The position numbers and the translations under genes are program-made. Positions 1-64,000 of a DNA stretch of 64,000 nucleotides are shown here, piece after piece. The notes under the pieces were generated by a model. The model searched no databases. It was not told the DNA's origin and was given only the letters and a program-made list of their open reading frames with translations. This DNA is from Takakia lepidozioides (lineage: Eukaryota; Plantae; Bryophyta), in NCBI GenBank assembly GCA_030704615.1, contig CM060731.1, positions 34,720,001 through 34,784,000 of the forward strand, written 5' to 3'. The number at the start of each line of letters is the position of its first letter. The stretch's first letter is position 1.

Positions 1-610
1 GTATGTCGGATAATCTTGGGAGTAGGCAGGAAATCCGTTGATATCATTGTTTACATGAACGCTTTCTCTTATTTCCGCCAGGGTATCCTTACAGATGACT
101 TCAGGTGTATTGTTCAGAGATTCGGATGCGTTCCGCGGCGATTCTACAGTCACATTTTTGTCATTGACAAACACTTTGTTCGGCTCGGTAGACCTCCAAC
201 TGGATTTTTCATCTAATTCCGAAACACCATGTTTTCTGGACGGTCCGCTTCCATCACGTCTACCGAACACCGTCTTTTGCTCCAATTGAATCTGGCTGTC
301 TTGTACTCATCGTCAGACACCGGTTCCCCACCCTCGTTCCTCTTTCTCATTCTGACATAAAAACTAATCAGAGTGTGTAACTGACTGACCCAAAGAAATA
401 TCGAACCTCCACTGGGTAGTGGAGGTTCCCAATTATCGTATCCCAGTCTCGTTGGAAAGTATATGTCACACTTACAATGTTACACATATGATTCCATCAC
501 TCGTTCCCACATCGTCTCAAACTGATTTCAATTTTCCCGTAATTATCCGATTTCGTCCTTACTTAAAAAAAAAATCTTTCAGCTTCCGCATACAGAATTC
601 ACGTGAACCT

Positions 611-1030
611 CATTAGTACAGATTATCGTTTTTATGACTGCAAATATCACTACATTTGCAGTGATAAGTGCGATTATGACTACATCACTCTGCAGTGATA
701 AACACGAAGTCAGTTCTACCATCACTGCGGAGTGATAAGTGCGAAGTGATGGTCGTCACTGCAGACGTGGCACCTGCCTACGACTCAGAGTGACGTGGGG
801 TGTAGTGTTGTAGTCATAACTATACGACTACAAGGCTACGTGTCATGACTACAATTACGACTATATCACTACAGATGAGTGCCAACATGGAGAGGTCTCT
901 CCATGACACGCATGACCCCCCCCCCGGATGTATATGACTACACTTATGACTATATCACTACTCACTACATCATTGAGGGTAGCATGTAGTATATTTCATG
1001 ACTACAAATATGACTCCATCACTATAGGTT
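611..1030. repeat. Left TIR and subterminal repeat array of Pack-CACTA copy 1 (putative TnpA-binding motifs)
   Basis: Many copies of (A)TGACTAC/ATCACTAC, mirrored as GTAGTCAT/GTAGTGAT at the right end (~6930-7292). The same arrays occur at 50520-50950 and ~57655-58017. Confidence 0.85.
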
Positions 1031-1457
1031 TGTACTGGTTCTGGTAGGTCATCTAACACGTGTCTTTATTCGATTAGTTTATAAAACCATTAATGTTATT
1101 TTATCTATTTATTTCATATAAATTTTATTTATTGTTTTGATATTCAGATATGTTTCAATATACAGAGCAATATATTTAATTGAATGAAAGAATTTCACAC
1201 AAATACACAGATTGTTGAATGTCGATCATACAACAAAAAAACAATGGGAAAAATGTTCCCATGGATGCCGCAAAGGCTCTACAATGAGCATTCAAGAAGC
1301 CTGAAATGCCACATGGATAAATAACCAAGCCTCAAAGGCTACAAGTCCCAAAACCCAAGCCCACACCGGGCCTGCAGTCCACTAGTACTCATACAATTGA
1401 AGAGTTCTATTTACAAATCACCATTGTGGCATATTTTCAACTACATTGCATCACATA

Positions 1458-1514
1458 GTGCCACCATTGACTGGGATCAGAAAAGTAATCATTCCACAGC
1501 TTCTCGTCATTTGC
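1458..1514 (-). pseudogene. Captured snippet of an OSB-type PDF motif (organellar ssDNA-binding protein)
   Basis: Translates NDEKLWNDYFSDPSQWW(H/D), matching the start of the OSB PDF motif (LWxdxfxnPxqWWD). Also present in copy 2 at ~51383-51440 with WWD. Confidence 0.6.
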
Positions 1515-2581
1515 CCATAGGTCTCCAAAGCCTCCATCCCGCGCCCTTGTTGTGCATATCCTGCAATCATCACACTCCACAACACCAGGACAACACCACA
1601 TGTCGTTCAGCCATACTGTCGAACATTCCCTTTGCATCCTCAATGCACCCACATTTGGCATACATGTCCACCAGGGCAGTGTTCAGAATGACAAGTGCAA
1701 TTCCAGATTTGATGATGCCACCATGCATCTCTTTGCCCTTTTCCAGGGCTGCCAGGCTTGCACGAGCTTTGCAAACACACAAACGTGATCTGGTTACACT
1801 TCACCCCTTCCCCCACCATTTGCTCATAGGTCTCCAAGGCCTCCATCTCGCGCCCCTGCTGTGCATATCCTGCAAGCATGGCATTCCATGACACCATATC
1901 TTGTTCAGCCATACTGTCGAACACTCCCTTTGCATCCTCGATGCACCCACATTTTGCATACATGTCCAGGGGCTTTCACCCCTTCCCCCATCATTTGATC
2001 ATAGGTCTCCATACCAAGTCCCTGCTGTGCATACCCTGCAAGCATCGCGTTCCATGACCACATCTCGTTCAGCCATAGACTTGTTGAAAACTCCCTTCGC
2101 ATCCTTAATGCACCCACATTTCGCATACATGTCCACCAGGGAAGGGTTCAGAATGACATCTGGTATAATTCCAGCTTTGACGATGTCACCATGGACCTCT
2201 TTCCCCTTTTCCAGAGCTCCCCTGCTTGCACACATTGCAAACACAAAAAAATGTGATGTGGTTGGGCTTCACCCCTTTGCGCAGCATTTGCTCATAGGTC
2301 TCCAAAAGCATTCCTACCACACCCATGCTTGGTAAATCCTGCCAACATTATATTCCACGTGATCAAAGATCGTTGAGGAATTCTGTTGAACACTTGGTGA
2401 GCATCCATGATGCTCCCACACTTAACATACATGTTGACAAGGGTGTTGAGTAGGAAAACATTTGGTGTGAATCCGCTGTAGATAATGTGAGTGTGCACCT
2501 ACTTTCCAGCTTCCAGACCTTGAATCATCTTGATGCACTTAAGCAAGAGACAGACATACGTACCTGAATCTGCTGAAATGC
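1515..2581 (-). pseudogene. PLS-class PPR gene fragment (frameshifted) inside Pack-CACTA copy 1
   Basis: Repeated LVDMYAKCGCIEDAKGVFDSM / VSWNAMLAGYAQQG / EKGKEVHGDIVKAG motifs are spread over several short ORFs in shifting frames. Confidence 0.92.
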
Positions 2582-2922
2582 AAAAAACATGTAAATTTGT
2601 TGCAGCAAGGAAACTTTCACCCCCACTGTTCTGCAGTACTCGAGTTACTGTAGCCCAGTGTGAAGACAACCTGTTCGACTATGACGTTGTATTGGCACTG
2701 TCTGTCACCTCATCTACTTGTTCTTGAAGCCTCCGGACTTGACTATGTTGGCTTTCAACAAAAGCAATGAGGTTACAGGTACACCTGTTCAAGGTGCTGC
2801 CATTCCTACCCGTCCTTGCTGCCACAACTATTCAAAGCCTAGGCCAAAATCTTGGTGACATTATTAGTACAATACAATACCGCTTTGGGCCAGCCTCCTA
2901 GCACACAGAGAACACAGACCGT

Positions 2923-4830
2923 TTACTTAATTTTTTTGCTGAAATACGACCCAAGTTTTGTGGAGAACTTCTTCTTGGCTTCTCCGCTGAAGGAAACTTG
3001 AACTGCAAGACCTGGGCCAGTGACTCTAGCTGTTTCTGGTCTTGTGCGCCAGCTGGGTTCGAGTAAGGGAATGGCCACACCTCCACCATTGGCTGGACTC
3101 ACTGCCACCCCAACAGTGCTGCGTGTCGTTTGCGTTGTGGCCAGAACTGCTTTGTGCCGCTGTTCAGTCTCTGCCCTCCATTTCGGAAGCTCCCCTTCAA
3201 CTGCTGACTTTGCAGCCTCGGCCAACTCAGCTTTGTGAATTGCCTGTCTCATTGCTGCTCGGCTAGCCTCGGCCTCATTCTTGGCTGCATCAAATTTGCT
3301 CAAGCTCTCTTGCTCACTCACTTTTGCTACATCAGCCTGCCATCATGATCTCAAAGTTAGTCCTGATGGCTGCATTAACATTGTTTACTGTTCATAGACC
3401 CTAACTTCAAAACCTGTTGTCACACTAATAGGTGTATTTCACTAGTCAGAACTCTGATAGAACTTTCCAGGTCACAGTTTAGAAGGACAGGAAAACTCTC
3501 CCCTACACACAGCACAAGGACATTATCGGAGGAGAAAGAAATAAGAAAAACTCTATAATATGCACTGGAAGCCCAAAGGGAGAGAGAGAGAAGGTGGTCG
3601 ACCTCATAGCTATCTCTTTTAGACAGTAGTTCTTTCTAATCTTATGTTTAGCCTAGATGGCCATGGACTGGAAGGCTGCAGGGATTGTAGGTAGTGACAA
3701 CAGAAATACTAGGAACAAAAGAACTAACCTGAGCCATGGCTGCTGCCACTCGTTTGTTGGCTAACTCATCTGACTCTTGCAGTTTTCTGCTCAATGCCTC
3801 GTACTCTTCCTGTGAATGTGTAACCTCAAGTCCCAGTTCCTTGGCCTGTGCATCAGTATTGATTCTCCTTGTCAGTGATTTCACCTGCAACAAAGAATCA
3901 CTTTCAGGTTTACTTTGCATCGCTGCTGCCTGACTACCATTTGCATTCTAGCAATACAATTCCTTGAGACAGTACAAATCCAATGCCAAACAGTCAAACT
4001 CCTCGGTCAATCAGCAGCATATGAATTGCAAGCTTTGAATACACAAGCTTCAAATCATCCTAAAACAAAATGTCCAAAACAATTTACACAAGTATCCTAG
4101 GAAAACAATCTCAGTTACAATTGACAAAAATATCTGAAAATGAAAATGAATCTGAGCAAGAGGAAGGGACTCGCACAAGTTTATTTCAAACCTCTGAGAG
4201 TGCCAGAGCCTCAGAAGCTCTTGCTGCCTCAGTCTCCCTCAATGCTGCTTGCAACCGGCTATCTGTGGTGCTCATATGTGGCTGGATTTGCTCCAACTCT
4301 CGTTTGGCTCTGGCAGCTGCATCTCTTGCTTCAGCTGCTGCAGACTTGGATTCATCTGCTTCAATCGTCACCTGCTTGACAATCCATATACAATTTTGAG
4401 TGGAAGCAATACTAGATACACGCAAACAAGCAAGCCCTAAACAAGCAAGCCCCCCCCACATCTTCACACTTCCCTTTCTCCCCCTCTAGTCTCATAAGCT
4501 TCCTGTGGACTGTAAATCACTCTAATACTGGTCAGGTACACATTCCTTGACCTGGTGCAAGGCCTCAGTCAAGGCTGACACATTCTCCTTAGCCTTTGCC
4601 TCTGCCAAAGTAGCAGCCTCCAACTCTGCCTGTGCTTTGGTTAGCTGCTGCTCCATCTTCACAGCAACTGTCTCTCCCTCCCTCAGTATTGAAAGCTCTA
4701 TCTGATTTGGAGTTCGCCAACTCAGCCTTCAATGATGCCAGAGAGGCTGACAGCCTTGCCTCCTGCTCAGAGGCTCTCTTCAACTTCATGTTTGATTCTT
4801 CTAATTGGATGGAGAACACTCTAGCCTTCA
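2923..4830 (-). pseudogene. Captured 3' part of a WEB1/PMI2-like (DUF827) coiled-coil gene, 4 exons with 3 introns
   Basis: Exons ~4830-4552 (frameshifted), 4371-4192, 3884-3729 and 3336-2923 have GT-AG borders. Motifs include EAARASEALAL, EYEALSRK..LANKRVAAAMAQ and AEAAKSAVEGEL.KWRAE.EQR. Confidence 0.85.
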
Positions 4831-4916
4831 ATTAGTCAAGGGAGGTCATTAGCTGTATGTTAGTGGGTACAATGTATCCAAGAGGAAAGCCCAGGATACC
4901 TTTCATCCAGGTGATG

Positions 4917-4977
4917 GGTGCTCTTAATCCCCTGACAAGAGGATTTCGGCTTTCACTTGGCAGGGGTTAAAAGCACC
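4917..4977. repeat. Small imperfect inverted repeat (MITE-like hairpin) within cargo
   Basis: GGTGCTCTTAATCCCCTGACAAG ... CTTGGCAGGGGTTAAAAGCACC. Confidence 0.55.
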
Positions 4978-5003
4978 TAGGTTCGCTATATGAGTGCCTT
5001 CCA

Positions 5004-5387
5004 TAGAGCCTCTGTCAGTCTGCCTGCCTCACAAAGCATCTTCACATGCCCAGAAGTGCCAGAAGAGGCATTGTGGACTCCCTCTCTTGATCCTCTTTCA
5101 GAAGCTGTGGTCATGGTTGAGGTGCCTGATTTACTGTGCCGCTGCAGCTGCTGCCTTTAGTTGACCATCTACCCATGTAGGTTTCTTGTGGCTATTGATC
5201 CACATGGAATCATAGGTAATCTTGAGCTTGAAATCTGGCCCTCTTGGATGAATCTGGACCCACTCTCGATCCCTGCTCCTTCAGCTATCTCTGCCTCTGC
5301 ACAGATCATGCACACATGTTTGTCTTGCTGCTAGCAGCTGACAATGACAGCCTAGATGTGTTCCAGCAAACACCCTAACCCTACTTA
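5004..5387 (-). pseudogene. 5' (targeting-peptide) region of the PPR gene
   Basis: Homologous to 52650-53030 and 56362-56554. In copy 2 it is directly contiguous with the PPR repeats (…GHVKILCEADRLTEALQTL). Confidence 0.7.
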
Positions 5388-5922
5388 GGAACTTATTATA
5401 GAACCCACCTCCGATATGCCCGCAACGGTTATCAGAGACACTTCGACTGGCACTGGTGATGGTACTATCACAGCGTTTATCGGATTGTCCACCATCCCGT
5501 GACCTACACCTCTAAGATTCATTACGCATGGGATGTTGAATGAAGCAAGATGCTTCGCCGGTCCGACTCCACTTAGTAGTAGCAACTGTGGACTGCCCAG
5601 AGCCCCTGCTGTCAAAATTACCTCACCGTGTCCCAGTCGATCAGGTCCCAGCCCAGCTTCTTCCAGGAATGCCCAATGCTCAACACCTTCAGCATCTGTG
5701 TACACGACGCCCGATGCAGATGGCTTTGAATCCTCCGCTGCAACCATGTGGGATCCAAGTTCATAACCCGGGTCAATGTGAGTATTGTCAAGAAACTGAG
5801 GAACTAACTTCAACTTGCAGAACGTCAACCGTCATGATGAATGTCTTAGAAGATAAGCTCGACTTGTTTATCATACTGACTACTGAGCTCCTACTGAGTC
5901 AGTTTGGTCAAGTAAAAATTAG
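5388..5922 (-). pseudogene. Captured GMC oxidoreductase (HOTHEAD/mandelonitrile lyase-like) exon plus upstream intron
   Basis: Translates GEVILTAGALGSPQLLLLSGVGP…GVGHGMVDNP…VIVPSPVPVEVSLI. A splice acceptor TTGCAG precedes the exon start at 5737. The segment is absent from copy 2. Confidence 0.88.
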
Positions 5923-6039
5923 TCCAACAGGCATTCACTTTTTTGCACCAACGAGCTAACTTGCAGAATTCAACCTGAAAATTTAGGGATGACTATGATA
6001 AGAGGGAAAACAGGCTGAAATGTGTTGAAGAAGGTGCTC

Positions 6040-6700
6040 ATAGGTCTCCAAAGCCTCCATCCCGCGCCCTTGCTATGCATATCATGCAATCATCGCACTC
6101 CACGACACCACATCTCGTTCAGCCATACTGTTGAACACTCCCTTTGCACCCTCGATGCACCCACATTTTGCATTCATGTCCACGAGAGTACTGTTCAGAA
6201 TGACATCGGGTACAATTCCAGCTCTGACAATGTCACCATGGACCTCTTCGCCCTTTTCGAGGGCTGCCAGCAGGCTTACGCATGCATTGCAAATGCAATC
6301 AAACGTGATGTGGTCGGGCTTCACCCCTTCCGCCATCATTTGATCGTAGGTCTCCAAAGCCTCCTTCCCGCGGCCTTGCCCATTCAGCCATACTGTTGCA
6401 AACTCCCTTCACATCCTCAATGCACCCACATTTCACATACATGTCCACGAGGGTGATATTGCAAACTTAAACGAATGTGACCCGGTCCGGCTTCACCCCT
6501 TCCCGCATTATTTGCTCATAGGTCTCCAAAGCCTCTATACCATGCCCCCACTGTGCATATCCTCGCCCTTCCTACATCATTTGCTTAAGAATAAGCTCAA
6601 GAAAGCCACATCAGTGCTCAAGAATAGGTCGCAAAGCCTCAACCCCATGCCCTTGCATTGTATATCTTGCGATCATCCCGTTCCATGACATAAGTTCTCC
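6040..6700 (-). pseudogene. Second PLS-PPR fragment block in copy 1
   Basis: Translates ETYDQMMAEGVKPDHITF…LVDMNAKCGCIEGAKGVFNSMAERDVVSWSAMIA. Homologous to ~56700-57420. Confidence 0.88.
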
Positions 6701-9472
6701 CTCCTTCGGCTCGATACTACGAAAACAAATGGTAGCGCGGGAGACAAAAAGAGGCTAAGTCCCAGCCCTATGTGTTCACGGCTGAACGTGGGCAACCCTA
6801 AAGCAATTTTTTGAATTTTTTGAATTTTTTGCTCTTTGTGGCATTCCATTGACACAAGTGCTTTGTTAAAGATAGATGGATGAGGTCATCCAATGGATGA
6901 ATCCATTCATGTATATGCCTTAAGATGCCACGTGTAGTGATGTAGTCATATAAACATAGCTGGAAACCTACTATAGTCATGTAGTCATAAGCTTCTATGG
7001 CATGTCATCAATGTGTAGTAGTGGTGTAGTCATTTAGTCATAAGCTTATATGGCACGTGTCTGACGTGTAGTATTGCGTATGACTATTAGTTATATAAAC
7101 CAAGCATGTGTTCTTGGTCAACAATGTTTGACCACAGCTCCTAGTCATGTAGTAACATATATGACTTCATTAGATTAAAATATATTAAAATGCGCCCAAC
7201 AATGGGTTTCATCACTATGTAGTCACATATATAGTCATGGTTACCGAGGTTTATATTACCCGTAGTCATAAAAACGACAATCTGTACTAGTGCCTCCACT
7301 GGGCAGTGGAGGTTCCAGTTTCTGGTTGCTCATGTGCAAGACATGGGTCTACGAATACTCTACTCTGGTCTGCACGAAGCCTATTGTTAGCATATGTCTA
7401 CTGTAGAATACAAGTAGACTAGGCTATCGTGGTTTTTCAGAATTGCCAAATTCGACATAATTGGATAAGAAATGAAAATTTTCATTCAGAATCGAATTTG
7501 AATGGGAAGAAATGCATCAACTAACGCTGGATTTGGGGATCAAGAAAACGGTTGAGAAATAAACATCTGGGCATTTCCGAAACCATTGTCCTCAATAAAC
7601 CACCACAATGAACAAAACAAGCAATACAACCAGCACGGTAATCTCCCGCCACCCTAAACCATTACCCTAATCGACCAGAACAAGCACACACAAACCCAAT
7701 TGCACACAAAACCATCCTACAAACCATCGGTGAATTGAAAAACAACAATGACGCAGGAATGCACTGAAGCACAGAATGGAACAAGAGTGAAATGAATTGA
7801 CAGAGAATGAAACAACATTGAAGCAAACAATGAAGCAAACAATGAAGCAGAAACCTAATGTGCACTAAAGCACGGACTGAAGCACTGAAGATAGTGCAGT
7901 GCAGCAGAGAATGAAGCAGGATCCAAACGAATTGGATCTTGAACAGGCCACATGAATCGAGAGCGGGCCAACACAAAACTGAGAACATGCCAACACATGA
8001 ATTCAGAACAGGCCAACACAAAACATGAAACAGAAGACGAAAAGAGGGAGTTTTTAATGTTGTATCTGCTTGTGCCGGCCATTTTGGTGCCCCTGCAACC
8101 ACAGTCCTTCGTTTGATACTCTCTTCCGCACCTTCGCCTGCCGGTAATTGCACTGTGCTCTCGCCTCTACACTCGTCAATCTCCACTCGCCACTGTCCGG
8201 TCTCTCCTCCCCGCTCTTCAAATTTCGCCTATTTCACTCTCTCACCTTTCACCCTCTCCTCTCTCTGCACTCGGCCAAGTCTGCTCTTTCTCTCCACGCT
8301 CCAGTGTCCAGTCGCTGCAAAACGAGCTCCAAAACTCTTCTCTTTCACGCTCTCCTCTCTCAACTGTTAAGCTCTCACTCGCGCAGCGCTTACGCGTAGA
8401 AAATGGGAAGCCCAAAGGCCGTGCTCAAAGAGCGCACCCCTTATAAGCGACCTTCAAGGATGATCTGAAACATCGCCTCCGTCCGAAATCGAACGGTCGC
8501 GCGGCCCAAATGGATGTTCTGCCCCATCCACGCAAACTAACATTAATACTGTCCATCCACACAGATGAAATTAGTTCAACTTTTGTTCCACGAATGCACA
8601 CACGTTTATACAGACAACTGGAGAGACGAATGAAAAAAGAACGAAATGATTGTAATGATGCCATTGATCAGACTCTGCAACCCTCACACTTACAAAAATC
8701 TTAAAATAGATTCGAAGCCAACAAACCTTAACCCACGCCCCAAACGCACATGTGACCACCCACGTGACACGCCTAGGCAGTCGTTTCGAACTCAATCTGC
8801 CAGAAGACACAACGTTGTACCTATGGATTCGTCACACTGTATAATCATTGTCTCATATTGGGCTGTCCACGATTACTTTCGGCTGTTAGCCGCCAGGCGT
8901 CAATATTCCCTGACAGACATACGGCTTTAAGGATAGTAGATGGCCCCTCGTGTCGGGCATTCCTCGATTTAAGGTCCAGAGCCACCATAGGGACTGCCCA
9001 TTTATCGAGGGATACCCGACACGAGGGGTCCATCCCTACATTAAACATGTGCAAGCAAGCAAGGCACGACAGAGCATTCCGCACACCTGTAATGCACCGC
9101 CCTCACTGTCCAATGCAATGCGCCGACATGTAATGCCCCGCCCTGCCCAAGTGTTTTATTCACTGTAACAGCACGATAAATATAAACAGAACAATCTCAA
9201 AGTGCTTTATGGTTCACCTCCGGATCCTCCCAGCTAATTATATAATGATCGATTGTTAATGTGCAGTCCCGAATTAGTTGTGGCGATTAGCCGCCTAACT
9301 TCATTTTTCTAGGCCACTTGTCAGAATCGACATCCTTCACGCTTATTCCAGAGTCTGCTGTCAGAGTCGCACGATAATGATGCCAGACTTGTAGTCCTAC
9401 TAACGTACAAGTACGATAGAATTCAGTCTGATCGCGGCCGTTATTGTTTGTTCCATAATTAATGTGACAATG

Positions 9473-10693
9473 TGTCGCGCACCTCACTTCGGTAAGCTCC
9501 CCTTCAAGTCATAGTTACTCGCTTTTATGCGCGCGACTGACTCCCAACCTGGCCGCCGGGCCAACTTGGAGCTTCGGCTGCTCACCGGGACATAACGGTC
9601 CCCCTTCGCTCTCCCACTAAACCCTCCACCTATTTGGGCCTAGTGGAATTCCCTTTTGTAGATGGCAGTCCGGAACAGCTCCCCACTCTTTTGCCGCTTT
9701 CCGGCTCGCTCGCTTACTCACTAGTTTTTGGTCACCAACGGGCTTGCATCGTTCTCAGGGTCACTACTCCCCTTATATATACTTCTGTAGCTATCCGCGG
9801 GGGTTTCACAACCAGCCATGCCATTTTATGGCGAACCACCACGAAAACCCTCGACTCCCGGTGGTGAGTCGCGGTGAGTCTTGGCCCACTCACCACGGCC
9901 CCATTGGGCCGTGATGAGTCCCAAGACTCCCCACGACTCCCTCCACGAGGTCTCCACCCCATGGTGAGTCCTATGCCACCCCCACTAAGTCCCGCTAAGC
10001 TACCACCACCTCTTGTGGAGCCACCCCCACCGCAACCCGGTCTGCGGGGCTCCACCTAGTGAGCGCCTCCGCCTCCTTGAGTGCCTTGGGCACTCAAGGG
10101 TGCTCGAGGCACGACGCGACCAGTAGCTGCATCAGTACCGATATCTCCCACTACCAGCACTAGTAGTGGAACAAGTAGTGCCGGTACTTCTGCAGGTGGT
10201 ACCAGTTCAAAAGGTGCTACTACTCCTCCTACCACGACTACAACACATGTGCCTAGATTTAACCCGGTGGTGGAGTTCTTCCAGGAGTTGCGGAGGAACT
10301 ACCAAGGTGTACGGACAGAGAAGCTGCGAAGTTTGCAAGACTTCCAACGCAAACCCAGTGAGAGTTTGCGAGAGGCCTACACTCGTATGAGGCGCTTGAT
10401 AAGTGTGACCCAAGGGGTTACTGAAGCTCAGGCAATCCAGTTCTAGTATGGAATTTTGGACAAGGAGCTTAGGAGAAGGGTGCGGGATGCAACCCTGTTA
10501 CAAGCAGCCTAACCCACATTAGCAGATGTGTTTCTGTTGGCTGAGCGGATTGAGCTCAACATGGTGGAGGAGCGAGTTGTTACCATTGGGTTTGGCAAGG
10601 ACCCCCCATACCTATCGCTGCCGCTGCCCCCACCACAGGGGCAGCCCCTCATGTGTCCCGACCCCCCCGCCCTCAAGGCAAAGGGCCGCGACA
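9473..10693 (-). repeat. 3' LTR (1221 bp, contains a 497-bp insertion)
   Basis: Aligns to 16199-16926 with roughly 14 substitutions counted by eye, apart from the insert at 10105-10601. Confidence 0.95.
10105..10601 (+). pseudogene. Foreign retrotransposon gag (capsid) fragment embedded in the 3' LTR
   Basis: Translates FFQELRRNYQGVRTEKLRSLQDFQRKPSESLREAYTRMRRL…F*YGILDKELRRRV…PTLADVFLLAERIE, with in-frame stops at 10444 and 10510. It differs from the element's own gag. Confidence 0.75.
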
Positions 10694-11598
10694 CACACCC
10701 CTACCAACAGGGAGTCGATGTCCTCATCGACTTGTCCATTTTGTAGAAACGAACATCCAAGTTGTGGCGTCCCACATCAAGGAGTTTGTTTCCGTACCAT
10801 GGCGCCCCATGGCAAAGAACCAAACCCCACACTTGACTCTACTCTCCACTAGCTAGTTCGGCCGACTTCCTCCAAGTCCCGGCCAAGGGTGGAGCCTCTC
10901 CAGCTCCTCCCAGTGCACTCTTCTTGGCCTACTTCAAGGCCAAGGAACGATCCTCCCCGAGGATCGAATCGCCTTACTGCAACAACATTGCTTGCGACCG
11001 CTCGTGATGCCGCTTTTGGCATCACCTTGAGCAAGGGTTCACCTGGAACCCTCTATGACTAGGAAGATAACCTTGAACCAACCGTGCGCCCCAATCACTA
11101 CAATTGGGTCCGCCTGGGAATGCTGGCCTGAGGTACGGGAACACGCAGAAGCCGCACTACGACTTCGTCCCGAGGCTACACGATTATAGTACGTGAACGG
11201 AAGCACGTGGCTTCTGCATTAGCCCGCACTACAAGGCAACCCCCTCGGTAGCGCAGTTATAGCACGCGCACGCGCCAGGTGCGCACTAGCACGTGAACTC
11301 CCAAAGAAAGCGCAAGTTTCATTGCCCCTCGGATGGGGGTCACCCGATTTTGGCACTACGCAAACACATGATTAACCCAATTTATCTCTCCCACTTTTAT
11401 AAGGTAGCATGCATTCTACACACTAGCCAACCATACCATGCATCACCATTCCAAACAAAATAGGACGCACAACATTTGGAAGTCATTTCATTTATAGCAC
11501 GTTTTGTACAATACAAGTTTTTGCAATCGGATTCCTAAGCTAGCTAAGCCGGGCTAAGCATGCATTTCCTCCCCCACGCTCCAAGGTTGATGTCCCCA

Positions 11599-14500
11599 TC
11601 AACGCTTCTTCCGCTTTTGAGGTCGCCCTTCGAAAGCTGTAACCGCCTCGGATGCGTTTCCCATTTCTGAGGCACGCACCCAAGATGCCTCCACATGATG
11701 ATAGCCCTTCCATTTGACGAGATACTCCATTTCTCGGTTCTTGAACCTCCTCGACTTAAGTATTGCCTCTACCTCGTACTCAGGTTCATTTTCATGATCC
11801 AACAGCATAGGTGGCGGACGCAACACTTGATGCCGATTCAGACGCGCTTCATCTTTGAAGTAAGGCTTCAAAAGGGAGACATGGAATACTGGGTGCACTT
11901 TGCTGTTTGCCGGCAGCTCCAATTCATACACATCCTCATTCATAACCTTCCGAATGCGAAAGAGTCCCGCATACGGAGGTACGAACTTCGGACTCACTTC
12001 CGGAGGTAGTCGAAAATTCTTGATGTTCAACCAGACCTCCGTGCCTGCCTCAATCTTCACTTCCCTCCGCTTCCGATTCGCCTGCCTTTCATACTGTTTC
12101 CTAGCTTTGGCAATGTTGTACTTTGCGAGCTTCAACAAACGCTCGCGTTCTTCCAGTACCGCCGCTACTGCCGGTTCCTCAACGTCCTGGGCGGCCCTAC
12201 TTCTCGACACCAGAGGTGCTTTTCCATAGACCAATACGAAAGGGAGACTCCCGTTGCGGAGTGTTCTGTGTTATTATAACAGAACTCTGCCGCGTCTAAG
12301 TGTTCCACCCAGTCTGTTTGGCCTGCCGACACGTAATTCCGCAAGATCTGCTTCACTACGGAATTCACTCTTTCTGTTTGGCCGTCGGTCGTAGGTCGGA
12401 AGGCGGTGCTCATCTTCAGCCTCGTCCCCATCTTCTTCCAAAGTGTCTTCCAAAATTTACTTGTAAACTTTGGATCGCGGTCCGAGACAATATCCTTCGG
12501 GACTCCATGGTGCTTTAAGACGTGGGCAAAGTAAAGTCGCCCTATCTCCTGCGCCGTCTCCTTGGTGGGGATGAAATGGCCCATTTTACTGAACCTATAC
12601 ACCACCACCATGATTGCATCGAATCCTTTTGACAGCGGCAGAGCAGTCATGAAATCCATCGAGACGCTTTCCCAAGTCCCCTCTGGAATCGGCAAGGGTT
12701 GTAACAGCCCCGCTTGCTTTTTGTACTCGCTCCAATTTTGTTGGCATGTGGTGCATGTCTTGACATACTCCTCTGCCTCCTCCCTCAGTTTGGGCCAGAA
12801 ATACTCTTTCTTCAAGAGTGCCGCAGTACGCTTGGCTCCACCGTGGCCCGCAAGCGGGCTATCATGGCATTCTCTCAAGAGGCTATCTCTGATCCCTCCC
12901 TTCGGCACGTAGAGATGCTTTTGCTTATACCGGAGCAGTCCATTTTGCAAGTGGAACTGCGATTTAACTCCCATCCTCAAGTCCTGCATCACGGACTTCG
13001 CCAGCTCATCCTTCCGGATCTTCCTATGGAGCGCCGTCTCGCCCTTGTACACCAACAAGAGCTGCTGCTTTCTACTTAAAGCATCGGCCACCACGTTGTC
13101 TCGTCCCGGTTTGTACTGGATATCCACGTCGAACACCGCCAAAGTATCTTGCCACCTAAGTTGTTTTGGGGACAACTTGGGCTGCGTGGCAAAATACTTC
13201 ACTGTGACATTGTCCGTGAACACCTTCACTGGGTTGGAACCAACATAGTGGCGCCAAAGCTCAAGATAGTGCACCACCGCCTTCATCTCTTTCTCGTGCG
13301 TCGGCCATCGTCGCTCCACTTCATTCAATTTCTTACTTTTGTAAGCCACTGGACGTCCATCTTGCATCAGTACACCCCCAATCGCGAAGTCCGACGCATC
13401 TGTATGTATCTCGAACGAACGATCGAACTCCGGGATTTTCAAGACTGGAGCTTCCGCCATCCGCTGCTTCAATTCAGCAAAAGCTTGGCCACATAAGGTG
13501 TTCCATGCCCAGACTTTAGATTTACACAGAAGGTCTGACAGCGGCCCCGCGATTTTGACGAAATTTCTCACATACTTCCGGTAATAGGAGGCGAGTCCTA
13601 GGAAGGATCGCACTCCCGGGACCGAAGTCGGAGGCTCCCAGTCCAAAATTGCTCTCACCTTCCTGTCATCCATTCTGATCCCATCCTATGTAATCACATG
13701 CCCCAAGAACTCCACTTTTGTGACCCCGAATTCGCACTTTGAAGCTTTGGCATACAGCTTCCCTTCCCGCAATTTCTGGAACACCCTTTTGAGGTGCTCC
13801 AGGTGCTCCTCCTTTGTTTTCGAATACACCAAGATGTCGTCGATGTACACGATCACAAAGTCATCCAACCACTCTTGGAAAAGGCTGTTCATCAGCGTGC
13901 TAAATGTCGCTGGTGCATTGGTGAGCCCAAAAGGCATCACCAAGAACTCATATGAACCATACCTTGTCCTGCACGCGGTCTTCTCCTCATCTCCTTCCGC
14001 CACCCGAATTTGATGATAGCTGGAGCGCAAGTCGATCCGGCTGAAATACTTTGCTCCTGCCAACCGATCGAAGAGGTCGTCGATCCTTGGCAAAGGGTAC
14101 CGGTTTTTGATAGTCACTTTATTCAGAGCCCTGTAATCGACACACATCCGCAGCGTCCCATCCTTTTTATCTGCAAATAGCACCGGGGCTCCGTAAGGTG
14201 ACTTACTCGGCCGGATGTACCCCTTTGACATTAGATCTTTGAGCTGAGTCTTCAGCTCGACCAACTCTCTGTGGCTCAACCGGTAGGGCGCCTTGGCAGA
14301 CGGTTCCGATCCCGGTATCACCTCAATCTTGTGGTCAACTTCTCTTCGCGGTGGCAAACCGCTTGGCAAATCCTCTGGCATCACATCATGGTATTTCTCC
14401 AAAATCCCCTTGATCCAATCTGGGCTCGGCTCTCCATCGCCTTCTCCCTTCACTTCTCTAATGTAGAGCAAAAAATGGGGCTCGTGTGCCTCCTCCACGG

Positions 14501-15014
14501 CCCACTCCCTTGCTGACAAAAGGTTTATTCGCCTTCCCACGGGCTTGGGTGTTTCCGAAACTCGTAAGACCTCGCCACCATTCCAACATGGTAGCGTGAC
14601 TACCCTCTTGCGGCCATCTATGACCGCTCCGGATTTGCTCAAAAAGGTCATCCCCAAAATGAGATCCACTCCATCGATCTCGCAGACGGTGAAGTTCTCA
14701 CGTCCCTCCCAACTCCCCAGTTGAAGAGGAACATCGAACGCCAACCTCGTCGCCAATTGCGGTTCTCCTTTGGCAAAACGCACCTCAATAGAGGTCCCTA
14801 CGTCAGTTGTCGGGAGTCCCAGCTTTTGTGCCGTTGCCGGTGTCATGAAAGAGTGCGACGCTCCTGTGTCCACCAACAATGACACGTTAGTTCCGGATAT
14901 TATCCCATCCACGAACAATAAGTGACTCCATTTACGCAATGTGCCAGTTTCCTGATACAACTCACAAGAATATTTGCCTACCTTGCAAGTCCTGGCGACC
15001 ACCGCTTCCACCAA
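11599..15014 (-). pseudogene. pol: aspartic protease, reverse transcriptase, RNase H, integrase, chromodomain (disrupted)
   Basis: Motifs are [30 protein letters not shown], the H-H-C-C zinc finger, SMDF/SDRD/GQTER and EYEVEAIL…YLVKWKGY. There is an in-frame TAG at 13686-13688 and a frameshift near 12240. Confidence 0.95.
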
Positions 15015-16143
15015 GCGACTGATGGTATCTTTCCGACAGCTCCGTGGTTGCTCGAGTCATGTTCAATTGTCGGGGCTTCGTGCAATTCTTGGCCATGTGC
15101 CCGGGCTCTCCGCAATTGAAACACACTCCCTCAAAGGTCGCCTTCTGTCCGCCATAAGCCGCTCCACCCGCTTTTTCTTTCGAAGCACCGGGTGCCGCCT
15201 TGACGTGTGAAGGCCCTCCCTTTGATTTCCACGTGCCATTGTCGCCGCGTGGCCTATCCCACTTCTTTTCCGGTCGGAAGGAGTCACCTTCCCGCCGGGT
15301 CTTCTTGTGGTTCAGCTCCGTACGGCCTTGTCTTTCACCCCTATGGACATCTGAGAAACATTCAGCCCTCTCAATTGCCTCGTTCAAAGTCTTAGGTGGT
15401 TTCTCCTCCAACTTCCGCCTGGCCCATGGGGCCAACCCCGCCACAAAGTTGAAGACCATTTCTGGTTCCACCATATCCGCGACTTCGAGCAACAGCACAT
15501 TGAAAGCCTGGACATATCCCCGAATGTCATCTGTTTGCTTCAAATTCCTCATCTTGTCCCAGGCAAGCCAGGACGCGTTGAGGGGCACAAACTGTCGCTT
15601 CATCAATTCCTTGAACCCACTCCAGTTCAAGGTTTCCGGACTTGGACCTCGGTCGTGAAGGCGTTTCTGCCACCATTGTTGAGCATAGCCCCTCAAATAG
15701 GTGGGAGCAACTTCCACCCGATCCTTGTCACTCAACTTGGCCGCCCGGAAGTACTGCTCCAGCTCCAAGAGCCAGGTGTTGAGTGCCTTCCGATTTCGGA
15801 CGCCCTCGAAGGTGCCGGATTCCTTAGGCTTCACCTTAAACTTTGCCTTAGCGGAAGTGGCATTAGCCGCCTTCAATACGTCTTTCAACGTCCCGCCAAA
15901 CTGCGCCAACAACCCTTCCCAAAAAGTTGTCGGCATGGGAGGCATCTGTTGGTCTGTCGGAGCTCTCAGGGATTCCTTGGCCTCCGACTCCTCAGATTCC
16001 TCCCGCTCTTGAGCGGCCTCGTTTTCAGAAACCTGCGTTGCTTCCTCAAACAGCCGCTTCGGTGACACGTCGCCCCCATCGGGCTCACCAGGATCAACGT
16101 CTTTTGGGCCGTTCCGCTTTCGCTTTGGCTTGCCCGACCCCAT
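14962..16143 (-). CDS. Retrotransposon gag with CCHC zinc knuckle
   Basis: Capsid-like region (WLLELEQYF…[10 protein letters not shown]…[14 protein letters not shown]) and the knuckle [14 protein letters not shown]. Confidence 0.92.
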
Positions 16144-16184
16144 GATGAGGCCAATCCCAAGGACGATCGCGTACTGAGCTCTAA

Positions 16185-16196
16185 GCTCTGATACCA
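16185..16196 (-). promoter_or_regulatory. Primer-binding site complementary to initiator tRNA-Met
   Basis: TGGTATCAGAGC on the minus strand, 2 nt inside the 5' LTR boundary. Confidence 0.93.
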
Positions 16197-16198
16197 AG

Positions 16199-16926
16199 TG
16201 TCGCGTACCTCACTTCGGTAAGCTTCCCTTCAAGTCATAGTTACTCGCTTTTATGCGCGCGCCTGACTCCCAACCTGGCCGCCGGGCCAACTTGGAGCTT
16301 CGGCTGCTCACCGGGACATAACGGTCCCCCTTCGCTCTCCCACTAAACCCTCCACCTATTTGGGCCTAGTGGAATTCCCTTTTGTAGATGGCAGTCCGGA
16401 ACAGCTCCCCACTCTTTGGTCGCTTTCCGGCTCGCTCGCTTACTCACTAGTTTTTGGTCACCAACGGGCTTGCACCGTTCTCAGGGTCACTACTCCCCTT
16501 ATATATACTTCTGTAGCTATCCGCGGGGGTTTCACAACCAGCCATGCCATTTTATGGCGAACCACCACGAAAACCCTCGACTCCCGGTGGTGAGTCGCGG
16601 TGAGTCTTGGCCCACTCACCACGACCCCATTGGGCCGTGATGAGTCCCAAGACTCCCCACGACTCCCACCACGAGGTCTCCACCCCATGGTGAGTCCTAT
16701 GCCACCCCCACTAAGTCCCGCTAAGCTACCACCACCCCTTGTGGAGCCACCCCCACCGCAACCCGGTGTGTGGGGCTCCACCTAGTGAGCGCCTCCGCCT
16801 CCTTGAGTGCCTTGGGCACTCAAGGGTGCTTCAGCCCCCCATACCTATCGTTGCCGCTGCCCCCACCACAGGGGCAGCCCCTCATGTGTCCCGACCCCCC
16901 CGCCCTCAATGCAAAGGGTCGCGACA
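16199..16926 (-). repeat. 5' LTR (728 bp)
   Basis: Has TG…CA ends, is adjacent to the PBS and is near-identical to the left LTR. Confidence 0.95.
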
Positions 16927-19391
16927 CAATGGCTGCTGTCAATAAATGGAAAATTGTGCACACTTTCAATGAAGTCGAGATTTCGCGAGTTGAAATAAGC
17001 CGTTCGATTCCGCCTTAATCCACGGTAGCCACAATTGATCCGGGAGAGAAAACATATCACACTGCCATTGTATGAACGTCAAATATTTGCTAGGTTATTA
17101 TGTTGTGGAACTAAAAAAAAAAGTCAATTCCTTCCGTACTCTGATTCATGGTATAATGCTAATGAATTATAGTATTTTTGGAAAAAATGTATTTCTACAA
17201 TGGACCATGGTATCTAAAATGAAATGTTGTTCAATATGTGGAGTAATAAATTTTAATAGTCATCTACAAAATTTCAAGAAATTAAAAAAAATCCGAGTTG
17301 TAGCATATCACCGAAATTACAAATATATATCTACGAGATTATAGAAAACATTGAAGAAAATACATGGAATATGTGTAATAAATGTGAAAAAAAGTAAAAG
17401 TAGAATATCAAATGTTGTATATGGAATGGATGAAGTAGAGCAAAGATCAATTTAGATAATGCTATAATTGTTTGGAATCATGAAGAAGTCACATATACTA
17501 ATCGAGAATATATCAATAATTAAATATCAATTATATTAGCTCAAAATCTGTAACAAATCTTATCATTTAATATTTTTTGACATTATCTAAATTGCCAAAT
17601 AAGCATCTTAAAAAAACTCTTATGAAGGAATCAAATGAAGATGACATGGAGAAGGTAAACAAAGCGGACATCTGTTTCTTAATAGAGAAACACATCTCTC
17701 GCATAACGTATGGTTTCTAATCCATAATAATGCAAGTTCCAAAAGCACAATTCCCTCTGACTTTTTTTGGAAAAGCTTGTAAATGGTTCTCTCACTTAAT
17801 GTTTTTGGACAAGGTAAAACACTTAATATGCAATGTTTCCCCTAATAGCTTGGATTACAACACCCGGCAATTCATATTCTAGCCTGATAGTACCCAATTC
17901 TTCATCGTATTGACCGCTCAATAGTGGAATGTAAGGTTTACGAATCCGTTTTCTTTTGGTAGATGTACTTGTTATATCTTCCATACTTTTCACATGCCCT
18001 CTCCACCTACAATCTCAAAAACATGACACTAGAATAAAATAGATCTAAAAAACAATGCTCTACATTCACATGTCATACATTTATAAAGATTTATTAGTTT
18101 ATCTTTTATATTTTAATCATCTTTTTAGTTATTTCTTGTTATCATCTTTTTAGTCATCATCTAAATTAAAATGATGAAAAGTTAAGTTATCAAAGTTATA
18201 TTACTTTATGAACTAAACTAGTATATTTTCCTATTAATAATAGTCAAAATTTATTTTAAATTTAATTATTACTTTATTGCTATATGCAACTAAACATTGG
18301 CCCATTATTCCACTTAAGTTTGGAAGTGGTCTGACATCCTTCTATCTTTTGTGTTATCGTGATTAGGGCAGGACGTGTCCTGCTGCAAACCCATATTGAC
18401 CTGGTTCGTAGTTCGTACCCAAGTCGAACCTTCTTCTCACCCCTGTCACAGAAAGAATTTCAGTCGAAGGATGTGAAGCCGGGATTCCCTCCCTGCTTTT
18501 ATTCCACTTCAACGGATGGAGAAGGGGGTAGGTAGAAATGGATGAAGCTGCGCTGGATGAATCTATTTATAGTTAAAACCCTTGGTTTATTCTAGTTATA
18601 ACAGTCACTTTCTGATAAGGTAGTTATCCTAAGTAGCAGTAATCTATGGTGACATGGCTTGTAACTGGGAAACCAATTGTATAAAGACACCTGTTGTTAT
18701 GATTAGCCATTTGGCACCTCTATTTAAGCAAGGCCTTGGGGGCCTGGGTGGTGGATTTTTTTTTTGTGTGGTGGATTTGATCTCAAATAGTGTGTGAATG
18801 ATCTGCTGGATTGTGTACTGTAAGGTGTGATGAATGTGAGATTTCATTGTGTCCTCTGATATAGATTCCGTCCCCTTGAGCAAGCACGTTTTGCCGACTA
18901 TATTCCCTGTTTCATACCAGTCCCGGTAGAGGAAGGGGAATAATCCCCCCGTACAAGGACTCAAGGAGATTGCATTCTACAGATGTCAGTCGCAATGTCA
19001 TCGTGCTTTAGGATTCGGGTTGTTGCAGTTCCTCACTGACAATGCATGCTCCCCAGCGCACTAGCAATCCGAATTGTCCACGGCGGAATTGAAACTGGTT
19101 CCGAGTCTCCAGATATTTGCTTGAGATACACAACGGAAGCGTCCAGCGGAGAATTCATGGCCTTGGTAGCTTGCAGGAATTAGGGATTACCACCTATTGC
19201 ATTCAAGTTTGAGAGCTCATTCGAGAAAATTTGGCTTTGTCGGCAGAGTAGTGGGAACTAAAAGCATAATCAAGGTAGGAAGTGTCCATGAATTCACTGA
19301 GGTGAGATGTTTTGCAAAGAGACAATGATTAATAGCGGACAGACTTGGGATTGTGGCACAGACTAGGAGCTCACCGCACAACGAAGCAAGA

Positions 19392-22300
19392 ATGGCAAGA
19401 GCTATGAATGGATCACTGGTTGTGGTCCTCCTGTGTGTATGGAGCTGTTCCTGTGAGCAGGTGAAAGGAAGAAACTGGTTCTAGTGCTTTTGTGTTTCAA
19501 TTGGGCTGCAATTGGTTTCAAGGCATGTGGACTAGACAGATTATTGACATGGACATTGCAATCATTTCATGTCGCAAGTCAGAGAGTACACTGAACACTC
19601 ACTTCGTCTGTTGGTGGGATAGTTGAACCAACGTATGAGTTCCAGCTGCATGTGACAACTTTTAATATCAGAGCTTTGTGTCACCATTTAGGCCAGGCCT
19701 GGCAAAATGAAAATGTAGCGTGATTAGGAATCTCAAATGTTCCAAAAATAGTGGCAGTGACATGGTGAATTCTGTGTCAGTGTTGGGATTGCATGAGTAA
19801 AGTGTCAACATATTGCAGCTGTTAGGAGGTCAGTGTGACGGCCAGGAACATTCGAGCACAACCTGTATTGTTTGAAGGTGATTGACCTAGCACTTTCCTC
19901 CATTTACTGCAAAGTAGGTCCACTGATAACTGAGACTTGATGGTGTGTGGTAAGGTGGGACAGGAGGAAGGACTGATAGCAGACATGACATGTCTCTGGG
20001 ATGCAAGCACTGCAGGCAACAAAGAATGGGGGGGCGAGTTCTTCCCTAACATCTCTTACATCAACTATGAGGTATGTAGATAGTAGCATGGGAGACTCTG
20101 TGTACGTCTTGATATATATAATGAATTTACCAAAACTTTTTGATTGTTTCTCATCAAGTACATGCCAGGAAAAATGGAAGTGGCTTTCTATGTGATGCTA
20201 GAAAAAGAGCCGTGGAGCTCACCCAACCAGCATTAACACAACTTTTCAATAGATTAGTGATCTAAAGCAGACTTTTGTGTTTCTTAAAGAGAGAATCTCT
20301 CACAAGGTCAGTAGAGAGAAGAGGTGCAGAGTTGGTGTATCTCACAGATCTGAATGTCATTTGCTGCCCATGCAGGGCCCTGCAAGTCACAACCCTCTTG
20401 CTTACAAGTGGTACAATGCTGAAGAGGAGATTCTTGGAAAGAAGATGAAGGTGAATTCTACATACACACTGATGGATTTGCGCTTTACTTCTTTGAGTCT
20501 GGCTGCATATATGTTTTTGGCAAGCGTTGATGTTGATTTGTATATCTCTGGCTCATATGCTGGGAAGGCACCCTCCACTGCATTCACCTGACTTTCCTTT
20601 TGGGTCTGAGCGCACAGATTTGCCTGGGCTCTATTACAAGTTGCTTGCCTTATTGTAGGACTAAAAGGTGAAGTTTTGAAGGTATAAAATTTAGAGAGAT
20701 ACAATGGCGGCGGGCCGGGGTAGAGCACAGTTTCACACTGCTAACACTAGGATATTGTGGTATGGGTTGTACTCATGGGAACGTAGGATTGGTTGAGGTT
20801 CAGTGTCGCGTTCTGGCACACTTTTCGAGGGGACGGGAGCGATCCGTTTGGATCATCCACAAAGATGTGGCCCTGGGAGGATGGCACCAACTCGCTGTCA
20901 ATGGCTGCCACAAGAAGTAACTTCTAATACCTTCTCCCTGCAGGGTTGTAGAAAGCTGACTGTCTCAATGTAATTGCCTTATAAGGTTGTGTCACATGTA
21001 GTTGCTGTGGTAGGATGATGATTGGACTTTGTTTCAGGGTTCACTTGAATGGTTTGTCCTGGTTCGTCCCATTTGGTTACCTGTCAAATGTGAGTTCAGG
21101 GCTTACTAGGCTCTCACATAGATACATACTGTTTCATATTGTCTGCTGGTTGAGAGGCAGTTGAAGTTGTATTGATTGCAACTTGCTTAGACAATGTTGC
21201 ACCCTTGCAGTGAGAGCAAACTTTGAATTTCTGAAGAAGTTGGGGGTAGAGAGATGGTGCTTTCATGACCGAGATATTGCACCAGAGGGCACTACACTTG
21301 AGGTTAGCGGATTCTGTTGTGACAGTCCTGAATGCATGCTCGCTTTTGTTTCAAGGACAAGCATGGAGGAGGGAGAATGGTAGGAGGAAGTAAGTTCATG
21401 CAAGCTTTTCATGTGAAAAAGAGGGAGGCAGAGAGGAGGTTGACAAACATGACAATGTTCACTCGTTATGGTGGATGTGGCAGGAGTCAAATGCTAACCT
21501 TGATCACATTGTTAATCTTGCAAAAGAACTACAGGTATGCTCACTGGGAGATCTGCAAAATCGAGCGCTTTGTAATGCATGCCAAGTGCATCTCATAGTA
21601 TATTGCTGCCTGTGAGAGCCCAATCTTAAGAGGAAATGACTGAGCATATCCTCTCCTGTGTTTTATGTTTTCTTGCTTTACTTCGCCCCATGGGCCCGTG
21701 GGCCCCATCTCAGACAGTGTGAAGTTCCTCTCTTGCTCATTCTGCATCTCATTCTTCTTGGTCTCCTACTTGGTCGATGTTAAGCGAGTGGACCTTATAA
21801 CAAAGCTCAACTTGCCACAAGCCTTTGGATTTAACGGCAGGTAATTGCAGTTTTGGGGAGCTTAGTGAATAAGGAATAACTTTTGTTGGGACTCAGGAGG
21901 GAACCAGTATTCGGCCACTCTGGGGAACAGCACAGCTCTTCAAGCATCCTCGCTATATGCATGGAGCGGCCACAAGGTGTCTGTTATACATGTTATGCAA
22001 GTTTTTGGCTGTCGAGAGTGGTTTGAACGGCAGATCAAAGAAGTGTTATTGCATTCGTTGAAAGAGCATGTTGAAAATCAGTGGATCCTCGCTGGAGGTT
22101 TTTCACATGGACGATAACAACTCTGAATCGGGTCGTTGTTGCATTTAGTTGCTTAAACAGTTTTTCTAGGGTATTCCATTAGGTTGTAGAGGTATGCATT
22201 GCGTCAGTGGATTGCGCCCTTCACAAGTAAGAAGAGCGCCTGTACAAGGCACAACGACTGGATTAGCTGTAAATGTTCAAAACTAGCTTGGTGGCCAAAG

Positions 22301-24414
22301 AGGTTCATCATTTCTTTGCTCAAGAAGAGTGTACTGCTGATCATTGCATGTAGTGTCGTGAGCTTGGGTTGATCTCTGTTTTTGAAATCTCTTGTTGCAG
22401 CCCAGATATTCGAGTATTTGCATATGCAGCTGCGCAAGTCAAGAAGGCCTTGGAGGTATGGCACACTGATTGGTGACTTGAAGCAAACCTGATGCATGTG
22501 CAGTTGACTGGACTGGCATGCAACTCTGTGGTGTGTTAAACTTGAAGCAGCAAGAGATGTAGGGAGTTGCATGTGAAAATGGAGTAAAAAAAGTCACAGT
22601 TGGGATCCTATATTGGTCTGACAAATTCTCTTGGGAATCAAATAGCAGAGCATTTCATTGAGAAAGATAACATTTTAGCTAAAGCTGTCCGTGCATGCAT
22701 GCAGGTGACTCATGAGCTTGGAGGAGAGAACTATGTATTTTGGGGTGGTAGAGAGGGTTACCAAACGCTCCTCAACACAGACTTAAAGAAAGAGCTTGAT
22801 CACATGGTTTGTCTTCAACCCGCCCACACTCTATTCATCTCTTGCTTTTTGTAAACACCTGTGTCCAACAAGATGGCTAAAGTAATAGGGCTGATACCCA
22901 AATACCAATGTCAAGGGCAACGGTTGACACAAGTCATTAAGACAGTTTCAGGCTGACCGAGACCCACAACGAAGTCCATGAGGGTTGAGGACTATTATAC
23001 CTTGATTCTGAATTTCGTCAATGAGCAGCTTTGTGTCTCACTTTTACGTTTGCTATGTCCTTCTTCTTGGTGCTTCAGCCTCTCATACTCTGTCCATCAT
23101 AATATGAGAGAATCACAGGGTTGCATAGTTTAGCATTCACAAGTGAGTTTTCTGGATCATCATGATGTCAGGTTCCTCCTGAGACAGTCTCAAATGTGAG
23201 GTTGTTTGCTCTCTCACGTGGTATGAAAATTCCTGCTAAGGTAATGTTGTGCACTCGTTTTGCTCAGGCAATCTTCTTGCAAGCAGCTGCTGCTTGGAAG
23301 AAAACAATTGGTTTTCAAGGTAAGTAGTTGACACCCTGTTGTTTCTGAGTTGGTTCTACGGTTTTATTGGAAGCCTATGGCTTCATGCACACAAGTAAAC
23401 AAAAGAAAAAGAAGGTACCACACTGGTATAACCCTGATCTTGTTCTGCAGGGAATTTGCTGCTGGAACCAAAGCCACAGGAGCCCACAAAGCACCAGTAT
23501 GTAGCTCTGCATTCATCTTTTAGTCCACAACAATAATGTTGGAGAGCAGACTTTTGGGTTTCTGTAAGCTTTTGATGCCTTTGGCTGTTTGTGTAGAAAT
23601 CACTGTCAAGCAAAGATGGCTGGCCACTAACAATGTGCTGGACAGGTACAACTGGGATGCTGCAACCACAATGGATTTCCTCCAGCAATACGGGCTTGCA
23701 GGCATGGAATCCTGGACCCTCCAGTATCACTTTTCTTTTAGGACTTTCAGGAATGTTTGCCCATGTGCTTGTTTACCTCACATAAGTGCTTTTCTACGGG
23801 CGTACTCTATGTTCCATGTTTATCTCTCAGATAGAGAGTGTACTCATAAAACGTTTGCGGTAGCCTTGTGGCCATAGACCCCGCGCCCAGTTTGGGTGGA
23901 ACGAAAGCGAACAGATACTACCTTTGTGACGGTCCACTCCGGTAGTTTGACTTACCTTGATAGAGACAAAGTTCAGGTTTTCCAGATATCCTCTAGGAAG
24001 CCCTTTCACGCAAGCATCAACTTGCTGTGTGTGAGCTGCCCAGTAACTAGACCCCAACAGGGCCAGGGCTTTAGGCTCAGCCTCAACATTTTGAGAGTTG
24101 GTGAACAGATGTGGAGGGACAATGTTCTTGATGGTCCTGAAGAGTGGTGAGATATCCCGGAGAGATCATGAGAGAATGTACTCATAATTTTGCCATAGCC
24201 TTGTGGCCATTCACCACGCGCTCAGTTTGAGTGGAATGCAAAGGGACAAACTACCTTTGTCAGGGGCTGACGCCAGTAGTATGACTTAACTCTTGATAGA
24301 TTGGAGGAGAGCTTCTCTCTGGTGAGAGTACCCCAGACAGTGAATCAGAAAATGAATATTGTCTTCGGGTTGCCCACACAACGGGCAATTGCACTCTCCC
24401 TTTCCTCTAGAATC

Positions 24415-24451
<37 letters not shown>

Positions 24452-27010
24452 TTAGAATTATGCACAGCATTATGCTTTGAGTGGATAATTTTGTCTGTAA
24501 ATACCTGCAGGTGAGTTCAAGCTTAATCTGGAGTGCAACCATGCAACGCTTTCTGGCCACAGGTGCACACTCCCCAAGAAATAATGCTTGTGCTCGTCTA
24601 CAAAACCTTCTTGGGGACATCACCAATACAAATTCTAATGGGGATATGGGTCACCTGAGGTAGCAAGCAGGTTGTTATTGAGTCTGACATGTGCGACACC
24701 CTGGCAGCTGCCAACATGAGCTGGAAATGGCTCGGATTTATGGTATGCTGGGCAGTATTGATGCCAACACTGGGGATGCCCAAACAGGTACCAGCAGTTT
24801 CCCGTCTCTCTGCTCAGTCTCTCATTTCCTAAAGTACTCCGATTGCTGTCATGCTACATTTTAGTGGTGCAGAGAGGGACAACACCCATCTCCTGTGGTG
24901 AGATACACTCGCACATGTAGTCGAACCCTCATGGAGCCAATTTTCACCCATCCGGTTATTGGTATCTCATATGATATGAAAGTTCTGCTTATTGATGGAC
25001 ATGCAGGATGGGACACTGATCAGTTTCTCACTGATGTTAGTGAGGCAACTCTTGTCATGCTTAGCGTTATAAAGAATGTAAGTTCCTCTGACTTGATAGA
25101 CTGTATATGCTTCAATTTCCTGAGTGGCAAAGAAACTGCTTTTAAATGGCCATCTAGTTGACTTGAGATAGGATGAGATGTCTTTTGGTTCGTTGCAACC
25201 AAACCTGAGGATGAAGCAAACCTCTTAACAAGGAAATGGATGCTTGGTCCTCCTAGCAGAATTATTTGTTTCTTTCGATATAGGATCCTTACGAAGTGCA
25301 TAGGTAGAGGGCGAGTTAGTAAGCAGGTCTAGAACATAAACAAACTATAGTTAGACAACTCTTACCCCGCAAGTCTTGATGGATGCTGTGCAGGGAGGTC
25401 TGGCACCTGGTGGCGTCAATTTTGATGCGAAGTTGTGAGTACCATGCCCCAGTTATTTGCCTCTATATCCTTCCACACTCTGTCATGAATAGTGAGGTTA
25501 GACCTCTGTGAAGCATTTTACGTTTGCCCACCTTCACCACCCTATCTGGTATTCTTGAAGTGCTCTTACTCTTCTGCGGACGTCATAAAGCACCATTTCA
25601 TTTCATTTCTCAATAGGAGCTGAAGTTGGAACTACTGACATGATGTGCTCTGTGAATCCTGCTACTAGCCAACCCCTCCATTGGACAAGCTTCTGTTACT
25701 CTTTCTCCTTGACTCTATACCACCCCTCTCCTTGCCTCATCTTTCTCCAGCTTCTCCTCCCACTCGTTTTTTCGGCTTTCTTCATCCTGCAGAGGGTTCT
25801 GCGTGCATACTTTATCAGAGGACCCTCATTTTACACCCCTCGCACTTTCTGATCTTCTACCATGGCATACTAACAAGCTACGGTGGTGGTTGCAAATGAG
25901 TTGAATGCAGAAGGGAGAGTGTGGATGTGGAGGACCTATTCATTGCACATATATCTGGCATGGATGCACTGGCTCGTGGCCTGCGTAATGCTGCAAAACT
26001 TTTGCAGGTAATCTTCCTGAAGGAGGCATGAATCTTGTTTGCACTAACACGAAGAATGGTCAAGCTGCTTCTTAAAGAGTTCACTTTAGGCATGAGGAAT
26101 CCTTATGATGAGCGTCACACGGTCATCACACAGTCACAATCTGAAGATCCAACCTTCTTTACAATGGCATGTGATGCAACATAAGCTCTTTTCTTCATTT
26201 ACAAGTGATCTGGAGTTTAGAGGATGTTCATGTTGCGGTGTGGATCAGGCTGCATACATAGCATGGTTACCATTTGAAGGAAAATTGCTCTTGAAACTGA
26301 CAGACTGTATGTGTAGGAGGGTCGCCTGACAAAGCTTGTGGAGGACCGCTACTCCAGCTTCCATTCATCACTGGGAGAAGCCATTGAGGTTAATGCCTGC
26401 TCGCTTCTTTTTGGACAGCCAAGTATTATGCATGGGCCATCAAAGAGTGATTTCCAATTGTGGGAATGGAAATCTATTGATTTATGGTGATGTTGCACCA
26501 TATTTAGGAGATCCATGGCCTCTGAGGACATTTTCTCTTAATATGGCTTGGCTGACTGGGGAGTTGTGAATCTCCCACAGCTGTCATCTGAGCCTCTGGC
26601 ACAGATTGATCAGATCATGCAGAAAATTGTCAACTGCAGCATGCACACCGTATTTGCAAGGTCTTTGTTGCAATTGTGATCAAATCATGGTGTCTTTGCA
26701 ACTTGCAGACGGGAAATATTGGTTTTGAAGATCTTGAAAAAGTTGTGCACGAGTCAAGGGAACCGCCTCTCTCCTCTGGAAAGCAGGTGTGCATTCTTTC
26801 TTTCACTGTGTGTCTGTGCATTTTTTGCTGGACTATCCACTCTGAAGAGCTTGAGTGAATGCTTTGTTCATCTTGAGGAATCTATGCTACGACAGTCAAA
26901 CATTAGATGTCCAAGATTACTCCATATTGACCAGTGGAGTCTACTGTTGTTCTTATAACCTTCCTCACTTGCAGGAGCTGGCTGAGATGATTTTCTCCTC
27001 CTACATCTAG
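19392..27010 (+). CDS. XYLA: Xylose isomerase (class II), ~20 exons, N-terminal signal-like segment
   Basis: Spliced exons give [89 protein letters not shown] and ELAEMIF. The ATG is at 19392 and the stop at 27008-27010. Confidence 0.95.
23839..24300. repeat. Two diverged copies (23839-23964, 24177-24300) of a ~125-bp repeat in a xylose isomerase intron; third partial copy at 27114-27188
   Basis: The shared core is TGT(A/G)CTCATAA…TTTGC…GCCT(T/G)GTGGCCAT..ACC.CGCGC.CAGT..G.GTGGAA. Confidence 0.75.
24417..24444. repeat. (GA)n microsatellite
   Basis: Read directly from the sequence. Confidence 0.95.
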
Positions 27011-27654
27011 ATGGGGCAGGGAATCTGGCAAAGTCTTCTACAAGGGGTAAATCCCTTTCCATGCTATAGAGGGAGGGACGCCCAGCAGCTTTGACATATT
27101 TCCCAATTAACAATGTGCTCATAACCTGTTGTTTGCCATGGCCTGGTGGCCATAGACCCCGCGCCCAGTCAGGGTGGAACAGAAGGGATATACAAGAGTG
27201 ACATACAAGGTGATGTTAAAGGTTTTTAACAGACATTTTGCAAAAGAAGCATCAATCATGTACTCCCTGTCTGCACAAAAATCAAGGTGCATGCCTAAGA
27301 GTGCACTGCTCATTGGTTGTACGACTCTGCATGGGTGCTTGGGTGCCCATGCAACACAATCTAATCAGCAACCAGCAACTACAGTACTAATGACAACATG
27401 GTTGACGTGTCAGGACATTACACTGTAAGATAATCTTTGCATTTGGGCCTGTGGTAAAAGGAACATATCACTACGTTAGTTTTGTTCATTTCACAATGTT
27501 CTCAATGTTTTCAGCCCTTGTAACTTTATACCGGACCTTGTCGATTGCATAAATGCTTTCAGGTTCTCATTGACATATGTAAGAACTGATTAATATTCTC
27601 CTTTGTAATTTCAGTACACTCCCCAAGCAGCCAGGGGTTTCTTGCGAGATGTGA

Positions 27655-28228
27655 TGTGACGGTCCCCACTAGGCTGGCTAGGAATATTCCAGTTCTGCGT
27701 CTCCATCTCCGTATCCTTTACACACCTGAGCCCGAGGGCGCAAATGTGATACGCGGTCCGTTGTGGACTAATTGTATGGGGGAAGTCTCTTTCCCAGGTA
27801 CTTCCAACCGTGGAAGTACCTTGAGAAAGAGACTTCCCCTAATGGAATGATCTATGCCATGTTGATAGATAAAGGAAGGTCTGAGAAAAAGTTAAGAATT
27901 GACTCGAGAAGAAAAGAAATAGAGATGTTATTTGTTCTACTTGTAACTGGGGATCGTAGGGAATTTCTGCTGTATAAGATCCCCTAAAATGGATATGGCG
28001 AAAAGCTGAAAAATGATTACATTAAAATGAGAATAGGAAGGGGCAATTGTTGGGTAGATTTCCAAGCACATGGGTGTTGACAACTTCTTCACTTGAGACA
28101 GGGGGAAGAAGGGCTCTTCCCATATTATGTTTTCGACCAAGTGACCTCCTTGGGTTAACGCCCTCATTCACATCCTCATTCACATGATCTGAAACATGAG
28201 CTTCTCTAAGCTGTCCGAAACCGTCACA
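27655..28228. mobile_element. Probable solo LTR
   Basis: 9-bp inverted termini TGTGACGGT…ACCGTCACA are flanked by the direct repeat GTGA (27651-27654, 28229-28232). Confidence 0.55.
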
Positions 28229-30013
28229 GTGATAAGCTTGTGACAGGAGTGGGGATGAGGAGTTGTGCAGCCCACTATGACATCAATAATTGTTGAGGAT
28301 CGAAAATTCTTTCGCTAATGCAAACATATGTCAAATTAGTAGTATAGATGGATACAACACGGACTTATGATACTGCATGCTACTCTCATGCCGCATTCCC
28401 ATCACACAACTTTGTTCCAACTGGAAAGCTATATAACGCATATGTTATGGTACCAACTGGGAATGCTTTATAAAAGCCATTTTTCCCTGGTGCCGCTTTC
28501 ATGTGTGATGGTAGAGTAGTACCTTACTTGAGTGGTTTGCTCCCTATTGGAAACTAGTAGGTGGGTTGTGAAGGACGTACTTCCCGATCCGACTTCACAT
28601 GATGCTGCCTGGTGTCACTTTCTCTTGAATCAAGGCGGTGTAGCGCAACTACTTCAGTTCGCAACTTAGTGCGTGTGCGCATGCATCTCTATATATGTTC
28701 AACCACCAATATCATCTTGTGGGTGTGTCCGCAATATCTCTCTGTATGTTCACCCACCGGTATCACCTTTTGGGTATGTTTGCAAGGGTGGGTAATCACT
28801 TAAAAACCGGTTTTCCACCATCAACAAATCCGCATGTGTATTCTCTACTTTGGAAGCTGTTGGGAAGGCCAATGTTGGCTTGTCCCAAACATTTCTTTAT
28901 AGAAAAACTGGAGGACTTTCCTTGGGCAAATCCATTGGGTAAGAACTCTACCTATCCTAAAGCACCACTCCAAATTGCCTGGATTACAGGCTCTAAACCA
29001 GATTTTGCTCAACTGGATATTCTGCTGACAAGTTGGGGAGGTACCACTATAGGAATTTTGTGGTGCCCTATAGAGCGCACCCGGGAGAGGGCAAGTGGCC
29101 ACAAGGTGAAGTGGCTCTTAGTTACGACCAAAATGAAATAAAGAATCATTGATTGACACATTAACTTGCTCACATGAAACTTCCTCCTAGCACCATGCAA
29201 TGACCTTCTGTTAGCTGCTACCCAACAAATTATGTAGAAGATCCCTACGTTTGCACGCCATCCACATTTTGCTAGCTTTTTGTAGATATTCTTCAGAGCC
29301 GGGTTCCATGGGCAGCTGCCAATCGCCCCCAGGATCAACGAGTCGCTATTGGTTGAAATAGGATATTCCCTAAGGGGCGCCCCCACAGCCGATCAAGTTT
29401 CATGGTGCCGCTAATTGACAGTCCTCTCTCACTCTCTTTGGGAGGTGCTTTACATCACAAGTAATGTCCAATGTGACACTGGAAGGTACCTTTGAAAGCA
29501 CGGTACGCGTAAGCCTACCTTTTGCGACTTAATCAAATTGGTTGATTGATTCTTTTCTTCTTTACAAAGTGATTAGCAGCCTGGTTTACTTTACACGGCA
29601 CTGTGAGACAATTGGTATTCTTACACAGTGGCAATTTCCTTGTTGACGCAAATTCTTGCATAAAACCAGTAAAACAACAATTTCCTGCCACAAAATTGCC
29701 CACAACTTTATATGGTTGGATCTGTTTAATGTCACGTATATAAGCAGATCATTGATGTGTAGCCTACGCAGACAGTGCTATCATAAAACATTGCTCCGTA
29801 TCATCAAAAAATTTAGATGATAACTACGAATTTGTAGTGGACTCTCCATTGGTGGAACTTGAGAGATAAGTTCCATATACCAAGTGCAAATTAAGAAATG
29901 TAAAACTTTTGCAGCTTCAAGATGTTTAAATTTTAACGCATATATATTTTTAGAACAATAAACGTTAATATGGCTAGTACTAATATGTAAATTAACATAT
30001 TTCTTGAATATTT

Positions 30014-30145
30014 CTAGATGCCAGATATTGACAAATCCCACCACTACAATTTTCCGCATACACGGCAAGTCGCATGGGTAGGCACCAAGGTAGCCAGGAT
30101 TTGACCCCGGAAGGGTGGCACTGAGTACTCTATCCACATTATCCA
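30014..30145 (-). mobile_element. Degenerate tRNA-derived SINE
   Basis: B-box GGGTCAAATCC on the minus strand, with a head similar to the SINE at 30674-30908. Confidence 0.5.
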
Positions 30146-30673
30146 AACAACTAGTACTGGTCTTTTTTCCACAAAATATGTATTACTCACTTTACTTGTA
30201 TTAATATAATTAATACAATTTATAACACATTTAAGTATATCTAAAAAATACATCTACTCACCCTATCTGTGTGATGCAGGCCTGTTATGGCACCCTGTCA
30301 TGCCACATGGTTATTTTTGCCATGACCCCTTATTCAATTGTATGATTTACAGGGTCTCCGTCCCATTTATTTTTATTTTTAAATATTAATTAACTAATTA
30401 GGATCCCCTAAAAAAAATGCCATGTAACAGTAGAAGGCACGTTTGTTTTGCATTCTACTCACCAATATTTGGACCCGTGTAGGTACTTTACAAATAATAC
30501 ATAGATTGCAGGTAAGCCACCATTGCTTTGTCGTCGTGCGCACATCGCTCCACTTTGCAGTTGATGTGCTTATTGTTTCATTAGTCGCTATTTTGCGGTG
30601 TCGTACACAGGAGGATTGCAATTGGTGTCAATGAAATTTGACACCAAAAAAAAAGGGGGGCGGGGGAACAGCT

Positions 30674-30908
30674 TTTTTTTTTAATAAATAAATTCATTTT
30701 AAAGGGAAACACCTGGGAGCGACAGCTCACAAATCAGGCCCCTTGATAGAGAGAGGAGAAAATAACCTCGTCGTAGGGCTTTCTGATGCGACACCGCGCA
30801 GGGAAGGGGGAGAAGAGCGTACCACACCCGTCAAGTAGCAGGATTTGACCCCAGGGTCATCCGGATGGCACTCAGAGCACTTTACCAACTGAGCTACTGA
30901 CTGTTGGT
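30674..30908 (-). mobile_element. tRNA-derived SINE
   Basis: Has an A-box TAGCTCAGTTGG, a B-box GGTCAAATCC and an A-rich tail. The TSD is GGAACAGCT (30665-30673, 30909-30917). Homologous to 45455-45733. Confidence 0.88.
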
Positions 30909-31019
30909 GGAACAGCTGCTTGTCATCTCCCTACTGACTCAGTGAAGTCTACAAATACTAAGTACTTATTTTAGTTTAGTATTATATCAAGGATGGTGGA
31001 CCAGAATTTGCTCACAACA

Positions 31020-31203
31020 GATGCACTGGCCCAGTGGTTTAGCATCTTCCCTAATCCTGTGCAGTGGCCTCTGGGTCTGGGGTTCAATCCCCCCATGTGG
31101 GTCTTGTTTGCCTTAGCATCTGGGATTCAGTCCCTACCTGGTAGGTATGACTCACTGTCTCGGTTCCTCAGAGTTTCCACGAGAAAAAAAGGGGGAAAAA
31201 AAA
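31020..31203 (+). mobile_element. tRNA-derived SINE-like element
   Basis: Has an A-box-like TGGCCCAGTGG, a B-box GGTTCAATCCC and an A-rich 3' end. Confidence 0.6.
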
Positions 31204-31607
31204 GGTAAGGGCCTACCGGGTGCCATAAGATTAATGGTCCGGCAACGTTGAAGGATTGAGTCAGTAAGGAAGAAGGTTGCCAGGGTTTACTGACTAAGGA
31301 AAAAGTGAAACAATGATTGGTCACTCACCAGTAGTAGTATAGTACCTTTGTATTTATTTATGCAGAAAGGCACGAGTCAATGGCACTTTATTTGGTGAGT
31401 GAGCTCCGCTGCCACAGGAGGGGCAGCTGCCTTGTGATCAGGGCATTCATACAAATCTTTTTCTTATATACATATATATATATATATATAAGCAATATTT
31501 TACAGTACAATCTTTAGTTTTTCTTTGTTTTATGTTTTTTCAATTTGACAGCTTGTCCTATTTCATTTCTTTAACCCAACGTCCAATTATTTCTATCCAT
31601 TCTTTCA

Positions 31608-31752
31608 TTTTTTATTTTTTGAAGGAAGACTGCTCACAACCCGGCCGACCACGAAACAAATCATATCCACAGGACAGTGAAGCAGGATTTGAACCCTGAA
31701 CCACCAGGGTGACACATACTGCACTTATCCAACTGAGCTACCAGTCGCAGGC
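31608..31752 (-). mobile_element. tRNA-derived SINE (short family)
   Basis: Has an A-box TAGCTCAGTTGG, a B-box GGTTCAAATCC and a poly(A) tail. Confidence 0.8.
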
Positions 31753-32409
31753 TATTCATCTTATTCCGGGTAAAGTTTATGTATCAGGTCACTTATGCAC
31801 AAAATGTATCTACTATCCACTCTTTAGTTTCATGTCCCCTGTTCAAAAAGAAAAATATATATATTTTCCCTTTTTCCCTTTTTTCTTCTCTTGATCCCAC
31901 TGGCAAGTTATTTGCAGTGACTTACAAGATTGACTGTCATTCAATAAAGGCAGCCGGCAAAAATGCACAAATAATAAAACAATATTGGGGATTGACCAGA
32001 GGGAGGAGATGGTACATGATGGCAGGGTCCACCCACATGCAATTATAATATTTTTATGTGGGTTCAGTGTGCCAGTATCTGAGTAGCCAATGTAATAATC
32101 AAATCAATAATTTGGTGAGAGCGAGCCTGCACACTGGGGGAGTGAGAGACGAGAGAGACGACCCCAAGTGTTAAAATATCACTAGGGAGGATCTACTGTC
32201 GCTTCCCTTCCTTCCCACCTGCACACACTCTGCTGCAGACGCTTGCAGCTCTGCTACCTCATGGTTGCTTGCTCATTGGGTTTCTCTTTCTTGTCTGGTT
32301 AGTGCTGCTTGGTGAGCTGCTGTGGCTGGGTGTTTTGAACTTCTTCTGTCAACGTGATACAACGGGATGTAGTGTTTGAATTTGGGCAACCGAATTCGTG
32401 AATTTCATC

Positions 32410-32414
<5 letters not shown>

Positions 32415-32463
<49 letters not shown>
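32415..32463. repeat. (GA)n microsatellite in the PADRE 5' leader
   Basis: Read directly from the sequence. Confidence 0.95.
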
Positions 32464-32465
<2 letters not shown>

Positions 32466-32493
32466 GACAAGAGAGATTTGTTATAGCGAGGAA

Positions 32494-33972
32494 ATGGGCA
32501 ACTGCCAAGTTGTGGACGCTGCAGCGGCAACTGTAGAGCATCCGGGAGGTAAGGTGGAGAAATTGTATTGGACTCTTACAGCACGGCAGCTGATGCTTCA
32601 GAATCCTGGATATTACGTGGCTCTTCTTCCTTTGCCACCTTCTCCTGGCTCACCGCCGGCTCATTGCAAGAAAAAGCTCAATCTCCTACCTCCGGATGCT
32701 ATTCTTCACATTGGCCATTGCTATCGGCTAGTTACCTTTGAAGGTGAGTGATGATCGATCTCCTACCTCCGGATGCTTTCTCCACATTGGCCATTGTTAC
32801 CGGCTAGCTACCTTTGAAGGTGAGTGATGATGGCTTAGCAAGGTCAGTGAGGATGAAAAAGAATGTGGGCGGTCGTACGGGCCGAGGGGGACTTTCACAC
32901 ATGACATGCTGCGGTAAAGTGAGCAATTCATGCAAAATGCTCAAGCGACTACGTCTGTCTGATAATGTTTAGCTTTTAGGCAGCATTCTCACATTTGGAG
33001 CCAGCCAAGCCCTTACGATTGGTCTGTACAAAGCTTTGTGCAGATGTACTTGGGGAGCTCTCTGAAAGGAGTAGAGCGGCACGCCAAGGCAGAACGCAAC
33101 GGTCGCTATCAAAGCCCTCTGTAGATCAATTTGCGAAGTCCACAAATTCTACTGAGCAGGTACAATTGGCCTCACTTGTTGGCACCCTTCGCTACTTCTC
33201 TATAATTTTCTGAGTTTTCTTTTTTGAGGTTTGGTGTGTCAAAAATTACATGGCATTCCTCTGGAGGTTTTTTGCATTTTGTGGGACTGAGGAGTCTGCA
33301 TCTTTCAGAGAGCACCTTGTGCCCCTCTCCTCTTGCCCAAATCATTCAGAGTAGAAGGTGTAATCATTCTTGGTATCAATTTGGCCATTATAGTCCTGAA
33401 CAATTACATAGAGTAAGCTGGAGTACGTGGAGTTGACTAAGATTCTTGGTATCATTATGGCCATCATAGGAACAATCACTTAGTGTAAGCTGCAGTACTC
33501 TCGGGATGGAGTTGACTAAGATTTGGCACTTTGTGTCAACGAGGTTGTTTCTGAATTTTTCTGATTCTTAGAAGTTTCAGATTACACTGCAGATTGTTTC
33601 ATGTCTATTATCAACGACATTAATCTCAAGGTTGATTTCACAGTGACCAGAAATCTCGAACTAAAGAACCTAAAGTTGTATGGCAGGACAGTCTCTTATG
33701 GATGCTTTTATGAACATTGAGAATGGCCATATTGCTTACAGTCTGCAATTTATGGTAGAGTAACAAATGTGTGTCTTTACAGAAACTTGCTGCTCACATT
33801 CCAGAACAAAACATCAGCCAGCACACACTAATGGTTTGTGGTATGTGTGGTTTGTGTGATGCAGGCTGTGTCAACTAACAAAGCAGAGTCAAATCCAGTC
33901 CCGCATGTAAGATCCCTGAGCCAATTCCGAGCACTGGTGAAGGCAACCACTACTACGGAGGTAGAACTCTAA
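32494..33972 (+). CDS. PADRE/DUF4228 family protein (N-myristoylation-type MGNCQ start)
   Basis: Translates MGNCQVVDAA…EHPGGKVEKLYW…LMLQNPGYYVAL…LLPPD..L.IGHCYRLVTFE. Exons are 32494-32743, 33044-33159 and 33865-33972; the last is less certain. Confidence 0.88.
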
Positions 33973-35099
33973 TCCATTTTGCACGGCATCTCATCTATTC
34001 TTTCGACCGTCAGGCATTGAGGCGTCTATTATCTTCAGTCTTTTTTGTCCCTTTTCCTTTACCTTGACTAGCACAGGAAAATTACAGCATACATCCACAC
34101 TGAGAATGAATGTTCAGGGCTGCATGAGCTGCAAGCCATCAGAAAAATCTTTGGTGAGAACCTAGGAGGTTGGAATTGAGCTTGTGTTTTGCAGGAGGAT
34201 AGGGACAACAGATTGGACACTGTTTCGACACCAGCGAGTAATTATAGGACACTTCCACCTGCACGTTCAATGTACCGGCATGGTCAGTGGCGGCCTTGCT
34301 TGCAAAGCATCGCAGAGCAAGGACGATGATTGAGCACTTGTCTGTATAAAGTATGTTTAGAAGTTTAGCCATTTAGACCCAAAAATGGGTAATGATACAC
34401 ATAAAGCAGCCAGGTGTCCAAATGTTGTAAAAATTGCCATTTAGCTTCAGTCACATTGAAACATACCATGAAAGCAGGGTATTTCAGAGACCAACTCAGG
34501 TTCCTGTTGACTATCCCCAGTATCATCAAGAAGGATTTATCAATGTTTGGTATGAATTTAATGCAGATTTAAAAAACTTAATGTGAAGCATTAAGATTCA
34601 AGAGCTGCACAACAGACCTCACAAGTATGAAGAGTATGTTGTTAACAAGTTTTGCTTGTCCCAGTAGACTTGTAGTAGATCAATAGAGCTCAGCTGCCAA
34701 CCAATTATTCAAACATGACCTACCACCCTAACAAATAAGTTCTGAAAACCTCAAAGGTTGACAGCGTTGATCCATCACAGAAAGGATAGGACTTTCAACA
34801 AAGATAAAGGGTCAACAATCAAATGGCAGGTTGCCTATCAGACAGGCACTGATTCAGCACCTTCCTCAGATGGGTAAGAGAGTTTGACAGACAATTACAT
34901 CTCAACATTTCTGCTTTATGGATATTTGACATGTATGTTAGTGAGATGCCAGGCACATTCAATCACCAGTCACAAAATGAAACACACTCATTATTGCATG
35001 ATCTCATAATCCCTATTAAATACAAATTTTGGCTAGGCGTGCCTTTGCTGCCAGAGACTTGACTGGTTATACAAAACCTACAAAGCCTCATTACATGCT

Positions 35100-37420
35100 T
35101 TAATCTGATTCTCTCAGGTGTCGAAGAGTAAAATCTGGGATCACATTTTGGTTGTCAAGGTCGTGTGCAAGGTGGAACTTCACCTGCAAACAGAAACAAG
35201 GTGAGGCATGGGGAACTTGGCTGCAAAGTTGAGGTAGCACTACACAGATTATAACCCACCAAATGAGATACACAAAAAGAGATCATCAAAGTTGGCAATC
35301 AGCCAACAATGATCACACCCCAACAGGAGATGTCCCACCAAGCTTTGCACCCAACCAGGCCAACTAAACAGATTGCATGAAGGTTTGAAAGTGGGTAGCA
35401 CTTGGAAAAAAACCCACCTCGCCAACAGGTACGAAGTGCAACCTTACAGCAGTGCACTTGGCCCCATAGAAGCCTCTCTTTGGCTCAGTGCTCTTGCCCG
35501 CCACTTTCACCACTATAGATCGCAGTCCCTGACCTCCAAACAGGCCACAACTTTCTCAGCACTCTAATTAAAAATATCCACTTGAGTGTGAATGGGTAAT
35601 TTCTTGTCCACTCACATGCCATGGAGAATAAAAGGGTGAAAGAGCAGGAAACTGGTAGATGTGGTAACTGGACAACCCCATGGGAGGGGCCTCACTCCAG
35701 CATTTGCCTAAGTCTTATCTTGCAAAATTCAGTTGGTTTTGCGTGCAGCTGTCAACAAGACAAGGCAACGACAGGGTTGGGAATGTATCAGTCCTATTTG
35801 CAAAACAACTTGGGCAAAACCTGTGGTTGAACCTACTCCTATGGTGCTAGCAGTCAAGAAGCCTATCATCTTGCTCAGTTGTTGTGGGTCTTAGTTGACA
35901 AATCTCCAGGACCTTGGTCTTGTTACTTGAAAGGAAGTGCAAAACCACTAAAATGATTCCAGAAATACAGTTCAGCCCATAAACTTACAGGAGGGTAGCC
36001 CTGAATAAAGGACTGTACTTGCCTCCATCGATTCTGAGTTGTTGTCAGCTCTCCAGAATCCCTGCCATACAGATTGTCACAATTCAGATGATCACAATTC
36101 ATAGAAGGTATGACTCATGTACAGCGGGCATGTTGACAGTCCCAAAAAAATGATAGATCTCTGATGTAATAATCCACATGGGCTGTGATGCGTCCTCAAT
36201 ATACTTTTAGCATGGTGTCATTCCGAGTGGTGAGAACTTTTTGTATAGTTCACAGGCTGATTGAGGCTAGGACACAAATTCACAACACAATCCTCCGAAG
36301 AACATACAATCTTTACAAGAGTGTTAGTCATCATGCATTTCTGCTGAACAAATTACGAGAAAACTAGTGAGAAACCTCCAGGTGTGACAGAAACCTTCAG
36401 ATGTGAAGGGTTTGATGGCCTCATTCATTTCATACCAACAGTAGGCTAATCACGATTCACAAAGTACTCAAGTTAGGAGTCACACAAATCCCTCGGTTTT
36501 TTTGCGCATCATCACGAAATGGTTGTTACGGATCGATAAAACATCGATACAAACCTTCAGGTGCAAAAAGAAACCATCAGATGGGGAAGGAAAACGTACC
36601 AGAACAGAAGGACGTTCTTCAGCTCATCACGCAAGATAAGTTGCACCTTAAATAAGCTCTGAGCATCTTCCCTGCCCGCAAACCAGACCGAAAACGTCAA
36701 AGCAGGGCTGCAATCCAAGAACTTGTTGGAGAATGTCTGGAGCCCCACATACTGCTGCACTTTGCCCCATTCATACGAGGTCGCCAGGACTGGTTTGTTC
36801 GGTGCCGCTGGGCAGGGCTGGCAGCCTGCGGGAGGATTCTCCCGCAACACACCATCCCCACCTCCACGCTGGAACACTGAACCTCCCTCAGTGGCCCAAT
36901 GGCAGAAAGGGTGAGGCTCGTCATGGTCCTCATTTTCGCAACAGATGCGATCATACAGCATTCGATGCTTCGGTTCCCATGGCCGCAGCGATTGGCCCTT
37001 CATGAGCTCAACCTCAACGTGATGCATGCGTTCAAGGTGCGGGCTGGCCACCAGATTCACACCATAAACTGCACCAAACAACCCTTTCCAGCCGCCCAGA
37101 CAGCGCATTGCATCGATCTCTCGGAGGCCTGATCCCGCACATAGTTCGCCCCACAGCGTTGCATCTTGAGCGGTATCCCTCCAGGCTTTGCAAACAAGTG
37201 CACAAGAACTTGCAATCTCTGCAGCGGGCAGCAGCGCAAAGATCTTGGCGAGGATTGCTTCAGGCACCCTCTCGCAGCCTGCTGGCTTTGCCCCCATCAT
37301 GTCCTGCGACACTTCGCCACAGCTTGGAATCCGGCTATGGCCGAATGCCTCCCAACCCTCCAGCCTAAAAATCTCAAAACATCTTACCACCTCTTCCTCT
37401 GGAAAATCTGTCCGGTTCAT
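35100..37420 (-). CDS. F-box protein with FBA (Fbs1/FBXO2/FBXO6-type) C-terminal domain
   Basis: F-box VPEAILAKIFALLP…CALVCKAWR. Exons 37420-36600, 36061-35989, 35528-35418 and 35183-35100 give LATSYEW…SVWFAGREDAQS…WRQVQSFIQGYPPGLRSI…GK…GFYGAK. Confidence 0.85.
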
Positions 37421-38125
37421 CGACTCCCCAGGAACCCAAATCCTGCTGCAATCTCACCAGTCTCTACAGGCAAGGATCATGCACACAGCAAGCAGAAACT
37501 TGGAGAGGTCACGATAAAACACTACACCTTGCTACGGATGCCAGACTCTTCCAGCGCGGGAAAGGCAAACACTCTTTCTGTATTTCAAAATCCCGCAGTG
37601 CCCCCAAATCCCACATTCAAAACCACACTCCACACACTCTTGCATCCCTGGAATGAGCAGAGAACAGATATCGTCATCTATTTCCTGGGTTTTGTCGCAT
37701 TGTCCATGGAATCAAAACTCTTGCTACTTGTGGGTTTTGAACAGCAAATCATCTATCCCGAGCAGAGACAAAATCCGGATGATTGATGAACTCAGTTCAG
37801 CACGGGACTACCTAATAAGCGGATCTAGCACAGGTCCACGTGCACACTGGCTGTTCCTTTCCTGTCTTCCCAAGCATTTAGTGAGTGTCATCGAAATCTG
37901 TCAATACCCACAACGCATTCAAGCAGTGGTGGAATCTAAAAAGAGTAAGAATCATATTGGGTGACGCTGGATTCTCTTATTAGTTGTGGTTTGAGGAATC
38001 TGCGGTTGTATCCGCAACTCCTACCCTCTGTGTCTCCGCGATGGTGTGATCTTCTTGCGGGATCATCAGAAAGCAGGAATCGTAACATCAACCTGAATTT
38101 GTCTTTTGGTAAGACTGTGATAGCT

Positions 38126-41100
38126 ATGGCCTCCGAAAGTGCTACCAATCTGGCGGACAATGGGCAGCATGTCAACGCTATTGCATCAGATCTAAAGGAC
38201 AAGCTGGTTCTTCAGAACGGACGGGACAGGAAAAGTTATGGTAGTTTTGCAAGCGCAGAAGGGGGCAGTGGAGAGAATGTGGGGAATTTTGAAGGAAGAG
38301 CAGAAGCAGGGAAGCTTGAAACTAAATTTGATGGACCCGTGGGAGAGGTTGAAAGATCGGGGAAGATTGTGGGGAAGGTTGAAGGAGCAAGAAAGGAGGC
38401 GGGCAATGTTGAAGACTCTTGGAAGAATATCAGCGACATTCAAGGTCCCAGGCAAATTGTTGGAAAAGTAGTAGCTGAAAACATCATTGTCATGGCTACT
38501 AAATCAATGCAGGAAGCACAGTATGTGGAGAGCCTGGCAGGTGGAGAGGTTCAGAGGCTGAAGCTTCCAGAAGGAGCAATTCTGGTAGCAGCTCATAAGG
38601 GGGTACAGGATACAGAAGGCTTTCAAGTGCAGTCCTTCCTGAAGAATTTGAATACATTCCAGTTTGGAAGGACACTCCTCTATGCCCACCGTCTGCCTTC
38701 CACTCATACTCTGCTGTCTCAGTGAGTATGAACACACCAACTGAGCTACACTTAACATTTCTTTGTAGCACTTGTGTATTCGGTGTGATTACAAGTAACC
38801 CCTACAAGGGGTTCCAGTTGGCGGTGTGTGGAACAAAAGAAACAGGACAAGCTTCAATTATTCACCTATCATGAGTGTTCTTGATTGAATTGAGTGTTCC
38901 AAAGAAGGCTGTGGAAGTATGGGTTTATGTGGTTTGTGTAAGTTCTCCAACGTTAATTGCACTTATGAATGGTAATGAATGGTTCAATTGTGTGTAGGTT
39001 ACAAGTAGATGATGGTTTTCTCATTTCACCATGAACAGATGTTATCTGGTAGCTGTCAACAGTGGGAAGAGAGGAAACGGTCTGCCTGGTATGTTTTGAT
39101 AAGCCATAATATAGACAATGCAGCGTAATTTTTGTAGAGAGCAAGACTTGGTTGTTGATTCTGTCAGCATTTCACCCACCCTCTATTTTCCTCCCCCCTG
39201 GTGTTTAGTTGCTTCACTAAGTGGTTGACATGTGGGGGAGCAGGGAGAAGTAACAGGAACTGTTGTGTCTGTGCAGGAATTTTCAGTTGTTCCCTCGGGG
39301 GACCGTGTGTATAGCTGACATTCAGTATCAAGGCAAAGGTAATCTGTTGCTTGATTTTGGAGAGGCTAAAGCAATGAATTTACTGGATATTCTGGGTGTC
39401 CGTGTCATAGTCCCTCCAATGGGCAAAGCACTAGGGTTGTGCAGAATTTAATCATACGAGATCGAAGCTTGCTGAATTCTTGAGAAAAACTCCAGTGAGA
39501 CTTTTCTTTGTAAGTTCTTTATCAAATCATCCATCACATCTGGAACAACTTTTGTTTCAGAAACGTAATTGAGTTTCAAACAAGCATGCTAGCTCACCTG
39601 TGTTATCGCTCTGCAGGCCGTGCTGGGAACGTATGGGAATCACCCATGGGTTGCCTCAGGTTCTCCTTCACCCTACAGATGGGAGATGGCCGAGCTGTAC
39701 CATTTCTGCAGTATGTAGTGTCCCTTGCTATCATCGAGGGGATTGAAGCAGTTTGCTCAACTAAAGTAAGCCGAACTCATTCCATACAGAACCAGTTTGC
39801 GAACTCTCTCACACCCATCTCTCTCCTTTTTTATATGTTGTACAATATATGGAGGTGTTGGCACAGTTTAGCAGTTTCTGAAGTTGAGTGAAATTAACCA
39901 GCAGAGGGTTTATGGCTGATTGCTTAGCTTTCAGTTACTGGGGTTTCTCAAGGGAAGCCTATGTGGGGTACCTTTTGGGGTGGGGGATGCTCATTTAATC
40001 CATGTATCTTATTTACCCGGGTGTGTTTTGGATCACACTTTTTCCCTCCATTGTTTCAAGGGGGATCAACGTCGGGGGGAAAAGCAAAGAATTAGGGGGT
40101 CCTTCTTCCGCCAACATAGTGGAAAGGTTTTCTAGCAGTCAATTTTAGAACTGTGCATCTTGTTGAGGCAGGAGGGGCCAGGGTGCTGAATTGTGTCTAG
40201 GGTTATGGAATTTGCACTAGTTCTAATAGAATTGAATTAATATCAGGCGATAAGCTGTTTATGTGTAGAGAATTTCTGGTCTTATCAATATGTCTGAAAG
40301 GTATAGGGAAGTGGTGGATGCAAGTGAATGCAGCAACGTTCCGCAAGCAGGAGTGATTATTGAAGTCGGGAATCTTCCTTTTCGATTTGTCAGAACAAGA
40401 ATAAAATTGTGAGCGTATGCAGGGTGTGGCAGCACCAGAGGTCAAAATAAAGTGGCCTAATGATCTTTATGTGAAAGGCCTGAAGATTGGGGGAGTACTC
40501 TGTACGTCATCCTACAGTGCAAAGAAGTTCAACATCGTGATTGGTAAGTAGAATGATCTGAGTGTTGTTCCATGTATCCATGCACCCTACAAAGGCAAAG
40601 CACTGAAACTTTTGGATGCATAACATGATCTTTGAAGGTCATTACATATGACAACAATGACATGAGCTTCTGCAGGAATGCCCTCTTTTCGTAGGAAAGG
40701 GAAGACTACAAAGAGTAGGATTGTGGTGTGTGATTAGTTCAACCGAGAGTTTTGTGTTTGCCACTATCTCCACAGCATTGTTCTAGAGGAGAGCAACATT
40801 AGCACATTAAGGATGATGTTTGTGGATGCAGGAGTGGGGTTGAATGTGGGTAACAGGGAGCCCACCACATGTCTGGATGCACTGCTACATGAGCTCAATG
40901 ATCATGCAACCTCCCTATCAAGAGATGAGCTGCTGGCAGCTTATTTTGGCAGATTTGAGGAACTATTTAACGTTTTCTCCAGTCAAGGTGCGTCTGTTTG
41001 TAAGAATGGTTCGGTGAAAATTTTCAACCAGATGACTTCGGATAAGCTTATTGTCCTTCTGAAGTCATGCATCAGCATGGGCACTGTTGTCTTTTAATAG

Positions 41101-42243
41101 TGAGTAATGCTTCTTGGGGTTTTCAGAGCAACAGTTGGGTGTCTGCATTTCCCCCACAGCTCCAACCTGAGTGCTCTAGTGGTGATTTAATCCAAGCAAT
41201 AATAATCTTTTGGCTTGCAAATCCCTGCTGTTGGGGTGCAGGGTTTTCTGCACTGGAGGGCAATTACTATGAAAGGTGGCTACATAGGTATGTTCATCTG
41301 ACACCAAGTAGTAGCCCTCTATGTATGAAACTCCAATTGTTTCCTCTGTGACTCCCTTCCTGGGCTCTCTTGTACTTGAACCTTTTTCTGCCATTTTCTG
41401 CTATGGTTTTCTTATCTGTATGCAATTCTAGTCCCATGGATGGTAACTGTTCATGAATTTCTGAACAAGTTCTACACTCTCTCTCCACTTGCTCATTCAT
41501 CTGCCAGAGCGGGGACTGGTCTTGTACTTTAATGGCTGCGATCACCAGCTGCCACCAAGTTCCTCCTCATTTTATCCTAAGGGTGAGAGTCTGATAATGA
41601 GCATGGACAGTATTACCGCATGTAAAATTCTTCATACTATTTGTCGTGCTCTTAATGGGCATCGTAGCAACATTCTTTGGAATGGCATGAAGGGCTGGTT
41701 GCTTGAATTTCTCAGTGGCCAAACAGTAGTACTGGAGGAGAGAAAAGAAGGGACGTCTGAAGTTTCAAAAGTTTCTGTAAAGATTCAAGTAAGCTATTAC
41801 ACCTCTCCCAGTCTCTTCAGTCAAGGGTGCTTGCTTCCTTCAGACATTCATTTGACAGTGGTTATGGATGGATTTTGGCAGGGGTTGACAGCAACAGGCT
41901 ATCTGAAGGCAATAGATGAGGCAACTGAGACATATGAACTTCATCCTGATGGTAACAGGTACGTGAGATGTATTGCACGATTTTGCGCTTCAAATAGGCA
42001 TCAAAATACAGTCTCGTCACCTACACGTAATTCAATCTCATGTTTGTATGGCTTGCTTACGCTGTACATTCATGTCATAGCTACCATAAAAGGGGCAGAT
42101 AAAAATTGCAAGGTTCTCAACCAAGAAAGTAAGGTGAGAAGTTTGAGAGGAAACTCCAACTTTCACTGACATTCTAAGCTAATATGGGCTCATTGGATTG
42201 CAGTTTTGATTTTCTTCGAGGACTGGTCAGGCAGAAGATCTGA
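38126..42243 (+). CDS. HCS1: Biotin-protein ligase / holocarboxylase synthetase (start may extend to 37653 via splicing)
   Basis: Motifs are FGRTLLY..RLPSTH, CIADIQYQGKGRAGNVWESP.GCL.FS, IKWPNDLY…KIGGVLC, GVGLNV.N..PTTCL and YELHPDGNSFDFLRGLV. There are nine GT-AG-bounded exons and the stop is at 42241-42243. Confidence 0.95.
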
Positions 42244-45200
42244 GGTGTACAAATGTTGGGCAGCTTTGGTGAATGCTGTAGAACATAGTTACCCTTTATG
42301 TGCATTTCCAAATTTGCGAAAAAACAATGAATACAACAAAGGTGCATACAAGAACTTTTCGCAATCAACTAAGTTAGGGTAATTGCAAGGTCTTGTGGGG
42401 GGGTCTTTAGTTGAGGGTCAAATGCCAACCCAGTTAAGGAAAAGACTACTGAACGAAGTGGAGTGAGAAAGAAGGAGTATGGACATGAACTTGTGATGAC
42501 ACTCTGGCCTAAATATTCAGCCAGAAGGCTTAGTGGTCTACCTCAACATAAGGTTGGCCACACATTTGAAGATTGAGTCGATAAGAGCAAGACTGAACAT
42601 CCAAGGTGATTGTTAATCCTAACCATATCTTGGGTTTCACCTTGAACCCTAGACCCCACTCCATGGGTTTACATGTATAGACAATTTCATTATCCGTAGA
42701 TCACGAGACGTGGTTATGCATGACAGTAGAGCTGTACTGTGATCATCACTGAAAGACTTTTCCCGAATCACCCTATGCACCTCAGTGGGCTGTGCACCGT
42801 GGTTGGGTCTTTGTGCACTGCAAGTGCATCATTCTAACCTCAGTTAAGACGCATCCCCGGGGCCCTTGATGGGTTGTGTGTAAAACTGGCTGCTCAGTCA
42901 GTTTCTAGGGGTTGACCATCCTTTCCTTTCCTTTTCAAAAATATTTACTTTGATGAACATTCTTCTCTGGCCTTTATATTCTATGTTTGAAGAGGAAATG
43001 ATCTCTTTTTAAGTGCCTATTTCCTTTCAAATTGGTGGCTTGTTAAAAAAGTCGTGACGACTGTAACAGCCTTCTTATGCCAACCAAAGTCCTGAACAAT
43101 CTGAACAAAATGCATGTGTGAATGGGGCTCACTCTGGAAGCTCACAATTTGGAAGTCATTCTTATACCCAGAAGTCCCGGACTTCCTAAATTGTCAAGCC
43201 TGCAAAATAAGCTTAACAGCTTGTGATTCTTTGGAAGCACACATTCCTCGTGACACAACCACAAAGTTCATATAGTTGTAGGAACTGTCCATCAAACCAT
43301 CATCTACTCATCTTTATCTCCTCGAGGCTCAGAAGGAAGATGGGTAGGAAAAACCAAAAAAAAGTCTGGTAACTCTACAACAAACCTCCGTACCTCTCAT
43401 CATTAAATGATGCTTGCACATTGTTCAGATAGCTATCATCAACTTGACATGTCAGTATATCTCGTCATCATCTGTTTCTTGATGATTGCACATTGTTTAA
43501 GACTTTGCACAAGGTGGTTGGGAATGTCACACCCTTCTTGTCCAATCTACCAGCATTCCAGCCTCAGCTATGCATACTCTCTTTGCGGCGCTACAACGAG
43601 AAGAAATTGCACGACGACATATGAGACTCAAGATATTGAAGTGAGAGACTGCGAAGTGGCTCTTTCTAACCCCTCAAGTTAGCGAAAAGGTGAATTGATG
43701 TGTACCGTTTACAAAGGCAAGCAGGGTGTTAACTACCAACACTTCAGGACAAATGCTGACTCAAAGAGTGTACTACGTTCCACCATCTCTACGGCTACCA
43801 ATCTGCAGGATGAATGATGACGATGATGATGATACAAGCCTTATGGGACGTTCTAATCACTTGGAGATTGCTTTCAATTCTATCCTTCTCCGCACTTAAA
43901 TCGATCAAGCTCCCGAGAGAAACTCAAATCCATATCATGACATTGCCCAATACAACTAGGAATTCATACATACATACCTACATATACTACCTGTGGGCTT
44001 ACAATACTTACTTTTCCTACAAGGCCACCACATATTTTGTGGACTGGATCGAGCATGCTCCTGTTTGTTGGAAGCGGAAATGGTGATCGAACTAGTGCAC
44101 CCAGCTGAGAACCGCCAACACTTCTGGAATCCAATGCTTTGGGGCCCTCTTCATACATTCCTCACAAAAGCAATGATTGTCCAGGATGTGTGTGTGTGGT
44201 GCAACAACTACCCCCCCTGCTTTCTGCGTAGTACTGCCAAGTCCTTGAAAGAAGCATCCGACAACAAAATTGGCCTGGGCACACTGCGAGAGGCATGCTG
44301 CACAAACCCAGATGGATGCGCCCACTACAAAATTTGACTTTCCCAGGGGATTGAAGCCCTTGAATATGTCTGACTATATACTGAGTCTGTTTTTTCTCTG
44401 TTTGTTTTTAAACCACAAGGGGGGACAAGGCCTAACATTATAGTTAGTTTCATAATTCACGTGAGAGAGAGGCTTGGGACAAAGCTCCACAAAGTGCCAA
44501 GCTTCCTGCTTTTCTCTGGAAAGTACCTCTTGTCAGTGGCAGAAAGAAGACAGCCACTGGCAGAGTGCCCACTCTGTTCATCACTCCAACCGGCACCTAT
44601 CTTTCACATGCAAATGGGGACCCTTCACCCTTGATTTAAGTGAGTTGATATTATATACAGGATTACCACAGGCACTGCTTGAATGGAAATTGGGCTCCCA
44701 TCAAATATTATTAGAAATTATACAAGATACTAACCTGCCACAAAATAACATTTTGATTCAACTGTATAAGACTCCCTAAACAGCCTCATCCAAAGAGGTG
44801 TTGTCTTGGTTCAATGGATGCTATTTACACGTATCTACGATTCGGAGATGCTCTTTTTTCAAAAATATTAACGCCTGAAGACTAATATGAGGGTTTTCAT
44901 GTTCTAGAAGGTGATGAATTTTTTATAGAAAAGGGGGGTGGAAAAAAAATTATATGTAATTGCCATCTACAAAAGTAGATACGCAAGGTTGCACCTTCAA
45001 ACCTTACAAACCAATGGGGTGCCCTCAATCTCATCTACGAGAGATTATTCTTTGATGTTAGACAATCCAAAAATTGAATTTGTATGTTGCTATGATTGCT
45101 ACTTAGATCGAACTATGTAGAACAAGTACGCCCCCACTTATCTTGACCCTTAGATAATGCGAGTGAAAAATGGCCCCTCACTATCATTAATGGAGCGCCC

Positions 45201-45454
45201 AGGAGGGGTGCACAATATCTGCACTCCTAAGCAAAACTCCAGAAGGGAAAACAAACAACATCAACCACGCCCTATCGTTATGCCATCCACCACTGCCTTT
45301 AAGTCCATCACCGCACTAATCCTCTACAAATGCAAGAGCTTATATACCCAAAAAACATATTAATTTTTGGAAAAAAAAAAAATTAACAGTTTCAGAAAAG
45401 TTGAAGTTACACCAAACATCAAAATTTTGTCAAAAAGTTTAATTTTCAACTCAA

Positions 45455-45690
45455 CAACCAATAGTCAGTAGCTAGTGAGTAAGTGGAGGGCACACATATG
45501 ATGATGGGTCAAAGCATGACTACTTGACGGGTTGTGGTACGGTGCTTTCTCCTTCTTGCGCAGGTGTCGCATCGGAAAGCCTTTCACGGCGAGGTTATGT
45601 GAAAGAGGTTGTTTTCTCCTCTCAATTCAACGGGGCCTGTTTGTGAGCTGTCGCTCCCAGGGTTTTTCCCTTACAAAAAACAACAAAACG

Positions 45691-45723
<33 letters not shown>

Positions 45724-45733
45724 AAAAAAAAAA
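45455..45733 (+). mobile_element. tRNA-derived SINE with long poly(A) tail
   Basis: The body is homologous to 30674-30908 (CTACTTGACGGG..GTGGTAC, GGTGTCGCATC, TTTGTGAGCTGTCGCTCCCAG). Probable TSD AACTCAA at 45448-45454 and 45734-45740. Confidence 0.85.
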
Positions 45734-45932
45734 AACTCAAAGTGTACAGATTTGAAAACGTATGCTTCGGACGATTTGGTGAGGACGGAGCATGGGATGA
45801 ATTTCGTCATCAAGATTCAGGGGATGTTGTCGTGTACTTGCTTGGTTACTGTGTGCTACCAAAAGGCCTATGATCCTCAATATGTGAATTTGTGCTGGGG
45901 GTTGTCACTGTCTTTGGCGCAGATCATGGTAT

Positions 45933-47730
45933 CGCTACAACATATTAAGGTTTTTATGTTGCATATAGACGTTTTTCAGTGTTCATAGTGCGTTACGACC
46001 TCACTCACTCTAAAGAGAAAAAAACTATGTGATAGCGACTTTCATCCTGCGCGTGGGTAACATGCAGAGGTTATCGATACTGCGTACATGGCCACTACAT
46101 GATGTCGGACAGTGGCATGAGTCAGTACCTATGGAGAGTGATGTAGTCATAACTATATACAACTTAATAACTACATTATATGACTACATGTCTACTGAAC
46201 ATTGTCTACATGGAGAGGCATCAGCGGGACACGTGTGCCACTGCGGATGTGACACGTCATGAATTCTTGACGTGATCATATGACTATATGTTTTTATTTT
46301 TTAAAGTTTTATATAATTTAACAATATTTTTAAAAATTAAATTATTTAAATGAATTAAATTCTTCATTACATTGTGAAAATTCCAACATAAAAACAGAAT
46401 TGAACCCAGTATTGTCCTACATACTAGCAACCACAAGGGGAATCAAAATAGACAGCTACAGGGGAATACAAGCCTTGTTAATCATATTACAAAAATCCAA
46501 ATGAGACCAATGTCCCAATGGACACCTCATAGGCTTCAAGGTCCAAAAATGCAAGCCTCAAAAGGCCCAGTAAGCAAAAAATAAGCAAGCCCACACATGG
46601 GCTAAATTGTTGTAGTACTACTACAGTTCTGGTGCTACTCGAATCAAGGACTATATTTAGCAAATAACCAGTGCAATATTTCTTACACCTATTGAGACCC
46701 GTGTTTCAGCAACTTCAAATTCCAAAGTGTTGTGGTCCCTATCACCTGTCCCAACTCTGTACGTTTTCTAGAACCATTTGACATATGGTAGAAGAGTGTT
46801 ATTGACATATGCATCTTTGATGTACACACATGCATAATCCACTGGCACAAACAGAGTACCCGTAACCCACCAAAACACCTTGCAAAACAACAATAAGCCC
46901 TACTCCTGCAACCTTCTTGCATTTGGAGTTGACATCCAATAGCCGAACCTCGTCACCCACCCTAAAGTGTGATCCCAACTCCACACAAAAAGAACAATAT
47001 GTGAAAAACCCCATGACTTGCACGACTAGGACACAACATAGGGGGAAATGAGAGCCCTCAAGTTGGAACAAATGAAACCGACAAGACAAGTTGTTGGACT
47101 TACTCCATTTGCACTCTTGATGGGTTGTGAGACCTCCTTTGGGGGGCTACCGGCTTGTCGACAGTCTTGGCCGCGGCCTATAATGGCTTGTGATCGACAA
47201 TATTAGGTCGCTTAGTCACAAGTCTTTGTATCACAGACCAAAAAACAATAGTGTATTAGTGACATTCACAAGCACAATTCACTGCAAAGAAAACCTTACC
47301 ATGTGACATGGAAATATAGTTGGCCAACCAAATTGCAATCCAGGTCCATCACCCGTAGGTTAGCCACATGACCTCCATCTAATCCTAAACTAACTGTTAC
47401 AGTTTGACAAATCCCTAAGCCAAAAAATAACCTCGTCCAACTTGCCTCTTATAATGATCCCTTTCCAACGACCATTTGTCCATCCAAAATGAGGAATAAT
47501 AGCCAAGAGGGAATCCTTGCCCTCACATATATGATGTATGTCGGCCTCTCCAATCGAGCGAGCTCCTACGAGCTTGGATTCAAATTTCAATTGCCAAATG
47601 GTCACTAAAAATAATTAAGCAGAATCTAGAGCATCCGATGCAAGAAAGTTGAAAAAACTACTAAAACAGAAAAAATGCTCTTCAAATCAAACGAAGGACA
47701 AAACTCTTTGATGGAAAAACCCTAATTGCT
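45933..47730 (-). mobile_element. Decayed CACTA element related to the Pack-CACTA pair (right end not found)
   Basis: Degenerate TIR CGCTACAACATATTAAGGTTTTTATG and GTAGTCAT/ATGACTAC motifs. 46500-46690 resembles 1245-1440 (CAAGCCTCAAA..GGC…CAAGCCCACAC). Confidence 0.6.
46689..46990 (-). pseudogene. TnpA/Tnp1 (En/Spm ORF2-like) C-terminal fragment, frameshifted
   Basis: VGDEVRLLD…KVAGVG…GYSV, then in another frame LGQVIGTTTLWN. This resembles the Tnp1/En/Spm C-terminal domain (pattern recall). Confidence 0.5.
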
Positions 47731-50700
47731 TACAAGGTGATGCTATCAACTAGCACGCAACAGAAAACTAACAAATATTATCATAAATTGTAGAATATTA
47801 TCACCTCAGATCAGTTGAGATACAATCACCGATCCCACGAGATCGTTGTAGAAACACCATCTAGATCAAGATCTCAAAGTATTGTCATTGACACGTGCTC
47901 GATTTTTATGAGTGCATAGCCGCTACTCTCAACGAATGAAGCAAGGTTGGTCGTGAGGACTTGTTCCATGGTCATCAGCAATTTTATTAGCCTTGTGAGT
48001 TCACGAGTGAATAGCTGTGAGTTGTGTCTATGAGTATTGCAACTGAAAGCTTGGTTTAAGGAATAGAGATAGATAAGATGAACGAAGTCACATTTCACCT
48101 TTTTTTTTGGTGCTCTGCTGAGTTGGAGAGCGGGAGGAGCTTGCCAAATAGGAGCATTCAAAGTCCAAGTTAGGATGCAAGTATGTGAGAGGTAGAGGCC
48201 AGGCAAGACTCGGTCTAGTCGAGGAAATGGAACACTATCGTAGAGACTTGTTGAACCTTGAAGTGAACTCAACTGTGAACACATTTCTAGTATATGCCGA
48301 ATGATAGTAACATTTTAAGCTAGTAACTAAATACCCAGCAAGATAGATAGGTCAAGTATAAAAGAATCAAGAACCTAATACGCTGATATGTTCATTTTCT
48401 TAATATGAAATCCCTGTTGGCAATATGAGTTGGATGTCCAATGTATAACTAGTGATTCAGTACGTAACGATGAATTCTGAACACTTGTTCTCATGTCCAC
48501 ATGAGGTTGGAACTTGCCACTACAAATTGTAATGAAGGTCTTTGTGTGCGGAGAATTTGAGTTCTTTGTGTCGTGATTGTATCGAAGTATCAATGATCAA
48601 GTTGATGATAATGTGAAAATTGTAAAATGGTTAATGCATCAATTCAATTGTTCAACAATTGTTATTTGCATGCAAATTTATGTTGTCTATGGTGCGTCTT
48701 GAACTTTAAAATTTATAAATAGATCTCTAACACAAAAACATTCATTTGCATTGAAACCCAATAAATACTAAATATTTTTTTTAATTTTCCTGAGTTAAAT
48801 GCGTGTATGTGTTTGTACTCGTTTTGTTTATCGGTCCTATAATTTACTAAACAAAGTGATATATCATACATAGTCTACTACTGTCTATGAGCACTATGAT
48901 CTTGAAAAAGTTTCTACATTTCAGAATGATACTTTGTCATATGTTCATAATCATTCATATTGATAATGTATTATTGTTTGTATGATATAATATTTGAGAT
49001 TCCACCTCTTTTGTGATTTTTAATTATTATGAATTTTCTCCGTATTTTTCAATAGCACATAGCTGTTGTTACTTCATTTTTAAGAATTACCTGTACAATC
49101 CATCAATCCTTTTGGTATACCCATTAGTGAAAAAATGCGACTTGGGGATACGAGCTTTGGGAAGTGATAGAAATATTGTACTCATCTAGTTCAGAGCCCA
49201 TATTTTTTCAATCAAAATTTACATGGTGAACTAGAGAATTTATCCATGGATATATCATCACCATAAGGGATGAAAGTTGAAGGGATTGATGACATTGATA
49301 TTGTACAAATTCCAAAGTGACATTGAGTTCAATATGCACTCTTCGATACGTGAATCCATGTAGAATTTCATATCTTGCGAAGCTTCCAACCATCAACTTT
49401 CTCATTATTGTATGTTTTCTTGGTGATTTTGAATTTGTTCTCACTTCCTAATATCATCTTTATAAAAAGATTTTTCATCTTCTCAATTTCATATTTATTA
49501 TGTGAATTAGCCTTGTCCACAAGAATGAAAGTGGAGAGGCATTGGATCAAAATTCAGAAGCATTTTATCCCTTAACTTTGATATTCTCTTTATTGAGAGT
49601 AAGTCATCATTTTTTATAAAGATTCATCATAACCAAGTAAGCGGTGCCCAATGTTGTCGAAAACTGTACCACTTGTTTTCTAAATGTAGCGCACATTGTG
49701 ACAATGTGAACATTTGTGGGCCCAATGAAACAAGTTGCAAATGACGTAAGCACTAGCTGCGAAGACGTATGATGAAACAAACTTACAATGTCATCTTAGA
49801 GCACCCTAAACCATAACCCGAAATTATCAAATGTCATTGATTCCACCGTAATGGGGTGATGGAGCACATACCTTGGGCCCTCAGTAATTAAGTTGCAAAG
49901 CTTGCAAAGGCAGTGATGGAGTTGGGTTTATATTAAGATCGGAAATAGGAATTATCAAAATGTTGAACAATCATGTGATGTCTTGTCTAACAGTTACAGT
50001 AAGTGGTTGTTGGCACTGGATGTGTAGGGCTATCTGGTTTGATTGCACAAGTCGAGTATGAGAAATGTGGCTTCATGTCCCGTTCACAAGTCCAAATCTT
50101 GGCTACACCCCTTGCACAATTGCGGGTTGGGAACTAACGACATGTTGCTGGTTGATACGTTGTATGGTCTTGTTGTACATATGCGGAAGGGATCGGGCTC
50201 GATACTTGCTTTAAGATGTAGGTTTTGCTGCCCACTTGCTTCGACACCTATCAGAAGCCTTCACCGCATTTCTTGCAGTTGTGTCAACGCATATTAAAAC
50301 AAACTTGATCCGTTGGTAGTCCGTAATGAGGCCAACTTCCTTGGGGTTTTGCGAGCGGAGTAGAGGGTACCGCTCTAGCAGATCCAACATCATCTCCACA
50401 TCCTTCTTTAGCTGTGGTATGGACGAATAGTGCACATGGGCAAAATTTCGCCTATTGATCATTGAGTCCAGATGGTCGGCCAAGTCGATCACAGACATGT
50501 TCTTTGCCTTAGCAAGACTCACTAGTACAGATTATCGTTTTATGACTGCAAATATCACTACATTTGCAGTGATAAGTGCGATTATGACTACATCACTCTG
50601 CAGTGACAAACACGAAGTCAATTCTACCATCACTGCGGAGTGATAAGTGCGAAGTGATGGTCGTCACTGCAGACGTGGCACCTGCCAACGACTCAGAGTG

Positions 50701-51439
50701 ACGTGGGGTGTAGTGTTGTAGTCATAACTATACGACTACAAGGCTACGTGTCATGACTACACTTACGACTATGTCACTACATATGAGCGCCAACATGGAG
50801 AGGTCTCTCCATGACACGCATGACCCCCCGGATGTATATGACTACACGACTGTACCTTATGACTACACTTATGACTATATCACTACTCACTACATCATTG
50901 AGGGTAGCAAGTGGTATATTTCATGACTACAAATATGATTCCATCACTATAGGTTTGTACTGGTTCTGGTAGGTCATCTAACACGGGTCCTTATTCAATT
51001 AGTTTATAAAACCATTAATGCTATTTTATTTATTAATTTCATGTAAATTTTATTTATCGTTTTGATATTCAGATATGTTTTAATATACAGAACAATATAT
51101 TTAATTGAATGAAAGAATTTCACACAAATACATAGATTGTTGAATGTCGATCATACAACAAAAAACCAATGGAAAAAATGTTCCCATGGATGCCGCAAAG
51201 GCGCTACAATGAGCATTCAAGAAGCTTGAAAGGCCACATGGATAAATAGCCAAGCCTCAAAGGCTACAAGTCCCAAAACCCAAGCCCACACCGGGGCAGC
51301 AGTCCACTAGTACTCCTACAATTGAAGAGCTCTATTTACAAATCACCATTGTGGCATATTTTCAACTACATTGCATCACATAGTCCCACCATTGACTGGG
51401 ATCAGAAAAGTAATCATTCCACAGCTTCTCGTCATTTGC

Positions 51440-53030
51440 CCCTAGGTCTCCAAAGCCTCCATCCCGCGCCCCTTGCTGTACATATCCTGCAATCATCACA
51501 CTCCACAACACCACATGTCGTTCAGCCATACTGTCGAACACTCCCTTTGCATCCTCAATGCACCCACATTTGACATACATATCCACCAGGGCAGTGTTCA
51601 GAATGACATGTGCAATTCCAGATTTGATGATGCCACCATGTATCTCTTTGCCATTTTCCAGGGCTGCCAAGCTTGCACGAGCTTTGCAAACACACAAACG
51701 TGATCTGGTTACACTTCACCCCTTCCCCCATCATTTGCTCATAGGTCTCCAAGGCCTCCATCTCGCACCCCTGCTGTGCATATCCTGCAAGCATGGCATT
51801 CCATGACACCATATCTTGTTCAGCCATACTATCGAACACTCCATTTGCATCCTTGATGCACCCACATTTTGCATACATATCCACCAGCCTCCAGGGTGTT
51901 GTTCAGAATGACATCGGGTACAATCCAACTCTGACAACGTCACCATGGACCTCTTTGCCCTTTTCCAGGGCTACCAAGCTTGCAAATGCACACAAACATG
52001 ATGTGGTTGGACTTCACCCCTTCCCCCATCATTTGATCATAGATCTCCAAAGCCTCCATACCAAGTCACTGTTGTGCATACCCTGCAAGCATCGCGTTCC
52101 ATGACACCACATCTCGTTCAGCCATAGACTTGTTGAAAACTCCCTTCGCATCCTTAATGTACCCACATTTCGCATACATGTCCACCAGGGCAGGGTTCAG
52201 AATGACATCTGGTACAATTCCAGCTTTGACGATGTCACCATGGACCTCCTTCCCCTTTTCCAGAGCTCCCCTACTTGCACACATTACAAACACAAACAAA
52301 TGTGATGTGGTTGGGCTTCACCCCTTTGCGCAGCATTTACTCATAGGTCTCCAAAAGCATTCCTACCACACCCATGCTTGGTAAATCCTGCCAACATTAT
52401 ATTCCACGTGATCAAAGATGGTTGAGGCATTCTGTTGAACACTTGGTGAGCATCCATGATGCTCCCACACTTAACATACATGTTGACAAGGGTGTTGAGT
52501 AGGAAAATATTTGGTGTGAATCCACTGTAGATAATGTGAGTGTGCGCCTACTTTCCAGCTTCCAGACCTTGAATCATCTTGATGCACTTAAGCAAGAGAT
52601 AGACATACGTACCTGAATCTACTGAAATGCCTCATTGGTTTAAAGTCTGTAGAGCCTCTGTCAGTCTGTCTGCCTCACAAAGAATCTTCACATGCCCAGA
52701 AGTGCCAGAAGAGGCATTGTGGACTCCTTCTCTTGATCCTCTTTCAGAAGCTGTGGTCATGGTTGAGGTGCCTGATTTACCAACTGTGCCGCTGCAGCTG
52801 CTGCCTTTAGTTGACCATCTACCCATGTAGGTTTCTTGTGGCTATTGATCCACAGGGAATCATAGGTAATCTTGAGCTTGAAATCTGGCCCTCTTGGATG
52901 AATCTAGATCCACACTCTATCCCTGCACCTTCAGCTATCCTGCCTCTCCACAAATAGTGCATTCATCCTTGCCTTGCTGCTAGCAGCTAACAATGACAGC
53001 CTAGATTTGTTCTAGGAAACACCCAACTTA
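51440..53030 (-). pseudogene. PLS-PPR gene fragment including its 5' region
   Basis: Same motifs as 1515-2581, contiguous with MGRWSTKG…EALQTLNQ. Confidence 0.9.
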
Positions 53031-54516
53031 GCTTATTACACTAGTTCCTATGCTCAATTGCATCTGCTATTCTCTGTAATCCCACAGGCATTCCCCTTTT
53101 TGCCTCGATTGTCCCACCATTGATGACAGCTTCTCCTCGTCTCTGTTACCTGTTTCTGGATACTTTCCTGTTGTCACATTGGCCGTATCATGTCAGTCAC
53201 TCCAAACTATAAAAGGTTCACTCAACCACCTAACTTGCAGAATTCAACATGAAAATTGAAGGACGACTCTGATAACAGGGAAAAATAGGCTGAAATGTGT
53301 TGAAGGTGCCTTCATTAGCAGTGCTTTGTTCTATCAATTGTGTTGTTGTCGCTTCTGTTTCCAGTTGACCATCTACCCTGCAGATTTCTTGTAGCTATTG
53401 ATCCACAGGGAATCAGAAGTAATCTTAGGTTTGAAACCCGGTCCTCTTGGATGAATCTAGACCTCTGTCCCTAGTCCTTCAGCTATCCCTGCTTGTGTAG
53501 AAAATCATGAATACATCTCAGCCTTGCTGCTAGCAGCTGACTGACGGCGTGACCTTCTTCCAGCAAACCCCAACCCTAAGGATAAGAAGGCAAAACAGAC
53601 TGCCAAAAGTTTGAAGAAGAAGGTGCTCACCACATTGTCCTTGACCTTGTGTCATGATGCATGGAGGATTTAACCAACCATCAACCCAAAATGACCTCAT
53701 GTGTGCTGCTTGTGTCTGTAGTCAGGTAATGTCGGATTGGTCAGACTGGACAAGTGTTCATTCCACCGCTTCTCCTCATTCTGTTATTTGTTTTTAGATA
53801 CTTTCTTGCTACCACATTGGCAGAAACTTGTCAAGTCACCCCAAACCACCCATAGATCCACCCAATGAGCTAACTTACAACATGCAATATGCATCTCAGG
53901 GCCGAGTCTGATGAGAGGGCAAAACAGGCTGAAATAGGTGGAAGAAGAAGGTGCCCTCACCACATTTCCTCGACCTTGTGACATGACCCATGGAGGATTT
54001 GACTGACCATGAACCCAAGAGGACCTCTTGTGTGTACTGCTTGTGTCTGAGTCAGATAATGTCGAATTGGTCTGTGAGAACCGCCACGGTGCAGCTGAGC
54101 GGGTAGAGATTGAAACACGGCCTGCTAAGACCAAGCTGACTCTCCCAAGAACCTTGTAAACATCAGGAAGAATACCAAATCATGGTAGTAACAGGAGCCA
54201 AGAGCCCACCTTTGCAGGATGGACAACACACCTTGTGATTGCGGTTGTCCCACCATCGTGAAGGATCTTTTATAAAACTCATGCCAGCTCACATCACGAA
54301 CGAGCTAACTTGCAGAACTCTACATGAAATTTTAGGGACGACTCTGATAACAGGGCAAAACAGGGTGAAATGTGCTGAAGAAGGTACCTTCATTAGCAGC
54401 AAATTGTTCTATCAATTGTGCTGCTGCCACTTCTGTTTCCAGGATGACATCTGGTACAATTCCAGCTTTGACAATGTCACTATGGACCTCTTTCCTCTTT
54501 CCCAGAGCTCCCAGCT
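53030..54516 (-). repeat. Mosaic of diverged PPR 5'-region modules
   Basis: Module TTTCTTGT.GCTATTGATCCA…GCTAGCAGCT occurs at ~52830, ~53385 and ~56362. Module CTAACTT.CA…AGG.TGAAAT occurs at ~53230, ~53870, ~54305 and ~56617. Confidence 0.8.
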
Positions 54517-56273
54517 ACGTGTAAGGAAGGCTGACAAAGAGTGGTCAACGAGGACATCTCAATAGCTGCTTGTTGGTCTGAAACCCCAGAATGGGATCAG
54601 CAGGGTTTATACCCACTCTTTTTATCTTATCCTACACAGTACAAAGAACAGTGCTTGTTTCTGTGATTAATTCAGGCCTGGTACTCACAAAAACTATTGT
54701 GAATTGGGGAGTCATACAACCATGACACCGCTAATCAGATGAAAGACACTTCAACACTGGATTCGGCAGACCAAAACAGTCATGGGCACACATAACACAA
54801 CACAGTTACATGAGGGAATGAATTCATATATGTGACTGCTCCGCACAGTACGCAGCCCTGCCAGGCAGGGCCCAGACCTACACAGATACATTCACTCGAT
54901 AACCTTTACACATCCTAAAAAAGAAACTGAACTCCTAAACATACACAACTATTCGAGAGGCCAAATTAGCAAACACCCAGACATGACATGGGCAGACATG
55001 GTCAATACAAGAGAGGGCCAAACATTTCAGCCCACTATACAATCCATCACTCATTCCAGGCAGGTAACACATATGAAAGAAAACACACACAAGGATCATT
55101 AAGGACCAATTTCAAAAGGGAAGGATTAACATACATACATGAGTCGAGAATATGCAGACATGTATAGCAGCAACATGTGCAGCAAGTGTTTGGAAGCCAT
55201 GACCATGCTGCATAAATCTGACTTAGTGCGTAGCCTCAGTTAACCCACTGGATGTCACCAAAGGCAAGATTGGACTTTCAGAAATGAGGCATGCTGCAAA
55301 TTTGAAGTTCGAAGCTATGGAGACCAATTTGAACTCCCCTATAAACACCAAAGCACCCTATGTCTAATCATGGAAAACCTGGCTTTCGTACCACAAATTT
55401 ATGATGGCTAAAAATGAAGGCATAAGTTGTCCACCACGATACTTCCTCTACATTTCGAAGGTGAAGGGAATGGATGTGTTTCATAAGGTTTAATTTATCA
55501 ATGTTAGTATCCTGCAGAATTCTAGGACTCAATCAACCCAGGGAAAACGTGGATGTGGAAAATTCCTTAAATAGGTAGAGCCCCAAAAGGCGCATCACAT
55601 TTCTGGAAATCAGTCAAAGTTTCAAGGATTTTGCCGGTCTAGACAGCGAGAATGCTACTGGATACATACTGTGAACGTGCCACTCCAAGAGCCAACATTG
55701 AGTTGAATATACTGTTCTAGCGTGGCTAAGCCCATAGCTCTATCATTCTCTCCCTCTTCATCTCCATTACTATGCGCAGCAGCCTCAGACGACACAGCTT
55801 GGCTGCAACGGATGCAAAGAGGCTCACGCTTCCTCCTCCTCCTTACAAAACCTCGAGGCCTGAGGAAGATTTCCCTTGCAGTCCTCTCAACATTAATCCT
55901 ACACTGTTGTTGAGTCTTCGATAGCCGCACGCTGAATCCATGGCAACCAAAAAAGGAAAAAATGTACCCCCTAAAACACTAAGTCTGGAGAATTGAACAT
56001 CAAAATCAATAGACTGGGGAGCAGTCTACTTGCACAAGTAAGATTCACAGCAACAAATTTCCGGCCTGAATAACTACCTGCTGATGATGCTTTGCAAACC
56101 TCCAAAAAACTGGCACTCACTATTCAGTGGGTACCTGTGATACTGTTTGTAGTTGCAACAATGCCATAGAGATCCTCACTTAGGGCACCAGAGAGAAACA
56201 CTGGTGAAAACTACAAACTCCAAAGTAGAATTCAATTCTGTGGAGAGCCTGAGTGGGTGAAAACAACACATGT
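54517..56273 (-). pseudogene. Captured 5' end of a DUF3598-like gene (upstream DNA, exon 1 ~55941-55670, part of intron 1)
   Basis: A transit-peptide-like stretch, then LATLEQYIQLNVGSWSGTFT, is followed by a GTATGT donor. The segment is absent from copy 1. The family call is from motif recall (NxGxWxGsF). Confidence 0.6.
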
Positions 56274-56699
56274 GGGTGTTGAGTAGAATTTTTTTTGGCG
56301 TGAATCTACTTTGGATAATGTGAGTGTGCATCTGTTTTCCAGCTTCCAGACCTTCCACGCAGGTTTCTTGTAGCTATTGATCCAAGGAATCATAAGTAAT
56401 CTTGGCCCTCTTGGATGAATCTGGACCCACTCTCTATCCCTGCTCCTTTAGCTATCTTTGCCTTTGCACAAATCATGCACACATCTTTGTCTTGCAGCTA
56501 GCAGCTGACAATGACAGCCTAGATCTGTTCCAACAAACACCCTAACCCTACTTATCACACAAGTTCCTATACTGACTTGCGCTTCCAACAGGCATTCACT
56601 TTTTTGTACCAACGAGCTAACTTGCAGAATTCAACCTAAAAATTTAGGGACAACTCTGATAACAGGGAAAACAGGCTGAAATGTGTTGAAGAAGGTGCT

Positions 56700-57420
56700 C
56701 ATAGGTCTTGTTTTGCAGTGTAATGAAATGCACCCCAAAACTCCTGGAATGAGACAGAGAAAGCCTCCATCTCGCGCCCTTGCTGTATATATCATGCAGT
56801 CATCGCACTCCACGACACCACATCTCGTTCAGCCATACTGTTGAACACTCCCTTTGCACCCTCGATGCACCCACATTTTACATACATGTCCACGAGTACT
56901 GTTCAGAATGACATCGGGTACAATTCCAGCTCTGACAATGTCACCATGGACCTCTTTGCCCTTTTCCCGGGCTGCCAGGCTAACGCATGCATTGCAAATG
57001 CAATCAAACGTGATGTGGTCAGGCTTCACCCCTTCCGCCATCATTTGATCGTAGGTCTCAAAAGCCTCCTTCCCGCGGCCTTGCTGTGCATACCTTGTAA
57101 GCATCGTTCAGCCACACTGTTGCAAACTCCCTTCACATCCTCGATGCACCCACATTTCGCATACATGTCCACAAGGGTGATATTGCAAACTTAAACGAAT
57201 GTGACCCGGTCCGGCTTCACCCCTTCCCGCATTATTTGCTCATACGTCTCCGAAGCCTCTATATCACGCCCCCACTGTGCATATCCCTGCCCTTCCTACA
57301 TCATTTGCTTAAGAATAAGCTCAAGAAAACTGCATCAGTGCTCAAGAATAGGTCGCAAAGCCTCAACCCCACCCCCCTGCATTGCATATCTTGCGATCGT
57401 CCCGTTCCATGATATAAGTT
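56700..57420 (-). pseudogene. PLS-PPR fragment block in copy 2
   Basis: Translates YAQQGRGKEAFETYDQMMAEGVKPDHITF…. Homologous to 6040-6700. Confidence 0.88.
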
Positions 57421-58657
57421 CTCCCTGCTTCGGCTCGATACTACGAAAACATATGGTAGCGCGAGAGACAAAAAGATGCTAAGTCCCAGCCCCGTGTGTT
57501 CACGGCTGAACGTGGGCAACCCTAAAGCATTTTTTTTGAATTTTTGAATTTTTTGTACTTTGTGTCATTCCATCGACACAAGTCCTTTGTTAAAGATAGA
57601 TGGATAAGGTCATCCAATGGATGAACCCATTCATGTATATGCCTTAAGATGCCACGTGTAGTGATGTAGTCATATAAACATAGATGTGAAACCTACTGTA
57701 GTCATGTAGTCATAAGCTTCTATGGCATGTCATCAATGTGTAGTAGTGATGTAGTCATTTAGTCATAGGCTTATATGGCACGTGTCTGACGTGTAGTATT
57801 GCGTATGACGACTAGTTATATAAACTAAGCATGTGTTCTTGGTCAACAATGTTTGACCACAGCTCCTAGTCATGTAGTAACATGTATGACTTCATTAGAT
57901 TAAAATATATTAAAATGCGCCCAACAATGGGTTTCATCCCTATGTAGTCACATATATAGTCATGGTTACCAAGGTTTATATTATCCGTAGTCATAAAAAC
58001 GACAATCTGTACTAGTGACTGGCCAATCTCACGTCCTCTGGTATCCTATTAGCGAGGGTTTTATAGCACTTGGAAGAATACGTGAAAGCTTTCGGAGCCT
58101 CTGGATCATGAAATCTGTCTAGCTCATGAAACGATATCAATAAATGTCTAATTTGCAGTGGAACCCTAGCTACCAACCATCCCACATGTCATACCCCGTC
58201 AGAATCCAATTGTGTCAGTATGTTCCCCCTCTGACGATCATCTGTCTAGCTGGGATGCAAGCACGACCAATGACTATGTCAAAGCCATGAAAATCATCCA
58301 CACTCTCAGCATGAAGGTTACTGTCACTAAAAATCCGCCAATCCCGGTCAGCATCCTCAAAGCAACGAACCAAAAAAAGAGTATCCTGGCCTGGAGGAGC
58401 TTTGACTCCATGAATGATGTCAATGGTGACATGGAAAACTAGCACCGACACAATATCACCACTGCCCCGCCGATGATAGTTAAACAACAGATGCTCTAAT
58501 GCATGTCGCAAGGGGGCTGCCCTCCAATGCCAAGCTCATTCTACTCTTTCATAGTCTTCCTACTGAGAGTAGTAAGCTGCAGAAGTTCTCATCCTTAGAA
58601 AGTTGTTTGTGTGAGGTGTGTTTAATGCGAGAATTCAAAATAATTGTTAGCTTGGCT

Positions 58658-58913
58658 ATGCGCAGTCATGACTTGATGGGTGCGATAGTGTTGTTGTTTT
58701 TTATACTACTCAATTTGGTTGTGACTCCAAGCTTGGCTATATCTACAACGTGTCCAAAAGAGGCTATCTTTACGTTTGGTGACTCCCTTAGTGACACGAG
58801 CAACAATGGATTAGCATTTCCAGCACTTTTGAGCCCGCCTTATGGCGAAAGCTTTGATTTTCATCATCCACCAAGCCGCTACTCCAATGGTCGCCTTGTC
58901 ATCGACTTCATTG
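58658..58913 (+). pseudogene. GDSL esterase/lipase first exon with no recognisable downstream exons
   Basis: Has a signal peptide, [16 protein letters not shown] and [11 protein letters not shown], followed by a GTAATG donor. Confidence 0.75.
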
Positions 58914-61900
58914 GTAATGCTTAAACCAAAAATACATCGTGTATGTGTAATTTAGTTTGGCAAGTGAGGGCTCACTAGGTGAGTATATTTCCTTTACATT
59001 ATTTGGATTGATGTAAGGAAACAGAATTGCTACATATGACTCTGAATACATCTCTGAACCCTCATTTGGGATGATATATACTTTACGGAGGCCTTCTATA
59101 AGATTGTTGCGAAGTTTTTTATGACAAAAATATCTAAATCGTCTTACTAATTTCAATGCGAACCCACAAATGATTGCATAAGGTCTATTTTTGCTTGACA
59201 CGAGCATGGTGAATTGTTGGATTTTGCATTCCCAGCACATGAGGGCAATTGGTGTTAGCCTTAGGCATTTCTACTTAATCTGGATGCTAGGGCTCTCGAG
59301 ATCGGTGATTTTTTGGTGTTGATATAGTGTAAAGTGCATGGTTGCGACATTGGATGAATGTGGGATTTTGAAGGCTAGTGCAAGTTTGTGTTTGACTGTA
59401 AATTTGGGTTTGATTTCTGCACAGGTGCAATTTATTTTGGAATCTAATTTATCCGTAGATGAACCATATCAACCTTTGCTACAAACATTAATTGTATTGG
59501 TGGTGATTTGAGTCGGTGAAGGAAGATGATCCAAGGAGTACCCAACATATCAACAAACCTATGATGTTGATAAGACACTCATAGAATAAGGTTGAACATA
59601 GTTTAGGATAACATTCATTAACCATGGACGAGCCACATGTCAATGCAACACATATGTAACACATAAAGTATTCTTATAACTCACCTGAAGTGTAGCTGAT
59701 TGCCTTCTCACATGGGAATCCTAGATGTATTTTAGCACAGATTTAATTCGGGGTGAAGGTTGTAATAATGTTATACACAACGTGTGTATCCCACCATACC
59801 TGTTTTTTTGTCATTCTGATCTTAGATGCACCCATATGAGAACCATTTCAAGTAAAGAAGTTGATGGTCGTAATTATCTTGGTATATGATTTGAATTCAA
59901 AGTAGCACAAAACATTCAACAAGAATCTCAATGCAGATAAGAGTCTGCTGGAAATGCACTGACCAGTTCTATACTAGCCTTCACCTATGTGTATTTTAAA
60001 TACCGACATATACATTATATACATACATGAAGGGGTATTAAAAATAACTGATTATATACATATTTTAGGGATTAATATAATGAATAAAAGTAGTGTTTTG
60101 GTACCTATTGTGGAGTGAGGTTTTGCGGGTTCGATTCTCGATCAGCAGTCACACTTTTTTGCCCTTTGCGCCAATGACTTCGCTTTAATGACATTTTACA
60201 TATCATATTTAAGAATATACATAAGTAAAAATATTTATTAGATTATAAATAACACTCGAATACATATAGAGATGTATTATTATTTCTAACGGTATTAATT
60301 TGTATAATTACTGTATGGAAGTTTTTTAATTCAAAAAATATGTATCCATATGATAAAATCATGAAATAATCTATATACAAAGGTACTTGTAATTGATGAT
60401 GATATATATGATAAGTGTGCACCCCCATTGAACCATTGACCGTACGTTGGAACAAAATTAATTCTATAACTAGATTAGAGACACGTTCGACCAATTTTGT
60501 TTTTGGTGTGTTTGGATGACAGCTTATGGTAGACTGTAATCCAATGAAAAGGGATGAGTGTGATTTTTTGGGCCAATTTTAATTGTATGTTTCCTCTATA
60601 ATTTGAATAACCAATCATGTTTTTCTTTGTTGCAAGTTGTATTTCTTGATGAAAATGATAAAACATTGGAAAATTGTGTTACACAAATATCCTCAATCTG
60701 GAGGAATGATGTTACTGCACTAATATCTCCACATCTGCTGCTAAAGTTTTAGCGTTCCCTGCCCTGAAAAACAAAATAGTCGTATAACTAAAATCTGATG
60801 TGACAAAGTCTGGTGGAATATTGGTAAGGAGAAGAACTGGTGGGCGGTAAGGGATCTACCTTGGTTATCCGTGGATGAAAACGGCCGCGACCCTATTCGG
60901 GTCGCGCCGGCCTTTAGGGGTTAATAAGAGAGAGCCAACAAGTTTTAGTCGCAAGAGGGGTTTTTGTGTCGAATTCTGTATTGAAATTATTTATAATTCA
61001 CTGTAATGTGTTCACTATCTTTTATTGACACAACTACTTGTGAGTTGTTCTGTTCACATAGGTTCTCCCCTACACATCAATGCCACAACTTAGTCTGATC
61101 CTGTTGTACCTTCCCCAAGCAACAACTCTAAATTTCTAAGACAAACCCTTGGGCTCACAGAGAGGCATACTTTTTTGGCATGCACTCCAAGAAAAGTTTT
61201 TTTTGTTTTCGGTTTATGGTTTTTGTAATGAAAGTAGCTCATAATTACAAATATTTTGGATGAAACATTAAACCAAATATAGATAGATATATTATAGTCA
61301 AAAATAATAATAATATATATTAAATATATATTAAAATAGTGAACCTCGTAATAGCTCTTTTGACTCATGAATGCCAAAGTTTGGTTCTGGTAATAATTGT
61401 ATAAATATGATTTTCCAACGTGCCCAGCCAAAAAACAAAATTATCTGTGTAAGTTCCAGAGACATCCAGCTATTTATCAATGTTCGAAAGTATTCTATCT
61501 GAACTGAAAAGGTCAGGACCTGGCATGGAAGAAACATAAAATATGTAGAACTTTTTTTTCTTAAAGAACATAAAACCAATGTAGAGTTTCCGTCCCCTGT
61601 TATTAAGAGGAAAAACCATTACTGAATCCATTTAAGAAAAGAAAAAAGAAGCATAGAATGTCAAGGAAGTGGACTCATTCAAAAAATGCAGAAAGTAAAG
61701 TTGACATCCCACAGTTCGCCTGTCGTCCTTTTCGCCGGCACAACACCTTCCGGCCACCACCCCCTGGACTCAGTCTTGGATGAATAATGGAACCAATCGG
61801 ATGTCTTCTGTGATATCGCATCTGCCTTTCACAATTTGAAGGCAAACTCCCAAATATAACAAAATAGCCAACCGTACGTTTTTTCTTGCACCGTACGTTT

Positions 61901-63036
61901 CAATATTAATTATTATTTAATTTAATCAACTACTATTTTGACAAAGGCAGGCTAGGCCCTACCCTTTTGTCGACAGTGAGTCATCGAGGGTCCAGTCTAA
62001 TATAATCCACCCTTTTAACACAACAAAACAAGGGTGGTCGGGTGACAACCACCCGGGATCGTGACCGGCAGAGTAAGCGGTAGCCAGCAGGACACGCGGC
62101 GACGGTGGTGCTGACGACCAGTTACATGTGCGAGTCACCTCGCCGTCGGATCCAATAAGATCGTCTCTGACAGATAATCGAGACCCTCCAGATGGCCCAG
62201 TAGCAGTATACAGGACGACCATGAACATAAACCGGACCTTTCTCACTCTCATTTACTTTTACCGAATGTCGGTGTAAGGAAAAAGTTTCAGTTAGCTGCA
62301 AGTGGTTTAGGTTTAGTAGGGCATGGACTCGGCGCCCTCCGTTAAGCGACGTAAATTAATAAATAGCAAAAAAGAGAATAAGTATAGAATTTGAAATATT
62401 CAGCTATATTTAGCCACGGGCGAAACGCCGCTGGTCGGGACCACCGATGAACGCTTTCCGTTAGTCAGCGCCGCGAATGGAATCTGTTGACCGACGGAGA
62501 TGGCCCGGTAGGTAACGACGGTAGGGGTGGTTGTCGGACGGATGGAAGATTTCTTTCCCGTAGCCCTAGTTTGAAGAAGGACGAATGGATTTAAAGAGAG
62601 CAGGACGGATGATAATCAGCTGGTGTTGGGTAAATGGGGGATTTTACCGTTTGTAGTTCAAAATTGCGGGCACGGGCAGGTTACTAGTGAGGGGAGGAGA
62701 GGGTGGCGCTGGCGTCAGTCGTCTCTTTCCCCCAGGGCCTTTTCCTCGCTGTGGACCCACTGGACCCACCATCGCTGGAGGCCGCACTGTCTGGTTGCGA
62801 CCTGGTTGCGTGTTGTGGAGCTGGAGAAGAAGCTCACAATCATTCGCTTGCTTCAGATTCACATGCGCTGGTCCCAATTGTCTACTCATGTTCACTGGGC
62901 CGCATTGTTTGGGCTTGGCTACAGTGGTGGACTCGCAGCATTCCGATCTCCGTCTATGTGTTTTCCTCTCCCAAACTCTCTGTTTGGTGCTAAGGTGCTT
63001 GCTTTGAAGTAACTGCATAAGGAGGAGCGGGGAGTG

Positions 63037-63166
63037 ATGGCAGCTGCCGGCCCGCCGGTCACTGTGGTAGTAGCGCCACCGATCATCAAACCAGAGGAGC
63101 TGCACCACCATGCGCTTGAGCAGCTGCCTGGCCTGGCCTACTGCATCAATGATAATCCTCGCTGGG
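63037..63166 (+). CDS. Nucleobase-ascorbate transporter (NAT/NCS2), exon 1; gene presumably continues beyond the window
   Basis: Translates M…KPEELHHHALEQLPGLAYCINDNPRW, followed by a GTGAGT donor. Confidence 0.82.
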
Positions 63167-64000
63167 GTGAGTGCTTCCTGATTGCATTTGGGTTCTGCTG
63201 AGAAGGAACATAAACTGTGAATTCATTCCCTCATCGATTGCTGAGGTAGTCCCGTGACACTGTGTCATGGTTTAGCTCAGTTTCCAGGTTCAGGACAGGT
63301 CAGGGTCGGGTTTCGAATCTCGCGGCTAGACTGATTCACTCCAAATCCTCCAATTGTCGGGTCCTTTTGACACGCCAGTATTCTTCAGGAAATTTCCCTT
63401 AGATTGATGTAACCGTTTGAACAACGTATGCTGCTTGAAGGTGCAAGACGATGATAATTCTGACAATTGGATATACATTGAAATTCCGATGGGTTTTTCT
63501 TCCGTGTTGAAGAAGCATTATTCGTTTCTCCGGAAAATCTGCACTTCTGTTCCTTCCTGTCTCATCTGGGTGTCTTCTCTATCGTGCTGCCCACTCCTGA
63601 GCATGCATTCTGAGCTTCCCCAGCATGGGATCATGTGAACTGCTGCCTGTCTGTCCCTCTCTCCCCTCCCCTTGAACTTCGTTTGCTCGGGCTTTCTGTT
63701 CACACTGAAGTTACTCAAAAACCCTCGGTCACTTTCCAGCTTGTCGAGTTCACTGCAGTCATTGCAGGTCTTGCAACACGGGTATTCGATTGCGTCATGG
63801 GAATTGTGCTCCAATGTTTGGACCTGTCATCTTCTTCTTATGCCTTTGGGTGCAAGCTTACGACAGCCATATACTTTAAAGCCGGTATAAAGTTCGGGGA
63901 CCTGTCATAAGGCGGGCCCCCTTAGGTCCTCATGACTTATCCGAGGAATTTCATTTTATGGAACCTTGCTCAGTACACTTGAGGCGATCCCCCTCTCTGG

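Follow-up and report, generated by a model that had tools for sequence, protein, structure and literature searches.

As Zabala and Vodkin (2007, cited in PMC13317346) reportedly described, soybean CACTA elements of the Tgm-Express1 type carry pieces of several host genes. The two elements analysed here, from the moss Takakia lepidozioides, likewise hold multi-gene fragments within a CACTA element, although the spliced chimeric transcript of the Tgm-Express1 type is not a feature shown for them. Both lie in a single stretch of 64,000 nucleotides, hereafter the window.

Pack-CACTA elements of Arabidopsis, rice and maize (PMC6379663; PMC8903248) share with the Takakia copies the ends of non-autonomous CACTA elements, a 3-bp target site duplication (TSD), host fragments from multiple loci and the lack of a transposase. 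In Arabidopsis, elements insert in tandem on either side of host DNA, and complementary terminal deletions then complete the capture (PMC6379663). The Takakia case differs from these systems in its moss host, in a backbone drawn from a huge family of editing-factor genes, and in two datable mid-element captures with tiny deletions, unlike the tandem-insertion model. The single-copy Pack-TIRs of animals, formed by gap filling (PMC8277862), resemble it in having foreign DNA at internal breakpoints, small losses of element sequence and unamplified cargo; here, however, the element is a plant CACTA with multiple nested captures. One of the Pack-CACTA papers (PMC8903248) makes no mention of mosses or ferns, and our incomplete coverage of the literature turned up neither bryophyte Pack-CACTA elements nor PPR cargo within such elements.

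The Takakia copies are gene-capturing elements of a known kind in a new plant lineage. With a probability of roughly 75%, we consider them members of a non-autonomous CACTA family on a PDF-PPR backbone, the interior of which would have been remodelled by double-strand break repair (Table 1).

Table 1. Features of the two elements (positions in the window)
Positions	Strand	Copy	Feature
611-7292		1	Non-autonomous CACTA element, TSD CCT
608..610		1	Left TSD (CCT)
611..638	+	1	Left TIR, ~28 bp, starts CATTA
639..1040	+	1	Left subterminal array: 12 ATGACTAC-like motifs, 11 forward
1041..1430		1	AT-rich spacer common to both copies; no Pfam match
1431..1505	-	1	N-terminal half of PDF motif joined to end of PPR block A
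1506..2581	-	1	Broken PLS-PPR block A; longest stop-free frame 111 aa
2582..5003	-	1	Captured 3' part of WEB1/PMI2 (WEMBL) gene, introns and 3' UTR, frameshifted; copy 1 only
5004..5387	-	1	PDF motif, linker and start of first PPR motif (PDF-PPR gene)
5388..5922	-	1	Captured GMC oxidoreductase (HOTHEAD/mandelonitrile-lyase-like) exon piece and upstream non-coding DNA; copy 1 only
5923..6024	-	1	~90-bp high-copy segment tied to PDF units
6025..6750	-	1	Broken PLS-PPR block B
6930..7264	-	1	Right subterminal array: 12 motifs, 10 reverse
7265..7292	-	1	Right TIR, ends TAGTG
7293..7295		1	Right TSD (CCT)
50520-58017		2	Non-autonomous CACTA element, TSD ACT
50517..50519		2	Left TSD (ACT)
50520..50950	+	2	Left TIR (CACTA) and subterminal array
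51374..51430	-	2	N-terminal half of PDF motif
51431..52739	-	2	Broken PLS-PPR block A, continuous with linker, no WEB1
52740..53024	-	2	Linker and PDF unit 1
53025..54520	-	2	Decayed PDF motif array, 90-bp segment copies and 80-bp PPR piece; not in copy 1
54521..55669	-	2	Intron-like DNA after BFA1-like exon, begins GT
55670..55978	-	2	BFA1 (DUF3598)-like first exon, ends at 5' splice site; weak identification
56274..56554	-	2	80-bp PPR piece and PDF unit 3
56584..57469	-	2	90-bp segment and broken PLS-PPR block B
57650..58017	-	2	Right subterminal array and TIR (ends TAGTG)
58018..58020		2	Right TSD (ACT)

Two insertions with their own target sites

Copies 1 and 2 are confirmed as independent CACTA (En/Spm) insertions. 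The TIRs are ~28 bp long in both; the termini of copy 2 are perfect, and the left end of copy 1 is a single C>T transition away from CACTA, its right end being intact. A 22-bp terminal word is confined to the four ends of the two elements, even allowing 5 mismatches. Each end has 11-13 occurrences of an 8-bp subterminal motif, oriented according to the end, against 0.2-0.5 in shuffled sequences.

Separated by 43 kb, the copies have one orientation and the same order of shared blocks, a pattern that a segmental duplication might leave, or else a misassembly of one PPR pseudogene region. However, homology ends precisely at the TIRs, the flanks are unrelated and the TSDs differ (CCT/CCT and ACT/ACT). 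With copy 1 and one TSD removed, a perfect hairpin with 11-bp arms is restored, matching an intact copy at 403-429 in 26/27 positions, and the copies differ in structure as well as by ~4% substitutions (148/3678). Such a duplication or artefact is so improbable that we rejected it. The earlier note had proposed a Pack-CACTA family in a probably non-seed plant, with two elements sharing TIRs, subterminal arrays and broken PLS-PPR blocks, and had named shared flanks as the mark of a segmental duplication. Both elements lie at the positions it gave, and the family itself is supported by the multiple independent insertions and by intact donors (see below).

The PDF-PPR backbone and the block specific to copy 2

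The PPR cargo was identified by Pfam. Copy 1 has two PDF remnants and copy 2 about six, and the ~90-bp segment of copy 1 has four further copies in copy 2, whose block A also contains ~130 bp absent in copy 1. The PDF-linker-PPR order runs colinear with that of proteins from Diphasiastrum and Sphagnum: PDF-motif PLS-PPR genes of these plants (KAJ7568880.1, KAJ7517631.1, KAH8950713.1) run from the PDF motif(s) through the linker and first PPR into the PLS array. Compared with these genes, the Takakia copies are fragmented and repeated, lack E/DYW and sit inside a transposon. The longest frames in the two copies span 92-117 aa, and neither copy matched the C-termini of 13 DYW-type proteins; all cargo of both copies is pseudogenic and without an E/DYW domain.

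OSB proteins also carry the PDF motif, single or arrayed (PMC6963530), as these elements do. However, no OB-fold was seen in the Takakia copies, where linker and PPR come after the PDF motif. A separate OSB donor was rejected, the motif being tied to linker and PPR as in PDF-PPR proteins. The earlier note had counted one separately captured OSB snippet per copy and at least five donor genes. Five independent donors are unsupported, since a single fused gene family supplied both PDF and PPR, and four donor kinds are left.

We likewise rejected the idea that PPR units were amplified in tandem once the copies had split. Every unit pairs best with its counterpart in the other copy (89-98% identity, versus 50-89% to neighbours), in a comparison that includes one copy 1 unit truncated by a deletion.

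The block specific to copy 2 amounts to 3.5 kb and comprises the BFA1/DUF3598-like exon and the PDF array. For that exon, the sole PDB match is the N-terminus of BFA1 (residues 9-38), at a weak E of 0.4; homologue and atlas searches were blank, the former being blind to full-length proteins from so short a query. The DUF3598-like 5' end proposed earlier is thus weakly supported, with the BFA1 match in its favour and no Pfam match to DUF3598 (PF12204) in copy 2 against it. The accompanying claim that copy 2 had added this cargo is unsupported as stated, because the PDF unit of copy 1 is itself a crossover product of two copy 2 repeats, and loss explains the difference equally well or better. 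This unit is a chimera of copy 2 units 1 and 3, with the crossover at 5215-5256 (23/23 and then 19/24 informative sites; permutation 0/300). A single homologous exchange between PDF repeats accounts for the 3.5-kb difference. Exchange between PDF/PPR repeats would remove or add blocks; as for its direction, we infer that loss in copy 1 is somewhat likelier than gain in copy 2.

WEB1 and GMC captures in copy 1

WEB1 and other spliced cargo models were searched exon by exon. Three exon pieces matched WEMBL/WEB1, with E values from 2e-10 to 2e-7; they lie at 4373-4190, 3884-3730 and from 3335, and RNA contigs skip the GT-AG introns between them. The GMC oxidoreductase piece is mandelonitrile-lyase/HOTHEAD-like by PDB match. 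Both pieces are real DNA-level, intron-bearing captures, in line with the WEB1/PMI2-like and GMC/HOTHEAD-like cargo recognised earlier. No donor lies inside the window, and a scan of metagenomes confirmed no WEB1 locus. The possibility, also raised earlier, that the fragments have no intact donors was not borne out: donor-type transcripts of WEB1 (spliced, 1988 nt) and GMC (1533 nt) extend past the captured pieces.

The pair of copies offers a clean view of capture before and after the event. The site filled in one copy is preserved in the other, and therefore deletion size, filler and relative age are directly readable. The first PPR motif lost 19 bp to the WEB1 insertion, and the GMC insertion took the place of 29 bp of backbone. 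Both captures lack TSDs and lie deep inside the element, 1.4-2 kb from the nearest end, and the backbone stays in register on both sides of each. The WEB1-less junction (2581>5004) was found in 7 DNA and 9 RNA contigs. The cargo differs from donor-type DNA contigs at 17/2035 positions (~1%), significantly less than the copies differ from each other (Fisher p 8e-14); therefore, the captures happened after the two copies had split. At the low junction of GMC there is a 9-bp inverted filler copied from the deleted bases (p about 0.002), a signal from one of four junctions that was noticed before being tested; at the three other junctions, filler was not significant.

The sizes of the deletions, the filler and the relative age speak for break repair. 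The Arabidopsis route described above (PMC6379663) has been observed for Pack-CACTA and may explain the founding PDF-PPR cargo. Yet the WEB1 and GMC pieces were not found between complementary terminal-deletion derivatives, and with the backbone in register and such small losses so far from an end, independent terminal deletions would seldom meet so closely twice. We regard capture by that route as very unlikely; replacements of 19-29 bp without TSDs fit break repair, not tandem insertion. On the break-repair reading, the interior would keep changing through repair of double-strand breaks, with a putative end-joining or template-switch pathway inserting foreign genomic DNA as it deletes these few bases.

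Family size and the expansion of PPR genes

Apart from PPR, PDF, WEB1, GMC and BFA1-like sequences, the interiors hold ten other frames, all without a Pfam match, and no Pfam match to a transposase was found inside or near either element. No autonomous partner with the same ends lies within the window, and a TIR scan of metagenome contigs gave 0 matches. An autonomous partner would move this non-autonomous CACTA (En/Spm) family in trans. The family would have transposed to many sites, two of which are the insertions seen here, and its founding cargo would have been scrambled pieces of the very large family of PDF-linker-PLS-PPR editing-factor genes.

In Logan contigs, where bubbles are collapsed, summed depth does not equal copy number and the DNA run may be from another accession, read depth was 90-190 for WEB1/GMC (~2 genomic copies), 870-1140 per contig for the inner left end and 0.4-1.6 million summed for the backbone, with element ends at ~15-20x single-copy depth. 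Such depth suggests 15-20 close relatives in the genome; the WEB1 and GMC captures are not amplified.

These values also bear on the earlier picture of an active exon-shuffling vector, in which at least five donor genes were captured independently and each copy gained and spread its own cargo. WEB1 and GMC are indeed independent, recent captures with intact donors, and all cargo is co-oriented on the minus strand. But PDF belongs to the PPR donor, the repeats of copy 2 are recombined in copy 1, co-orientation of three foreign pieces has a chance of 1/8, and the new cargo is at ~2 copies and frameshifted, with no intact chimeric frame. We find this picture doubtful as a whole: repeated mobilisation holds for the PDF-PPR backbone, not for the new cargo.

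Takakia has 2,016 PPR genes, mostly dispersed duplicates, and their expansion has been attributed to retroposition despite limited signatures of it (PMC13386178). Conceivably, this CACTA family was a main DNA-level engine of the expansion and yielded working editing factors. Its backbone is editing-factor DNA, the many PPR genes are dispersed with weak retroposition features (PMC13386178), and one RNA contig runs from PPR/PDF into the element spacer. However, both copies are broken and without E/DYW pieces, read depth at the element ends is hundreds of times lower than over the backbone, and PPR genes, at ~7% of Takakia genes, are likely cargo by abundance alone. We consider such an engine unlikely. 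Hardly better are the chances that the family swaps PDF/PPR modules with thousands of host genes in break repair and redeposits them, which would feed both PPR expansion and new editing specificities.

Overall, the elements appear to take up abundant PDF-PPR DNA more than they give rise to genes. A role for them in the PPR expansion of Takakia is a testable idea, and the family makes a DNA-transposon alternative countable. If such a role were true, it would mean a DNA-level route to extreme PPR expansion where retroposition signals are weak.

Element ends and insertion sites

Both elements that the earlier note had assigned to one Pack-CACTA family are present as claimed, with their termini, TIRs, subterminal motifs and TSDs (table below). 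TIRs are about 28 bp long in both copies, the left terminus of copy 1 being CATTA, not CACTA; in the window, matches to the 22-bp terminal word are confined to the four element ends with up to five mismatches allowed. An 8-bp subterminal motif occurs 11–13 times per end, versus 0.2–0.5 in shuffles, and its orientation is opposite at left and right ends. Overall, all Pack-CACTA features open to testing are present in the two elements.

Features located in the window
Feature	Position	Strand	Details
Copy 1, Pack-CACTA element	611-7292		TSD CCT/CCT
Copy 2, Pack-CACTA element	50520-58017		TSD ACT/ACT
Chromovirus-type gypsy retrotransposon, full length	9472-16830	minus	gag, protease, RT, RNase H, integrase, chromodomain
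Host genes	within 32380-42166		PADRE-domain, F-box, biotin protein ligase
GDSL-lipase-like start	58484-58921		directly after copy 2

A segmental duplication would have carried shared flanks, but homology between the copies stops at the TIRs and the flanking DNA is unrelated. Substitutions affect 148 of 3678 sites (~4%) in the shared blocks. Excising copy 1 and one TSD in silico restores a hairpin with 11-bp arms, identical at 26 of 27 positions to an intact copy at 403-429. The copies are thus two independent insertions, made by a CACTA-type reaction with copying at the family level; mobilisation would have depended on an autonomous partner.

The hairpin has two copies in the window, at 403-429 and at 598-610/7296-7318, the latter being the insertion site of copy 1. 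The region 400-599 is repeated in reads, with a summed depth of ~3,500 (a sum over contigs that should not be read as copy number), and 6-550, bordered by a 16-bp inverted repeat, is possibly a small non-autonomous element. An older related subfamily is represented at 46130-46540, where the family's left array of subterminal motifs and its spacer survive as a diverged (67-74%) remnant lacking the TIR.

Among the neighbours, the gypsy element has LTRs 98.3% identical and stops between its frames, and the F-box gene shares 70-78% identity with moss proteins, compared with 66% for a lycophyte protein. An inverted match of ~210 bp (74%) links 30702-30908 with 45457-45672; the latter adjoins a 61-bp poly(A) run and is possibly a retroposed short element. 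A 25-bp inverted repeat, 92% complementary with arms 35 bp apart, lies at 8944-9028.

Cargo and donor genes

Every identified cargo piece lies on the minus strand in both copies. Pfam confirmed the PPR blocks, which are broken, their longest stop-free frames reaching 92-117 aa; no cargo piece matched the C-termini of 13 DYW-type proteins searched for E/DYW remnants. Three WEB1 (WEMBL) pieces and one GMC piece were confirmed in copy 1. Among solved structures, the GMC piece is nearest to mandelonitrile lyases, consistent with its HOTHEAD-like label. The DUF3598-like 5' end proposed for copy 2 is a weak, though coherent, identification: its sole PDB match is the BFA1 N-terminus (E 0.4), and the match terminates at a GT splice site. 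No second exon was recognised in the following 1.1 kb (54521-55669).

The earlier note had also treated a PDF motif as a separate capture from an OSB gene, a reading we reject. When the element PPR was compared with 1.84 billion representative proteins, the matches ranked first and third were Diphasiastrum proteins starting with PDF motifs; one of these is colinear with the PDF-linker-first PPR motif segment of the element, and a Sphagnum protein has the identical plan. Read depth of the PDF-linker region equals that of the PPR blocks, and the region was detected in both RNA-type runs. Colinearity and equal depth therefore make the backbone a single donor kind, and the at least five donor genes counted previously become four kinds: PDF-linker-PPR, WEB1, GMC and BFA1-like. 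A PDF profile search of the window hit only the elements, where copy 1 has two remnants and copy 2 about six. The PDF-linker-PPR family (5004-5387, 52740-54420) has very high depth and is expressed in the Takakia genome; the single paper that matched a search on it does not describe the fusion.

The stretch 400-6399 was compared with contigs from a single DNA run, a plant metagenome and two runs presumed to be RNA. A 1988-nt RNA contig contains the WEB1 exons 4190-4373 (0 differences) and 3178-3335 (3 differences), omits the introns and extends far past the captured fragment, while a 1533-nt contig matches 307 nt of the GMC piece and then extends further. Since these contigs run beyond the captured pieces, intact WEB1 and GMC donors exist, as had been supposed; retention of introns in the fragments indicates capture from DNA.

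Order and mode of the rearrangements

PPR units pair across copies, so the PDF-PPR backbone is older than their split. The WEB1-less state is ancestral, because a junction skipping WEB1 (2581 to 5004, with ~18 other letters between) occurs in 7 DNA and 9 RNA contigs. WEB1 and GMC were most likely captured after the split: captured pieces differ from long DNA contigs at 17/2035 sites, against 148/3678 between copies (p 8e-14), and from RNA contigs by 2.3% (WEB1) and 5.5% (GMC). Against a single-copy depth of ~57, taken from bubble branches, WEB1 and GMC contigs (88-121) stand at about two copies, which corresponds to the donor and a single capture. For the inner left end, individual contigs reach 874-1138, or roughly 15-20 copies, such depth-based numbers being rough; the outer 200 bp are deeper still.

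WEB1 replaced 19 bp of backbone and GMC 29 bp, both without duplication and 1.4-2 kb from the nearest element end. The lower-coordinate GMC junction contains 9 bp that match deleted bases in reverse complement (p ~0.002 versus random window DNA); no significant filler was found at the other three WEB1/GMC junctions. Templated end-joining or gap filling leaves such inverted filler. A gap-filling signature of this type is reported for Pack-TIRs (PMC8277862), whereas this anatomy is at odds with the Arabidopsis Pack-CACTA route, in which two adjacent insertions lose their complementary ends (PMC6379663). Break repair is thus the probable capture pathway for both pieces, and capture may have happened in place, after copy 1 had lost its perfect terminus.

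A single homologous exchange accounts for a further difference between the copies. The copy 1 PDF unit agrees with copy 2 unit 1 at 23/23 informative sites to 5215 and with unit 3 at 19/24 from 5256 (permutation 0/300), and the 3.5 kb specific to copy 2, including the BFA1-like exon, lies between these units. A gain in copy 2, copied from another PDF-bearing template, would yield the identical pattern; deletion in copy 1 is the simpler reading.

Possible transcription and a proposed link to PPR expansion

A single contig (1234-1547, 96.5% alike, depth 13.6), from one of the presumed RNA runs, spans PPR/PDF into element spacer, while outer DNA of equal repetition has almost no depth, a hint that the family has at least one transcribed member. 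We found neither Pack-CACTA in mosses nor PPR cargo in Pack-CACTA in the literature searched; transposon gene capture is otherwise widespread in plants, including gymnosperms. Takakia lepidozioides has 2,016 PPR genes (PMC13386178). Against the idea that such CACTA elements drive this expansion stand the broken cargo, the lack of E/DYW pieces and an element-end depth far below that of the backbone; still, with retroposition features limited in Takakia (PMC13386178), the idea is an attractive one.
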